NCBI GenBank assembly: GCA_036567125.1
Contig: DATCVD010000807.1
Coordinates: 1-50,461 of the forward strand
Direction: 5' to 3'
DNA from: Pyrinomonadaceae bacterium
GTDB taxonomy: Bacteria; Acidobacteriota; Blastocatellia; Pyrinomonadales; Pyrinomonadaceae
Length of the DNA stretch: 50,461 nt
Shown here in pieces: positions 1 through 50,461 of the stretch. The notes below the pieces were generated by a model, which saw nothing but the letters and a program-made list of their open reading frames with translations, was not told the origin of the DNA and did not search any database. Both the position numbers and the translations under genes were made by a program. Numbering within the stretch: position 1 is the stretch's first letter; each line of letters begins with the position of its first letter.

Positions 1-207
1 GTTCTTCAAGACATCGTAGAGCCAGGCGGCGTGGGTGCCCTCCTCGAAGGTGACCCCGACGCGCCCGCGCAGGCCCTTGAGGAAGTCGAGCACTGTCGCT
101 GCGCTCGTCGCGACGACCGACTCCATTACTAACTTACCCGCGGCGTTGATGACGGCGACGCAGATGCTTGCCTTATGCACGTCGAGTCCGACATAGTAGG
201 TGCTCAC
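1..207 (-). CDS. IS110-family transposase, N-terminal part (gene runs off the left window edge)
   Basis: Reverse complement of 1-207 reads GTG-STYYVGLDVHKASICVAVINAAGKLVMESVVATSAATVLDFLKGLRGRVGVTFEEGTHAAWLYDVLKN. YVGLDVHK is the N-terminal DEDD signature of IS110-family transposases. AAGGAG lies 7 nt upstream of the GTG at 205-207. Absent from the ORF track because it is truncated. Confidence 0.8.
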   Translation of the reverse strand, partial: MSTYYVGLDVHKASICVAVINAAGKLVMESVVATSAATVLDFLKGLRGRVGVTFEEGTHAAWLYDVLKN

Positions 208-381
208 AAGGGTTCTCCTTTCGGCGGTGACCTTCTAGGCTTCGACAACCCGGAAGCTACTACCAAAGGGGCGCCCTTTCATAATGCGTTGCGAAAAATA
301 TTTTGGCCACAATTAGTAGGGGCGAAGCATGGGGCGTCACCTCAATATCTGGCGTGGTTGGAAATTTTTTGCAACACTACC
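208..381 (-). other. Non-coding stretch between the IS110 transposase start and the IS6 fragment; it ends in an IS6-type terminal-repeat-like 15-mer
   Basis: No convincing ORF. The minus strand of 367-381 reads GGTAGTGTTGCAAAA, 12/14 identical to the IS26-type inverted repeat GGCACTGTTGCAAA as I remember it. A tight hairpin AAAGGG-CGC-CCCTTT occurs inside. The left end of the IS110 element must lie within this interval. Confidence 0.4.
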
Positions 382-665
382 CGTCCACGCGCCATGACGA
401 GCCGACCGGCCGGGCGTAGCGATTCCACCGCTTCTCGAACTCAGGGACGAAGCGTTGAACCCATCGCAGGATTGTTGTATGAGAGACTTCGACTCCTGCT
501 CAGTCATCATCTCGACCAAGTCTCGGTAACTGAGTTTGTAAGTGAGATACCTGCGGATACAGAGAATGATGATCGAGCGGTCGAAGTGGCGGCCATGAAA
601 TAAAGCGGGTGAGAGTGGACTCATGTCGCTGATTATTGACCAGCAGTAGCGTTTGCACCAGAGCC
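382..665 (-). pseudogene. IS6-family transposase remnant (frameshifted and 3'-truncated) with its left terminal repeat
   Basis: From the ATG at 624 the minus strand reads MSPLSPALFHGRHFDRSIIILCIRRYLTYKLSYRDLVEMMTE. After a 1-nt frameshift near 510 it continues AGVEVSHTTILRWVQRFVPEFEKRWNRYARPVGSSWRVDG and stops, where IS6 transposases continue WRVDETY. Terminal-repeat-like GGCTCTGGTGCAAAC is on the minus strand at 651-665. Confidence 0.75.
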
Positions 666-754
666 GTTCGTCGTAACCTCCTCCCCTTAACCTCCACCCG
701 CGCACCAACCATCTCGACTGGGCTAACCGCAGTAGATAGACGTGTCATTGACGA

Positions 755-789
755 TATGACTAAAATACGATATTAGTCTATTAGTCATA
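755..789. promoter_or_regulatory. Candidate TetR operator (inverted repeat overlapping the tetR-like start codon)
   Basis: TATGACTAA (755-763) and TTAGTCATA (781-789) are perfect reverse complements. A third TTAGTC half-site lies at 773-778. AT-rich island directly upstream of the TetR-family gene. Confidence 0.45.
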
Positions 790-1382
790 TGAGAACCATA
801 GCCGTTCGCGAAGACATCCGTGATCTGATCCTCGACGCGGCAGACCGTCTGCTCTCGCGCTACGGCTACCAGAAGATGACGATGGACGATCTGGCGCGCG
901 AGGTGGGGGTGGCGAAAGGGACCATCTACCTCCACTTCGCGGGCAAGGAGGAGGTCACCCTCTCGGTCGTCGACCGGATCGTCGAGCGGGCGAAGCGCGA
1001 GTTAGAGGCCATCTCCAAGAGTGACCGGGAGCCTGCAGCCCGACTGCGGCTGATGCTGATTGCGCGCGTCATGGTCCGCTTCGACAACGTGCGGCACTAC
1101 ACGGAGAACCTCGGGGATCTGTTGGCGGCGCTCAGGCCCGCGCTGCTCGCCCGACGCGCGCGCCATTTCGAGGAAGAGGCGCGGATCTTCGCCGTGGTGC
1201 TGAGGGAGGGGCAGCGCGCGGGGGTGTTTGTTCGGAGGGACGTGTCGGCGACGGCCCACGCACTCGTGCTGGCGACCAATTCCCTGCTGCCCTTCAACCT
1301 CAGCACCCGCGAACTCGGCGAGAGGGAAGACGTCGAGAGGCAGGCCGCTCGCATCGGGGATCTGTTTATAGACGGTCTGTGA
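789..1382 (+). CDS. TetR/AcrR-family transcriptional regulator
   Basis: N-terminal HTH LILDAADRLLSRYGYQKMTMDDLAREVGVAKGTIYLHFAGKEEV is the classic TetR_N signature; 197 aa. Confidence 0.9.
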   Translation: MRTIAVREDIRDLILDAADRLLSRYGYQKMTMDDLAREVGVAKGTIYLHFAGKEEVTLSVVDRIVERAKRELEAISKSDREPAARLRLMLIARVMVRFDNVRHYTENLGDLLAALRPALLARRARHFEEEARIFAVVLREGQRAGVFVRRDVSATAHALVLATNSLLPFNLSTRELGEREDVERQAARIGDLFIDGL

Positions 1383-1502
1383 GTGGCAGCGTCGGGATGT
1401 CGGCGGCGTCGAGGGGCGGCCGCGCCGCGGCGCGGCCGGAAATCATTCCCGATTTTTCAACCCCGACAACTAGGACTGACGCACAGCCGGGAGGCGATAG
1501 CG

Positions 1503-3227
1503 ATGGCGAAGTGTGGGCTCTTTTTACTGCTCTCCTTGTCGCTGGTGTCGGCGGCCCTCGCGCGGCAAACGGCGACCGCGGCCGACGGCACCCTGGCCAG
1601 CGAAGCGCTGAATAGGAAGGTCGATCAACTATTCGCAAACTGGGACAAGCCAGACTCGCCGGGCTGCGCGCTCGCGGTAATCAAAGGCGGGCAGGCCGTC
1701 TACCAAAGAAGTTACGGGGCCGCGAGCCTTGAGCACGGAGTCCCGATTTCGCCGACGACCGTGTTCGACACCGGCTCGATGTCGAAGCAGTTCACGGCCG
1801 TGATCGTCCTGATGTTGGCCGAGCAGGGCAAACTGTCGCTCGACGACGACATCAGGAAATACCTGCCGGAGATTCCGGACTACGGCAGCCCCGTCACTGT
1901 CCGCCACCTCCTCAACCACACGAGCGGGCTGCGCATCGACGACGAGCTGTTTAACCTGACCGACTGGCGCTTCGGCAACCTGATCACCAATCAGGACGTG
2001 CTCACCCTGATGTCGCGGCAGAAGGGCGTCAATTTCAGGCCGGGCGCGTACTTCGAGTATAACAACACGGGGTACGTGCTGCTGGCCGTCATCGCCAGCC
2101 GCGTCAGCGGCCAGTCGCTCAGGGAGTTCGCCGACGCCCACATCTTCCGCCCCCTCGGCATGACGCGCACGATATTCCGGGATAACCACCGGGTCGTGAT
2201 CAAGGGGTTGGCCCTAGCCTACCGGCCGGCAGGGGGCGGGGCGTTCCGACTCAACACGCCGGTCGGGGAGACGGTCGGCAACGGCGGGGTGTTCAGCACG
2301 GTCGGAGACCTCGCGCTCTGGGATCGTAATTTCTACGACCGGAAGGTGGGCGGCGACGCCCTCATCGAGCAGATGCTCACCCCCGGCCCGGAATTGTATA
2401 ACGGCGGGCGCTTCCGCTACGGATTCGGACTCTTCATCGGCAGCTACCGCGGGCTGAAGATAGTGGAGCACACCGGGGATCATTACGGCTACCACGCAGA
2501 CCTGCTCCGCTTCCCCGACCAGCGATTCTCCGTCATCTGCCTGTGCAACGCGGGCGACGCCGATCCGTGGACGCTGGCGAGGCAGGTCTCGAACATCTAT
2601 TTAGCCGGCGAGTTTAAACCCGCCGCGGCGAAGCCCTCCCCGGCCCATACCGGGGCGTCTGCCGGCGGCGGCGTCTCCGCGCAAGAGCTGACCCGGCTGG
2701 CGGGCCTGTATTTGGATCCGGAGACTGACAACCTCCGGCGGCTGTACGTGAAGGACGGCAAGCTAATGCTCTCCGGGTACAGGGTCGGGGGGCGCGATAA
2801 CGAATTGCAGCCGCTCGGCGGCGGCCGGTTCCTGATGCTCGGGATCGGGACGAGGGTCGAGCTGACCTTCGCGCCGGGGCGGCCGGGGGCGCGCCCCCGA
2901 ATGACGCTGGCCGCGGAGTGGCGCAAGCCGGTCGTCCACGAACGAGTCGAGCCGGTGTCGCCGGGCGCGGGCCGACTCGCGGAGTTTGCGGGGATATACT
3001 ACAGCGAAGAGTTGGACACGGCGTACCGCATCGTTTTGGAAGGCGGCAAAATAATACTGCGGGTGAAGAACTCGGCCGATAACCCGCTGGTCCCGCAGTT
3101 CAAAGACGCCTTCACGGACGCGCCGATGTCCCTCATCATCAGATTCACGCGCGACCGGAGTGGGCGGGTCAACGGCTTCTCGCTGAGTTCGGCCAACGCC
3201 AGAAAGCTGGGGGTCAGGAAGATTTGA
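1503..3227 (+). CDS. Secreted serine hydrolase of the beta-lactamase / penicillin-binding (class C-like) family
   Basis: SxxK motif in DTGSMSKQFTAV, then YNNTGY. Start moved to the ATG at 1503 (MAKCGLFLLLSLSLVSAALA signal peptide, GGGAGG about 9 nt upstream) instead of the track GTG at 1383. Confidence 0.8.
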   Translation: MAKCGLFLLLSLSLVSAALARQTATAADGTLASEALNRKVDQLFANWDKPDSPGCALAVIKGGQAVYQRSYGAASLEHGVPISPTTVFDTGSMSKQFTAVIVLMLAEQGKLSLDDDIRKYLPEIPDYGSPVTVRHLLNHTSGLRIDDELFNLTDWRFGNLITNQDVLTLMSRQKGVNFRPGAYFEYNNTGYVLLAVIASRVSGQSLREFADAHIFRPLGMTRTIFRDNHRVVIKGLALAYRPAGGGAFRLNTPVGETVGNGGVFSTVGDLALWDRNFYDRKVGGDALIEQMLTPGPELYNGGRFRYGFGLFIGSYRGLKIVEHTGDHYGYHADLLRFPDQRFSVICLCNAGDADPWTLARQVSNIYLAGEFKPAAAKPSPAHTGASAGGGVSAQELTRLAGLYLDPETDNLRRLYVKDGKLMLSGYRVGGRDNELQPLGGGRFLMLGIGTRVELTFAPGRPGARPRMTLAAEWRKPVVHERVEPVSPGAGRLAEFAGIYYSEELDTAYRIVLEGGKIILRVKNSADNPLVPQFKDAFTDAPMSLIIRFTRDRSGRVNGFSLSSANARKLGVRKI

Positions 3228-3382
3228 CGGCGGAAGCGAATCTCGCGGCTCAGGACGAACACGGAGAAGCAATGGATCAAAGGACGGGAGAGAAGTTGCA
3301 CGTCGACTCGACAGCGCGTGGTTCGATACCGTCAACCAGTTCCACGTGATCGACGCGCGTGAGACCCTCACGTTCAGCACCA

Positions 3383-3427
3383 GAGAGTGCGTGCCACCCA
3401 ATGGCCGGCACGCACTCTCGCTTTTTG
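3383..3427 (+). terminator. Rho-independent terminator after the serine hydrolase gene
   Basis: 13-bp perfect stem GAGAGTGCGTGCC (3383-3395) / GGCACGCACTCTC (3407-3419), followed by T-run 3422-3426. Confidence 0.7.
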
Positions 3428-3469
3428 CGCTCGCTAAGCCTCCGGACGAGGGAATTTTTGCCGCGGAAC

Positions 3470-3510
3470 CGGAAAAGAAGAGTGGCCCGCCTTAGGAGAC
3501 GGGCCACTCT
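3470..3510 (-). terminator. Rho-independent terminator after the large pectin methylesterase gene
   Basis: 11-bp stem AGAGTGGCCCG (3479-3489) / CGGGCCACTCT (3500-3510). On the minus strand it is followed by TCTTTTCC. Confidence 0.65.
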
Positions 3511-3564
3511 CGTATGCCGGGACTGACGGTCGCGAGTCCCTATTCCCCGTCGCGACCGCCGCCC

Positions 3565-6500
3565 TTAGCGGACGGTGACGGTGACGGTCTTGGTCGAGGC
3601 GTTGCCGGCGTCGTCGCGGCTCTCGACCGTGACGGTGTAGACGCGGCTCGCCTTACCGCTGCGCTCGGCGCGCAGCTGAAGCGTCAGAGCCCCGGTGATC
3701 TGCCAGTCGCCCGTCACGTCCTCGCTGCCCGTGACGGAGACGATGCGCGTCGTCGGCGTCGAGTCAACCGCGTCGGCCACGCCGGCCGTGATGGTCACCG
3801 GCGTCATCTTGTTGTTGGCCTTGGTGATGACGCTCGGCGAGGCCACGAGGCTCTGGATGACCGGGGCCGTCGTGTCGCGCACCGTGACGTTGAACGTGCC
3901 CGTGGCCGTCGCGCCCTTCGAGTCGAACGCCGTGGCGGTGACGGTCGTCGTGCCGAGCGGGAACGTGCTGCTTGAGTTGTGGCTCAGGCTGACGGGCAAC
4001 TGTCCTTCTTCGGCGTCCGTCGCCGAAGCCGCGAAGTTGACTACCGCGCCGGCCGCGCTCGTCGCCTCGACCGTGATGTCCGCGGGAAGCGTCAGCACGG
4101 GCGTTGTGTTCGGCGCCTCGCTGATCGTCAGCCTGCCGGAGGCCGTGCCCTGGTAGTTCGGGTCGTTGACGGTCGCGACGACCGCGTACGTGCCAGGCTC
4201 GGTCGGGGCCGCGGCCACGCCGTTGTAAGTCACCTCGACGCCGACGCCCGCAGGGTCGGTCACGACGTTCGCCGACTTCGGCGCGCCGTCGTAGGTGTAG
4301 ACGGGGCTGTCAACCGTGACGGCGGCGGCCGCCTTCTCGATGACGAGCGTGCCGGTGGCCGTGCCCGTGTAGCCCGGCTCGGTGATGGTCGCGACGACCT
4401 CGTAGGAGCCGGCGGCGACGGGCGGCTCGGCGTTGCCGTTGTAGGTGACCTCGACGGCGAGGTTCGCAGGCTCCGTGATGACCGAGGCCGCGACGGGCTG
4501 ACCCGTGTAGGTCTGGTTCAGGCCCGCGAGCGAGACGGTCGAAGTCCCGAGATCAGGCTCCCAGCCGCCGAGGACGTTGGCCGGGTTGCGCCAGAAGTCG
4601 GCCTCCTCCGTCGTGATCTGCCGCGAGATCGGGTGGCGCTGGCTGGTGTCAACGGCGTTCCCCGCCTCGTCGCGCGAGTTGTACTCCCAGAAGCGGACGT
4701 TCGGGTAGCCGGCCTGCGTGAGCGGGGCCGTGAAGCCGTCGCGCGCGTTGTCGTCCAGACGCCACGCGTCAGGCCGGACGTGCGCGCCCAGAACAGAGTC
4801 GATCAGGACGACCTGCGAGTGGGGGAACTGGTCGGGGTCGATTCGCGTCAGGTACGCGCCGGTAACATTGGGCGCGGCCGTGAAGCGCGAGTTGACGAAG
4901 ACGTAGCCGTTCTTCCCGGCGCCGTTCCTGATCTGCGTGTAGTAGGCGTTCGAGTTGACCATCCTCAGCTCGCTGTTGCGGAAGTAGACGGCCCCCGTGC
5001 CCCACAGGAAGTCGATGTCGCCCTCGATGTAGCTCTCGTTGACGAAGCCGCCCTGATTGGTCTGGCTCTGAAGGAGCAGCGTGTCCTGGAAGCTCTTGAG
5101 GTTGACGCGGTTCAGGAGGATGCGGTCGTTGTTGCCGCGGAACGCCTCACTCTGGCGCGTGCGGTTCTCGCTGTTGAAGCGCGTGGTCGTGTTGACGACG
5201 GTGACGTTCTCCAGCGTGAAGTCGGGCGCGTCCACGCCGAAGGCGGCGCGCGGGCTGGAACCCGTGTTCAGGTTCTCGTTGTTCGCGTACTGGATGATGC
5301 TCTCGTTGCGATCCTCGCCGCGGACGGTGACGAAACGCTTGTTCGAGCGCACGTAGACGATCTCGGTGTAGGTGCCGCGGCGGACGTTGATCACCACGGG
5401 CTGCGCGTTGTTCACGGGGACGAAGTCGATAGCGCCCTGCACGGTCGAGAAGTCGCCCGTGCCGTCGGCCGCGACGACCAGCTCGGTCGCGCCGACCGCG
5501 GGGCCGCTCTGCTTCGTGGAGAACGTCCACGCGGCGGGGTCGGAGACGCCGACGAAGGGGGCGCCGCCCGCGTCGGTGATCGCGCCCGGCTCGACCGTGA
5601 CGTAGTAGGTCTGGCCGTAGGCGAGGTTGGTTTTCGTGTAAATCCGCGCGCTGTTGCCCTCGACGATGACGGGGTGGTAGTTGAACTGCCACGAAGAGCC
5701 GCCGATGGAGCGGGCCGACTGGGGCCCCGGCGCGTGGATGCCGGTGTTGGCGTCGATGCCGAGATCGACCGTGTCGACGAGCGAGTTGTCGGCCGCGTTG
5801 TAGACGCGAATCTTGCCGCCCGTGCCGGCCTTCGGCGTCTGGTCGAAAGTGATGACGAGCGGAGCGTCGATGTTGACGCCCGCGGCGTTCGCGGCCGGGC
5901 CGAAGCCGGTGGCCTGCATCGCGGAGACGACGAGCAGGCGCGCGGGCGTGCTCGCGGCGCTGCCGCCTGAGTTGGTCACGACCACGTGGTAGCTGCCCGC
6001 GTCGGCGACCTGCGCCGAGGCGAAATCGAGCGACTGGTTCGTCGCGCCGGAGATGAGCGCGCCGTTCTTGTACCACTGGTAGAAGAGGCCTTCGCCGGAG
6101 GCTTCGACGTAAAGGCTCGCGGGGCCGCCGACCGTGACGGTCGTGTCGGCCGGGTTCGTGGTGACGGCCGGCGGGGGCGCGACCTGCCCGTCCGTGACCG
6201 TCAGGCTGACCGGCGTGCTGGTCGTGCTGCCGCCGGGGTTCGAGACCACCGCCGTGTAAGTGCCCGTGTCGGAGATCTGCGCGTTCGTAATGTTGAGCAC
6301 CGGGGTGGCGGCCGAGGCGTTGCCGGCGACGGCCGCGCCGTTCTTGTGCCACTGGTAAGAGAGCTGGTTGCCGCTGGCGGCGACGGACATCTGCACGTTG
6401 CTGCCGACCTGCACCGTCAGGTTCGAGGGCTGCGGCTGCGCGGTGATGACGGGCGCGGCCGGCGTGTAGTCGGCCGACCAGTTCGTGAACTGAACGTCGG

Positions 6501-7302
6501 AGGCAAAGCCGTTCGGGACGCGGAAGCCGAACCAGTCGAAGGTCGTCGCCGGCGTGGCGCTCGTCTCCGTGGCAGTTGAACTCAGGTTGAACGTGCCGCC
6601 GTCGGTCATCGTCACCGTGATCTTAGTCTCGGTCGAAGACACGCGCTCCACGGTGAAGGTAAACGTGTAAGGAGTGTTGTTGGCGAGCGGCGCGCGCGCG
6701 GAGCCGCCCGTGACCGTAACGGCCGTGTATTCCGCGACGGTCGTGCTCGTGACGTTGGCGAGCGGGTCGGTCGCCGTCGGGGTCGTGCGGCGGTGGACGG
6801 TGAAGGGGGGCGTGCCGCCGGTCGTGCCCGACAGGCGCGCGGCGTAGCCGGGGTCGTCCGCGAAGGTCGGGCTGTTGATGCCGCCCGTCGTGTTCGCGGT
6901 CGTGCGCGTGCCTTTCGAATCGAAGGCGCCGAAGCGGAGATCCGCGCCGAGGTTCGTCGCGTTGATGTTCTGCACGGCGAAGCGCGCGGAGAGCGACAAT
7001 TTGTCGCCCACGCCGAGCGTGACCGGCGAGCCGTCGGTGAAGAAGCCCCAGAAGCCCTCGGAGCCCCCGGCGGCGGCGATGTTGAAGTTGACCGAGCCGG
7101 CCGCGTCGGTGCGGACGGTTCCGGCGCGCCCGTTGAAGATGCGCACCGAGTTGTTCGAGATTTGCTGGTTCTGGCTGTTCGCGTCGGCGAACGTGTCGTT
7201 GACGAGGCTCGCGGCCGCCGCGACCGTCTGCAACAGCATGGTGAAGACGACGGCGAGCGCGAGCTGCTTGTTGAACTTCTTGAGCGTTACTAGTGCTTTC
7301 AT
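3565..7302 (-). CDS. Large secreted multidomain pectin methylesterase (CE8 catalytic domain plus Ig-like, MBG and HYR modules)
   Basis: 1245 aa with a signal peptide. Order of modules: unassigned N-terminal module of about 250 aa; two Ig-like repeats (YQWHKNG.. / YQWYKNG.., ..DTGTYTAVVSN / DAGSYHVVVTN); CE8 core (GTGDFSTVQGAI, QSEAF, FQDTLL, GDIDFLWG); two MBG-type repeats (LNQTYTGQP..VTYNG..GSY); HYR-like domain (ITVEATSAAGAVVNF..); C-terminal Ig-like domain. Confidence 0.85.
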   Translation of the reverse strand: MKALVTLKKFNKQLALAVVFTMLLQTVAAAASLVNDTFADANSQNQQISNNSVRIFNGRAGTVRTDAAGSVNFNIAAAGGSEGFWGFFTDGSPVTLGVGDKLSLSARFAVQNINATNLGADLRFGAFDSKGTRTTANTTGGINSPTFADDPGYAARLSGTTGGTPPFTVHRRTTPTATDPLANVTSTTVAEYTAVTVTGGSARAPLANNTPYTFTFTVERVSSTETKITVTMTDGGTFNLSSTATETSATPATTFDWFGFRVPNGFASDVQFTNWSADYTPAAPVITAQPQPSNLTVQVGSNVQMSVAASGNQLSYQWHKNGAAVAGNASAATPVLNITNAQISDTGTYTAVVSNPGGSTTSTPVSLTVTDGQVAPPPAVTTNPADTTVTVGGPASLYVEASGEGLFYQWYKNGALISGATNQSLDFASAQVADAGSYHVVVTNSGGSAASTPARLLVVSAMQATGFGPAANAAGVNIDAPLVITFDQTPKAGTGGKIRVYNAADNSLVDTVDLGIDANTGIHAPGPQSARSIGGSSWQFNYHPVIVEGNSARIYTKTNLAYGQTYYVTVEPGAITDAGGAPFVGVSDPAAWTFSTKQSGPAVGATELVVAADGTGDFSTVQGAIDFVPVNNAQPVVINVRRGTYTEIVYVRSNKRFVTVRGEDRNESIIQYANNENLNTGSSPRAAFGVDAPDFTLENVTVVNTTTRFNSENRTRQSEAFRGNNDRILLNRVNLKSFQDTLLLQSQTNQGGFVNESYIEGDIDFLWGTGAVYFRNSELRMVNSNAYYTQIRNGAGKNGYVFVNSRFTAAPNVTGAYLTRIDPDQFPHSQVVLIDSVLGAHVRPDAWRLDDNARDGFTAPLTQAGYPNVRFWEYNSRDEAGNAVDTSQRHPISRQITTEEADFWRNPANVLGGWEPDLGTSTVSLAGLNQTYTGQPVAASVITEPANLAVEVTYNGNAEPPVAAGSYEVVATITEPGYTGTATGTLVIEKAAAAVTVDSPVYTYDGAPKSANVVTDPAGVGVEVTYNGVAAAPTEPGTYAVVATVNDPNYQGTASGRLTISEAPNTTPVLTLPADITVEATSAAGAVVNFAASATDAEEGQLPVSLSHNSSSTFPLGTTTVTATAFDSKGATATGTFNVTVRDTTAPVIQSLVASPSVITKANNKMTPVTITAGVADAVDSTPTTRIVSVTGSEDVTGDWQITGALTLQLRAERSGKASRVYTVTVESRDDAGNASTKTVTVTVR

Positions 7303-7540
7303 ACTTGGTGACGAGTCTCCGTTAATTTATGAGTTTCGGGGCCGGGTGAACTGATTTTTTAGAGCACCCTTAAGATGAATGGATTATGCCCTTTGGGGTC
7401 TCGAAAGCCTTTGTCGATACGGAGAATTATTTCTTTGCGGATTCAGCAAGAAAGGGCCGGACGGCTGTTAAGCGTGGGTAGATGAGACGGCATTTTAGCC
7501 GGAGAATCAAGCGATTGGACTATTCGGAAAGGGCGTTTTG

Positions 7541-7570
7541 GCGTATCCGGCAGCGTATGCGTATTCGGCA
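7541..7570. promoter_or_regulatory. Direct repeats upstream of the large methylesterase gene (possible AraC-type site)
   Basis: GCGTATCCGGCA (7541-7552), GCGTAT (7553-7558), GCGTATTCGGCA (7559-7570). A further TATTCGG at 7521-7527. Lies between the AraC gene stop (7610) and the methylesterase start (7302). Confidence 0.3.
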
Positions 7571-7609
7571 AATCGAGGAGGTAAGGGACGGCCGCACGGT
7601 GCGCGCCGT

Positions 7610-8512
7610 CTACGCGGCCTGTGAGCTTTGCGCGTCGTGCTTGCGGCCGGCGATGAACTGCTTCGGTGTCGCGCCGGTGAACTTTTTGAAGACCCGATAA
7701 AAGTGGGTCAGGTCGCCGAAGCCGGCCTCGACCGAGGCGAACAGGATGTCGTCGGTTTCGAGCATCAGCCGCTTGGCGTACTCGATCCTGCGCTCCGTGA
7801 GGTACTGAGTGACGGTCCTGCCCGTCCGCCGCTTGAACTGCTCGGTGTAGCTGCGGTAGGACATGTTGGCGAGGTCGGCCAGCTCCTCGATCTTGATCGG
7901 GCGGTAGAAGTTGTCGTCGAGGTATTGCAGGCTCCCGGTGAAGGCCGCCGCGCCCGCGTCGGTCGGCGACAACTCGCGGTGCTCGGCGTAGGTGCGCGCG
8001 ACGAAGACGAGCAGCTCTATCAACTGCGCGAGGATGACCGGCCGGCTCCCCTCTTTCTGCTGCGTCTGCTCGACGAAAAGCGCCCGCAGCCTGTTCCTCA
8101 CCTCAAGCCGCGTGTAGTTGTCGGCGACCTTGAAGGGCACGAAGGCTGGGAAGATGCGGCGGAACAGTTGCAAGCTCTCGGCCGCCGAGGTGCAGTCGCC
8201 GAAGACGTTCTCGTAGAAGCAGAGGATGATGAGGGTCAGCGGATCGTCGCGGTCGTCCACGGGCCGGTGCGCGCTGCGCTCCGGGACGTAGATCATCTGA
8301 TTCTCGCGGATCGGTATCTTCTCCCGCTCGGTCTCGATGAAGCCCCGCCCTTCGCGCACCACATACAGGTGGTGGTAGTCGGGCGCGTGTAAGTCCATCG
8401 AGAAGTCGGGGCTGTGGCGACTCTCGAAGATGTAGATGCCCCGGTCGCCGAAACGAACCTGGTGCGGCTTCTTTCGCGTGCGCTTCGACTCCATCCTCAC
8501 ACCCGTGATCAT
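7610..8512 (-). CDS. AraC/XylS-family transcriptional regulator (cupin sensor plus C-terminal HTH pair)
   Basis: C-terminus IEELADLANMSYRSYTEQFKRRTGRTVTQYLTERRIEYAKRLMLETDDILFASVEAGFGDLTHFYRVFKKFTGATPKQF is a typical HTH_18/AraC region. An alternative start at M7 (8494) is possible. Confidence 0.85.
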   Translation of the reverse strand: MITGVRMESKRTRKKPHQVRFGDRGIYIFESRHSPDFSMDLHAPDYHHLYVVREGRGFIETEREKIPIRENQMIYVPERSAHRPVDDRDDPLTLIILCFYENVFGDCTSAAESLQLFRRIFPAFVPFKVADNYTRLEVRNRLRALFVEQTQQKEGSRPVILAQLIELLVFVARTYAEHRELSPTDAGAAAFTGSLQYLDDNFYRPIKIEELADLANMSYRSYTEQFKRRTGRTVTQYLTERRIEYAKRLMLETDDILFASVEAGFGDLTHFYRVFKKFTGATPKQFIAGRKHDAQSSQAA

Positions 8513-8588
8513 CTATTTCGTGTGCTCACTAGGTTAGCGACCGGCCGCGCGGGCCGTCAAGAAGTGCGGCCGCCCGTGTTCGTGTCAG

Positions 8589-8629
8589 GCGCGTCGGCGG
8601 GGCGTCCCGATGACGCCCCGCCGACGCGC
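8589..8629 (-). terminator. Very strong GC hairpin just downstream of the PL1 gene stop (no U-tract)
   Basis: 18-bp perfect stem GCGCGTCGGCGGGGCGTC (8589-8606) / GACGCCCCGCCGACGCGC (8612-8629) with a 5-nt loop. It starts 6 nt after the stop codon at 8635-8637. Confidence 0.5.
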
Positions 8630-8634
8630 GCGGG

Positions 8635-10272
8635 CTAGAAGCCCAGCTTGCCGACGCCCGCGCCGGCGATGACGATTGACTTCACGTCCGCCGGGTTGTC
8701 GAGCCTGTAGCTGTAGTAGGCGCTCGGCTCGGACACGGAGCCTGCGGTCTGCGGCGCGCCCGAGTTGACGAACACGTTGTTGCGCGCGACCAGACGGCCC
8801 GGATCGCTTGAGCCCGTCTGCGTCACGGTCGGGTTCGCGACGTTCTCAAAGTAGTTGCCCTCGACGAGCACCCCCGCGTTCATCGTCGAGGCGACGCCGT
8901 AGCCGCTGTTGCCGATGTAGTAGTTGTTGAAGACGTGGACGGGTTCGGCGAAGCGCACGCGCGGGTTGCGCTGCACCGAGCCGTCGAACCAGTTGTGGTG
9001 GTAGGTCACGCGCAGGTGGCCCACGTCCTGCGCGGCGTTGCCGTCGTCGTGGCCGACCAGCATCGTCTTGTCGTGGTTGTGGAAGTGGTTCCAGGAGACG
9101 GTGACGAAGTCCGACCCGCGCTTGATGTCGAGCAAGCCGTCGAAGCCGAACGACAGGTCGCAGTGATCGATCCAGACGTGGTGGACGCCCTCCTGCAAGG
9201 TGATCGAGTCGTCGGCGGCGTTGATGAACCGCATGTTGCGGATGATGATGTTCTTCACCCCGTTGGTCATGTTGATGCCGCCGCCGCTGATCCCTGAGTT
9301 GGAGCCGAGTCCGATGATCGTCTTGTCGGACGCTACCTTGTGCATCGCCGACGGCACGACGATCATGCCGTCCACCTGCACGACGTACGGCCCCGCGCGG
9401 AAGATGTAGTCGAGGAACTCGGCCGCCGTCCTCACCGTCACGACGGGGCCGCCCGCGCCGCCCGTCGTCCCGTTCTGGCCGAGCGCGTTGACTGATGCGT
9501 AGCCGATCGGCCCCTCGCCGGGATCGGGCGTGGGGGTCGGATCGGGCGTCGGCGTCGGATCGGGTGTCGGCGTGGGCGTGGGATTCGGGGTCGGGGCCGG
9601 CGTTGGTGTCGGCGTCGGAGTCGGCGTGGGAGGCGGTGCGTTGAGTGCCGTGACGACGAAGTCGTCGAACTCGGCGGTCGCGTTGAAGGTCGCGCCGCCC
9701 ACGTTGCCCGAGGCGAACTGCGTGTCGGTCGCGGAGAGTTGTAGTGACCCGTCAACGTAGGCGTTCAGGGAGCTGCCGGCAGCCTCGATCCGCAGCGTGT
9801 ACCAAGTGCCGGTCGTGACCGTGAAGGCTTTCGAGGCGAGGGTCGTCGAAGAGCCGGAGACGAGCTTCTTCAGTTCGAGCCGGTTGCTGCTGCGCAGCGT
9901 CAGGTAGTAGTAACTGGTGTTGCTCTGCGCGCGCGCCAGCAGCGCCACGAAACGGTCGGTGCCGTTGAACGAGAGCGGCTTGACGCGCGCCTGCACGGCG
10001 TAGTTAGACCACGCGGACGATCCGGCGCGCGAGCGCGCGTCGCTGCTCGTGGACGACTGCTTGTAAACGCGCGAGCCGTCTGTGACGACCGACCACGTCC
10101 CGCCAGATTTCGTCCAGCCCTTCGCGTCGCCGTCCTCGAAGTCGTCGGCGAAGAGCGTCTGCGTCTGCGCCGACGCGGCGAGACCCCAGGCGAGAGCCGC
10201 GACAGTGCCGGCCAGGATTAAAGCGCAGGCCGCCGGAAAACTCTTTCTTCCTCGAAACCATGTGATCCGCAT
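8635..10272 (-). CDS. Secreted pectate lyase, PL1 family, with an N-terminal jelly-roll (LamG/DUF1080-like) module and a Pro-Thr linker
   Basis: Catalytic region motifs: [41 protein letters not shown]. Start placed at the ATG at 10272 ([22 protein letters not shown].. signal peptide, GGGAGGGG upstream) rather than the track start 10395. The PT linker [33 protein letters not shown] is encoded by repetitive DNA at about 9521-9634. Confidence 0.9.
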
Positions 10273-10490
10273 GTGCCCCTCCCGTAGGTGTGACGTTAAC
10301 CGACACGGCTTCCCAGCTTCGGTCAGCGTGGAAGTCACGCGAGCGACGGCCTGCACTCCAGAAGTGCCGGCCGCGATGATTCCGCGGGGATTCAACGACT
10401 TTTACGGACTATAATTTCGGCCTCAATCTCGCCCTTTTGACGAAGAGGAGAAATCGGCTAAGGACAGAACACAGGGAGCGTAGAATTAGA

Positions 10491-10503
10491 TTGGTTTAAC
10501 CAA
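10491..10503. promoter_or_regulatory. Candidate GntR-type operator upstream of the PL1 gene
   Basis: Perfect palindrome TTGGTT-T-AACCAA in the AT-rich 10273-10750 spacer. Weaker sites: AGGTATAACCA at 10701-10711 and half-site TAACCAAT at 10674-10681. Confidence 0.45.
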
Positions 10504-10750
10504 ATATCGATTAAAAACCGACGAAATGGCCCGGCGAGGAAGCGAGCGGCCTGAAGTTGACGACCGGTCCAAAAGACAGATTTCTTAATTCAAAGCTGCG
10601 GACAAGAAAATGTAAGGGGTTTGGGGGGTCTTCTTATGCCACAAGAAGTCTTGTGCGTCAAGAGAATTTTTCTTAACCAATAAACGGACTTGGCTTAAAA
10701 AGGTATAACCAAGATTCTGCCGTTTAGTCGAAATACTTCGGCGCCTCAGG

Positions 10751-11788
10751 CTAGCGTTTCACCTTCTTCGGGTCCCAACCGTCCGCGCCGCCAAGAACCT
10801 TTCGCGGCGTCAAAGCTCGCGCCTCAGCTCTCGTCAGCCGCCGCGCCCACGCGACGCGACCGCGCGCGGCCGCGCCCGGCCCACGGCTGTTGTACTCACT
10901 GTAGCGGGCGGTGCGCTCGCGCGCCGGAAGGTTCCAGTTGTGCCAGCCTTCGGGGCGAACGGCCGCCGGCATCTCCGTGTTGAGGAAGACGACCGCGGAG
11001 TGATCGCGCCACGGGCGGCCGAGGTAGGTTCTCACCTGCGCGGACTCGGCCGTGATGCGGCAGTTGGAGAAGACGAAGCCGTAAGGCTGATCGTGCGGGG
11101 TCGAGGCGGCGGTGACATAGCCGTCGCGAAGGACGTGGATGTGGCAACGCTCGAAGAAGGCCACGGCCGCGCCGAAGATGAAGTCAACGTGGCCGGCGAT
11201 GTAACAGTCCTCGAAGTAGTGGCGACCGCGATTCAGAAGGATGGTGTCCTGCCAGCCGAGGAAGCGGCAGTTGCGGAAGACCGCGCGGTCGCCGTCCACG
11301 CGGATGGCGAGCGCCTGCCCGACGGGGCCGGCCGAGTTCTCGAAGGTGACGTTCTCGGCGAGGAAGTCGTCGGCGTCGATGGTCGTTGATGGCGTGCGGA
11401 ACGTGCCGATGGGCTTGCCGTCAGTCCCTTTGACGTTGGCGTGCAGGTCGAAGGTCAGGATGGTCTTCTCGGCGTCCTCGCCGACGAGCCGGAAGAAGCG
11501 CTTCTCGCGCTGCACGTAGATCAACTCCTTATACCTGCCCGGCTTGATGCGGATGATGACGGGACTCTCACGCGTGCCCGCGGGCACGGCCATGATCGCC
11601 TCCTGCACGGTGCGGTACTTCGCGCTGCCGTCCTGCGCGACTGTGAGTTCGGTCGCCGCGGCCCGCGCCTCCGCCGCGACAAAGAGCAGGTGTGCGAGGC
11701 ACAGAAGCGCGAGCAACCCCGCGCCGCGTGGAGACGGCACGAGACGCGACAAAAACCTTATTGATCTACAGACTGTTAGCGTCGTCAT
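10751..11788 (-). CDS. Pectinesterase (CE8), secreted
   Basis: GSAKYRTVQEAI, GQALAIRVDGDRAVF, GWQDTILL, GHVDFIFG and YLGRPW are the canonical CE8 motifs. Signal peptide present. Confidence 0.92.
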   Translation of the reverse strand: MTTLTVCRSIRFLSRLVPSPRGAGLLALLCLAHLLFVAAEARAAATELTVAQDGSAKYRTVQEAIMAVPAGTRESPVIIRIKPGRYKELIYVQREKRFFRLVGEDAEKTILTFDLHANVKGTDGKPIGTFRTPSTTIDADDFLAENVTFENSAGPVGQALAIRVDGDRAVFRNCRFLGWQDTILLNRGRHYFEDCYIAGHVDFIFGAAVAFFERCHIHVLRDGYVTAASTPHDQPYGFVFSNCRITAESAQVRTYLGRPWRDHSAVVFLNTEMPAAVRPEGWHNWNLPARERTARYSEYNSRGPGAAARGRVAWARRLTRAEARALTPRKVLGGADGWDPKKVKR

Positions 11789-11815
11789 GCTCTTTTCACC
11801 TGCGCGCAGCCGGGA

Positions 11816-13290
11816 TCATTTCGGCGGCGCGGACTGCGGCGAGTTGATGCTGCGCCCGCGCTTGAGCGGCTCGACCGTGACGTTCTCGAACGAGACCGCT
11901 GCGGCGTGGTTCATCACCTCCGGGGCTTCGAGGCCGCGGAAGGTGCAGTTGCGGAAGCGCACGCCCTCAATCGTCACGCCGGGGAAGCCGACGATCCACA
12001 TGACGCGCGGGCTGGCCGTGCTGGTCACGTTCTCGATGACGACGTTGCGCACGACCGGCTTGTGCGGCCCCCGGTCGCCGGTGTCGTAGAGGAGGTCGAT
12101 GGTCAGCACGGCCTCGGCGACGCGGCCCACGCGGACGTTGCGCATGAAGACGTTTTCGAGCACCCCGCCGCGCAGCGCGTTCGATTTGAAGCGGAGGGCG
12201 CGGTCTAGGTTCGGGCTGTCCATCTCGCAGTCCTCGACGAAGACGTTGCGGACGCCGCCCGATATCTCGCTGCCGATGACGACGCCGCCGTGGCCGTCGC
12301 GCATCTTCGAGTTGCGGACGATGATGTTCTCGGACGGGACGCCCACGCGCCGGCCGTCGTCGTCGCGCCCCGACTTGATGGCGATGCAGTCGTCGCCCGT
12401 GTCGAAGATGGAGTCTTCGATGAGCACGTCGCGGGAGGACTCGGGATCGACGCCGTCGTTGTTCGGCCCGTGGGTGACGATTTCGACGCCGCGCACAGTG
12501 ACGTTCTGCGAGAGCACGGGGTGAATCTCCCAGAAGGGCGAGTTGATGATCTTCACCCCCTCGATGAGAATGTTTTTGCTTCGGTAGGGCTGGATGAACG
12601 GCGGGCGCAGGTAGTGGCCCGCGCCGAAGACGCGCCGCGAGACGGGAACATTCGTGTTGCCCATCTCGCGCAGGCGACGCATGTCCGCGCGGGCCGGGGC
12701 GCTTGCCCCGCCCCGCGCCCACTTCCACCAGTTGTCGTCGGAGGCCGAACCGTCGAGCGTCCCTTTCCCGGTAATCGCAATGTCCTGCTGCTCGAAGGCG
12801 TAGATGAGGGGCGAATAGTTCATCAACTCCGTGCCCTCCCAGCGTGTGAAGACTACGGGCAGGTATTTAGCCGGGTCGGTGCTGAACACGAGCGTCGCGC
12901 CTTCGGAGACGTGTAGGTTGACGTTGCTCTTGAGATGAATCGCGCCGGTGTGGAACGTGCCGCCGGGACGACGACGCGGCCGCCGCCCGCGCGATTGCAC
13001 GCCTCCACCGCCTCGCGGATCGCCTCGGTGCTGTCCGGGCCTCCGGCCCGCGCGCCGAAGTCGGTGATGTTAAAGTCGCGCGCGGGAAATACGGGCGGCC
13101 GGATGCGCGCGAGGATCGAGGGTACGGTGTGCCAACCGACTGCGGCGCGCGCCGCGCCGCGAGCGCGCCGCTGTTGTGACCCGGTCGTGCCGCGGGTGAC
13201 GTTCGGCTGAGAGGCAGGGAGCGCCCCGAACAGGATGAGCAGAATTATTAAGCCGCGACTCGCGCGGCGCGCAGACGATCTCATATTCAT
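11816..13290 (-). pseudogene. GH28 polygalacturonase interrupted by a 1-nt frameshift (true pseudogene or sequencing error)
   Basis: ORFs 12853..13407 and 11816..13000 together align end to end with the intact paralogue 34389..35837. Frame A ends ..EACNRAGGGRVVVP then nonsense. Frame B resumes GGTFHTGAIHLKSNVNLHVSEGATL. The DNA reads CCGGCGGCACG where CCGGGCGGCACG would keep the frame (12958-12970). Start taken at the ATG at 13290 (MNMRSSARRASRGLIILLILFG). Confidence 0.7.
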
Positions 13291-13307
13291 GCCTTGGCCC
13301 TTCCGTT

Positions 13308-14972
13308 CTATGGCTTCTCGAACCTGAACCAGTCCACGTCCGCGTAGCCGGTCTCGCGCGTCCCGCCCGTGCGGACGGCGAAGAGGCCGACCTTCGCGCC
13401 GATCCACTTGCCCTTGCGTGCGGTGAACTTCGGGCCGACAGGCGTGAATGTCTTCCCGTCCGCGCTGAAGCTGAAGTCGCAGGCCGCGCCGTCCGTCACC
13501 TTAACGCGCAGGTACAAAGTGTTTCCGCCGATTGGCCGCGGCTGACTCTGCGTGCCCCTCGATCCGCCTTCCGCGTCCTTCACGACTGTCTGAGAGACGA
13601 AGAGACCTTCGGGCAGCTTCCTGACAGAGACGTAGGCGTAGTCGAGGCCCATCACGATGAGGCCCGTCTCCTCGCCGTCCGTGCGCGGCGTGAAGGTCAC
13701 TTTGGTCGTCGCGGTGAACTCCGGCGCGGGGAATTTTTGTAAGAGCAGGTTCGGCACGTCCCAGAAATTCTTATGACCTTCGGGGAGCGGCACGTTGAAA
13801 AGGCGCAGGAAGCCGAGAGCGGGCGCGGGGAAGGCCCAGTGCGTGCCGGGGTTGGCGTGCCACTGCCACTGGAGGCCGAGCCGCGGCGCGTCGAACTCGT
13901 CAGAGTCGGGCGGCGTAATGACGGGCCACGAGGCACGCCCGACGTTCGGCTTCCTGAAAGTCAACACCGGCTCGCCCGTGCCGTCGCCGTCCGCGTCCGC
14001 GCCCATCACGGGCCAGTCGTTCGCCCAGCGAACGGGCTGGAGGTGCACGACGCGGCCATAAGCGCCCTTATCCTGAAAGTGTACGAACCACGACTCTCCC
14101 GTCTGCGTCTCGACCCACGCGCCTTGGTGCGGCCCGTTGATCGCGGTACGCCCTTGCGCGAGCACGATCCTCGCTTCGTACGGGCCGTAGACGTTCCTTG
14201 AGCGCAGCGCCAGTTGCCAGCCCTGCTCGACGCCTCCGGCCGGCGCGAAGATGTAGTAGTAGTCGCCGCGCTTGTAGAACTTCGGGCCTTCGAGCGTCGG
14301 GTGCTTGTCGTGGCCGTCGAAGACGATCACGCCGTCGTCGAGCAGCCGCGTGCCGTCGGCGCTCATGCGGCTCACTACGAGGACGCTCTTGACGCCTGAG
14401 CGGCTCGCGGCCATCGCGCTCACGAGGTAGGCGCTACCGTCCTCGTCCCACAGCGGGCAGGGATCGATCCAGCCCTTCGCCTCTTTGACGAGCACGGGTT
14501 CAGACCACGGCCCCGCGGGGTGCTTGGCCTTCGTCAGGTAGATGCCGAAGTCCGGATCGGGGTAGTAGATGTAGAACTCGCCGTTGTGGTGGCGGATCGA
14601 GGGGGCCCAGACGCCGTTGCCGTGTTGCGGGCGGCCGTAAACGTCGAGGGGCCGCTGGCGCGCGAAGACGTGAGTGACGAGACGCCAGTTGACGAGGTCT
14701 TTGGAGTGGAGGACGGGGAGGCCCGGCGCGGCGTTGAAACTCGACGCCGTCATGTAGAAATCGTCGCCCACGCGGACGGCGTCCGGGTCGGAGTAGTCGG
14801 CGTGGAGGATCGGATTTCTGTACGTGCCGTCGCCGTTGTCGGCCACCCAGACTTCGGAGACGGGGCCGGCGGAATTTACCGGGGACGGTGTTTGCGCGGG
14901 GGAGTGGGAGGGGAGGCAGACCAGTGTCAGGATGATGGCGGCTCTTAGCGATGCGAGGCTGCTGCGCTTCAT
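13308..14972 (-). CDS. GH43 family glycoside hydrolase (beta-xylosidase / alpha-L-arabinofuranosidase type) with a C-terminal beta-sandwich domain
   Basis: YRNPILHADYSDPDAVRVGDDFYM, GVWAPSIRHHNGEFYIYY, WIDPCPLWDEDG and LEGPKFYKRGDYYYIF match the GH43 five-bladed propeller. Start chosen at the ATG at 14972 (MKRSSLASLRAAIILTLV.. signal peptide). The GTG at 15005, overlapping the kduD stop, is the alternative. Confidence 0.85.
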   Translation of the reverse strand: MKRSSLASLRAAIILTLVCLPSHSPAQTPSPVNSAGPVSEVWVADNGDGTYRNPILHADYSDPDAVRVGDDFYMTASSFNAAPGLPVLHSKDLVNWRLVTHVFARQRPLDVYGRPQHGNGVWAPSIRHHNGEFYIYYPDPDFGIYLTKAKHPAGPWSEPVLVKEAKGWIDPCPLWDEDGSAYLVSAMAASRSGVKSVLVVSRMSADGTRLLDDGVIVFDGHDKHPTLEGPKFYKRGDYYYIFAPAGGVEQGWQLALRSRNVYGPYEARIVLAQGRTAINGPHQGAWVETQTGESWFVHFQDKGAYGRVVHLQPVRWANDWPVMGADADGDGTGEPVLTFRKPNVGRASWPVITPPDSDEFDAPRLGLQWQWHANPGTHWAFPAPALGFLRLFNVPLPEGHKNFWDVPNLLLQKFPAPEFTATTKVTFTPRTDGEETGLIVMGLDYAYVSVRKLPEGLFVSQTVVKDAEGGSRGTQSQPRPIGGNTLYLRVKVTDGAACDFSFSADGKTFTPVGPKFTARKGKWIGAKVGLFAVRTGGTRETGYADVDWFRFEKP

Positions 14973-15001
14973 CGGTCGCGTGTGTCTCGGCGGTCGCGCG
15001 C

Positions 15002-15763
15002 TCACCTGCCCAGCCAGCCGCCGTCGACGACGAGCACGTGCCCGTTGACGTAGTCGCTCGCCGGCGAGGCGAGGAAGACGGCCGCGCCGGCCAAATCATC
15101 CGGCTCGCCCCAGCGTCCGGCCGGGATGCGTTCGAGTATCTGCCGGCTGCGCGTCTCGTCCGCGCGAAGTACGGCCGTGTTGTCGGTGCTCATGTAGCCG
15201 GGCGCGATGGCGTTGACGTTGACACCCTTCGCCGCCCATTCGTTGGCGAGCGCCTTGGTCAGCTGCGCGACGCCGCCCTTCGACGCGGCGTAGGCCGGGA
15301 CGTTGATGCCCCCCTGGAACGAGAGCAGCGACGCGACGTTGACGATCTTCCCTCGCCCGCGTTCGATCATGTGCCGGCCCGCGAGCTGCGACAGGCGGAA
15401 GACTGACGACAGGTTGACCTCGACGACGGCGTCCCAATCTTCTTCGGAATACTCGACCGCCGCCGAGCGGCGGATCGTGCCCGCGTTGTTGACGAGGATG
15501 TCCAGGCGGCCGAACTCTTCGAGCGTCCGCCCGACGATCTCGCGCGGCGTCTCCTTGTCCGCGAGATCGCCCGCGACCGGCAGCGACCGGCGGCCCGCCC
15601 GCCCGACGCGCTCGCAGGTCGAATCGGGCGAGCGCGAGTTGCCGTGGCACGCCACGTCCGCGCCGGCCTCCGCGAGCGCAACGGCGACGGCCGCCCCCAG
15701 CCCCGCAGAAGCCCCCGTCACGAGTGCCACGCGGCCGTCGAGCCTGAACTTATCGAGAATCAT
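15002..15763 (-). CDS. kduD: 2-dehydro-3-deoxy-D-gluconate 5-dehydrogenase (SDR)
   Basis: Matches remembered E. coli KduD along its full length: MILDKFRLDGRVALVTG.., NVASLLSFQGGINVPAYAASKGGV, NAIAPGYMSTDNT, IPAGRWGEPDDL, DYVNGHVLVVDGGWLGR. Confidence 0.9.
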   Translation of the reverse strand: MILDKFRLDGRVALVTGASAGLGAAVAVALAEAGADVACHGNSRSPDSTCERVGRAGRRSLPVAGDLADKETPREIVGRTLEEFGRLDILVNNAGTIRRSAAVEYSEEDWDAVVEVNLSSVFRLSQLAGRHMIERGRGKIVNVASLLSFQGGINVPAYAASKGGVAQLTKALANEWAAKGVNVNAIAPGYMSTDNTAVLRADETRSRQILERIPAGRWGEPDDLAGAAVFLASPASDYVNGHVLVVDGGWLGR

Positions 15764-15770
15764 GTGAATT

Positions 15771-15857
15771 GAAGCTGTTAGCTGTTAGCCAGACAGGATC
15801 GGCTTTCAGCTTTCGCGTGAGTTTTGGTTTTTGGTTTTGCTAACAGCTAACAGCTTC
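15771..15857. repeat. Heptamer-hairpin intergenic repeat, copy 1
   Basis: Perfect 19-bp inverted repeat GAAGCTGTTAGCTGTTAGC (15771-15789) / GCTAACAGCTAACAGCTTC (15839-15857). The 49-nt spacer contains TTTTGGTTTTTGGTTTT. It fills the 96-nt kduI-kduD spacer. Confidence 0.9.
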
Positions 15858-15859
15858 CC

Positions 15860-16699
15860 TCAGTCTTTCACCGCTTCGAGGCCGGAGCCGCCCGCGGCGA
15901 AATCGGGCTGCACGTTGACGACGCCGTACTTGCGATCCTCGCCCTCGCGCATGGCCGCCATCATCCACATGAAGTTGATCTGCCCGCCGGGCGCGGAGAC
16001 GTTAGGGTGATAGCCTTTAGGCATCAGCACCACGTCGCCCTCGCGCACGACCTGCACCAGCTCCGGGTCTTCCGGGTTCGTGTAGACGAACTGCACGCCG
16101 AACGACGGCGCGGGCATGTCGATGTAAAGGTAAGCCTCTTCGAGCATCCGCGAGTGCTCGTGCGGCGGCCACGATGTCCAGTTGCCGGGGCGCGAGAAGG
16201 TGACGCCGGTCATGATGCGCCCGGCCTTGACGTTGCTGCCGATGAGCACGTTCATGTCGCGCTCGGCCGGGGGCGCGCCCGCAATGATGTGCAGCTTCGG
16301 GTTCTCTCTCACCTCCGCGAACGAGACGAACTGGATGGGATAGCGCCCCTCGACCGGCGCTGACAGCTCCGCTAGATCGCAACCGTCCTCCGCCGCCGGG
16401 CGGACTTCGATCCGCGAGTCGCGCGGGACGTAGAGCGCGTCGTAGCGGCCGAGTTTGAAGGTCTCCCCGCCGGTCGCGATTTCGGCCGCGCCCTTCAGGC
16501 AGACGAGGCCCGTCTCGTGCGTGCCGTTCTCGAACGCCAACGCGTCGTCGCCCGCTCCGAGCGTGACGCGCCCGTAGTGGAGGTAGCGCGCGGCCGTCCG
16601 GCCCGGCGCGACGGCCGTCCGCCGACCGCGCCCTTTGTGCGTGGCCGGCACGTAACAGGTCTCTTTCGTGATCTCTTGCTGCTTCTGCTCCGCCTGCAT
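15860..16699 (-). CDS. kduI: KduI/IolB-family sugar-acid ketol-isomerase (likely 5-keto-4-deoxyuronate isomerase by context)
   Basis: GNWTSWPPHEHSRMLEEAYLYI ... MPKGYHPNVSAPGGQINFMWMMA resembles the IolB-type branch of the KduI/IolB cupin family. It lies directly upstream of kduD. Confidence 0.75.
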   Translation of the reverse strand: MQAEQKQQEITKETCYVPATHKGRGRRTAVAPGRTAARYLHYGRVTLGAGDDALAFENGTHETGLVCLKGAAEIATGGETFKLGRYDALYVPRDSRIEVRPAAEDGCDLAELSAPVEGRYPIQFVSFAEVRENPKLHIIAGAPPAERDMNVLIGSNVKAGRIMTGVTFSRPGNWTSWPPHEHSRMLEEAYLYIDMPAPSFGVQFVYTNPEDPELVQVVREGDVVLMPKGYHPNVSAPGGQINFMWMMAAMREGEDRKYGVVNVQPDFAAGGSGLEAVKD

Positions 16700-16784
16700 G
16701 ATGCTCCCTCCCCCGTCAGTGTAGAACTCCTGCCAGTGTCCGGCCTCCGCCGCGATCCCTGCCGCGCGTTTCAGGACGCGAATG

Positions 16785-18254
16785 TCACGGCGCGAATGTC
16801 GAGGTCAGGAAGCCATCCACGGCGACCTCCATCGCGCCGCCGAGCCCGGCCCCTTTGGGTTCGCCCGGCTCGACCGACCAGCCTTCGAGCTTGCCGGCCA
16901 TCCCCTGCGACACCGCCTCGTTTAGCGGCCCGCTGATGAACTTCCACCCCTCGACTATGCGCCCGCTCACTATCACGCGCGGGACGCCGAGGCCGACGAT
17001 GACGTTCCCGATGCCGATGCCCAGATACTCTCCGAGGCGCTCCAAAGTCCTGCGCGCCCTGAGATCGCCCGCCTCCGCGCGCCCCACGATTTCGACGTAG
17101 CGTGGGGGCTTCTCGCTTCCCAATCTTACCCGTTCACCCGTGTAGAGCGGGCCTGCGGCCGAGGCCGCGGCGTAACGCTCCCAGCAGCCGCGGTTGCCGC
17201 AGGCGCAGGGTTTGCCGCCCGCCACGATGGTCATGTGGCCGAACTCCCCGGCGATGCCCTGCCCCTTGCCGACGCCCCTGTAAACCTCGCCGCCGAGAAC
17301 CAGCCCGACGCCGATCCCCGTGCCCGACCTGACGAGCACGAAGTTGTTGAGTTGCCGTCGGTCGTCCCCGCGCAGCCGCAGTCGGGCCTCGTAGAGCGCG
17401 GCCGCCGTGGCGTCGTTCTCGACGACGACCCGCACGCCGTCGAACGAGAGCGCGTCGGAGACGGGCACGTCATGCCAGCCCAGGTGCGGCGCGTAGAGCA
17501 GGCGGCCCCGGTCGGCGTCCGTGAACCCAGGCAGGCTCACGCCGATGGCGCGCAGCCTGCGCCCGCCGTGCTCTCCGAGAGAAAGTTTTTCGACTGACGC
17601 CCGCACGAGTCGTAGCGCCTCGGTCGGAGCGGGCGGGGTGTCGAACTCCTCCTCGCCTAAAACCTCGCCGCCTAAGTCGGCAACTCCGATCTGCGTGCGA
17701 CGGACGCCGATGCTCACGCCGACGAAGAGATCGCGGTCGCTGTTGAACCGCAGCCCCGCGGCCGGACGGCCCAGGTTGCGGCCCGCGCCGGGTCCCTGCT
17801 GGATCGAGTCTTCGAGCACGACGCCGGCCGCGACGAGCGGCTTGAAGATGTCGGTGACGGTGCTCCGGTTGAGACCGAGACGGCGCGCCAGATCGGCGCG
17901 CGAGATCGGCTGTGCGGCACGGAGCAACCTCAGAAGCGCGCGTGCCGCCCCGACGGAACTTCCGTGATCGCCCGAACCCTTGAGGGGGTGCGAAGTCGTG
18001 ACCAAGACGCCGTCCACGGCATCGCCCCGCGGGATGCCCGCCGGGGAGCGAGACGCGGCGGCCCCATCTCCGGGGATCAGGTTCTTCCTCGCGCTTACCT
18101 CGACCGTGTGCCCCTTAACGTAACCCAGCTCGGACGCGGCCCGCTCGACGCGCGCGCGCGTGGTGGGCGAAACCGGGCGCGCGTGGTTGATGGCGTTAGA
18201 GGCGGTCGCGACCGATACGCCCGCCAGTTCCGCGACATCTCTCAGCGTGGGCAT
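16785..18254 (-). CDS. ROK-family transcriptional regulator with an additional N-terminal LacI-type HTH
   Basis: aa 2-46 TLRDVAELAGVSVATASNAINHARPVSPTTRARVERAASELGYV looks like a LacI/PurR HTH. aa about 103-145 ARALLRLLRAAQPISRADLARRLGLNRSTVTDIFKPLVAAGVV is a ROK repressor winged helix. The ROK sugar-binding domain follows, with ENDATAAAL and the Zn motif GHM..CACGNRGCWE. Confidence 0.8.
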   Translation of the reverse strand: MPTLRDVAELAGVSVATASNAINHARPVSPTTRARVERAASELGYVKGHTVEVSARKNLIPGDGAAASRSPAGIPRGDAVDGVLVTTSHPLKGSGDHGSSVGAARALLRLLRAAQPISRADLARRLGLNRSTVTDIFKPLVAAGVVLEDSIQQGPGAGRNLGRPAAGLRFNSDRDLFVGVSIGVRRTQIGVADLGGEVLGEEEFDTPPAPTEALRLVRASVEKLSLGEHGGRRLRAIGVSLPGFTDADRGRLLYAPHLGWHDVPVSDALSFDGVRVVVENDATAAALYEARLRLRGDDRRQLNNFVLVRSGTGIGVGLVLGGEVYRGVGKGQGIAGEFGHMTIVAGGKPCACGNRGCWERYAAASAAGPLYTGERVRLGSEKPPRYVEIVGRAEAGDLRARRTLERLGEYLGIGIGNVIVGLGVPRVIVSGRIVEGWKFISGPLNEAVSQGMAGKLEGWSVEPGEPKGAGLGGAMEVAVDGFLTSTFAP

Positions 18255-18266
18255 GTCCGTAAAGAA

Positions 18267-18380
18267 GCGATTAGCTGTTAGCCGTTAGCCGTTAGCAAAA
18301 CCGAAAACCAAAAACGGAGTGGAAGCTAAAGCTGAAGCTGTTCTTCCGGCTAACAGCTAACAGCTAACATCGCTAACAGC
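18267..18380. repeat. Heptamer-hairpin intergenic repeat, copy 2 (inverted relative to copy 1)
   Basis: Arms GCGATTAGCTGTTAGCCGTTAGCCGTTAGC (18267-18296) and GCTAACAGCTAACAGCTAACATCGCTAACAGC (18349-18380), about 27 bp of pairing with 2-3 mismatches. The spacer contains AAAACCGAAAACCAAAAAC. It fills the uxaA-ROK spacer. Confidence 0.9.
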
Positions 18381-18383
18381 TAC

Positions 18384-19970
18384 CTACAGCGAGACCGTCT
18401 GCTCCGCCCAGAACTGAAACTCGCGGTGCTTGTGCTCCTCGGCCTTCGCCTGAACCTCGCCGCTCGCCACGCGGCGGACGTGCTCGAAGACGCGCGCGCC
18501 CACCTCGTCAATCGTCTCCGTCCCGTCGATGACGTTGCCCGCCGAGAGATCGAGGTCGCGCGACATGCGCTCGAAGACGGGGTTGTTCGAGGCCAGCTTG
18601 ATGACGGGTGCGATGGCGTTTCCGATTGTCGTCCCGCGCCCCGTCGTGAAGACGACGACGGTCGCGCCCGCGGCGACGAGGCCCGGCGTCGACTCCTGAT
18701 CGTAGCCCGGCCCCTGCATCAGGTGGAGGCCCCTGCCCCGCGGCACTTCGGCGTACTCGACGACGCCCTCGACGCGCGTCGTCCCGGCCTTCGCCATCGC
18801 GCCTAAAGATTTGATCGTGATGTTGAGCAGCCCGCCCGCGATGTTGCCGGGGCTGGGGTTCTGGTTGAGCACGGCCCCGAACTTCGAGGCGTACTCCTTG
18901 TACCAGTCGATCATGCGGTAGATCGCGCGGCCCGTCTCGGCGTCCTTCGCGCGGCTCGCGATCAGGTGTTCCGCGCCGCAGAACTCCGGCACTTCCGTAA
19001 TCAGCACAGTCCCGCCGTGGCGGATGAGCGTGTCGGCCGCGCGACCCAGAGAGGGGTTCGCCGAGATGCCCGAAAAACCGTCCGAGCCGCCGCACTTGAC
19101 GCCGAGGACGAGTTCGCTCACGGGCAACTCCTCGCGCTCGACGCGGTTCACATCCGGGAGCATCCGCTCGACCTCACGCAGTCCGCGCTCGATGGCGGCC
19201 TGCGTGCCGCCGATCTCCTGAATGCCGATCTTGGCGACCGGCTTGTCGAACTTCTTGTCGTGGCCGAGCAGGTACTTTTCGACCTTCGCGAGGTTCGTCT
19301 TCTCGCAGCCCAAGTCCATCAGAATCACGCCGCCGACGTTCGGGTGGTCGGCGTAGTTCGAGAGCGTGCGGAGCATCACGTCGATGGTCGAGCCGTCCTG
19401 GCAGCCGCAGCCCTTGTTGTGCGGGATGGCGACGACGCCGTCCACGTTCGGGTAACGCTCGCGCTTGTAGTGTAGGAACTCCGACATCATCGAAATCTGC
19501 TGCGCCTCGTGGCTCGCGCACATCGAGGTCGGGACGATGAGGACGTAGTTGCGGGTGCCGACGCGGCCGTCCGGCCGGCGAAAGCCGCGGAAGGTGGCGC
19601 GCTCCTGAGCGGGGACGTAGTCGGGCGGAGGCGTCGAGAGGTCTTCGGGCAGGTCGCGCACGACCGGCACTTCGTCCGTCATGTTCGCGTGCGAGATGTA
19701 CTCGCCCTCGCCGATGCCGAGGCTCGTGCCGATGGGCTGGCCGTACTGGAGGACGAACTCGCCCGCCGGGATGGCGCGCGTGGCGAAGCGGTGGCCGGGC
19801 GGGACTGTGTCCTTGATTTCGACGACGCGCCCCGAAGGGAGCGCGACCGCCAGGCCGGGCGAGGTCTCGCGCTTGACGACCGCCAGGTTGTCTTCCGGGC
19901 TGACGATGATGGCGTAGTCGCTGACCGGCGCGGCCTGCGTGGTGGTGCTCGACATTCTCGTTCTCTTCAC
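18384..19970 (-). CDS. uxaA: Altronate dehydratase (UxaA/GarD family: SAF domain plus dehydratase domain)
   Basis: Colinear with remembered E. coli UxaA: NLAVV..GHRFATRAI, VGTRNYVLIVPTS, HNKGCG, LGCE, KCGGSDGFSGISANP, LITEVPEFCGAEHL, NPSPGNIAGGL, TGRGT. The start may be the GTG at 19970 or the ATG at 19955. Confidence 0.88.
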   Translation of the reverse strand: MKRTRMSSTTTQAAPVSDYAIIVSPEDNLAVVKRETSPGLAVALPSGRVVEIKDTVPPGHRFATRAIPAGEFVLQYGQPIGTSLGIGEGEYISHANMTDEVPVVRDLPEDLSTPPPDYVPAQERATFRGFRRPDGRVGTRNYVLIVPTSMCASHEAQQISMMSEFLHYKRERYPNVDGVVAIPHNKGCGCQDGSTIDVMLRTLSNYADHPNVGGVILMDLGCEKTNLAKVEKYLLGHDKKFDKPVAKIGIQEIGGTQAAIERGLREVERMLPDVNRVEREELPVSELVLGVKCGGSDGFSGISANPSLGRAADTLIRHGGTVLITEVPEFCGAEHLIASRAKDAETGRAIYRMIDWYKEYASKFGAVLNQNPSPGNIAGGLLNITIKSLGAMAKAGTTRVEGVVEYAEVPRGRGLHLMQGPGYDQESTPGLVAAGATVVVFTTGRGTTIGNAIAPVIKLASNNPVFERMSRDLDLSAGNVIDGTETIDEVGARVFEHVRRVASGEVQAKAEEHKHREFQFWAEQTVSL

Positions 19971-20010
19971 CGTCCTTCCGTCTTTACCGTCTCGAACTCG
20001 GCCAACGCCC

Positions 20011-20949
20011 TTAGGCTTCCAGCACGTCCGGCAGGATGAGCGACCTGACGTTCGGGTGGAGCCTCAGCCAGAGGCCGGGGTTTTCGTCCGCCTGCCGCGC
20101 GCGCTCCGCAGGGTCTTCGGAGATTTCGGTTTCGAGCACGCGGCGGTAGCTCGCGCGCTTGGCCGGGGCGGTCGAGGCGTCAACGATGGACTGCACGACG
20201 CGGCCCGCGCCGAGGATCGCCGCGGGCCCCAGCGTCAGGATGTGCGTGGCCGCGCGGCACTCGGCCTCGTCCCGTTCGGTGACTGCGCTCCCGCCGACCT
20301 TAAACTTGTTGATGTGGTGTTCGAGGATGCTCGCGGAGATCGGGATCACGCCCGCGACATCGCTGGCAGTCGCGCCCGACCCCGGCTTGATGTAGGCGAG
20401 GTGCGAGGCCGCGCCCGCTTCGGGGCCGAGGCCGAGGAAGAAGATGTCTATGCCGCCGAGGCGTTCGAGCCGTTCGAGGTAGCCGACGAGTCCCGCTTCC
20501 AGGTCGTCCGTGTCGGTCAGCATCGGCGTAAAGCTCTTCACCTTACGGAAGAAGGCTTCGCCCAGCAGCCGCTCGAAGTCGCGGACGAAGCTCAGGCCGT
20601 TGTCCATGCGCATCGGCGCGAGCGCGTCCTGCGTGAAGACGTGCAGGCGGCCGAGCAGCGCGTCTTCCGTCGTGCCCCCGGCCAACTCGCCAAGGACGCG
20701 GTACATGGCCTGCGCCCCGCGGCCGCCGAGCAGGATGATGACGAGGTCGCCCTCCTTCTCGCGCGCCGCCCGGCGAAGCTCCCCGAGCTGCTCGCGCCCC
20801 ACGGCGTCTTCGCTCCCCAGAACTTCGTAGTCGAGCTCCCGCGGGCGCAGCCGCGCAACTGCCTCCAAATGATCGGCCCTGCCGTGCGAGAGCCAGACGT
20901 TATCGCCCGCGGTGCGCCGCACGATGGACTGCGTGTTAGGAGCTGACAC
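20011..20949 (-). CDS. NagB/6-phosphogluconolactonase-superfamily sugar isomerase-like protein, function unknown
   Basis: VIILLGGRGAQAMY and FFLGLGPEAGAASHLAYIKPGS resemble the (GG..) and (G.G.DGH.A) motifs of the glucosamine-6-P isomerase / lactonase fold. Start moved to the GTG at 20949 (AGGGGA upstream). The track start TTG at 21027 sits inside a regulatory palindrome. Confidence 0.6.
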   Translation of the reverse strand: MSAPNTQSIVRRTAGDNVWLSHGRADHLEAVARLRPRELDYEVLGSEDAVGREQLGELRRAAREKEGDLVIILLGGRGAQAMYRVLGELAGGTTEDALLGRLHVFTQDALAPMRMDNGLSFVRDFERLLGEAFFRKVKSFTPMLTDTDDLEAGLVGYLERLERLGGIDIFFLGLGPEAGAASHLAYIKPGSGATASDVAGVIPISASILEHHINKFKVGGSAVTERDEAECRAATHILTLGPAAILGAGRVVQSIVDASTAPAKRASYRRVLETEISEDPAERARQADENPGLWLRLHPNVRSLILPDVLEA

Positions 20950-21025
20950 TCTTATTCCCCTGACAAATTCATAACGGCCCGGATGCCCGATTGCAATAAA
21001 GACCAGATGGCACTTTCGGATTGTC

Positions 21026-21046
21026 AAGAATGGTTAGACCATTCTT
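21026..21046. promoter_or_regulatory. Candidate GntR-type operator in the divergent NagB-like/uxaA and SDR/TRAP promoter region
   Basis: Perfect 9+3+9 palindrome AAGAATGGT-TAG-ACCATTCTT. Confidence 0.5.
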
Positions 21047-21190
21047 AAATTGAAGAGTGAATTTTTACCATGAGTTGACTAATAATGCAAGGCGTATTGT
21101 GGACATATTATGGATATATTAAGATATTAAGGCTATTTGAGGCTTGACAAGATAATCGTCTTGGTGTTACATACCAACCGCCCGATCTTT

Positions 21191-21203
21191 AATTGGTTTA
21201 ACC
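21191..21203. promoter_or_regulatory. Candidate GntR-type operator upstream of the SDR gene, next to a sigma70-like promoter
   Basis: AATTGGTTTAACC. Just upstream are TTGGT-GTTACAT-ACCAA (21161-21177) and a possible promoter TTGACA (21144-21149) - 17 nt - TTACAT (21167-21172). Confidence 0.4.
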
Positions 21204-21351
21204 TTCTAAGGCGCAGCCCGCTCGGATTCCCATCTGGTCGGGCGAAGGTTTAAGCCTAGTCGTATTCGGCCCGACCGACATTTGGAAGACCACGTCCTGC
21301 CGCGGTTGGCCGGCGGCCAGCCCAGAGCCATCTTAAATAAGGAACCGCGCA

Positions 21352-22128
21352 ATGACTTATAAGCCTTTGGAGTTAGACGGCAAAGTGGCTGTCGTCGTTG
21401 GCGGCACTTCAGGGATCGGAAGGGCGATAGCGCACGGCTTGGCCGCCGCCGGCGCGGACGTCGTCCCCACCTCACGGCGCGAGGAGCAGGTCGATGCGGC
21501 GGCGCGGGAGATCGAGGCCATCGGCCGCAGTTCGTTGCGCGTCGCCTCGGACGTTTCCGACCGCGCCTCCCTCCAGCGCGTCCTCGACGAGACCGTCCGC
21601 GCCTTGGGCAAGGTAGATATCTTGGTCAATTCCGCGGGCAAGACGAAGCGCGCGCCCACGCTCGACTTCGCCGAAGAGGACTGGGCCGACATCATCGAGA
21701 CGAACCTGACGGGTACGCTGCGCGCCTGCCAGGTCTTCGGCCGCCACATGCTGGAGCGCGAATACGGCCGCATCATCAACATCGCGTCGCTCTCCACCTT
21801 CGTCGCGCTCTACGAGGTGGCGGCCTACTCGGCGAGCAAGGCGGCCGTCGCCTCGCTCACCAAGTCGCTCGCGGTCGAGTGGTCGCCGCGCGGAGTCAAC
21901 GTCAACGCCATCGCGCCCGGCGTCTTCCGCACCGCGCTCAACCAGAAGCTGCTGGACGAGACCGAGCGCGGCCGCGAGTTCCTGACGCGCACGCCGATGA
22001 AACGCTTCGGCCGGGTCGAGGAGTTGGCGGGCGCGGCCGTCTTCCTCGCCTCCGACGCGGCCAGCTTCGTCACCGGCGAGATTCTGGCCGTGGACGGCGG
22101 CTTCCTCGCGAGCGGGGTGAATCAGTGA
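21352..22128 (+). CDS. Short-chain dehydrogenase/reductase (gluconate 5-dehydrogenase-like); candidate uronate-pathway reductase
   Basis: GKVAVVVGGTSGIGRAIA (Rossmann), NSAG, YSASKAAV (YxxxK), NAIAPGVFRT, PMKRFGRVEELAGAAVFLASDAASFVTGEILAVDGG. Confidence 0.85.
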   Translation: MTYKPLELDGKVAVVVGGTSGIGRAIAHGLAAAGADVVPTSRREEQVDAAAREIEAIGRSSLRVASDVSDRASLQRVLDETVRALGKVDILVNSAGKTKRAPTLDFAEEDWADIIETNLTGTLRACQVFGRHMLEREYGRIINIASLSTFVALYEVAAYSASKAAVASLTKSLAVEWSPRGVNVNAIAPGVFRTALNQKLLDETERGREFLTRTPMKRFGRVEELAGAAVFLASDAASFVTGEILAVDGGFLASGVNQ

Positions 22129-22131
22129 GAG

Positions 22132-22304
22132 GAAGCTGTTAGCTATTAGCTATTAGCTGCTGGGGCACGGCAGGCGCCGAGCCGCGAGTTGAGCGGTGAG
22201 TAGCAACATTGAGAAGCTGTAACCCGCATGGTTGCAGGCAAGGCGCAGGGTTGAAAACAGGTATTCACCTTACTTCCTTCTGAAAGCTAACCGCTAACAG
22301 CTTC
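22132..22304. repeat. Heptamer-hairpin intergenic repeat, copy 3 (long spacer)
   Basis: Left arm GAAGCTGTTAGCTATTAGCTATTAGCTGC (22132-22160); right arm GAAAGCTAACCGCTAACAGCTTC (22282-22304). The outer 12 bp pair perfectly. The spacer is about 120 nt. It fills the SDR-M24 spacer and ends 4 nt before the ATG at 22309. Confidence 0.85.
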
Positions 22305-22308
22305 TGCC

Positions 22309-23430
22309 ATGCCCAACGCCGAGATCGCGGAGAAGATTGAGAGGCTCATGCGGGCAATGCGCGCGGAGGCTCTGGGCGGCGTGCTCGTGGGCGCGCAGCA
22401 CAACTTCTCCTGGCTGACGGCGGGCGCGTCGAACGGCATCGATCAGAGCCGGGACGCCGGCGCGGGCGCGCTGCTCGTGCGCGCCGACGGCCGCCGCTTC
22501 GCCCTCGCCAGCCGCATCGAGATGCCGCGCCTGCTCGCCGAGGAGGTTTCGACAGAGGAGTTCGAGCCGGTCGAGTTCGCGTGGGAGGAGGAGAAGGCGT
22601 CGCCGACGTTTCTCGCCGACCGCGCACGACGGCTTATCGCCGGTAACACCGTGCTGGGTTCCGATCTTCCGGCCGGCCCTGACGCGCGGGTAGTCGAAGG
22701 GCTGATCTCGCGGTGCAGGTATCAACTCACCAGCCCGGAGCTTGAAAGATACGGGCAACTCGGCCGCGACGCGGGTGAGTCAGTGGGCCAACTGGTCAGG
22801 AGCCTTTCGCCCGGCCTGACCGAGTCGGAGGTGGCCCGGCGGGTTTCGGACGCGCTGGCCGCGCGCGGCATCCGCGCCGTGGTGAACCTCATAGCGGCCG
22901 ACGAGCGGATTGAAAAGTTTCGCCATCCTGTGCCGACTGACAGACGCTGGGAGCGCGTCCTGATGGTGGTCGTCTGCGCGCGGCGCGCGGGGCTTGTCGC
23001 CTCATTGACGCGGATCGTCTGCGCCGGCCCCGTGCCGGGGGAACTGAGGCGGCGGGCTGAGTCTTGCGCGCGCGTCAACGCGCGGCTGTTGGCCGCGACA
23101 CGGCCGGGCGCGACCGGCGCGGAGATCTACGAGACGGCGGCGCGCGCTTACACGGACGAAGGTTTCGCGGGCGAGGAGCGTTTGCACCACCAGGGCGGCG
23201 CGGCCGGATACCGCACGCGCGACTGGGTGGCGCACCCTGCCTCGACGGAAGCGGTTCACGCCGGGCAGGCGTTCGCGTGGAACCCATCGATCACGGGCGC
23301 GAAGGTCGAAGAGACGTGTCTCGCCTTTGAAGACGGCGTGGAAGTCATCTCCGCCTCCCCCGGCTGGCCTCAGATCATAAGCGTGCTCGACGGCCGCGAG
23401 TACCGATCCCCCGACGTGCTGAAACTGTAA
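22309..23430 (+). CDS. M24 (creatinase/prolidase-fold) family protein, possibly catalytically divergent
   Basis: Creatinase_N-like N-terminus, then a pita-bread-fold C-terminus (..LHHQGGAAGYRTRDW.., NPSITGAKVEETCLAFEDGVEVIS). Confidence 0.65.
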   Translation: MPNAEIAEKIERLMRAMRAEALGGVLVGAQHNFSWLTAGASNGIDQSRDAGAGALLVRADGRRFALASRIEMPRLLAEEVSTEEFEPVEFAWEEEKASPTFLADRARRLIAGNTVLGSDLPAGPDARVVEGLISRCRYQLTSPELERYGQLGRDAGESVGQLVRSLSPGLTESEVARRVSDALAARGIRAVVNLIAADERIEKFRHPVPTDRRWERVLMVVVCARRAGLVASLTRIVCAGPVPGELRRRAESCARVNARLLAATRPGATGAEIYETAARAYTDEGFAGEERLHHQGGAAGYRTRDWVAHPASTEAVHAGQAFAWNPSITGAKVEETCLAFEDGVEVISASPGWPQIISVLDGREYRSPDVLKL

Positions 23431-23498
23431 GCCCTTTTCCCGTCCACAAAGGTTGTAGGTCTCTTGACCTCGTAAGTCTTTTTTTGAGGTAGCGTCTC

Positions 23499-24506
23499 GT
23501 GAAAGGTTGGAATCTCGTCTTCCTGCTGCCGCTCGCCATCCTAGCCTACGGCTTTTATGTCGGCCTTTCTTCGCCGGTCGAGCAGGCCAAGGTCATACGG
23601 CTCGGCCACATCCTCAACCAGTCGCACCCCGTCCACAAGGCCATGCAGTTCATGGCCGAAGACCTGGAGAAGCGTTCGGGCGGGCGGCTGCGGATGGAAA
23701 TCTACCCGGACGAGCAGCTCGGCCCGGAGCGCGAGCTGATCGAGATGTTGCAGGTCGGGAGCCTCGGCATGACGAAGGTCTCGGCCGCCGTGCTCGAAAA
23801 CTTCTCGCCGCAGATCACGGTCTTTTCGCTTCCCTACCTGTTCCGCGACCGCGACCACTTCTGGAAGGTGATGGACGGGCCCGTCGGCGAGGAACTGCTC
23901 GACGTGTCGCTCCCGTTCAACCTGAAGGGCGTCGCCTACTACGACGCGGGCGCGCGCAGCTTTTACGTCAACAAGAAGGCGGGCCGCGCGGTGCGCCGGC
24001 CCGAAGATTTGCACGGCCTCTCGATCCGCGTCCAGAAGAGCAAGTCGGCGGTGCGGATGGTCGAGGTGCTCGGCGCCAACCCCGTGCCGCTGCCCTTCGG
24101 CGAACTCTACTCGGCGCTCGACACCGGCACTGTTGACGGGGCCGAGAACAACCCCCCGTCGCTCCAGACCTCGAAGCAGTACGAGGTCTCTTCGACCTAC
24201 AGTCTCGACGAGCACACGCTCGTCCCCGACCTCCTCATCATGAGCCTCGACACGTGGAACCGGCTGACCGAGGAAGAGCGGCGATGGGTGAAGGAATCGG
24301 CCCACGCCTCCTCGCTCCGCCAGCGCGAGTTGTGGCAGCAGGCCGAAGCAGAGGCGATGGCCGAGATGGAGCGCGCCGGACTCAAGATCGTTAATGACGT
24401 GGACAAGGAAGCCTTCCGCCGCAAGGCCGCCGCCATGTACAAGGACGCCGACTACCAGACCCCGCAGATTCAGGAGTTGATCCGGCGCATTACGGAGACG
24501 CGGTAG
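23499..24506 (+). CDS. dctP: TRAP transporter substrate-binding protein (DctP family)
   Basis: GTG start; N-terminal membrane anchor or signal. IRLGHILNQSHPVHKAMQFMAEDLEKRSGGRLRMEIYPDEQLG and GAENNPPS are typical DctP-family features. Confidence 0.85.
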   Translation: MKGWNLVFLLPLAILAYGFYVGLSSPVEQAKVIRLGHILNQSHPVHKAMQFMAEDLEKRSGGRLRMEIYPDEQLGPERELIEMLQVGSLGMTKVSAAVLENFSPQITVFSLPYLFRDRDHFWKVMDGPVGEELLDVSLPFNLKGVAYYDAGARSFYVNKKAGRAVRRPEDLHGLSIRVQKSKSAVRMVEVLGANPVPLPFGELYSALDTGTVDGAENNPPSLQTSKQYEVSSTYSLDEHTLVPDLLIMSLDTWNRLTEEERRWVKESAHASSLRQRELWQQAEAEAMAEMERAGLKIVNDVDKEAFRRKAAAMYKDADYQTPQIQELIRRITETR

Positions 24507-24517
24507 AGGGGAACCTA

Positions 24518-25066
24518 ATGGAAGTCATCAGAGTCGTTAACCGCCAACTCGAATACGCGCTGCGCGTCGTCCTCGTCCTCCTGCTGACGGTGATGACGCT
24601 GACGGTCGTCTGGCAGGTGCTCTCGCGCCTGCTCGCGAAGGCGACGGTCGCCTACGGCCTGCCGCTCCTCATCGAGCCGAGCCGCTGGACGGAGGAGATG
24701 GCGAGCTTCCAGCTCGGCTGGCTCGCGCTGCTCGGCGCGGCCTACGCCCTGCGCAAGCACGAGCACCTCGGCTTCGACTTCATCTACCTGAAGATGACGC
24801 CCGCCGGGCAGCGCCGGACGGAGCTGTTCGTGCGCGCGCTCGTCATCATCTTCTCGCTCACGGTGCTAGTCTACGGCGGGTCACGCCTCGTGCTGATGAC
24901 CTTTCAGCTAAAGCAGACCACGGCCGGGCTACAGTGGCCGATGGCGGTCATCTACGCCGTCATCCCTGTGAGCGGCCTGCTGATGGCGATCTTCGCCGTC
25001 GAGGGCGTCTTCGCCCCCGGCGAGTCGCAACTCGAAGAGGGGCAGGTCGAGGAGGCGGCGCTATGA
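24518..25066 (+). CDS. dctQ: TRAP transporter small permease (DctQ family)
   Basis: 182 aa with four predicted hydrophobic helices; position between DctP and DctM; ATGA overlap with the next gene. Confidence 0.8.
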   Translation: MEVIRVVNRQLEYALRVVLVLLLTVMTLTVVWQVLSRLLAKATVAYGLPLLIEPSRWTEEMASFQLGWLALLGAAYALRKHEHLGFDFIYLKMTPAGQRRTELFVRALVIIFSLTVLVYGGSRLVLMTFQLKQTTAGLQWPMAVIYAVIPVSGLLMAIFAVEGVFAPGESQLEEGQVEEAAL

Positions 25067-26388
25067 CAATCGCGGTACTGACGGGCGTCTTCATCCTCCT
25101 GCTCTTCCTGAGAGTGCCCATCGCCTTCTGCATCGGGGCGAGCGCGCTCTGCGCGATGCTCGTCAGCCTCCCGTTCGATCCGAGTGCCATCACCATCGCG
25201 CAGCGCGTGGGGACGAGCATCACCAGCTTCACGCTGCTCGCCATCCCCTTCTTCGTGCTGGCCGGGCGGCTGCTCGCTACCGGTGGCGTCGCGCGCCGCC
25301 TCATCGACTTCGCGGTCGTGACCGTGGGCTTCCTGCCGGGCGGCCTCGCCGTGACGAACGTGCTGGCGAACATGCTCTTCGGCGCGGTTTCCGGCTCGGC
25401 GGCGGCGGCGGCCTCCGGCATCGGCGGATTCATGATCCCGGCGATGGAGGAGAAGCGTTACCCGAAGGAGTTCGCCGCGGCGCTGACCGTGACCTCGGCG
25501 ACGACGGGGCTGCTCATCCCGCCGAGCAACGTCTTCATCGTTTACGCGATGGTGGCGGGCGGCGTCTCGGTCGGCGCGCTCTTCGTCGCGGGCTACCTGC
25601 CGGGCATCCTCCTCGGGCTCGCGCTGATGGGCATCGCCGTCGTCGTGACGCAGAAGAACGGCTACGGGGTGCGTACGCCCGCCCCGACCCTGCGGCAGTT
25701 CGCCCGGAGCCTGTTCGGCGTCATCCCCACCATCCTGATGCTCATCCTCGTGATGGGCGGCATCGTGACGGGGTTCTTCACGGCGACCGAAGCGTCGGCC
25801 ATCTCCGTGGTCTACGCCTTCGCGCTCTCGATGTTCTACTACCGCGAGGTGAAGTGGCGCGATCTGCCGCAGATTCTCGTCGAGACGGCCTCGACGACCG
25901 GCATGGTCTTCCTCCTCATCGGCACTTCCATCGCGATGGCGTGGATCTTCGCCTACGCGAACGTCCCGCAGTTCATCGACACCTTCATCCGCGGCGTGAG
26001 CAGCAACCCCATCATCATCCTGCTGATCATCAACCTGATCCTGCTGGCCGTCGGCACCTTCATGGACATGACGCCGGCCATCCTCATCTTCACCCCCATC
26101 TTCCTCCCCATCGCCCAAGACCTCGCGCCGGCGCTCGGGACGACCCCCGAGCTGATGAAGTACCAGTTCGGCATCATCATCGTCTTCAACCTCTGCATCG
26201 GGCTGTGCACGCCGCCCGTCGGCACGGTGCTCTTTATCGGGTGCGGCATCGCGAAGATATCGATCACGCGGATCATCCGGCCGCTCATCCCGCTCTTCGT
26301 CGCCGCCGGCGTCGCGCTGCTGCTCGTCACCTACGTTCCGTGGCTGAGCACCTGGCTGCCGCGCGACGTCTTCAAAATGATCAAGTGA
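25063..26388 (+). CDS. dctM: TRAP transporter large permease (DctM family)
   Basis: Start at the ATG at 25063 (MTIAVLTGVFILLLFLRVPIAF..), overlapping the dctQ stop. The track ORF from 24934 is an in-frame read-through. Polytopic membrane protein with typical DctM N-terminus and length (441 aa). Confidence 0.88.
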   Translation: MTIAVLTGVFILLLFLRVPIAFCIGASALCAMLVSLPFDPSAITIAQRVGTSITSFTLLAIPFFVLAGRLLATGGVARRLIDFAVVTVGFLPGGLAVTNVLANMLFGAVSGSAAAAASGIGGFMIPAMEEKRYPKEFAAALTVTSATTGLLIPPSNVFIVYAMVAGGVSVGALFVAGYLPGILLGLALMGIAVVVTQKNGYGVRTPAPTLRQFARSLFGVIPTILMLILVMGGIVTGFFTATEASAISVVYAFALSMFYYREVKWRDLPQILVETASTTGMVFLLIGTSIAMAWIFAYANVPQFIDTFIRGVSSNPIIILLIINLILLAVGTFMDMTPAILIFTPIFLPIAQDLAPALGTTPELMKYQFGIIIVFNLCIGLCTPPVGTVLFIGCGIAKISITRIIRPLIPLFVAAGVALLLVTYVPWLSTWLPRDVFKMIK

Positions 26389-26424
26389 GGCGCGCGAGTC
26401 AAGACCGTTTTAAGGACAAGAGAG

Positions 26425-27525
26425 ATGGCCGACTTCAAGATCAAAGACAAGAGCGACTGCCGCTGGGATTGCGTCTCGCTGGGCGAGGTGATGCTCAGGC
26501 TCGATCCCGGCGACGCGCGCGTCCACACGGCGCGGGAGTTCCGCGCCTGGGAGGGCGGCGGCGAGTACAACGTCGCGCGGGGCCTGAAGCGCTGCTTCGG
26601 CTTGGAGACCGCGGTCGTCACCGCGCTCGCCGACAACCCCGTCGGCCGGCTTGTGCAGGACTTGATCTATCAGGGCGGCGTCGATCAGTCGCACGTCCTC
26701 TGGCGTAAGTACGACGGCGTCGGGCGCGAGGTCAGAAACGGCCTCAACTTCACCGAGCGGGGTTTCGGCGTGCGCGCGGCTCTTGGGTGCTCCGACCGCG
26801 GCCATACGGCCGTCTCGCAGCTCCGGCCCGGCGACATCGACTGGGAGAAAATCTTCGGCCGCGAGGGCGCGCGCTGGTTCCATACCGGCGGCATCTTCGC
26901 CGCGCTCTCGGAGACGACGCCCGCCGTCGCCCGCGAGGCGATGCAGGCGGCCGAGCGACACGGCACGGTCATCTCCTACGACCTGAACTACCGCGAGAGC
27001 CTGTGGAAGGGCGTCGGCGGCAAGGCCCGCGCGCAGGAGGTCAACCGGGAGCTCGCGCGCTACGTGGACGTGATGATCGGCAACGAGGAGGACTTCACGG
27101 CCTGCCTCGGCCTCGAAGTCGAAGGGCTGGACGAGCACCACTCTAAGTTGGACGTCGCCAACTTCCGCAAGATGATCGAGCGCGCTGTTTCAGAGTTCCC
27201 GAACTTCAAGGTAGTCGCCACCACGCTGCGCAACGCGAAGACGGCCACGGTCAACGACTGGGGCGCAGTCTGCTACGCCGGCGGCGAACTCTACCAGGCG
27301 CAGACGCGCGCTGAATTAGAGATCTTCGACCGCGTCGGCGGCGGCGACTCGTTCGCCTCTGGGCTTATCTACGGCTTCCTGGCGAATAAAGGCCCGCAGT
27401 GGGCGGTCGAGTGCGGCGCGGCCCACGGAGCGCTGGCGATGACCACGCCGGGCGACACGACGATGGCGACGCTCCCCGAGGTCGAGCGCGTGATGAAGGG
27501 CGGCGGCGCGCGCGTCGCGCGGTGA
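26425..27525 (+). CDS. kdgK: 2-dehydro-3-deoxygluconokinase (PfkB family)
   Basis: PfkB signatures: GEVMLRLDP, GGEYNVARGL, DRVGGGDSFASGLIYGFL. Lies between the TRAP genes and eda. Confidence 0.85.
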   Translation: MADFKIKDKSDCRWDCVSLGEVMLRLDPGDARVHTAREFRAWEGGGEYNVARGLKRCFGLETAVVTALADNPVGRLVQDLIYQGGVDQSHVLWRKYDGVGREVRNGLNFTERGFGVRAALGCSDRGHTAVSQLRPGDIDWEKIFGREGARWFHTGGIFAALSETTPAVAREAMQAAERHGTVISYDLNYRESLWKGVGGKARAQEVNRELARYVDVMIGNEEDFTACLGLEVEGLDEHHSKLDVANFRKMIERAVSEFPNFKVVATTLRNAKTATVNDWGAVCYAGGELYQAQTRAELEIFDRVGGGDSFASGLIYGFLANKGPQWAVECGAAHGALAMTTPGDTTMATLPEVERVMKGGGARVAR

Positions 27526-27552
27526 GTGCACAAAAGTTGTCGGGAGTGCTTG

Positions 27553-28218
27553 ATGAATAAGCAGGAAGTCTTAAAGCGCATCAGTGAGGTCGGCGTGGTG
27601 CCAGTCGTGCGCGCGTCCTCGCCGGAAGAGGCGATGCAGGTCGTCGACGCGATCAAGGAGGGCGGTGTGCCCGTCCTCGAAATCACGATGACGGTGCCAC
27701 GAGCCGTGAGGGTGATCGAGCAGTTGGCGCACCGTTACGGCTCCGAGGTCATCATCGGCGCGGGGACGGTGCTCGACCCCGAGACTGCGCGCGCGTGCAT
27801 CCTCGCCGGGGCCGCCTTCGTCGTCAGCCCCGCGCTCAACACGGCGACGATCGAGTTGTGCCGGCGCTACTCGGTCGCTTGTATGCCCGGCGCGCTCACC
27901 CCGACCGAGGTGGTGACGGCGTGGCAGGCCGGCGCGGACGTGGTCAAGGTCTTCCCCTGCGGGGCGCTCGGCGGCGCGAAGTACCTGAAGTCCTTGAAGG
28001 CCCCGCTGCCGCAGATCGAGATGATCCCGACCGGCGGCGTCTCGCTCCAGACCGCGGCCGAGTTCATCGAGGCCGGGGCACTCGCGCTCGGCGTCGGGGC
28101 AGACCTCGTGGACACGAAGGCCATCCGCGCGGGCAAAGCGCGGAAGGTGACGGAGGCTGCACGGGCCTACGTCGCCGCCGTGAGAGCCGCCCGTGGCGGC
28201 GGCCCGCAGCAGATGTGA
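27553..28218 (+). CDS. eda: KDPG / KHG aldolase
   Basis: VVPVVRASSPEEAMQVVDAIKEGGVPVLEITMT, GAGTVL, FVVSP, PGALTPTE, VKVFP and IPTGGV match Eda. Start at the ATG at 27553 with GGGAG 6 nt upstream. Confidence 0.9.
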   Translation: MNKQEVLKRISEVGVVPVVRASSPEEAMQVVDAIKEGGVPVLEITMTVPRAVRVIEQLAHRYGSEVIIGAGTVLDPETARACILAGAAFVVSPALNTATIELCRRYSVACMPGALTPTEVVTAWQAGADVVKVFPCGALGGAKYLKSLKAPLPQIEMIPTGGVSLQTAAEFIEAGALALGVGADLVDTKAIRAGKARKVTEAARAYVAAVRAARGGGPQQM

Positions 28219-28315
28219 TCGGGTTTCAGACTGGGGAAGGTCTTTGACAACTCCGCGGCCGTGGTTCCGGTTTAGAACAAGGACTGTCTGTGACCCGGAA
28301 ACCGGCGGCTGGAAC

Positions 28316-29083
28316 TTACCGCCCGTTGCCGTTCGCGCCGTCGCGCGCGGCGTCTTCGGCCGCCTCCTGCTCCTGCGCCCTCTGCGCGCGCACGAGGTGT
28401 TCGCGCATGGCGGCGCGCGCCGCCTCAGGGTCGTGCTCGCGGATGGCGCGGTAGATGTGGCGGTGCATCTCGGCCGACTCCTTCAGGTCGCGTGCGCGCT
28501 TGACGGTCTTGCTCCGCACGTCGAAGAGGATGGTCGCCACCATGTTCATCAGGGAAGTCAGGATGCGGTTGCCGGAGGCCGCGGCCACCGTCTGGTGGAA
28601 GCGCATGTCGTGGACGAGGAACTGTTCGGGGTCGTCGAGTGAGGTGAACATGCCCGTGATCTCCTCGGACATCGTCGCCATCTGGTCGCCGGTGGCCCGC
28701 TCGGCTGCGAGCCCCGCGACGGCCATCTCAAGCGACTGCCGTGCCTCGAACATCTCGGCCGACGTGAAGCCGTGCAGCGAGGCCATCAGGCGCAGCGGGC
28801 TGCTGTCGAGCGCCGGCGGCCCGTCCGACTTGACGACAAACGTGCCCGCGCCCTGACGCGATTGCAACACGCCGACGGCCGCCAGCGAGCGGATGCCGGC
28901 ACGCAGCGTCGGTCGGCTGACGCCGAGCATCTTGGCGAGGTCGCGCTCCGGAGGCAGCCGGTCGCCGGGGCGCAGTTCGCCGCGGTGAATCATTTCCCGG
29001 AGTTGCGAGACCACTTCCTCCGAAGTTGTCCCGCGCCGCTCCGCGTCGATGGTTTTGAAGATGTCGGTATTAAGGGCGGTCAT
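28316..29083 (-). CDS. GntR-family (FadR subfamily, FCD domain) transcriptional regulator; likely hexuronate/pectin repressor
   Basis: VVSQLREMIHRGELRPGDRLPPERDLAKMLGVSRPTLRAGIRSLAAVGVLQSRQGAGTFV is the GntR winged HTH. An all-helical FCD-like C-terminus follows. Confidence 0.88.
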   Translation of the reverse strand: MTALNTDIFKTIDAERRGTTSEEVVSQLREMIHRGELRPGDRLPPERDLAKMLGVSRPTLRAGIRSLAAVGVLQSRQGAGTFVVKSDGPPALDSSPLRLMASLHGFTSAEMFEARQSLEMAVAGLAAERATGDQMATMSEEITGMFTSLDDPEQFLVHDMRFHQTVAAASGNRILTSLMNMVATILFDVRSKTVKRARDLKESAEMHRHIYRAIREHDPEAARAAMREHLVRAQRAQEQEAAEDAARDGANGNGR

Positions 29084-29235
29084 ACCATTGAGTGCGCCAG
29101 AATATCTTTTTGACCAGATGCCGAGGGGCAGATGACATCGGCCTTCTTGGTGATCGCAATCTGCCCCGTTGAAGTCGCAGTTTAACCGTTTCGTTGTACG
29201 ATGTCGAACATTTTATTCAAAGCCTTTGACCCTAG

Positions 29236-29310
29236 AGGTCAGACCAATTGTAAGAGTGCAGAAACCGGGCCGGAAATTGTTCACAATCCGGCTTCGTAAA
29301 TTGGTTAGCC
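29236..29310. promoter_or_regulatory. Candidate GntR-type operator sites in the divergent gntR / GH105 promoter region
   Basis: AGGTCAGACCAATT (29236-29249), preceded by TGACC-CTAGA-GGTCA, and AAATTGGTTAGCC (29298-29310). Confidence 0.4.
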
Positions 29311-29413
29311 GGGCTGACTTCCGCAGCTTGGGGAACGCCGCTTCAAGAGTCGGCCCGGCACGGCGGACATCGCGGGTAATTTCAGGTATCAGCGTATTGA
29401 GGGAGGGAGCCTC

Positions 29414-31327
29414 GTGAAGACCCTATTTTGCTTAATCCTTTTTGCCATTCTGTCGTCGGCCGCGCCGGCCACGGGGCAGACCCGGCCGCTCTCCGAGCGC
29501 GCGGCCGCCACGGCCATGAACAGCCTCTGGCGCGACCCGGCGAAGAAGGAGGCGGGACTGCCCGCGAAGTGGACTTACGAACTCGGCGTCGTGCTCAAGG
29601 GCGCCGAGGGCGTCTGGTACTCGACGGGCGACGGCCGTTACTTCAAGTACGTCCGCGACAGCATCGATCACTTCGTGGACAAGGACGGCTCGATCCGCAC
29701 CTACAAGCTCGAAGACTACAACATCGACAACATCCTACTGGGGCGCAACCTGCTGACGCTCTACAAGGTGACGGGTCAGGAGAAGTACCGCAAGGCCGCC
29801 GCGCAGTTGCGCGAGCAGCTCAAAGCGCACCCGCGCACGCGGGAGGGCGGCTTCTGGCACAAGAAGATCTACCCGCACCAGATGTGGCTCGACGGCCTCT
29901 ACATGGGCGAGCCGTTTTACGCCGAGTACGCCGTGACCTTCGGCGAGCCCGAAGCCTTCGACGACATCGCCCGCCAGTTCGTCCTCATGGAGAAGCATTC
30001 GCGCGACGCGAAAACCGGCCTGCTATACCACGGCTGGGATGAGTCGCGCGAACAGCGCTGGGCGGACAAACAGACGGGCCGCTCGCCGCACGTCTGGGGG
30101 CGCGCGATGGGCTGGTACGCGATGGCGCTCGTGGACACGCTCGAACACTTCCCCGCCGAGCACCCGCGGCGCGGTGAACTTGTAGCGATCCTGAACCGGC
30201 TGGCGGCGGCGGTTGCGAAGTACCAGGAGCCGAAGTCCGGTCTGTGGTATCAGGTCGTTGACCGCGGCGGCCACAAGGGCAACTACCTCGAAGCGTCGGC
30301 CTCGGCCATGTTCGTCTACGCGCTGTCGAAGGGCGTCCGCCAAAATTACCTGCCGGCCTCTTACACGAAGGTCGCGGAGAAGGCTTACGCCGGCATCGTC
30401 AAAGAATTCGTCAAGCCGGTCTCGGACGCGCAGGTCAACTTCGAAGGGACGGTGAGCGTGGCGGGCCTCGGCGGCAACCCTTACCGCGACGGCAGCTACG
30501 AGTACTACCTGAGCGAGCGCGTCGTCACCAACGATCCGAAAGGCACGGGGGCCTTCATCAAGGCGAGCGTCGAGATGGAACGGGCCGCGCGGCCCAAGCC
30601 CGGACGCGGCAAACGGGTCGCCCTCGACTACTACTTCAACAGCGAGATGAGGAAGGACGCCGCCGGGCGTCTCGCCCACTGGCACTACACCTGGGACGAA
30701 CTCTCGAACCCCGGCTTCTCGCTCTGGGGCCACCTCTTCCGCAACTACGGCGCGCGCACCGTCGCCCTGAAGGACGCGCCCACGGCGGCGAACCTCAAGA
30801 GCGCGGACGTTTACATCATCGTCGATCCCGACACCGAGAAAGAGACGGAGCGGCCGAACTTCATCGGCCCCGCCCACGTCGCCGCGATCAACGACTGGGT
30901 GCGCGCGGGCGGCGTCCTCGTCCTGATGGGCAACGACGCGGGCAACGCCGAGTTCGAGCACTTCAACCGCTTGGCCGGGCAGTTCGGCATCCGCTTCAAC
31001 GAAGACAGGCGGAACCTCGTGCCGAACGACGACTTCGCCATGGGGCGCATCGTCGCGCCCGAAGGCCACCCGATCTTCAAGACGGCGCGCAACCTCTACC
31101 TCAAAGAGATCTCCACGCTGGGCGTGAGCGCGCCCGCGCGGGCCGCGGTCACGGACAAAGGCGACACGGTGATGGCCGTAGCCCGTGTCGGCCGCGGCAC
31201 GGTTTTCGCCGTCGGCGACCCGTGGCTCTACAACGAGTACGTTGACGGCCGGAAACTGCCCGCCGAGTTCGACAATTACGAGGCCGCCAGCGATCTCGCG
31301 CTGTGGCTGCTGCAGCAGGCGAAGTGA
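29414..31327 (+). CDS. Unsaturated rhamnogalacturonyl hydrolase (GH105) fused to a C-terminal DUF4350-like domain
   Basis: GTG start after GAGGGAGGGAG; signal peptide. The GH105/YteR-like part includes HKKIYPHQMWLDGLYMGEPFYAEYA and WGRAMGWYAMALVD. The C-terminal ~250 aa (from about 30590) has ..ADVYIIVDPD.., GGVLVLMGND, GTVFAVGDPW, resembling DUF4350 / class-I amidotransferase-like folds. Confidence 0.8.
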   Translation: MKTLFCLILFAILSSAAPATGQTRPLSERAAATAMNSLWRDPAKKEAGLPAKWTYELGVVLKGAEGVWYSTGDGRYFKYVRDSIDHFVDKDGSIRTYKLEDYNIDNILLGRNLLTLYKVTGQEKYRKAAAQLREQLKAHPRTREGGFWHKKIYPHQMWLDGLYMGEPFYAEYAVTFGEPEAFDDIARQFVLMEKHSRDAKTGLLYHGWDESREQRWADKQTGRSPHVWGRAMGWYAMALVDTLEHFPAEHPRRGELVAILNRLAAAVAKYQEPKSGLWYQVVDRGGHKGNYLEASASAMFVYALSKGVRQNYLPASYTKVAEKAYAGIVKEFVKPVSDAQVNFEGTVSVAGLGGNPYRDGSYEYYLSERVVTNDPKGTGAFIKASVEMERAARPKPGRGKRVALDYYFNSEMRKDAAGRLAHWHYTWDELSNPGFSLWGHLFRNYGARTVALKDAPTAANLKSADVYIIVDPDTEKETERPNFIGPAHVAAINDWVRAGGVLVLMGNDAGNAEFEHFNRLAGQFGIRFNEDRRNLVPNDDFAMGRIVAPEGHPIFKTARNLYLKEISTLGVSAPARAAVTDKGDTVMAVARVGRGTVFAVGDPWLYNEYVDGRKLPAEFDNYEAASDLALWLLQQAK

Positions 31328-31329
31328 AT

Positions 31330-31447
31330 GAAGCCGTTAGCTGTTAGCTGAAAAAAAGCGATCAAAGACGTTCGCCTTATGAAGGCGACGCCGATCACGG
31401 GGGATGCCGTGAGCTAACAGCTAATAGTTAACGCCAACAGCTAACGG
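31330..31447. repeat. Heptamer-hairpin intergenic repeat, copy 4
   Basis: Left arm GAAGCCGTTAGCTGTTAGCTG (31330-31350); right arm GAGCTAACAGCTAATAGTTAACGCCAACAGCTAACGG (31411-31447). There are 12-13 bp perfect pairings in two alternative registers. An inner hairpin lies around 31368-31391. Confidence 0.85.
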
Positions 31448-31461
31448 GGACGAATGGCGAG

Positions 31462-32025
31462 ATGTTGAAACTCAACCAAGTCTTGGGGGTGCTGGCCTGC
31501 GTGTGCGGGCTGACGGTTGCTTCTGTCGCGCAGTCGCAGGGCGCTACGCGGCGCGGGCCGTCGGAGCCTGCGCGACCGTTCGTAGTCATGACTGCCCAGT
31601 CGCTCGCGGAGTTTGAGCGGCAGGTGCGCGGCGGGGGCAAGGCCGACGACCTGCACGGCGGCGCGGGGACGCAACTGCGCGTCGCGGTTGTGCACGAGCG
31701 GGACAGGCCGGCGGCCGTGGCGGAAATACACGACGCGTCGGACGACGTTTACTACGTGCTCGAAGGGGCGGCCACTTTGACGCTCGGCGGCAGGCTCGAA
31801 GCGCCGCGCGAGACGGAGCCGGGCGAGTGGCGCGGGCCGAGCATCAGCGGCGGGCGCACGGTCGAGATCAGAAAGGGCGATCTGGTCGTCGTGCCGCGCG
31901 GCACGCCGCACTCGCGCAGCACCGCGGGCCGTGAGTTTTCGATGCTCCTCGTCAAGGTGTGGGCCGCGCCGCAGCCTGCCGCGCCGCCCGCACCTGCTCA
32001 GACGAATAAAGAACGGAAACCCTGA
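31462..32025 (+). CDS. Secreted cupin-domain protein
   Basis: Signal peptide, then EIHDASDDVYYVLEGAATLTLGG ... GDLVVVPRGTPH, a typical cupin_2 two-motif pattern. Confidence 0.6.
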   Translation: MLKLNQVLGVLACVCGLTVASVAQSQGATRRGPSEPARPFVVMTAQSLAEFERQVRGGGKADDLHGGAGTQLRVAVVHERDRPAAVAEIHDASDDVYYVLEGAATLTLGGRLEAPRETEPGEWRGPSISGGRTVEIRKGDLVVVPRGTPHSRSTAGREFSMLLVKVWAAPQPAAPPAPAQTNKERKP

Positions 32026-32046
32026 AACTGCTGACGAGACGTGACG

Positions 32047-32082
32047 AAGGGCGCGGCCATTTCAAACGGCCGCGCCCTTTTT
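32047..32082 (+). terminator. Rho-independent terminator after the cupin gene (between convergent genes)
   Basis: 12-bp stem AAGGGCGCGGCC (32047-32058) / GGCCGCGCCCTT (32068-32079), followed by TTT. Confidence 0.7.
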
Positions 32083-32172
32083 GCGTCCCGGCGAAAAGCA
32101 AACGACGACGCGCGGCCCGCGTGCCGCCCGCGCACGGCCCGAGCGCGCGGCGTGATTGACTCGCCGCCCGCG

Positions 32173-33498
32173 CTAGAGCCGGGCGAGTTCCGCGATCTTG
32201 ATCGGCCGCTTCTGTTCGACGCTCTTGCGGGCCGCGACGCCCGTCAAAACGGACATCGCGCCGGCGCGCGAGTCAGGTAGGCGCATGTGCTCGGGCACGG
32301 GCGCGTTGCGGAAGATGACCTCGCGGAGTCGGTCGTCGCCGCCCGCGTGCCCGCCTTTGATGTGCGGCATGTCGATCTTCTCGCGCTTGCCGGTGAAGTT
32401 CCTGATGAGGTAGGTCTCGGAGTCATCCTCGACCAGCCAGGGCTGGCGCTCGTAGTCGCGTATTTCGAGGCGGCCCTTCGTGCCGTTGAAGGCCAGCCGG
32501 TAGCCCTCCATCGGCATCGAGGCGTTCAAAGAGTAGTTCATCTGAACGCCGTTGGAGTATTTCACGACGGCAGACATCGTGTCGTAGATATCCACGTCCT
32601 CGCGGAAGACGCAGCCGTCGCGGTGGTAGCCGTCAACGTCCTCCGCGCGCGCGTAGAGCTTCATCAGCCGCTCGTTGCGCGTGATGTCGAAGTAGAAGGG
32701 GCACTTCGCCTTGTGCGGGCAGGGGCGGCAGTGGGTGTGGCGGAACGGGCCGGCCTTGCCGTAGACGTTCAGCTGGCCGTAGGCCATCACCTCGACGGGG
32801 TCGGCCGCGAGCCACCAGTTCATCAGGTCGAAGTGGTGCGTCGCCTTGTGCACCCAGAGGCTCCCGCCGCGCGACTTCAGGCGGTGCCAGCGGCGGAAGT
32901 AGTCCGCGCCGTGCGTGGTGTCCAGATACCACTGGAAATCGACCGACGTGACGGGGCCGATCTCGCCCGCGGCCAGAATCTCTTTGATCTTCTGGTGCTT
33001 GGGCGCGTAGCGGTAGTTGAAGGCGACGACGATCTTGCGGTCGTTGCGCCGCTCGGCGTCGAGAACTGCTTTGACCTGCCGCTCGTCCGTGACCATCGGC
33101 TTCTCGGTGATCACGTCGATTCCGCGGTCGAGCGCGCGCGTGATCTGCTCGACGTGAGTCGAGTCAACGGTCGTGACCATGAGCAGTTCCGGCTTGGCCC
33201 TGTCCAACATCTCGTCGAAACTGGCGAAGGCCGGGCATTGGACGCCGATGAGTTCGCGCCCCGCCGCCAGGCGCTTGGGGTTTGTGTCGCAGAGGCCGAC
33301 GAACTCCAGCACGTCGCTGTAGCGCTTCGCCAGATCGGCCCCCCACATGCCCGTCCCACGGTGGCCCGTGCCGACCATCGCGTAGCGGCGGCGGCGCGGC
33401 GCGGCGCGCAGCGAACCGGGCAGCGCGAGCGAAGCGACGGCGGCCGCGCCGGCCGTCTTCACAAATTCCCGGCGGCGCAAAAGATTCGAGTCAGACAT
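32173..33498 (-). CDS. TAT-exported Gfo/Idh/MocA-family oxidoreductase
   Basis: Twin-arginine signal LLRRREFVKTAGAAAVASLAL. Rossmann motif YAMVGTGHRG. Core TTVDSTHVEQI..DVITEKPM. Cys cluster HCRPCPHKAKC. Confidence 0.8.
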   Translation of the reverse strand: MSDSNLLRRREFVKTAGAAAVASLALPGSLRAAPRRRRYAMVGTGHRGTGMWGADLAKRYSDVLEFVGLCDTNPKRLAAGRELIGVQCPAFASFDEMLDRAKPELLMVTTVDSTHVEQITRALDRGIDVITEKPMVTDERQVKAVLDAERRNDRKIVVAFNYRYAPKHQKIKEILAAGEIGPVTSVDFQWYLDTTHGADYFRRWHRLKSRGGSLWVHKATHHFDLMNWWLAADPVEVMAYGQLNVYGKAGPFRHTHCRPCPHKAKCPFYFDITRNERLMKLYARAEDVDGYHRDGCVFREDVDIYDTMSAVVKYSNGVQMNYSLNASMPMEGYRLAFNGTKGRLEIRDYERQPWLVEDDSETYLIRNFTGKREKIDMPHIKGGHAGGDDRLREVIFRNAPVPEHMRLPDSRAGAMSVLTGVAARKSVEQKRPIKIAELARL

Positions 33499-33565
33499 AG
33501 TTCGTACTTTGAAGTTTTAGATCAATCGACTGGTGGCGGCGCGCAGCGAAAGCGATCAGCACCGC

Positions 33566-33602
33566 GATGATTGTAGGGACGAGCCCTGCCCCTACAATCA
33601 TC
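33566..33602 (-). other. 13-bp perfect hairpin overlapping the CE12 stop codon
   Basis: GATGATTGTAGGG (33566-33578) / CCCTACAATCATC (33590-33602). No U-tract. Sits between the CE12 and Gfo genes of the same operon. Confidence 0.35.
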
Positions 33603-34380
33603 GGCGCGTAGTCGCACCCGCGACCGCGTTCGTTTTGGCGATCTTCTTCAGGAACTTCGACAGGCCGAGCTTCTGTTCGCGGAGGCCCTCGACGGCGAGC
33701 GAGGCCATGAGTTCGGCCCCGCGCGGGGAGAAGTGCGTGTTGTCGTTGACGCCCTGCGGGTAGTTGGTGTGCTCGCCCGCGGCGAGTTGCAGGAAGAGCT
33801 TCTTCGAGTCCTCAACGCCAAAGCTAACGAGCGTCTGCCAACTCCTGCGGTGCATGTCTACGAGGGCGACTCTCTGCTCGGCGGCGGCGCGGCGCACGAT
33901 GTCGGGGTACTCGCCGTGCGAGTCCAGCACAGTGCCGTCCTTGTCGAAGCGGCGGCGCATGACGGGCGTCATCAGTACGGGCGTCGCGCGCTTCGCGCGC
34001 ACCTCCCCGACGAAGCGGACGAGGTTGGCGCGGTAGTCTTCGGGCGGCGTGTAGCGATCCGCCTTCTCCTTCGAGGAGTCGTTGTGGCCGAACTGGATAA
34101 GGACGTAGTCGCCGGGCTTGAGCTTATCGACGATTGTTTGCCAGCGCCCTTCGGTGATGAAGGTGCGCGTGCTGCGGCCGTTCTGCGCGTGGTTGTCGAC
34201 GCGGACGCGCCGCTCGTCGAAGTGTTTTTGGAGGAACTCGCCCCAGCCCGTCTCGGGCCGCTTCTCCGGGCGCTTCGCGGCCATCGTCGAGTCGCCGGCG
34301 AGGTAGACCGTGATCGGGTCTTTCGCAAACGCGAAGGTGCAGAGCACGAGGAGCAGGACTAGTGCAGCGGTAATTCTCAT
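33598..34380 (-). CDS. Rhamnogalacturonan acetylesterase (SGNH/GDSL hydrolase, CE12)
   Basis: Block I YLAGDSTM, block II NHAQNGRST, block III QFGHND, block V DNTHFS. Signal peptide present. Confidence 0.85.
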   Translation of the reverse strand: MRITAALVLLLVLCTFAFAKDPITVYLAGDSTMAAKRPEKRPETGWGEFLQKHFDERRVRVDNHAQNGRSTRTFITEGRWQTIVDKLKPGDYVLIQFGHNDSSKEKADRYTPPEDYRANLVRFVGEVRAKRATPVLMTPVMRRRFDKDGTVLDSHGEYPDIVRRAAAEQRVALVDMHRRSWQTLVSFGVEDSKKLFLQLAAGEHTNYPQGVNDNTHFSPRGAELMASLAVEGLREQKLGLSKFLKKIAKTNAVAGATTRR

Positions 34381-34388
34381 GGTTCGTT

Positions 34389-35837
34389 TCAGGCCAAGCC
34401 TTCGATGATCTTGCCGTTGACGCGTACGTTTTCGAGCGCCGTCTCCCGGAGGTTCGCGACGACGCTGCCGCGCTCGACGTTCTCGAAGGTGCAGTCCTTG
34501 AGGCGCAGCCCGTACACGGGCGCGGTCTCGAAGCCCTGCACGTCGAGCGCGAATCGGCTTCGGCCGCTCTTCAGATTTTCGACGACGAAGTTGCGCACGA
34601 CCGGCGTGAACTTGCCACGCGCGCCCTCCTCGTAGTTGAAGTCGATAGTGATGACGGCGTGCGCGACCTGCCCGACCGTGATGTCGCGGAAGTAGAGGTT
34701 TTCCAACAAGCCGCCGCGCACGCGGTTGTTCTTGACGCGCAGGGCGTGGTCGAGGTTCGGGCTATCCAGCCGGCAACTCTCGGCGAAGAGGTTGCGCACC
34801 CCGCCCGAAATCTCGCTCCCGACGGTGATGCCGCCGTGGCCGTCCTTCATGGTGCAGTTGCGGATGACGACGTTCTCTGTCGGAACATTGAGCCTGCGCC
34901 CGTCGGCGTTGCGGCCGGACTTAACGGCGATGCAGTCGTCGCCCGTGTCGAAGTAGCAGTCCTCGATGAGCACGTCCTTGCAGGATTCGGGATCGCAGCC
35001 GTCGTTGTTCGGCCCGTGCGTGCTGATCCGGACGCCGCGCACGGTGACGTTCGTGCACAGCACCGGGTGAATCTCCCACATCGGCGAGTTCTTGATCGTG
35101 ACGCCTTCGATGAGGACGTTTGTGCAGCGGTAGGGCTGGATGAACTGCGGCCGCAGGTAGTGGCCCTCGCCGAAGACTCTCTGCGAAACGGGTGTGCCAC
35201 GCTCGGTCATCTCTTCGAGCGACTTGCGCGCTTTCTTCTGATCGGGATCGCCCTTCTTCCATCCGTAACGCTCCTGCCCCTTCCACGGCCACCAGTGCGC
35301 GTTGTCGCCCTGCCCGTCGAGCGTGCCCTTCCCCGTGACGGCGACGTTCCGCTGCCCGAAGGCGTAGATGAGCGGCGAGTAGTTCATCAACTCCATGCCT
35401 TCCCAGCGCGAGAAGACGAGCGGCAGGTAGGCTTTCGGGTCTTGGCTGAACTTGAGCGTCGCGCCCTCGGAGACGTGGAGGTTGACGTTGCTCTTTAGAT
35501 GAATCGCGCCGGTGTTGAACGCGCCGGCCGGGATGAGGACACGGCCCCCGCCCGACTTGTGGCAGGCTTCGACGGCTTTGCGGATCGCCTCCGTGCTGTC
35601 GGCCTTGCCGTCGGCCGCGGCCCCGTACTTCGTGATTACGAAGTCGCGCTTCGGGAAGACGGGCGGCTTGATCCTTTTCAGAATCTGCGGCACCTGCGCC
35701 CACGCGCCCGACTCGTCCGGCCGCGGCAGGGCGAGCACGCCCGCGAAGGCGTCAGAGCCGAAAGGCAGCGCGGGCGTGACCAGAGTAGCGGCCCCGCCCA
35801 CGATCATGTGTTTTAGGAACTCGCGTCGGTCGCTCAT
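34389..35837 (-). CDS. GH28 polygalacturonase (exo-type), TAT signal
   Basis: RREFLKHMIVGGAA twin-arginine leader. GH28 motifs: GPNNDGCDPE, GDDCIAVKSG, DGHGGITVGSE, ALRVKN. Confidence 0.9.
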   Translation of the reverse strand: MSDRREFLKHMIVGGAATLVTPALPFGSDAFAGVLALPRPDESGAWAQVPQILKRIKPPVFPKRDFVITKYGAAADGKADSTEAIRKAVEACHKSGGGRVLIPAGAFNTGAIHLKSNVNLHVSEGATLKFSQDPKAYLPLVFSRWEGMELMNYSPLIYAFGQRNVAVTGKGTLDGQGDNAHWWPWKGQERYGWKKGDPDQKKARKSLEEMTERGTPVSQRVFGEGHYLRPQFIQPYRCTNVLIEGVTIKNSPMWEIHPVLCTNVTVRGVRISTHGPNNDGCDPESCKDVLIEDCYFDTGDDCIAVKSGRNADGRRLNVPTENVVIRNCTMKDGHGGITVGSEISGGVRNLFAESCRLDSPNLDHALRVKNNRVRGGLLENLYFRDITVGQVAHAVITIDFNYEEGARGKFTPVVRNFVVENLKSGRSRFALDVQGFETAPVYGLRLKDCTFENVERGSVVANLRETALENVRVNGKIIEGLA

Positions 35838-35940
35838 CTTTGCTTCCTAAACTCCTTGACGAAAACAGCGGTGAATGACAGGAAGTAGCAGGAGGCGGGT
35901 GACGTGCCGGAACTTGACTTCACCCGTCATCCATCGCCTG

Positions 35941-37110
35941 TCACTTCTTCTGGGCCAACTTCTTGCACCAGTCCGGGTAGTCTTTTTCGAGCAGTTCAGC
36001 CGGTTCTTCGACGTACCAGCTGTAGCCGTTGCGGCGCTCCTCGTCGATCTCCGCGACGCTGTAGCGCACCACGCCGTCGCGGCCCGCGAAGACGGGGCGG
36101 TTGGTGCCGATCTCGTAGAAGCGCGCCCACAAGGGCGGGGCCTGAGGGTCGGCGACGGCCTCGCGCGCGTAACCGCCGGGCTTAGACGGGTCGCGCCGCT
36201 CTATCCAGCGCAAGCCCTTAACCTGCGACCTCCTGAACCATTCGACTGCCGACTCGACGGCTTCGACCGTGCGCGCGTCCGGGTTCTCGACGCTCATCAG
36301 GAAGCGGACTATTCCGACGCTCTCGCCCGCGCTCAGCGAGGCGGGCTCGAACTTGCGGGCCGGCGCGGGGGCGAGCGTCACCTCGTCGTGCTGCGCGCCC
36401 CAGACGGTGCGACGGCCGTTGGCGACGACCTGCGCTTTGAGGATCAGCTCGACGCCCCTCTCGACCGCCTTCTCGGCGCGCAGCCGGCGCGGCTCGTCCA
36501 CGAAGCGGTAGTTGGAGCGCTTGCGCGCCACGTCGCGCAGCAGCCGCATGACGTTGACCATCGCGCCGTCGTTGAACGTGACGTGCGTGTAGTAGCCCTT
36601 GCGGAGAGGGTAGTACTGCGGCCAGCCTCCGTTCGCGTACTGCGCGGCGAGCAGGTAGTCGAGGCCGCGGTGGAAGGCTTCGCGGTGGCGCTCAAGTTTG
36701 CGCGCCGTGTAAACGCGCGCGAGGTAGGCCAGCTGCGTGTAGGTCGCGCCGTTGTCGATGTTCGAGCCGGTCTCTGACTTTTGCTTCAGAAGTTCGGCGC
36801 GCCCGCCTTCGGAGAGGGGGCGCGCCATGTCGATGTTCTTCGACCAGCCGCCCTCATCGTGCTGGTAGAGGATGACGTTGTCGGCGACGCGCACGGCCTC
36901 GTCGGTCGTATACCACTCAGGCTTCTGCCTGAGGCTGTCGCGCCAGTTGATCGGCTCGGCCGCGTTCGGCGCGGACGCTGTCGTCGTGTCGCCGGCTTTC
37001 GCCGCGTCGGCCTGCTGCGCGTGCGCCGCGGCGGCGGCCGCGAGGCACCAGACGAGGGCCGCCACCACCCTGAGTCGTTTCTTCATCCCGCCCCTGTGAG
37101 TCAACGCCAA
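35941..37110 (-). CDS. Pectate lyase, PL10 (PelA/Pel-15E, pectic acid lyase) family
   Basis: YQHDEGGWSKNIDM, NIDNGATYTQLAYLARVY, AAQYANGGWPQYYP and HVTFNDGAMVNVM match my memory of the (alpha/alpha)-barrel Pec_lyase family. Signal peptide present. Confidence 0.75.
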   Translation of the reverse strand: MALTHRGGMKKRLRVVAALVWCLAAAAAAHAQQADAAKAGDTTTASAPNAAEPINWRDSLRQKPEWYTTDEAVRVADNVILYQHDEGGWSKNIDMARPLSEGGRAELLKQKSETGSNIDNGATYTQLAYLARVYTARKLERHREAFHRGLDYLLAAQYANGGWPQYYPLRKGYYTHVTFNDGAMVNVMRLLRDVARKRSNYRFVDEPRRLRAEKAVERGVELILKAQVVANGRRTVWGAQHDEVTLAPAPARKFEPASLSAGESVGIVRFLMSVENPDARTVEAVESAVEWFRRSQVKGLRWIERRDPSKPGGYAREAVADPQAPPLWARFYEIGTNRPVFAGRDGVVRYSVAEIDEERRNGYSWYVEEPAELLEKDYPDWCKKLAQKK

Positions 37111-37134
37111 TTCCGAAAGAATCGAAGATGCGGC

Positions 37135-37169
37135 GTGAGCCGCCCCGGCTGCTCGCGGGGGCGGCTCAC
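37135..37169 (-). terminator. Hairpin downstream of the TonB-dependent receptor gene (second of two tandem hairpins)
   Basis: 12-bp perfect stem GTGAGCCGCCCC (37135-37146) / GGGGCGGCTCAC (37158-37169). A second 8-bp hairpin CCGGCCGA/TCGGCCGG lies at 37180-37200. On the minus strand it is followed by a moderately T-rich stretch. Confidence 0.45.
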
Positions 37170-37218
37170 GTCACATTCACCGGCCGAAGTCGTCGGCCGG
37201 AAAGCTGTCGTCCGGTCT

Positions 37219-40200
37219 TTAGAAGGTGAACTTCATGCCGAGCTGGATGTCGCGCGGCAGGTTGCGCTGGGCGTTCACGCGGCCGAAGTTCTGGTTCGTC
37301 TCGCCGTCGGCGAGGTTGATGCCGCCGAAGTAGACGTAGTTCAGGACGTTCAGCGCCTCGGCGCGGAACTGCAACTTCATCCGCTCGCCGAAACGGAAGT
37401 TCTTCGAGGCCGACAGGTTGAAGCTCTTGAACGGCTGGTTGCGGAGCTTCGGCAGCGTCGAGGGGACGTTGCGCCGGCCCGCGCTGGGCAGTTCGATGAA
37501 GCCGGCGGTCGGGAAAGCCGGGATGTCGACGCCGTAGCGGCGGCCCTGCTCGTCGTACTGGCCCACGCGGCTCGAAAGCTGCGTCACGTCGCCCGCGTAG
37601 TAGAAGTTGTCGCCGAGCAGCAACGGCTCGCCGCTCTGCCACTCGTAGGTGCCGTTGAGCTGCCACCCGCCGACGAAGGCGTCGAGGACGCGGTTCATGT
37701 CGCCGCCGAAAGCGCGGCCGCGGCCGAAGGGCAGCTCGTAGACGCCGGCGAAGGTGAAGCGATGCGGGCGGTCGTCGGTCGAGAAGCGATCCTCAAGCTC
37801 CGTGTCGGAGGGGTTGAGGTAAGTGATCTTCTCTTTGAGCCGCGCGTAGGTGTAGCTCGTCGTCATCGAGAAGCTGCGCGAGAAGCGCTTCTGGCCTTGT
37901 AGCTGGAGGGAGTTGTAGCGGTTCGTGCCGTTATACTCCTGAATCCAGATGTCGCCGAACTGCGGGAACGGGCGGACGAGTTGCATGAGATCGACGGTCG
38001 CGCCGGTGTTGAGCGCCGCGTCCGAGAGGAACACGTTGCCGTTGAACAGGTTCCTGAACGGGTTGTTGGGATCGCTGCCGGTCAGGTTGTTGTTCGCCAC
38101 GTCGGCGCTCGCCGGGTCGGTGCCGAGCAGGGCGGCCGGCACGAAGTTGATGTTGCGGTTGACTGCCAGATCGTAGCCCCACGAGGAGACGAAGTTGGCC
38201 TCGAAGATGAAGTCGTAGGGCAGCTCGCGCTGGAAGCCGATGATGAGCCGGGCGAACTTCGCGTTCTGCCGCTCGGACGGGATGATCGGGGCGTCGTTTG
38301 CTCCGAGCGTCTGCCCGAAGTTGGTCAGCAGGCCGAGGCTCGTGCCGGCCGAGGGGCGCAGCCCGGTCGGGAACGGATTGTTGAGCGTGGCGACGAAAGT
38401 GCGGCCGCTGTTGGTCGAGGGCACGAAGGGCGTGAAGCCCGAGAAGCCCGGCTGGATGGTCAGCGAGTTGTTGCCGATGTCGGAGAGCGTGCTCGGGATG
38501 CGGAACGCGGAGGTGAAGATGCCGAAGCCGCCGCGCAGCACCGTCTTCTCGTTGAGCTGGTAGGCCACGCCGATGCGCGGCTGCCAGTTCGACGTGTCGG
38601 CGTCCCACGCCGCGCGGTCGTCCGGGTTGGCGTAGGTGAAGCCGCCGCGCACGTCGAAGGTGTCGGGCGTCAGGCCGGCGGCGTCGAAGCGCGCGCGGTT
38701 GGCGTTGTAGACGGTGGCGAAGGCGGCGCGCGCCGCGTCGTTGACGGGGCTGGCCGTCGTCACGTCGAACCCGCGCGAGAGGCGGTCGAAGCGCTCCGTG
38801 ATGCCCAGCTCAAGATCGTAGCGCAAGCCGAGGTTGAGCGTCAGGTTCGGCGTCACGCGCCAGTCGTCCTGCACGAAGAAGCCGTGGTAGATGTTCTGGA
38901 CGCTGTAGGCGACCGAGTTCTCGATGCGGCTGTTGCTGCCGGAGACGGGAAGGCCGAGGAGGAACGCGGCCACGTCGCGGCCGTAGAGGTTGCGGTTGCG
39001 CTCGTGGTTGGTCGCGTTGCTGCTGTTCGTCGTGGTCGTGGTCGTGACGGTCGTGAACGTGCCGTCGAAGGTGAAGCGGCCGCCCTGGTAGCCGTTGCCG
39101 CTGAAGTTCTCGCGCAGCACGCGCCCGTCGTAGCCGAAGCGGGCGGTGTGGTTGCCGAAAACCTTGGTCAGCGTCGGCTGGAACGACGCGACGTAGAGCG
39201 GGCGGACGAAGCCCTCGTTGAAGTCGGAACGCTCGGCGCCGAGGGTCGAGCGGATCGGGCGCACCTGATCGTACGTCCTGATGTCGAAGCGCGGCAGGTA
39301 CTGGTAGCCGCGCATCGCCGCGATCGCCTGCGGCGAGAAGCCGAGCGTCGCGGGGTCGAACGTGCCGGAGGGCCGGCGCTCCTGCACGAAGCGGGTCAGG
39401 TTGCCGCGCACGTCGAGCACGGTCGAGGGCGAGAGCGTGGCCGTGTAGCCGAGCACCGCGCCGTCGTTTGTGCGGTACTCGATGCCGCGCGTGACGGGGA
39501 AGTCGTTGACCACGAGCTGCGACCAGTCGCGGCGGTCTTCCGGGTTGAAGCTGTGGTAGTAGTTGAAGAAGAGCCTCTGGTTCTCGCTGATGTTGTGATC
39601 GATGCGCGTCACCCAAGCGCGGTAGTTCTGGAACCGCAGCGTCGGCGAGAAGAAGTTGTTCTGGAGGCCGGGCCGGGTCGGCATCGGGTAGAGGTTCAGG
39701 TAGTTGACCGCCACCGGGTTGAGCAGGTTGGTCGGAATGACGTTGCCCGCGAAGGGCGTCCGGTTGGCCGTGCCCGTCGCGCCGATGCTGAACGGGTTGT
39801 AGACGACGACGGGGCCGTTGGGCGACGCGTCCGGGCTCAGGAACTCCGAGAGGTCGCCGCGGCGCATCCGCTCGGTCGGCACGGTGTAGAACTGCGGCTC
39901 CGAGTCGGTGGTCTGGAGGCGCTCGTAGGAGAAGAGGAAGAAGGTGCGGTCGCGCCCGTTGTAGACGCCGGGGATGCGGACGGGGCCGTCCACCTCGCCG
40001 CCCCAGCGGTGGTAAGCCCTCTGGGGGCGCTCCTGACCGGCCGAGTTGGCGAAGAAGTTGTTGGCCGTGCGGCCGCGGGCGCGGTTGAAGTAGTAGAGCG
40101 CACCGTGGAAGTCGTTCGTGCCGGACTTGAGGGCGACGTTGACGGTCGCATTGGCCGTGTAGCCCTGCTGCGCGTCGAACTGCGTGGTCTGCACCTTGAA

Positions 40201-40875
40201 CTGCGAGACGGCGTCAGAGGGCGGCGAGAAGCCGACCGCCCCGTCGATGGCGAAGTTGGGCGAGCCGTCGAGCGTCACCTGGTTGGCCCCGGTGGCGCCG
40301 TTGGTGCGGAAGGACGCGAGGTTGCCGTTCGAGGTCGGGGCGGTGAAGGCGGGGTTGCCCGTGTAGGCGACGCCCGGCGCGAGGGTGGCGAGCTGGTACG
40401 GGCTGCCGTCGATCAGGGGCAACTCGCTGATCTGCCGGCTCTCGATCACCGTCCCGGCGCTGACCGAGCCGGTTTCGAGCGCGACGGCGGTGTCCACGAC
40501 CGCGACCGTGTCGGCCACACCGACCTGCATCTGGACGTCGAGCGTCAGCCTCTCGGCCACGCGAATCTCGATCCCCGTGCGCTGCGCCGTGTTGAAGCCT
40601 TGGCTCGTCACCGTCAGCGTGTACTTACCGGGCTGGAGCAGCGGGAAGCTGAAGCCGCCCTCGTCGTTGGTGGCGACCGTGGCCGCCACGTTCGTCTCCA
40701 CGTTCTTGACCTCGACTGTGGCCCCGGGCAGCGCGGCCCCGTTCGGGTCCGTGACGTTGCCCGAGAGCGAGCCTCTAAACTCCTGCGCGCCGGCCGTCGC
40801 TGCAAACAGCGACACCACCAGCGCGAGGGCGGCAAAGCCTTTGCGGATTGCGTCCTTACACATCACTCTATGCAT
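37219..40875 (-). CDS. TonB-dependent outer-membrane receptor with an N-terminal carboxypeptidase-regulatory-like domain
   Basis: 1218 aa. LSGNVTDPNGAALPGATVEVKNVETNVAATVATNDEGGFSFPLLQPGKYTLTV is a CarboxypepD_reg-like domain. A plug and a long beta-barrel follow. C-terminal ..QLGMKFTF ends in an aromatic residue. Confidence 0.88.
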   Translation of the reverse strand: MHRVMCKDAIRKGFAALALVVSLFAATAGAQEFRGSLSGNVTDPNGAALPGATVEVKNVETNVAATVATNDEGGFSFPLLQPGKYTLTVTSQGFNTAQRTGIEIRVAERLTLDVQMQVGVADTVAVVDTAVALETGSVSAGTVIESRQISELPLIDGSPYQLATLAPGVAYTGNPAFTAPTSNGNLASFRTNGATGANQVTLDGSPNFAIDGAVGFSPPSDAVSQFKVQTTQFDAQQGYTANATVNVALKSGTNDFHGALYYFNRARGRTANNFFANSAGQERPQRAYHRWGGEVDGPVRIPGVYNGRDRTFFLFSYERLQTTDSEPQFYTVPTERMRRGDLSEFLSPDASPNGPVVVYNPFSIGATGTANRTPFAGNVIPTNLLNPVAVNYLNLYPMPTRPGLQNNFFSPTLRFQNYRAWVTRIDHNISENQRLFFNYYHSFNPEDRRDWSQLVVNDFPVTRGIEYRTNDGAVLGYTATLSPSTVLDVRGNLTRFVQERRPSGTFDPATLGFSPQAIAAMRGYQYLPRFDIRTYDQVRPIRSTLGAERSDFNEGFVRPLYVASFQPTLTKVFGNHTARFGYDGRVLRENFSGNGYQGGRFTFDGTFTTVTTTTTTNSSNATNHERNRNLYGRDVAAFLLGLPVSGSNSRIENSVAYSVQNIYHGFFVQDDWRVTPNLTLNLGLRYDLELGITERFDRLSRGFDVTTASPVNDAARAAFATVYNANRARFDAAGLTPDTFDVRGGFTYANPDDRAAWDADTSNWQPRIGVAYQLNEKTVLRGGFGIFTSAFRIPSTLSDIGNNSLTIQPGFSGFTPFVPSTNSGRTFVATLNNPFPTGLRPSAGTSLGLLTNFGQTLGANDAPIIPSERQNAKFARLIIGFQRELPYDFIFEANFVSSWGYDLAVNRNINFVPAALLGTDPASADVANNNLTGSDPNNPFRNLFNGNVFLSDAALNTGATVDLMQLVRPFPQFGDIWIQEYNGTNRYNSLQLQGQKRFSRSFSMTTSYTYARLKEKITYLNPSDTELEDRFSTDDRPHRFTFAGVYELPFGRGRAFGGDMNRVLDAFVGGWQLNGTYEWQSGEPLLLGDNFYYAGDVTQLSSRVGQYDEQGRRYGVDIPAFPTAGFIELPSAGRRNVPSTLPKLRNQPFKSFNLSASKNFRFGERMKLQFRAEALNVLNYVYFGGINLADGETNQNFGRVNAQRNLPRDIQLGMKFTF

Positions 40876-41025
40876 CCTTTCTGAACCTAGTTGCGGAGAC
40901 CGGCTGCGACGGGCAACGTCTTTATGTCTGAGGGCCGTATGCTGCCTGTTGGTGCGAATGACTCAAACAGCCACGTGATACTTGTACTCGACTGCGCGCG
41001 GGCCAGTGAAGGGCTTGGGCCATTA

Positions 41026-41036
41026 CTGGTGTAACC
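41026..41036. promoter_or_regulatory. Candidate GntR-type operator upstream of the TonB-receptor operon
   Basis: ACTGGT-GTA-ACCAATT (core 41026-41036), about 150 nt upstream of the start at 40875. Additional GGGTATTACCA at 41298-41308 and TAACCAATT at 41271-41279. Confidence 0.4.
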
Positions 41037-41339
41037 AATTAAACTCTTGACCAGTTTCTCAACACTCCCGGCCGGCGGCGATTTGGGCGTGCGTCAAGCC
41101 GAACGGTTCCGTCGGCGAAAACTTGGTTTTAAGCCCGAAACCCGACTACAAGATTATCTTTTTTCGATTCAAACTTCCGAGAAGTGAATCAGAATCCGGC
41201 CTCGAAAAAGGCCATTCTGCAGGAGCGTTCGCATTTTCTATCAGGAAGCCGATTAAGTCAAGTGCATTTATAACCAATTGCATTTTTACTTACGAAGGGG
41301 TATTACCAATTAAAGCTCAAAATATCGACTTCCAATCCT

Positions 41340-41621
41340 GCGCCCCCGGTCTGCATACGCGGCCGCAGGCTCGCGCCGCTACTGAGGAACCCGAGTGCAC
41401 GTCGGAACAATCCGGCCTACACGGTCACGCCCTTTCGGGGTACGCTCGGCCGCGCGGTGCGCACCGATCGCCGGCACTACGCCGTATGGGACGAGGTGCG
41501 ATCGGGCGCAATGCTCTTTGACCAACGGGACGGCCCGCCCAAGCTGAAGAACGTCGCCTCCGATTCCCCGCACGCGAATACTCTGCTGGAGATGAAGAGA
41601 CTCCTTAAACAGATGCCGTGA
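41340..41621 (+). pseudogene. 3'-terminal remnant of a sulfatase-family gene
   Basis: The frame ending at TGA 41619-41621 reads ..LAPLLRNPSARRNNPAYTVTPFRGTLGRAVRTDRRHYAVWDEVRSGAMLFDQRDGPPKLKNVASDSPHANTLLEMKRLLKQMP. This resembles the conserved C-terminus of arylsulfatase-type enzymes (..RSVRT.R.RY..W......ELYDL..DP.E..NLA......L..L...L). There is no N-terminal part. Composition switches from AT-rich to GC-rich at about 41340. Confidence 0.5.
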
Positions 41622-41798
41622 GGAGAGCAGACTGGAGGCAGGTGGTAGAAACACTTCACAGGCCACCGGAAGGTGGTAGAATGTGCGCTCGGATAATCGG
41701 GTGGGCGCATCCGGCACCCACCTCCCTTTCGCCCGCCGCGTCGGAGGCGGTCAGCCCGGCGCGGCCCTCGCCCCAGAAGACAGATCTTACCTTAGAGG

Positions 41799-42533
41799 AT
41801 GAATATGAAGAGGGGAGTTTGTGTACTCGCGCTCGTCCTGATCACGTCCCACGCGAGCGCGCCGGCGAACACCGCACACGATCCGCTAACCGCGATCCTG
41901 AAGCGTGGGGGCTACACCGTCTCCTTAGGCCTGAAGGTCAGGAAGAAGAAGCGCTACTCGGTGCAGCGCGTGATGGAGGGCATCCTCGGTGACGACCGCC
42001 CGAACGCTTACGCCACCGGGTTCGTGGTCGGCGACGGGCTGGTGATGACCGCCCACCACGTCGTCTCCGGCAGCCTGAGCGCCCACAAGAAAAAGCTGCT
42101 CGGCTTCTCGCGCGACGCCGAGCTAGAGGCCGTGGCGTACGTCAACGGCTGCGAGGCCACGGTGCTCAAGGTGGACCCGGACGCGGACCTGGCGCTCCTC
42201 GGCGTGTGCAAGGCGGAGGATGAGGCGGGCGGCCGCGCCTACCAGCCGGCCCCGAGCCGAGACGAAATGCTGCTGGTCATCGCCCGCCCGGACGGCAACA
42301 GGACGGTCAGGCGCGGGGCCTTCTCCGGCACCTACACCTACGGCGGCCAGCAGTACTGGGCCGCCGACATCGAGGGGCGCGACGGCTTCTCGGGCAGCCC
42401 GGTCTTCAACGGCAGGGGCGAGATCGTCGGCGTCTTCAGCCGCTACGACCCGACCCAGAGGGTTGCGCTGATCACCCCCGCGGCGCGGGCGCAGAAGCTA
42501 ATAGAAGACTACGCCTCAAGCGTCCGGCCCTGA
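41799..42533 (+). CDS. Secreted trypsin-like (S1/PA clan) serine protease
   Basis: Signal peptide. Candidate catalytic triad: GLVMTAHHVV (His), DADLALLGV (Asp), GFSGSPVFN (Ser). Confidence 0.75.
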   Translation: MNMKRGVCVLALVLITSHASAPANTAHDPLTAILKRGGYTVSLGLKVRKKKRYSVQRVMEGILGDDRPNAYATGFVVGDGLVMTAHHVVSGSLSAHKKKLLGFSRDAELEAVAYVNGCEATVLKVDPDADLALLGVCKAEDEAGGRAYQPAPSRDEMLLVIARPDGNRTVRRGAFSGTYTYGGQQYWAADIEGRDGFSGSPVFNGRGEIVGVFSRYDPTQRVALITPAARAQKLIEDYASSVRP

Positions 42534-42646
42534 CCGCCAAGCCCGCCCGGTGCGGCCTCGCGCAGTAATTCGGCTTCAGCGTCAGGGCGTTCTCGTCGAG
42601 CAAGCCGAGGGTTCAGTCTCTCACCACGATTCCGACAATCACGCCG

Positions 42647-42683
42647 AGCAAAAGAAATGCCCCGGCTTCGGCCGGGGCATTTC
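42647..42683 (-). terminator. Rho-independent terminator after the large pectate lyase gene (hairpin shared with the convergent protease gene)
   Basis: Stem GAAATGCCCCGGC (42654-42666) / GCCGGGGCATTTC (42671-42683) with loop TTCG. On the minus strand it is followed by TTTTG. Confidence 0.75.
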
Positions 42684-42708
42684 GCGTCTCCAAATTCCGC
42701 GGCCTGAC

Positions 42709-45700
42709 TTACCTGATCTGGAAACGCACGGAGTAGACGTGCGGCTCGTCGCCGGCGGTGAAGTGGAGCCTATACGTGCCGGGCGCGTAACCGGTTGTCT
42801 TGAGGTTGAAGATGTAGCCGCCGGTCGTGCCGAGTGTCGGGTCGAAACGGAATGTCTGACCCGGGTTGGCGTTGCCCGGATCGGCCGCCGGGCCGTGGGG
42901 TTGGGCGTTGTCGGGAGATGTGCCGAGCGCGCGTACCACCCTGTCGGCCGAAGACAGGTTCGCGCCCGAGCTGTCGAAGAGTTGCAGCTTGACGGGCACG
43001 GTCGATCCCGCCTTGTTCGACTTGGCCGGATCGTAGAGCAGGCCGATTCGGTAGCCGACCGCGTAGGTGACTGCCTTCGCGACGGTGTTGCCCGCCACGT
43101 CGGTCGCGATCACCTCGAAGCCCCGCGGGCCGACCGAGGACGTGTCGAGCGGCGCTCCGCTCGACAGCGTGCCTATGCAGTCGGCTTTCCCCGAGAGGCT
43201 GTCGCCGCAGGCGTAGTCGGCCGTCGCGGACTGCCCGAGGACGTAGAAGCCGCCTTCCGTGGGTTGCGCAAGGTTGATGGACGGGGCCGTCTTATCGATG
43301 TTCACGCCTCCGACTGTCGCGGACGCCTTGTTGCCCGCGATGTCTTCGACCGTGAACGTGTAGGACTGCCCCGCGCCCTCGGCCTTGAAGGTGTAGCCAG
43401 CCGCCGCGGGCGAGGCTAGTCCGGACAGGTCATCGCCGGCGGTGTAGCCGGCGGCCACGTCGGTGTTATTCCAACCCGCGGGATTGGCTAGTGTGACGCG
43501 CGCGGCTTCGACGGACGGCGCCGTCCGGTCGAGCATGACGGCGAGCGTCTGCTCGACTTCGGCGTTGCCGGCATCGTCCTTTGAGTAGTAAGTGATCGTC
43601 GTGATCCCTTCGTCGGTGACGGGGATCGCGACGGGGGCGACGTGCGAGTGCGTGATCGCTCCGTTGACGCTGTAGACGATCTTGTGCAGACCCGCGCCGC
43701 CGCCGTTGTCGGCGGCGGCTAGCGTCACGGTCACGTCGGAGTTGTGCCAGCCGGCGGCGTTGGCCGGTCGCGAGAGGGCCGCTCGGGTCGTGGGCGGCGT
43801 GTCGTCGCCCAGCTTATCCGCGCCGGGGGCCGGCACGATGTCGTTGAGGTAGAGTTCGAGGTTCGAGTAGCCGCTCGCCGTGATGGCGCGCCCGTCCGCC
43901 GCGTCCGCGGGGTTCAGCCCGCGGTTGACTTCCCAGTAGTCGGGGATGCCGTCGCCGTCCGCGTCCGCCGGCGCGGCCAAGGACGAGAGGCCCGGCCAGC
44001 CGCCCACCTCGTTCTGCGAATCGATGTGGCGGCCGCCCTCGCCCCTCACCTCCGAGATGACGCGCAGGTCGGCGGCGTCGCGAGCGAGCGAGTGTCCGGC
44101 GATGTTGAGCACGCGCTCGTAAGCCGTGCGTGCGTCGTCTGTGGCGACCGGCGGGAAGTCGAAGCGCGCCGGCTCCTGTCTCGTGTAAGCGCCGGTGAAC
44201 ATCGACCAGCCGATGTCGGCCCCGTCGCGCGCGCCGTTCAGGTTGCCGTCGATCAGGTTGTCGGACTGGTGGATGAACGTGCTGGCGCTCCCGCCCTTGA
44301 AGGCGCGGCGCTTTGAGGCGGGCGTGGAGGGGCCGGCGACGAGGTAGTTGCCGACGAAGTTGAGGCGCGGCGTGCCCTCGACCGCCTCGGCGCTGTAGCC
44401 GGACTCGTTGCCCCAGTTGTAGACGACGTTGTTGACGAAATCCAGCCCGACGTTGTCGCCGAGGCGCGGGTTGCGGCTGTCGTGGTGCGCGTAGAGGTTG
44501 TGGTGGTAAGTCACCACGCCGCTACCGTACCGGATGAGCGAGCCGTAGCCGTGCGAGTTCTTCGCGTGGCAAGAATCCCTCAGGCTCTCGGTGATGAGCG
44601 ACCACTGCACGGTGACGCGGTCGGACTCCGTCACCGACAGCGTCTCGTCTACGCTCCACGACGCGGAGACGTGGTCGATTATCACGTCCGTCGACTTGTC
44701 CACCGTCAGCGCGTCGTCCTCGTAGCCATTTGAGCAGTTGAGGTCGCCCGCGCGGAAGCGCATGTAGCGGATGATGATGTTGTTCGTGTTCGAGATGACG
44801 GTGTGCCAGCCGGCGACCGTGACGCCGTCGCCGGGGGCCGTCTGCCCCGCCAGCGTCAGGAACGGCTTACTGATGACCAACCGCGAGTTGAGGTGGATGG
44901 TGCCCGACACGTCGAAGACGATGGTGCGGGGGCCGGCGGCCGTGCGGACGGCTTCGCGCAGGGAGCCGGGCCCACTGTCGTTGAGGTTGGTGACGTGGTA
45001 CACGTCGCCGCCGCGTCCGCCGGGGGTGAGTTCGCCCGCGCCTTCCGCGCCGGGGAACGCCCTGACGGGCTCCGCGCCGGGCGCGCTGACGAAGAGTGTG
45101 GCCGAGGCGCTGCCCTGGTAATTGGGATCGCTGACGGTCGCGACGACGCTGTACCTACCCGGCTCGACGGGCGGGGCGGCCGAGCCGTTGTAGGTGATCA
45201 AGAGCGGCGCGGCGGCGGGCGGGGTGGTCGTCGCCGAGACCTGCTTGGGCGTGCCGTCGTAGGTCTGCTTCAACTGGCCGAGCGTGATTACGAGCGGGGC
45301 CGGGTTGATGACGAACGTGCCCGTGGCCGTGCCCTGATAGGCGGCGTCCTCGACGGTCGCCACGACGTTGTAAGTGCCGGCCGCCGTCGGCCGCGCGGCG
45401 CTGCCGTTGTACGTTAAGTTGACGTTGAGGCCGGCCGGATCGGTGGCGACCGACGGGGCGAGCGGCGCGCCCGTGTACGTCTGCGTCAGATCGCCCAGCG
45501 TGACCTTCGCCGCGTTCGACGGCGGCTCCTGCTGCGACGCCGTGTGGTCGACCAGAAGCCGGGTGAACTTTATCTTGGTGGCGAAGTCCGCGCCGGTGAC
45601 GCGAAACGCGAAGTAGTCGAACGAAGTGTTAGGGGCCGTGCTCGTCTCGACCACGGTGCGCTTGTAGCTGCCGGGAAGCGCGCCCCCTGTCAACTCCGCG

Positions 45701-50461: not shown

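Follow-up and report, generated by a model that had tools for sequence, protein, structure and literature searches.

In a pectin/hexuronate locus of a Pyrinomonadaceae bacterium, four long hairpins built from heptamers each fill the spacer between two co-directional genes. Are these hairpins signals that serve the genes on either side, or are they repeats that have been dispersed and are merely tolerated there? The window, i.e., the whole stretch of 50,461 nucleotides that was analysed, contains the four copies and their flanking genes at the following positions:

15002 to 15763, minus strand, SDR (KduD-like) gene, downstream of copy 1 (adh_short_C2, 1.4e-61)
15771 to 15857, minus strand, copy 1, with kduI upstream and the kduD-like SDR gene downstream
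15860 to 16699, minus strand, KduI/IolB-family isomerase gene, upstream of copy 1 (Pfam scan)
16785 to 18254, minus strand, fusion regulator gene (LacI-type HTH, winged HTH, and ROK domain), downstream of copy 2
18263 to 18384, minus strand, copy 2, between the uxaA-like altronate dehydratase and LacI-ROK regulator genes
18384 to 19970, minus strand, altronate/galactarate dehydratase (UxaA-like) gene, upstream of copy 2
21352 to 22128, plus strand, SDR gene, upstream of copy 3
22132 to 22304, plus strand, copy 3, between the SDR gene and the M24-family gene
22309 to 23430, plus strand, M24-family (creatinase/prolidase-like) gene, downstream of copy 3
29414 to 31327, plus strand, GH88 gene (unsaturated glucuronyl/rhamnogalacturonyl hydrolase type), upstream of copy 4
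31330 to 31447, plus strand, copy 4, between the GH88/GH105-type glycoside hydrolase and cupin lipoprotein-like genes
31462 to 32025, plus strand, cupin-domain gene, downstream of copy 4

All four copies described in an earlier note on this DNA were recovered, with copy 2 extended to 18263-18384, and each indeed lies between two co-directional hexuronate/pectin genes. As had been reported, the arms are tandem 7-nt units, (AGCTGTT)n on one side and (AACAGCT)n on the other, in which TTAGC is combined with two free bases; TRF found period-7 arrays on all eight arms. The arms of copy 1 (15771-15789 and 15839-15857) form a perfect 19-bp stem, as was also confirmed by folding, consisting of two full units and the GAAGC end, around a 49-nt loop with a (TTTTGGT)2.4 array. 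Copy 2 has four to five units per arm (~18263-18296 and ~18347-18384). The arms of copy 3 (22132-22158, with GCTGTTA and twice GCTATTA, and 22280-22304) enclose a G+C-rich, structured loop of ~120 nt, with no relationship to those of copies 1 and 2. In copy 4, the 5' arm at 31330-31350 faces a 3' arm at 31411-31447 with additional degenerate units (TTAAC, CCAAC). The ends GAAGC..GCTTC, once thought to be common to all copies, are exact in copies 1 and 3 but degenerate in copies 2 and 4.

Ranked by length, the inverted repeats of the entire window are headed by three of these four elements. Predicted folds of the sense-strand RNA have stems of 19-30 bp and amount to -38, -54.5, -75.5, and -48.1 kcal/mol for copies 1-4, respectively, with z-scores relative to shuffles of -6.9, -5.1, -3.3, and -4.1. 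A search for GTTAGCTGTTAGC with up to two mismatches gave 17 matches, all within the four elements, vs. 0.30 expected from shuffles, and the looser pattern TTAGCNNTTAGC revealed no additional copy within the 50-kb window. As whole elements, all four contain stop codons in all three frames on both strands, and UAG-N4 spacing is present in their 5' arms. That each single arm stops all three frames holds for arms of at least three units, whereas the arms of copy 1 cover two frames each.

The elements adjoin the upstream genes even more closely than the 3-6 nt noted before, the measured distance from the upstream stop codon being 0-3 nt. Copy 1 lies 2 nt from a TGA stop codon (15860-15862) and 7 nt from the ATG of the SDR (KduD-like) gene (15763), with no Shine-Dalgarno sequence between copy and ATG. 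The stem of copy 2 abuts the TAG stop codon of uxaA (18384-18386), 3 nt from the end that had been assigned to this copy (18380), and is separated by 12 nt from the next ATG (18254). For copy 3, these distances are 3 nt from a TGA (22126-22128) and 4 nt to the ATG (22309), and for copy 4, 2 nt from a TGA (31325-31327) and 14 nt to the ATG (31462). The genes 3' of the elements in the window have no Shine-Dalgarno sequence, while other genes in the same operons have GGAGG.

The elements had not been recognised as a described family, and no match was found for them in Rfam at the gathering score, either in the window or in 10 related loci. Rfam at E ≤ 1 gave nothing relevant across 15600-22500, and the searchable literature contained no match to the element strings. 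The proposal that they are a structural or mobile (MITE/REP-like) repeat is supported by the occurrence of copies at other loci and by the lack of a catalogued match. The general class, heptanucleotide simple-sequence repeats (SSRs), is already known (PMC4679880; PMC4692102), and its defining features, i.e., a minimum of two to three 7-nt units arranged head to tail in non-coding DNA and copy-number variation in relatives, were found here.

The motif might have been confined to this locus, as the earlier note had considered. However, arrays of heptamers with a TTAGC core are spread over at least 10 phyla and also occur in phage contigs and on one cyanobacterial plasmid, and the loop of copies 1 and 2 recurs at nine further loci; judged by these matches, the hairpins of the Pyrinomonadaceae window are not lineage-specific. 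The arms, with their unit of a 5-nt invariant core (TTAGC) and two free positions, are conserved between phyla, whereas the loops are lineage-specific. Over the fetched loci, 111 inverted-array hairpins were counted, and the arm order 5'-(NNTTAGC)n-loop-(GCTAANN)n-3' outnumbers its reverse by 111 to 6. That TTAGC, with few exceptions, is carried by the 5' arm is a directional rule that had been overlooked. The longest arrays have up to ~19 units; one plasmid copy is unequal, with arms of ~19 and 4 units. In addition, ~69 solo arrays have no inverted partner. In genomes, these tend to be TTAGC-sense after stop codons and GCTAA-sense before start codons (p = 0.002), a tendency that was not replicated in viral loci. 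Heptamer families with other cores form the same type of hairpin. Both arms are free of stop codons in 20 of 47 such families, so that the presence of stops in all three frames, though real, is probably not what selection acts on.

It is very improbable that the hairpins are a known signal misread, whether they were integron attC sites, intrinsic terminators or attenuators, or operators of the LacI-ROK/GntR regulators, although each of these has its point of resemblance: the hairpin is located directly 3' of a gene, the 7-mer GTTAGCT is similar to GTTRRRY, the core of attC, and regulator genes are present in the locus. At none of the four copies is the stem followed by a T-tract, the sequences 3' of the stems being CAATTCAC, TTTACGGAC, TGCC, and GGGGACGA. 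A consensus scan called none of the four as a terminator or as a promoter, and the operon ends carry ordinary G+C-rich terminator hairpins. In attC sites, R''(RYYYAAC) precedes R'(GTTRRRY) along the cassette strand, and the sites are accompanied by mobile cassettes and an IntI integrase. The order here is the opposite, with the GTTAGC arm first and the GCTAAC arm last (111:6), the flanks are conserved syntenic operon genes rather than cassettes, and there is no integrase in the locus. An operator of the pectin regulon is ruled out by the position of the element beside unrelated genes in many phyla.

The fixed arm order and the orientation of solo arrays at gene ends could also point to a binding array for an oligomeric, heptad-reading protein. 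Such a protein might act on RNA, like HutP or TRAP, with binding to the 5' arm controlling the hairpin, or on DNA, like the omega repressor. HutP binds UAG-N4 repeats, i.e., at least three UAG triplets spaced by 4 nt, before or inside a terminator, and the ribbon-helix-helix omega repressor binds 7-bp heptads. The UAG at every seventh nucleotide of the 5' arm has the geometry of a HutP site, and an invariant core of 5 nt with two free positions is typical of a protein-contact motif. However, the elements flank unrelated genes in ten phyla as well as phage structural modules, which excludes a pathway regulator, so that only a near-universal factor would fit, and no candidate protein was identified. 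Moreover, such hairpins are also built from heptamers with different cores, HutP is, to our knowledge, restricted to Bacillus relatives, and the elements lack the terminator that belongs to an antiterminator site of the HutP type. We regard such an array as quite improbable.

Copy 1, read on the plus strand, aligns with copy 2, read on the minus strand, through the loops; the two are homologous and mutually inverted relative to transcription, which bears out the common loop module in opposite orientation that had been noticed previously. Both copies and their orthologues in the relative L125 align through the non-repetitive loop. The nine further loci of this loop subfamily, from soil metagenomes, have unrelated flanks and bring its total to at least 11 different loci, and non-repetitive loop sequence is common to at least 13 copies at different loci. 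Loops lie in both orientations within a single genome or phage, as expected for an element that is bounded by inverted ends and inserts either way round, and with respect to the sense strand, they are skewed neither in GC nor in TA. The alignments show that complete elements, unique loops included, were copied to different loci in either orientation. In a short-read assembly of the same strain, the sequence breaks in an arm of copy 2, with a Logan contig beginning at 18295. The common loops at different loci and this break together argue for dispersal by copying.

Orthologous loci were found with the KduI/IolB-family gene (15860-16699) as the query. In close relatives, the orthologous spacers are empty, or contain the same element with another number of units, or contain hairpins of other 7-mers. 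The earlier note had suggested looking for empty sites, and these were found at kduI|kduD in L124 (18 nt) and L126 (34 nt) and at SDR|M24 in L123 (20 nt). A window element with 2 units has 4 in its L125 orthologue, a variant unit, GATTAGC/GCTAATC, is mirrored in both arms, and the relative L122 carries CAACTGA units. Comparison of these loci shows that the number of units changes among close relatives, that elements are present or absent at orthologous spacers, and that unit variants are mirrored across both arms. The 2 vs. 4 units, the mirrored variant, and the ~19 vs. 4 units on the plasmid indicate the dynamics of SSRs. Most relatives have a hairpin in the same three spacers, with differing unit sequences, whereas neighbouring spacers never have one, which hints at a site-specific benefit or a hot spot.

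Variable unit numbers would also result if slippage and template switching had enlarged a small palindromic seed, such as GAAGCTTC, into each hairpin on the spot, without any copying between loci. In many bacteria, heptanucleotide repeats are the commonest of the long SSRs, and it is accepted that they arise by slippage (Mrazek et al., 2007, via PMC4679880; PMC4692102). Local growth is also consistent with the ~69 solo arrays, with the empty spacer of L124, GGAAAGCTT, which resembles fused element ends, and with the loops, parts of which look like decayed heptamers (GCTTTCA GCTTTCG, TTTTGGT TTTTGGT). However, independent local growth cannot give a common non-repetitive loop to at least 13 copies at different loci, and symmetric local processes do not predict the 111:6 ratio of arm orders. 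As the sole explanation, local growth is largely refuted by the shared loops and is improbable.

The explanation that we favour, and to which we give about an even chance of being correct, is that the four elements are a REPIN/MITE-like foldback repeat of heptanucleotide SSRs that is copied between loci, remodelled by slippage, tolerated where it is harmless, and present as a REP-like stem-loop on the mRNA. Replication slippage would lengthen and shorten the arms, which would stay complementary through quasipalindrome correction (template switching from arm to arm), through selection for pairing, or through both. The elements would persist only where they do no harm, i.e., just past a stop codon with the start region left free, and their make-up, with stop codons in all frames but neither a start codon nor a Shine-Dalgarno sequence, would itself be harmless. 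Because a T-tract is absent, they presumably do not terminate transcription. In a polycistronic mRNA, each would form a stem-loop of 19-30 bp between two cistrons, most likely acting like REP/BIME sequences, as a barrier to 3' exonucleases or as a substrate of RNase III. Since it is located within 15 nt of the stop codon, the stem-loop may also be a brake on the upstream cistron. Any such effect at the RNA level is entirely our inference.

Several observations count against this explanation. Neither a transposase nor an autonomous partner was found for the elements in the sequences covered, nor was a target-site duplication (n = 25). The recurrent occupation of three particular spacers in relatives, by hairpins with differing units, belongs here as well. 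The orientation tendency of the solo arrays implies a rule that is tied to gene ends and not to the DNA alone. A small non-autonomous element would not be expected to keep its arm core in ten phyla without a widespread recognising protein or convergent selection, and its exact position in phage contigs, past the stop codon but ahead of the Shine-Dalgarno sequence at nearly every junction of the head genes, "looks designed".

REPs are single imperfect palindromes of 20-40 bp with an unpaired GTAG or CGTC tag (PMC3733652), and REP hairpins stabilise mRNA and stall ribosomes near stop codons (PMC12306157; PMC3733652). By analogy with REP/BIME sequences, the elements of the window are plausibly transcribed, and their RNA hairpins may stabilise mRNA or stall ribosomes by the stop codon (PMC3733652; PMC12306157). 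Like REP, BIME, and REPIN sequences, they are high-copy intergenic palindromic repeats, often just past coding regions and between co-directional or convergent genes. As in REPINs, two inverted halves form a long hairpin, of which every lineage has its own version, and the dispersal, with four copies in 50 kb as intergenic inverted doublets, is REPIN-like as well. Unlike in REPs, TTAGC-core heptamers in tandem make up the arms, whose sequence recurs from phylum to phylum. Neither the GTAG nor the CGTC tag is conserved among the four copies, and the GAAGC..GCTTC ends are paired. REPINs are REP doublets that form hairpins and are mobilised by RAYT transposases (Y1 transposases), the gene of which is flanked by the repeats in the same genome; a Pfam scan detected no Y1 transposase domain among the 20 window ORFs scanned.

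With MITEs, the elements share that they are short, non-coding, and dispersed, with conserved terminal inverted repeats and a variable interior, insertion in either orientation, and presence or absence at orthologous sites. They differ from MITEs in that their inverted ends vary in length and contain repeats themselves. Target-site duplications were sought as direct repeats at the feet of the stems; in the 25 elements that could be measured, such repeats did not exceed chance, and the four window copies had none. In only four cases was a gene enclosed between a forward and a reverse array 0.5-3.5 kb apart, as it would be in a related autonomous insertion sequence with the same ends. The window contains an IS66 copy, the ends of which are unrelated to the hairpin elements.

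A possible, but rather unlikely, alternative is that the hairpin is a dedicated intercistronic RNA element ("operon punctuation") that is selected for its effect on polycistronic mRNA. It might halt ribosomes of any frame at its foot, bring the upstream stop codon and the downstream start codon together across the stem base, and serve as an RNase III site or exonuclease barrier, as in the early region of T7, with neighbouring cistrons then differing in stability or output. In co-directional spacers of many phyla, the element starts at or up to ~10 nt from the stop codon in 20 of 33 cases, the stop codon of the upstream gene often being the first TAG of the array, and its end lies at a median of 21 nt from the start codon. 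In a phage head-gene module, 9 of the 10 gene junctions carry an element, exactly between the stop codon and AGGAGG. Both findings favour a dedicated element, as do the occupation of three Pyrinomonadaceae spacers in most relatives despite differing units and the restriction of GGAGG to genes of the operons that do not follow an element. Furthermore, the fixed arm order is strand-symmetric, so that the same RNA is formed whichever way the spacer is transcribed. RNase III processing hairpins contain roughly 20 bp or more of double-stranded RNA, for which stems of 19-30 bp are long enough. The intercistronic RNase III sites of phage T7 are related hairpins between the cistrons of a polycistronic transcript and are experimentally proven; they have no tandem units, and their internal loops direct single cleavages. 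The elements on phage contigs, at almost every gene junction, are similarly arranged.

In contrast, the transcribed strand is favoured neither in G-U pairing (131 pairs on the sense strand vs. 156 on the antisense strand) nor in stability (the sense fold is the more stable one in 17 of 39 elements), and there is no sign of a strand-specific RNA constraint. A dedicated RNA element is also difficult to reconcile with loops that are freely flipped, with orthologous spacers that can be empty without an obvious replacement, and with the many sister heptamer families that lack stop codons. Finally, 74% of the elements are found in co-directional spacers vs. 72% of all spacers, divergent spacers being included, and the residual spacer has a median of 50 nt vs. 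a baseline of 57 nt. Thus, the previously claimed location of every copy in an intra-operon spacer holds in the window, but the family has no such preference.

The foldback repeat that we favour has two further counterparts. Eukaryotic foldback (FB-type) transposons have long inverted arms of tandem short subrepeats, a variable middle, and an unstable arm length. Unlike the window elements, they are much larger and eukaryotic, and some have a transposase; the resemblance is one of architecture only and implies no evolutionary link. The second counterpart is formed by heptanucleotide repeats, namely the long SSRs (LSSRs) of Mrazek et al. (2007), the STRR repeats of Cyanobacteria, and the TAACTGA repeats, which likewise are tandem 7-nt units in intergenic positions, often adjoining start codons. 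The TAACTGA repeats of Beggiatoaceae, Cyanobacteria, and Bacteroidetes also show a sporadic spread across phyla without a known vehicle and, in forward orientation, stop codons in all frames (PMC4679880). However, they are direct repeats without predicted secondary structure, with one inverted set among 170 (PMC4679880), whereas the window elements are defined by two inverted arrays, a long hairpin around a loop, and a fixed arm order. The unit of the 3' arm, TAACAGC, differs from TAACTGA at two of the seven positions.

The four hairpin elements of the window belong to a repeat family that is real, non-random and widely distributed, best filed with the REP/MITE-like interspersed palindromes, here built from heptanucleotide simple-sequence repeats. 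The entire window is a pectin/hexuronate utilisation locus, and Pfam matches to the flanking genes back the gene pairs named in the earlier note:

15771-15857, minus strand: copy 1, between genes for KduI and an SDR protein
18263-18384, minus strand: copy 2, between altronate dehydratase and LacI-ROK genes
22132-22304, plus strand: copy 3, between SDR and M24 genes
31330-31447, plus strand: copy 4, between GH88 and cupin genes

Direct reading of the four sites, TRF and folding agree that the hairpins are present as that note described them. GCTGTTA-type units in tandem make up the 5' arms, and TAACAGC-type units the 3' arms. With up to two mismatches, GTTAGCTGTTAGC matched 17 times in the window, always inside the four elements, against 0.30 matches expected, and the looser pattern TTAGCNNTTAGC found nothing beyond them in these 50 kb. 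In every one of the eight arms TRF reported an array of period 7, and the elements account for the three longest repeats that an inverted-repeat scan of the window returned. Folding of the sense RNA of the four elements gave -38 to -75.5 kcal/mol (z-scores -3.3 to -6.9); the stem of copy 1 is a perfect 19 bp. Some details had to be amended. All four copies sit within 3 nt of a stop codon, the measured gap being 0-3 nt rather than 3-6 nt. The outer ends GAAGCT...AGCTTC, supposedly common to all, are present in copies 1 and 3 and degenerate in copies 2 and 4. Stops in all three frames are found on both strands of the whole element and in arms of at least three units, whereas each arm of copy 1 has them in two frames. 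TRF also detected 7-nt arrays (TTTTGGT/AAAACCA) within the loops of copy 1 (15822-15838) and copy 2 (18297-18315), and such loops may represent heptamer arrays that have decayed or are secondary. In L123, a related locus, (TTTTTGA)n occupies 10846-10880 of the matching spacer.

Several known identities were considered. Neither the window nor ten related loci matched any Rfam family, and none of the four copies resembles a promoter or terminator. An integron attC site was rejected because the arm order is opposite and the genomic setting different, and a locus-specific operator because the neighbours are unrelated in other phyla. G+C-rich, near-perfect hairpins with 1-5-nt loops are found at operon ends in the window (3469-3520, 8589-8629, 32047-32079 and 37128-37176); they look like ordinary terminator-type hairpins, in contrast to the A+T-richer heptamer hairpins inside the operons.

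When one genome per species was scanned for GCTGTTAGCTGTTAGC, at least 119 loci were found. The matches listed include, by database label, Acidobacteriota, Gemmatimonadota, Bacteroidota, Desulfobacterota, Firmicutes, Actinobacteriota, Chloroflexota, Planctomycetota, Myxococcota, Cyanobacteria, Proteobacteria, Verrucomicrobiota and Patescibacteria, and, as cultured isolates, Maribacter, Chitinophaga, Hymenobacter, Dyadobacter, Arcticibacter and Lysobacter. What is conserved in the unit is TTAGC, identical from Acidobacteriota to phages of gut Firmicutes; the other two positions vary (GCTGTTA, GCTATTA, GCTCTTA, GCCGTTA, GCGATTA and more). In three loci of Desulfobacteraceae/Thermodesulfobacteriota (L004, L025 and L034), the arrays are bounded by ATGAAAGC...GCTTTCAT and a start codon directly adjoins them. 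Reading on from it gives mini-ORFs such as ATG AAA GCT AAC AGC TAA, which may be a mere by-product.

The viral contigs of IMG/VR contributed 64 additional loci, and PLSDB a single match, on a plasmid:

Phage contigs: L183 (1-10370), L137 and L157; IMG/VR 3300021255_003533 and 3300028833_000521
Plasmid element: L314 1440-1690; Pseudanabaena galeata NZ_CP112875.1 (~48.6 kb), in the spacer from a TAG stop to the cas2 start

The phage genes include those for the large terminase, portal, head protease, major head protein and integrase. In two phage contigs, the element occurs at nearly all gene junctions; in L183, nine of the ten junctions of the terminase-portal-protease-major-head-protein module carry it. 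These elements fill precisely the stretch between a stop codon and the AGGAGG of the gene that follows, and consist of TTAGC heptamers around a G+C-rich mini-hairpin (GCGCGC-N4-GCGCGC) plus AAGTAACTT. Loop orientation is skewed inside each phage (11:3 and ~8:0), and the preferred orientation relative to transcription differs between the two. INPHARED phages gave no match to the element or to the phage contig. The plasmid element has ~19 TTAGC-type units (blocks of TTTTAGC and TGTTAGC), a ~70-nt loop and then four complementary units; in this one annotated plasmid record, no annotated feature underlies it.

How the elements come and go can be read from close relatives, the nearest KduI homologues being from Pyrinomonadaceae (Acidobacteriota). 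Short-read contigs from the same strain match the window without a difference for 3294 nt but start at position 18295, within an arm of copy 2, and such a break is the signature of a multi-copy repeat. The spacers of the orthologous operons were read in seven relatives with 86-93% KduI identity. L125, at 93%, has kept both the uxaA/ROK and the kduI/kduD elements, with homologous loops (alignment A1, copies 1 and 2 with their L125 orthologues). Its kduI/kduD copy has four units per arm, against two in the window, and a variant unit, GATTAGC, mirrored by GCTAATC in the opposite arm. The empty sites that the earlier note had proposed to look for exist as short or hairpin-less orthologous spacers. 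The kduI/kduD spacer of L124 has no hairpin and measures 18 nt (TGA ACGCGGAAAGCTTATAAA ATG), that of L126 measures 34 nt with apparent decayed 7-mers bearing TAG, and the SDR/M24 spacer of L123 measures 20 nt. Hairpins of other short tandem units also occur in these spacers: TCAGTTG and GTCAGCC (one substitution from TTAGCCG) in L122, ATGATGA and ATGCGGA in L126 and L127, and GTGACGA in L127. In L129, with 86% KduI identity, a hairpin family with arms of 9-nt units (ACGGATGAN) and common ends ATAGAACACGGAT...ATCCGTGTTCTAT occupies three spacers of the same operons:

L129 4079-4264: 9-mer hairpin
L129 8070-8285: 9-mer hairpin
L129 9817-10010: 9-mer hairpin

In none of the relatives read did the iso/uxaA, M24/MFS or kduD/GH43 spacer hold a hairpin. 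The hairpin-less spacer of L124 (10838-10855, corresponding to window 15764-15859) is ACGCGGAAAGCTTATAAA, and GAAGCT and AGCTTC fused at their common AGCT would yield GAAGCTTC; this likeness may be the footprint of an excision, a seed site or chance. The gene at window 16785-18254 (minus strand) encodes an unusual regulator in which a LacI-type HTH, a winged HTH and a ROK domain are fused. In L127, around 9880-9900, the regulator gene is deleted and only its initial codons (ATGCCCACGCTGAGA) remain past the hairpin.

The two arms occur in a fixed order. In all fetched sequence, a TTAGC array was followed within 250 nt by a GCTAA array in 111 cases, against six of the opposite order. The arrangement is strand-symmetric, so that both strands read 5'-TTAGC arm ... 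GCTAA arm-3'. The arms are conserved; the loops differ by lineage, and a single genome or phage can hold them in both orientations. A metagenome scan used the loop-arm junction of copies 1 and 2 (GGTTTTGCTAACRGCTA), a pattern too short to be specific, as most of its 120 matches were coding sequence; 16 were elements, in G+C-rich contigs. Nine of these 16 share a loop module, TTAGCC-RGAAGA-CAGCTTTCAGCTTTCG-...-TTTTGGTTTTGCTAAC, between unrelated flanks (alignment A2), so that whole elements have been copied from locus to locus. Purely local growth of repeats, by which each hairpin would have arisen where it stands, is incompatible with such shared loops, and we consider it very unlikely.

The whole reading to which these data point is that of a REPIN/MITE-like element with inverted ends, which is filtered by selection and would act as a REP-like hairpin on mRNA; we give it about an even chance. 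In line with the mobile (MITE/REP-like) element that the earlier note proposed, the copied loops, flipped interiors and presence or absence at orthologous sites resemble REPINs and MITEs, as do the conserved inverted arms of fixed outward orientation, the variability of the interiors between elements, and a placement that tracks spacer availability. What is peculiar is that the ends are heptanucleotide simple-sequence repeats, so that arm length would drift by slippage, and that one arm mirrors the unit variants of the other, which quasipalindrome correction, selection for pairing or both would produce. In architecture, the nearest counterpart is presumably the eukaryotic foldback transposon. 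Target-site duplications were not found in a sample that is small, as in many cases the fold reached the end of the excised segment. The fetched loci yielded no convincing autonomous parent with a transposase gene between the two arms. An IS66-family DDE transposase gene lies at window 48711-50291 (minus strand), cut by the window end, with inverted ends CTATTCAGCTAT and ATAGCTGAATAG near 48701-48712 and 50405-50416; as these termini are unrelated to the heptamer arms, this copy was rejected as the parent.

Selection would act as a filter on where such elements survive: those remaining would lie just past a stop codon without disturbing the start region, and they would bring no start codon, Shine-Dalgarno sequence, promoter or T-tract and fold immediately. 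By analogy, a 19-30-bp stem on a polycistronic mRNA would be expected to act much as a REP hairpin does. REPs make the mRNA upstream of them more stable and, near a stop codon, can stall ribosomes and trigger cleavage (PMC12306157, PMC3733652).

Placement was analysed with genes called by a crude ORF caller, as was that of solo arrays. The elements lie in co-directional, convergent and divergent spacers in 74, 15 and 11% of cases, against 72, 14 and 14% for all spacers in the same loci. Co-directional hairpins start a median of ~9 nt past the stop codon (in many cases the array's first TAG) and end a median of 21 nt before the next start; the residual spacer has a median of 50 nt versus 57 nt for ordinary spacers. 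Since spacer types and residual lengths match the same-loci baseline, a preference for operon spacers or tight junctions was dropped. Selection on the transcribed strand, suggested by G-U wobbles noticed by eye (four of four), was not borne out either. Over 39 oriented elements, G-U pairs number 131 in sense and 156 in antisense, and the sense strand folds better in 17 and the antisense strand in 22. The loops show no compositional skew.

These results bear on a dedicated RNA function, in which the hairpins would serve intercistronic processing, stability or insulation like T7 RNase III sites, and which we regard as rather unlikely. Less probable still is a protein that reads the heptads; the UAG-N4 spacing matches that of HutP sites. 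Both are retained, since several observations are poorly explained by a passive passenger: ten phyla and the phages retain one and the same TTAGC core, unit family after unit family shows period 7 and a 5' arm rich in G, three particular Pyrinomonadaceae spacers are occupied repeatedly, and the phage element runs exactly from stop codon to Shine-Dalgarno sequence at almost all junctions. The same regularities could mark a pan-bacterial and phage class of gene-boundary elements, whose universal rules (period 7, G-rich arm first, TTAGC as favoured core) would stem from interaction with conserved machinery such as Rho or RNA polymerase while the transcript folds as it is made, the ribosome at termination, RNase III or the replisome. 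That the TTAGC family is such a general cistron insulator or processing signal, partly spread by phages, and not junk appears unlikely.

The recurrence of these rules is seen among other units. Period 7 accounts for 139 of 150 adjacent inverted tandem-array pairs in the fetched DNA; its loci had been selected by a 7-mer, but other units make up roughly half of the pairs. In 45 families of units other than TAGC, G exceeds C on the 5' arm in 30 and falls short of it in nine, with a p-value (p=0.001) that is optimistic because many families are mutually related. In 20 of 47 other heptamer hairpin families neither arm holds a stop codon, and stops showed no 5'/3' asymmetry (13 vs. 8), which weakens the case for all-frame stops as a selected feature. 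One idea is that avoidance of Rho sets the arm order, as a C-rich arm made second is paired at once and never exposed. The G>C bias of 5' arms across unit families agrees with this, but the unskewed loops do not, nor do solo arrays in co-directional spacers, which are mostly of the C-richer GCTAACA sense (34 versus 18). In total, ~69 arrays in the fetched sequence lack a partner. In genome loci, those within 40 nt of gene ends tend to have the TTAGC sense past a stop codon (31:14) and the GCTAA sense ahead of a start codon (20:9; p=0.002). This orientation rule was not reproduced in viral loci and is suggestive only.

Heptanucleotide repeats are known as the commonest long simple-sequence repeats in many bacteria (PMC4679880; also PMC4692102, PMC2700814), and why they are favoured and how identical units reach unrelated phyla was asked in 2007 and again in 2015 (PMC4679880). 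TAACTGA direct repeats adjoin start codons in Beggiatoaceae, Cyanobacteria and Bacteroidetes, a cross-phylum distribution left unexplained (PMC4679880); this unit differs from the 3'-arm unit TAACAGC at two positions. Literature searches with the exact element strings and single units returned nothing relevant, and no description of inverted heptamer-array hairpins, the TTAGC unit or the arm-order rule was found in the searchable literature, outside which most subscription journals fall. Together with the Rfam result, this accords with the earlier note, which had recognised no described family.

If the elements are passive, they still form a very widespread and easily recognised class of foldback repeats, currently unannotated, which breaks short-read assemblies and swells the "intergenic" length in operons. 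If they act on RNA, they would offer a general, portable means of tuning cistron ratios within operons, and a part for synthetic operons with stops in six frames and without promoter or terminator. In either case, period 7, the fixed arm order, the G>C 5' arm and the TTAGC core across phyla call for a mechanism, and they bear on why heptanucleotides are the favoured long simple-sequence repeats of bacteria (PMC4679880). The window also contains a tandem repeat of another kind, a GGCGTC-based repeat of 6/12/18/24 nt at 9521-9636 within the pectate-lyase ORF (8635-10395, minus strand), which probably encodes a repetitive linker.

Follow-up and report, generated by a model that had tools for sequence, protein, structure and literature searches.

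Known hexuronate routes and the Pyrinomonadaceae locus

In the classical isomerase route for D-galacturonate, UxaC, a TIM barrel of the amidohydrolase superfamily (PF02614), forms D-tagaturonate. UxaB, which belongs to the long-chain Mannitol_dh family, reduces this 5-keto-hexonate to D-altronate, and altronate dehydratase (UxaA) then yields 2-keto-3-deoxygluconate (KDG). E. coli uxaC lies directly upstream of a UxaA-family gene. Tagaturonate is a substrate of both UxaB and UxaE (PMC6353982), and the UxaE/UxaD variant of Thermotoga maritima is a known case of non-orthologous enzymes taking over in the hexuronate network (Rodionova et al. 2012, cited in PMC6353982). Thermotoga keeps UxaC. Our literature searches returned nothing on a NagB-type uronate isomerase, nor on uxaC in Acidobacteria.

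Blastocatellia, Pyrinomonadaceae among them, are abundant in soil. Standard annotation makes their pectin loci appear incomplete, with no evident isomerase or reductase, so metabolic models would score these organisms as unable to use galacturonate. We analyzed a pectin-degradation locus on a stretch of 50,461 nucleotides (the window) from a metagenome-assembled Pyrinomonadaceae (Acidobacteriota) genome that is 88.6% complete. Its relevant features are as follows.

11816-13000 and 34389-35837: two GH28 genes
15002-15763, minus strand: KduD, unsaturated-uronate route
15860-16699, minus strand: KduI/IolB-family cupin, unsaturated-uronate route; rival isomerase candidate
16785-18254, minus strand: regulator; ROK domain combined with a LacI-type HTH and a winged HTH
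18384-19970, minus strand: UxaA/GarD-family sugar-acid dehydratase, 528 amino acids, with Pfam domains GD_AH_second and GD_AH_C; candidate altronate dehydratase forming KDG
20011-20949, minus strand: NagB/6PGL-fold protein (predicted), 312 amino acids, first gene of its operon; candidate galacturonate-to-tagaturonate isomerase and functional analogue of UxaC, on the basis of fold, residues, co-occurrence and neighborhood
20950-21351: AT-rich divergent promoter region with two palindromes
21352-22128, plus strand: classical SDR, 258 amino acids, divergent from the NagB-like operon; candidate tagaturonate reductase and functional analogue of UxaB
22309-23430, plus strand: M24-like (pita-bread fold) protein with most metal ligands absent; usually adjoins the hexuronate transporter
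23499-26388, plus strand: TRAP transporter DctP, DctQ and DctM; replaced by an MFS transporter in most relatives
26425-28218, plus strand: KDG kinase (PfkB family) and KDPG aldolase (Eda)
28316-29083, minus strand: GntR/FCD-family regulator, retained at nearly every orthologous locus

An earlier sequence-only reading of the window had listed genes for a KduI-KduD-KdgK-Eda route and two GH28 enzymes. All of these are present, with KduI in the form of the KduI/IolB-family cupin. The gene order that it described also holds, in that the divergent SDR heads an operon continuing with the M24-like gene, TRAP dctPQM, kdgK and eda. Plus-strand ORFs at 35875-37902 are spurious; the true gene there lies on the minus strand and encodes a pectic acid lyase of the Pec_lyase family (PF09492).

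The reading that we favor, with a probability of roughly one half, is that this lineage degrades D-galacturonate by the classical isomerase route, using non-orthologous enzymes for two of the steps. We infer each catalytic step from gene content, fold, residue conservation and co-occurrence. The GH28 enzymes would free galacturonate, to be taken up by the TRAP transporter or, in relatives, by the MFS transporter. The NagB-fold protein would open the pyranose ring and then perform an aldose-ketose isomerization to D-tagaturonate; the Asp and His at the aligned positions of the NagB catalytic pair would act in this reaction, and the C6 carboxylate of the substrate would occupy the site that holds the 6-phosphate in NagB. 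The divergent SDR would reduce tagaturonate to D-altronate, the UxaA/GarD-family dehydratase would convert this to KDG, and KdgK and Eda would complete the route. In sister lineages, a UxaE-like epimerase and an SDR-type mannonate oxidoreductase would replace the SDR and dehydratase, with the NagB-fold gene retained.

Canonical enzymes, the dehydratase and the SDR

Neither UxaC (PF02614) nor a UxaB-type enzyme (both Mannitol_dh domains) was found in the window's genome at its 88.6% completeness, which extends to the genome the absence of uxaC and uxaB that had been claimed for the window. Among 121 Pyrinomonadaceae genomes that form our family sample, closed genomes included, UxaC occurs in one. 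Five high-quality relatives, three of them single-contig, were used for extra searches, and Mannitol_dh_C was not found in any of these. UxuA was also searched for and not found.

The accompanying claim that uxaA is present stands less firmly. The start of the dehydratase gene is 40 nucleotides past the stop codon of the NagB-like gene, on the same strand, and its product scores above the Pfam thresholds for the GD_AH second domain (135 bits) and GD_AH_C (323 bits). It aligns with E. coli UxaA at 33% identity and 242 bits, and with E. coli GarD (6u7l) at 302 bits, yet its only NCBIfam match, the GarD equivalog TIGR03248, reaches 348 bits against a cut-off of 730.85. Judged by such scores, the protein does not appear to be a clear UxaA orthologue, and the label "uxaA" is not secure.

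The window SDR is a classical short-chain enzyme lacking the Mannitol_dh N- and C-terminal domains, and is unrelated to the family of UxaB, although tagaturonate reduction, the reaction of UxaB, is proposed for it as well. It resembles gluconate 5-dehydrogenase, and its nearest solved relatives are hexonate 5-dehydrogenases, whose chemistry is the same as that of tagaturonate reduction. SDR-type D-mannonate oxidoreductases (NF006132, the Bacillus YjmF type) carry out the sister reaction, but the window SDR is nearer to gluconate 5-dehydrogenase and KduD than to this family, for which it scores 235.6 bits against a cut-off of 281. The SDR and the dehydratase occur together in 47 of 65 species loci and are both absent from 13, and their gain, loss and relocation happen together; they are one module. 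The previously suggested role of the SDR as a candidate tagaturonate reductase fits well with this shared movement and with its relatives.

A predicted NagB-fold protein upstream of the dehydratase

The minus-strand ORF at 20011-21027 is a real gene, which probably starts with the GTG at 20949, just after the sequence AGGGGA. The resulting product of 312 amino acids is in the size range of its homologues (303 to 321 amino acids), and it carries the motifs LLGGRG and GLGPEAGAASHLA. The length, position and motifs that the sequence-only reading had given for this protein are therefore sound, and its predicted fold is borne out by modeling. Sequence searches detect the relationship faintly: PF01182 (Glucosamine_iso) matches at 21.6 bits (E 2e-4), below the gathering score of 27, although some close homologues have a precomputed PF01182 match, and a PDB sequence search gave marginal NagB matches. 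There was no NCBIfam match, no match to the UxaC family PF02614 in a Pfam search, and a search of the ESM Atlas returned the protein's own clusters only. Annotation pipelines call members of the family 6-phosphogluconolactonase or glucosamine-6-phosphate deaminase.

An AlphaFold2 model (pLDDT 87, pTM 0.88) is most similar in Foldseek to NagB structures, including 2bkv, 5hj5 and 1dea (E 1e-13; TM 0.64/0.81), followed by 6-phosphogluconolactonases (E about 1e-9). The predicted structure is of the three-layer alpha/beta NagB/6PGL type. Compared with 6-phosphogluconolactonase (Pgl/DevB), which shares the fold with a weaker structural match, the context also differs, in that the NagB-like locus has no G6PDH or other pentose-phosphate-pathway genes.

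The catalytic residues of E. coli NagB are Asp72, Asp141, His143 and Glu148, of which His143 is known as a ring-opening residue. In an hhalign alignment (probability 59%, E 1e-4), D108, E177 and H183 of the NagB-like protein correspond to D72, D141 and H143, and in this same weak alignment the position of E148 holds a lysine (K188). Both 6-phosphate ligands of NagB are lost, R172 and K208 aligning with S221 and T235, and the GGRGA loop contributes an arginine (R77). D108 and H183 are nearly invariant across the main clade of the family. This Asp/His pair is incomplete in two distant homologues (P0124 and P0126, 41-47% identity), each missing one of the two residues and lying in an unrelated context.

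The protein shares with NagB (PF01182) its predicted fold and, as proposed here, an aldose-ketose conversion after ring opening; in the weak alignment it also keeps residues at the positions of D72, D141 and H143. It differs in its low identity (14-21%), in about 45 extra N-terminal residues, in a four-residue insertion ahead of the His and in a likely substrate that is a non-phosphorylated uronate and is not deaminated. With UxaC the comparison is reversed: the inferred reaction and pathway position are the same, as is the location directly upstream of a UxaA-family gene, whereas the folds (TIM barrel and NagB/6PGL alpha/beta) are unrelated.

Association with two tagaturonate-consuming modules

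The counts given here are taken over related genomes and are hence not independent events. In the 121-genome sample, the NagB-like gene is found in 39 genomes and the dehydratase orthologue in 39, with 36 genomes containing both, so the co-occurrence with uxaA that the sequence-only reading had proposed to test is observed. The neighborhood is conserved as well, with a gap of -3 to 88 nucleotides between the two genes in 51 loci, 47 of which also contain the SDR.

The three genomes having the NagB-like gene without the dehydratase (G006, G066 and G108) all contain a UxaE-like gene, and in G006 a NagB-like gene is directly upstream of it. Neither a GD_AH-family gene nor an SDR orthologue is present in G066 or G108, whose NagB-like genes evolve under purifying selection (dN/dS 0.14, dS 0.97). 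More broadly, a UxaE-like gene is present in 11 of 12 species whose NagB-like gene lacks an adjacent dehydratase, compared with 3 of 17 typical species, and of 37 genomes with a UxaE-like gene, which span eight genera, 36 have the NagB-like gene. The protein encoded by the UxaE-like gene is shorter and matches Pfam positions 74-473. The SDR that adjoins its gene in G066 passes the cut-off of the D-mannonate oxidoreductase model NF006132 (351 bits), and the operon continues with genes for a PfkB kinase and for a putative hexonate epimerase that is LarA-like. These sister lineages, with their UxaE-like epimerase and SDR reductase, resemble the Thermotoga variant. However, Thermotoga retains UxaC, whereas here UxaC is missing and the NagB-fold gene is the constant partner.

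The NagB-like gene therefore tracks the union of two modules that consume tagaturonate, either the SDR and UxaA or the UxaE-like protein and a second SDR. Retention of the NagB-like gene in a genus lacking UxaA seemed at first to refute its proposed role, and became support for it when the UxaE-like operon was discovered there. Because tagaturonate starts both branches, the NagB-like protein is placed at the galacturonate-to-tagaturonate step. The distribution of UxaC is complementary. Within the family, UxaC and the NagB-like gene almost never occur together, and a full-length, Thermotoga-type UxaE occurs in a single genome of the sample, which is likewise the sole genome with UxaC and lacks the NagB-like gene. 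Outside the family but within the same phylum, UxaC is found in 11 of 12 genomes that have a high-scoring UxaA-type gene.

Three genomes count against an isomerase function. G198, which belongs to a different family of the same class, carries UxaC alongside the NagB-like/UxaA pair, and G096, which is 98% complete, has a dehydratase orthologue but lacks the NagB-like gene. The NagB-like gene of G092 is located away from SDR-UxaA and adjoins GFO, LarA-like, KduD and KduI genes. The earlier suggestion that the NagB-like protein is a galacturonate isomerase is thus partly upheld: the gene follows both tagaturonate modules and, in the weak alignment, the Asp and His are kept, but G198 and G096 do not conform, and the cupin is a rival.

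Alternative functions

It is possible, though unlikely, that the KduI/IolB-family cupin is the true uronate aldose-ketose isomerase, acting on both galacturonate and 5-keto-4-deoxyuronate, and that the NagB-fold protein has an accessory function in this same step, for example by opening the ring of uronate pyranoses or interconverting their anomers. An accessory function of this type would suit the ring-opening role of His143 in NagB, and 38 of the 39 genomes with the NagB-like gene also encode such a cupin, usually at the same locus. The window cupin is also closer to the 5-deoxy-glucuronate isomerase IolB (106 bits) than to KduI (54 bits), and E. coli KduI is reported to aid in converting galacturonate and glucuronate (PMC3578941). 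However, the cupin has a wider distribution than the two modules that consume tagaturonate, being present in at least seven genomes that have no UxaA orthologue and no UxaE-like or NagB-like gene. It is usually paired with KduD, like a normal KduI, and occurs side by side with UxaC in G073. UxaA and UxaE-like genes are tracked by the NagB-like gene, and not by the cupin.

The remaining alternatives appear considerably less probable. A dehydrogenase, a lactonase and a dehydratase form a classic trio of genes, and an oxidative route could be drawn in which the SDR would oxidize galacturonate to galactaro-1,5-lactone, with the NagB/6PGL-fold protein as the lactonase and the dehydratase as a galactarate dehydratase (GarD). 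The structural similarity to 6-phosphogluconolactonases, the higher score of the dehydratase against GarD than against UxaA (302 versus 242 bits, with the GarD model as sole NCBIfam match), the divergent GFO/IDH/MocA oxidoreductase gene beside the NagB-like gene of G092, and the known uronate-route lactonases UxuL and UxuF (PMC6353982) are compatible with this scheme. We downgraded it, and consider it very unlikely, because searches for a KdgD orthologue and a GarL-type aldolase in the window's genome found neither, and none of the five high-quality relatives had KdgD above its cut-off. Moreover, the dehydratase falls far under the GarD cut-off (348 versus 731 bits), the operon partners kdgK and eda use KDG rather than keto-deoxyglucarate, and the NagB-like gene is retained with the UxaE-like/mannonate oxidoreductase operon after loss of the SDR and dehydratase, where a lactonase has no place. 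A reductive, fungal-like route, which we regard as quite improbable, would have the SDR reduce galacturonate to L-galactonate for dehydration by the UxaA-family enzyme, leaving an isomerase unneeded and the NagB-fold protein elsewhere in uronate metabolism. UxaA-family enzymes are described as promiscuous toward L-galactonate, L-fuconate and D-arabinonate (Watanabe et al. 2019, doi 10.1111/mmi.14259, as cited in PMC13406643), and the SDR and dehydratase are separable from the NagB-like gene as a two-gene module, as in G092. But by stereochemical reasoning the product would be 2-keto-3-deoxy-L-galactonate, opposite at C5 to the KDG used by the adjacent KdgK and Eda; the nearest SDR relatives are hexonate 5-dehydrogenases; and the tracking of both UxaA and UxaE-like genes by the NagB-like gene is left unexplained. 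Finally, the retained Asp and His and the names given by annotation pipelines would suit a protein that still acts on a phosphorylated or aminated sugar in the manner of NagB or Pgl, for instance as an amino-uronate deaminase, and is a mere passenger at this locus. The change of both phosphate-ligand positions, the sub-threshold Pfam match and the place of the gene at the head of a conserved hexuronate operon with its operator in 71 of 73 species loci make this highly improbable.

A role for the NagB-like protein as a replacement for KduI is rejected as the main reading, since cupins occur in 38 of 39 genomes with the NagB-like gene, and cupin genomes without a UxaA or UxaE-like gene also lack the NagB-like gene. 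The M24-like protein is unlikely to be the isomerase; it is absent from seven genomes that have NagB-like and UxaA genes, and occurs with UxaC in G073.

Implications for hexuronate catabolism in Blastocatellia

The proposal that the SDR and the NagB-like protein are the best candidates to replace the missing UxaB and UxaC is largely supported by comparative genomics, through the distribution of genes over several hundred related genomes. At somewhat less than even odds, the NagB-fold family might be a new class of hexuronate isomerase, in which a fold of sugar-phosphate isomerases and lactonases was re-tooled for a non-phosphorylated sugar acid. Its members would be the entry enzyme of two Blastocatellia galacturonate routes, one leading through the SDR and UxaA to KDG and the other through the UxaE-like protein, the SDR mannonate oxidoreductase, the PfkB kinase and the nickel-pincer LarA-like hexonate epimerase. 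This second route lacks UxuA, and its end product may be a phosphorylated hexonate; the loci also indicate an uncharacterized branch of hexuronate catabolism involving UxaE and LarA-like proteins.

If the family has this function, it would be a second uronate isomerase, structurally unrelated to the first, and an example of a phosphate-sugar fold re-targeted to a carboxylate sugar. The gap in galacturonate use would be closed for several hundred species, with 372 relatives among species-representative genomes, and a widespread mis-annotation as "6-phosphogluconolactonase" would be corrected.

A conserved operator in the divergent promoter region

The region between the NagB-like gene and the SDR contains the palindromes GAATGGT-TAG-ACCATTC (21028-21044) and TTGGT-N7-ACCAA (21161-21177). 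The core of the former, TGGT-N3-ACCA, is conserved in 71 of 73 orthologous upstream regions, and it occurs at three promoters in the window, compared with 0.23 expected by chance. This conserved palindrome is common to the divergent promoter and the pectinase promoters. The GntR/FCD-family regulator probably binds the TGGT-N3-ACCA site.

Genes of the locus

The window is a pectin-utilisation locus, and the close homologues of its proteins lie in Pyrinomonadaceae/Blastocatellia (Acidobacteriota) genomes assembled from metagenomes.

Features of the locus
Minus strand: pectinesterases and a PL1 pectate lyase
11816-13000, minus: first GH28
Minus strand: GH43
15002-15763, minus: KduD
15860-16699, minus: KduI/IolB-family cupin
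16785-18254, minus: regulator with a LacI-type HTH, a second winged HTH and a ROK sugar-kinase-like domain
18384-19970, minus: UxaA/GarD-family dehydratase
20011-20949, minus: NagB-like gene
21352-22128, plus, divergent from the NagB-like gene: SDR
22309-23430, plus: M24-like protein
Plus strand, same divergent group as the SDR and M24-like genes: TRAP dctPQM, kdgK, eda
28316-29083: GntR/FCD regulator
Farther along, beyond eda: GH88, GFO oxidoreductase, GDSL esterase, second GH28
35941-37110, minus: pectic acid lyase (Pfam Pec_lyase, PF09492)
37219-40875, minus, upstream of the pectic acid lyase: TonB-dependent-type outer-membrane barrel, 1218 aa
48711-50291, minus, edge of the locus: IS66-family transposase

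Two plus-strand ORFs at 35875-37902 are spurious; they are without Pfam matches, and the true gene is the minus-strand PF09492 lyase.

Absence of UxaC and UxaB

The sequence-only reading saw a uxaA-type gene without uxaC and uxaB, and its observation of genes and absences is confirmed: neither UxaC nor either Mannitol_dh domain was found in the window's genome (900 contigs, completeness 88.6%), and five high-quality relatives likewise yielded no Mannitol_dh_C. Of 121 genomes sampled from the family, single-contig ones included, just one has UxaC, so the absence is not an assembly gap. Among Acidobacteriota outside the family, UxaC is present in 11 of 12 genomes with a high-scoring UxaA-type gene (a tally including one unpublished genome, G197, on which no conclusion hangs), which is the signature of non-orthologous displacement. 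Strict exclusivity of the NagB-like gene and UxaC is weakened because G198, a genome that belongs to the class but to a different family, carries the NagB-like/UxaA pair and UxaC together.

The NagB-like protein

The NagB-like ORF spans 338 aa, but the likeliest start is a GTG at 20949, giving 312 aa; a Shine-Dalgarno-like AGGGGA precedes this codon, and homologues measure 303-321 aa. The dehydratase starts 40 nt downstream of the stop codon. Pfam Glucosamine_iso matches it only below threshold; an AlphaFold2 model (pLDDT 87) has a predicted NagB fold, with NagB as the closest structures (E about 1e-13) and 6-phosphogluconolactonases second (about 1e-9). The description of a NagB-fold-like gene directly upstream of the uxaA-type gene holds.

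When the protein is aligned by profile with E. coli NagB (probability 59%), D72 and H143 are kept (D108 and H183), D141 is conservatively changed to E177, which is invariant across the NagB-like family, and E148 is changed to K188. Unlike E. coli NagB, the protein lacks equivalents of both phosphate ligands, R172 and K208 being replaced by S221 and T235; a nearly invariant Arg, R77, lies in its GGRGA loop. This residue pattern fits a putative isomerase or ring-opening enzyme on a non-phosphorylated anionic sugar, and does not tell an isomerase from a lactonase.

The family is narrow. Among 1.84 billion representative proteins, clustering at 50% identity gives no more than three full-length clusters, with no canonical NagB or Pgl at significance; the two distant clusters of the three have unrelated gene contexts. 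A species-representative genome collection holds 372 relatives, and the best 80 of these belong without exception to Blastocatellia or other Acidobacteriota.

Association with the dehydratase and SDR

The proposed association of the NagB-like gene with uxaA recurs across genomes. In the 121-genome sample, the NagB-like gene and the dehydratase orthologue each occur in 39 genomes and together in 36, although the genomes are related and such counts exceed the number of independent events. Tallies of the NagB-like, dehydratase, M24-like and cupin genes include two unpublished genomes (G017, G032), on which no conclusion hangs. Flanking DNA was sufficient at 65 species loci: 47 have a divergent SDR upstream and the dehydratase immediately downstream, 13 have neither, 4 have only the dehydratase, and 1 has the SDR with the dehydratase 514 nt off. 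The 47 loci with both and 13 with neither imply that SDR and dehydratase are one module. In G092 this module occurs by itself, the NagB-like gene having moved into a different uronate locus (L023, contig C14, about 3850-17640), beside genes for a GFO oxidoreductase, a LarA-like protein, a KduD paralogue and a second-type KduI-like cupin; the locus also encodes a heparinase II/III-like lyase, an amidohydrolase, a beta-helix protein and an esterase.

A UxaA/GarD-family dehydratase is indeed present, but the name UxaA is not secure: E. coli UxaA (33% identity, 242 bits) and E. coli GarD (302 bits) lie equally far from it, and its score is far under the GarD equivalog cut-off. Orthologues with 70-77% identity also occur alone, without the NagB-like gene or SDR, in two genomes (L037 in G096, L038 in G022), one by a sigma-54 response regulator and histidine kinase and the other by an isochorismatase-family gene. 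The enzyme may also serve another function.

Among solved structures, gluconate 5-dehydrogenases and KduD are nearest to the SDR. As tagaturonate is 5-keto-altronate, its proposed reduction would match the gluconate 5-dehydrogenase reaction in type. Because of this and the strict coupling to the dehydratase, the best reading for the SDR is probably a UxaB analogue that would reduce tagaturonate.

A second branch with a UxaE-like epimerase

G066 and G108, two genomes of a single genus and each 97% complete, have the NagB-like gene, and no GD_AH-family gene or SDR orthologue was found in them. Their NagB-like genes are still under purifying selection (dN/dS 0.14 at dS 0.97), as are the neighbouring genes. 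Retention without UxaA seemed to refute a UxaA-dependent role until a four-gene operon was seen in the same pectin locus, about 20 kb away. It encodes a UxaE-like epimerase, an SDR scoring above the cut-off of the NCBIfam D-mannonate oxidoreductase model, a PfkB kinase and a LarA-like protein, best matched by a 'nickel-dependent putative hexonate epimerase'. The operon is conserved inside pectin loci (L053:8209-12851 in G066, L054, L139-L168, L041). UxuA was found in none of five genomes checked, two of them carriers of the operon, which may represent an undescribed galacturonate route via mannonate and hexonate epimerisation.

Within the 121-genome sample, each of the three NagB-only genomes has a UxaE-like gene, as do 11 of 12 further species whose NagB-like gene has no adjacent dehydratase, versus 3 of 17 typical ones. 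Conversely, 36 of 37 UxaE-like-bearing genomes in a 401-genome sample, from 8 genera, carry the NagB-like gene. In G006 a NagB-like gene sits immediately upstream of the UxaE-like one. A full-length (Thermotoga-type) UxaE occurs in just one genome of the family sample, which is at the same time its sole UxaC carrier and is without the NagB-like gene. Tagaturonate is a substrate of both UxaB and UxaE (PMC6353982), so the NagB-like protein is the constant partner of two alternative, predicted tagaturonate-consuming branches in UxaC-less genomes.

Alternative explanations

The KduI/IolB-family cupin could be the real isomerase, given that cupins occur in 38 of 39 NagB-like-bearing genomes and that E. 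coli KduI reportedly aids hexuronate conversion (PMC3578941). Against this, the cupin is commoner than the tagaturonate modules, is found alongside UxaC and is paired with KduD. The NagB-like protein could instead be a lactonase of an oxidative route, but of that route's downstream enzymes neither KdgD nor a GarL-type aldolase was found in the window's genome, nor KdgD above the cut-off in five high-quality relatives, and the SDR operon ends in kdgK and eda.

The SDR and dehydratase module could alternatively serve a reductive L-galactonate route, based on the reported promiscuity of UxaA-family enzymes, but that route leaves the link between the NagB-like and UxaE-like genes unexplained. A specific comparative pattern, in which the NagB-like gene follows both the SDR-dehydratase and UxaE-like branches, supports the proposed replacement of UxaC and UxaB; a putative NagB-like isomerase acting with a putative SDR reductase is plausible, all functions being predicted.

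Regulation and other features

A TGGT-N3-ACCA palindrome lies in the divergent promoter (21031-21041) and recurs upstream of the PL1 lyase (10492-10502) and the outer-membrane-barrel operon (41027-41037), making three sites in the window versus 0.23 expected by chance. Upstream of the NagB-like gene it is found in 71 of 73 orthologous regions (counted by species), including those without SDR and UxaA. The GntR/FCD regulator is the likely binder of this candidate operator. The regulator between the dehydratase and KduI-like genes has an N-terminal LacI-type HTH, and its double-HTH architecture is unusual.

The M24-like protein, a pita-bread fold homologue, has lost four of five prolidase metal ligands and, judged by sequence, is no peptidase; its gene adjoins a hexuronate transporter in most loci, including that of the UxaC-bearing genome. 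The spacer between the SDR and M24-like genes (22132-22304) opens with tandem AGCT-rich heptamers (AGCTGTT, AGCTATT, AGCTATT) and closes with their complement, giving a long hairpin.
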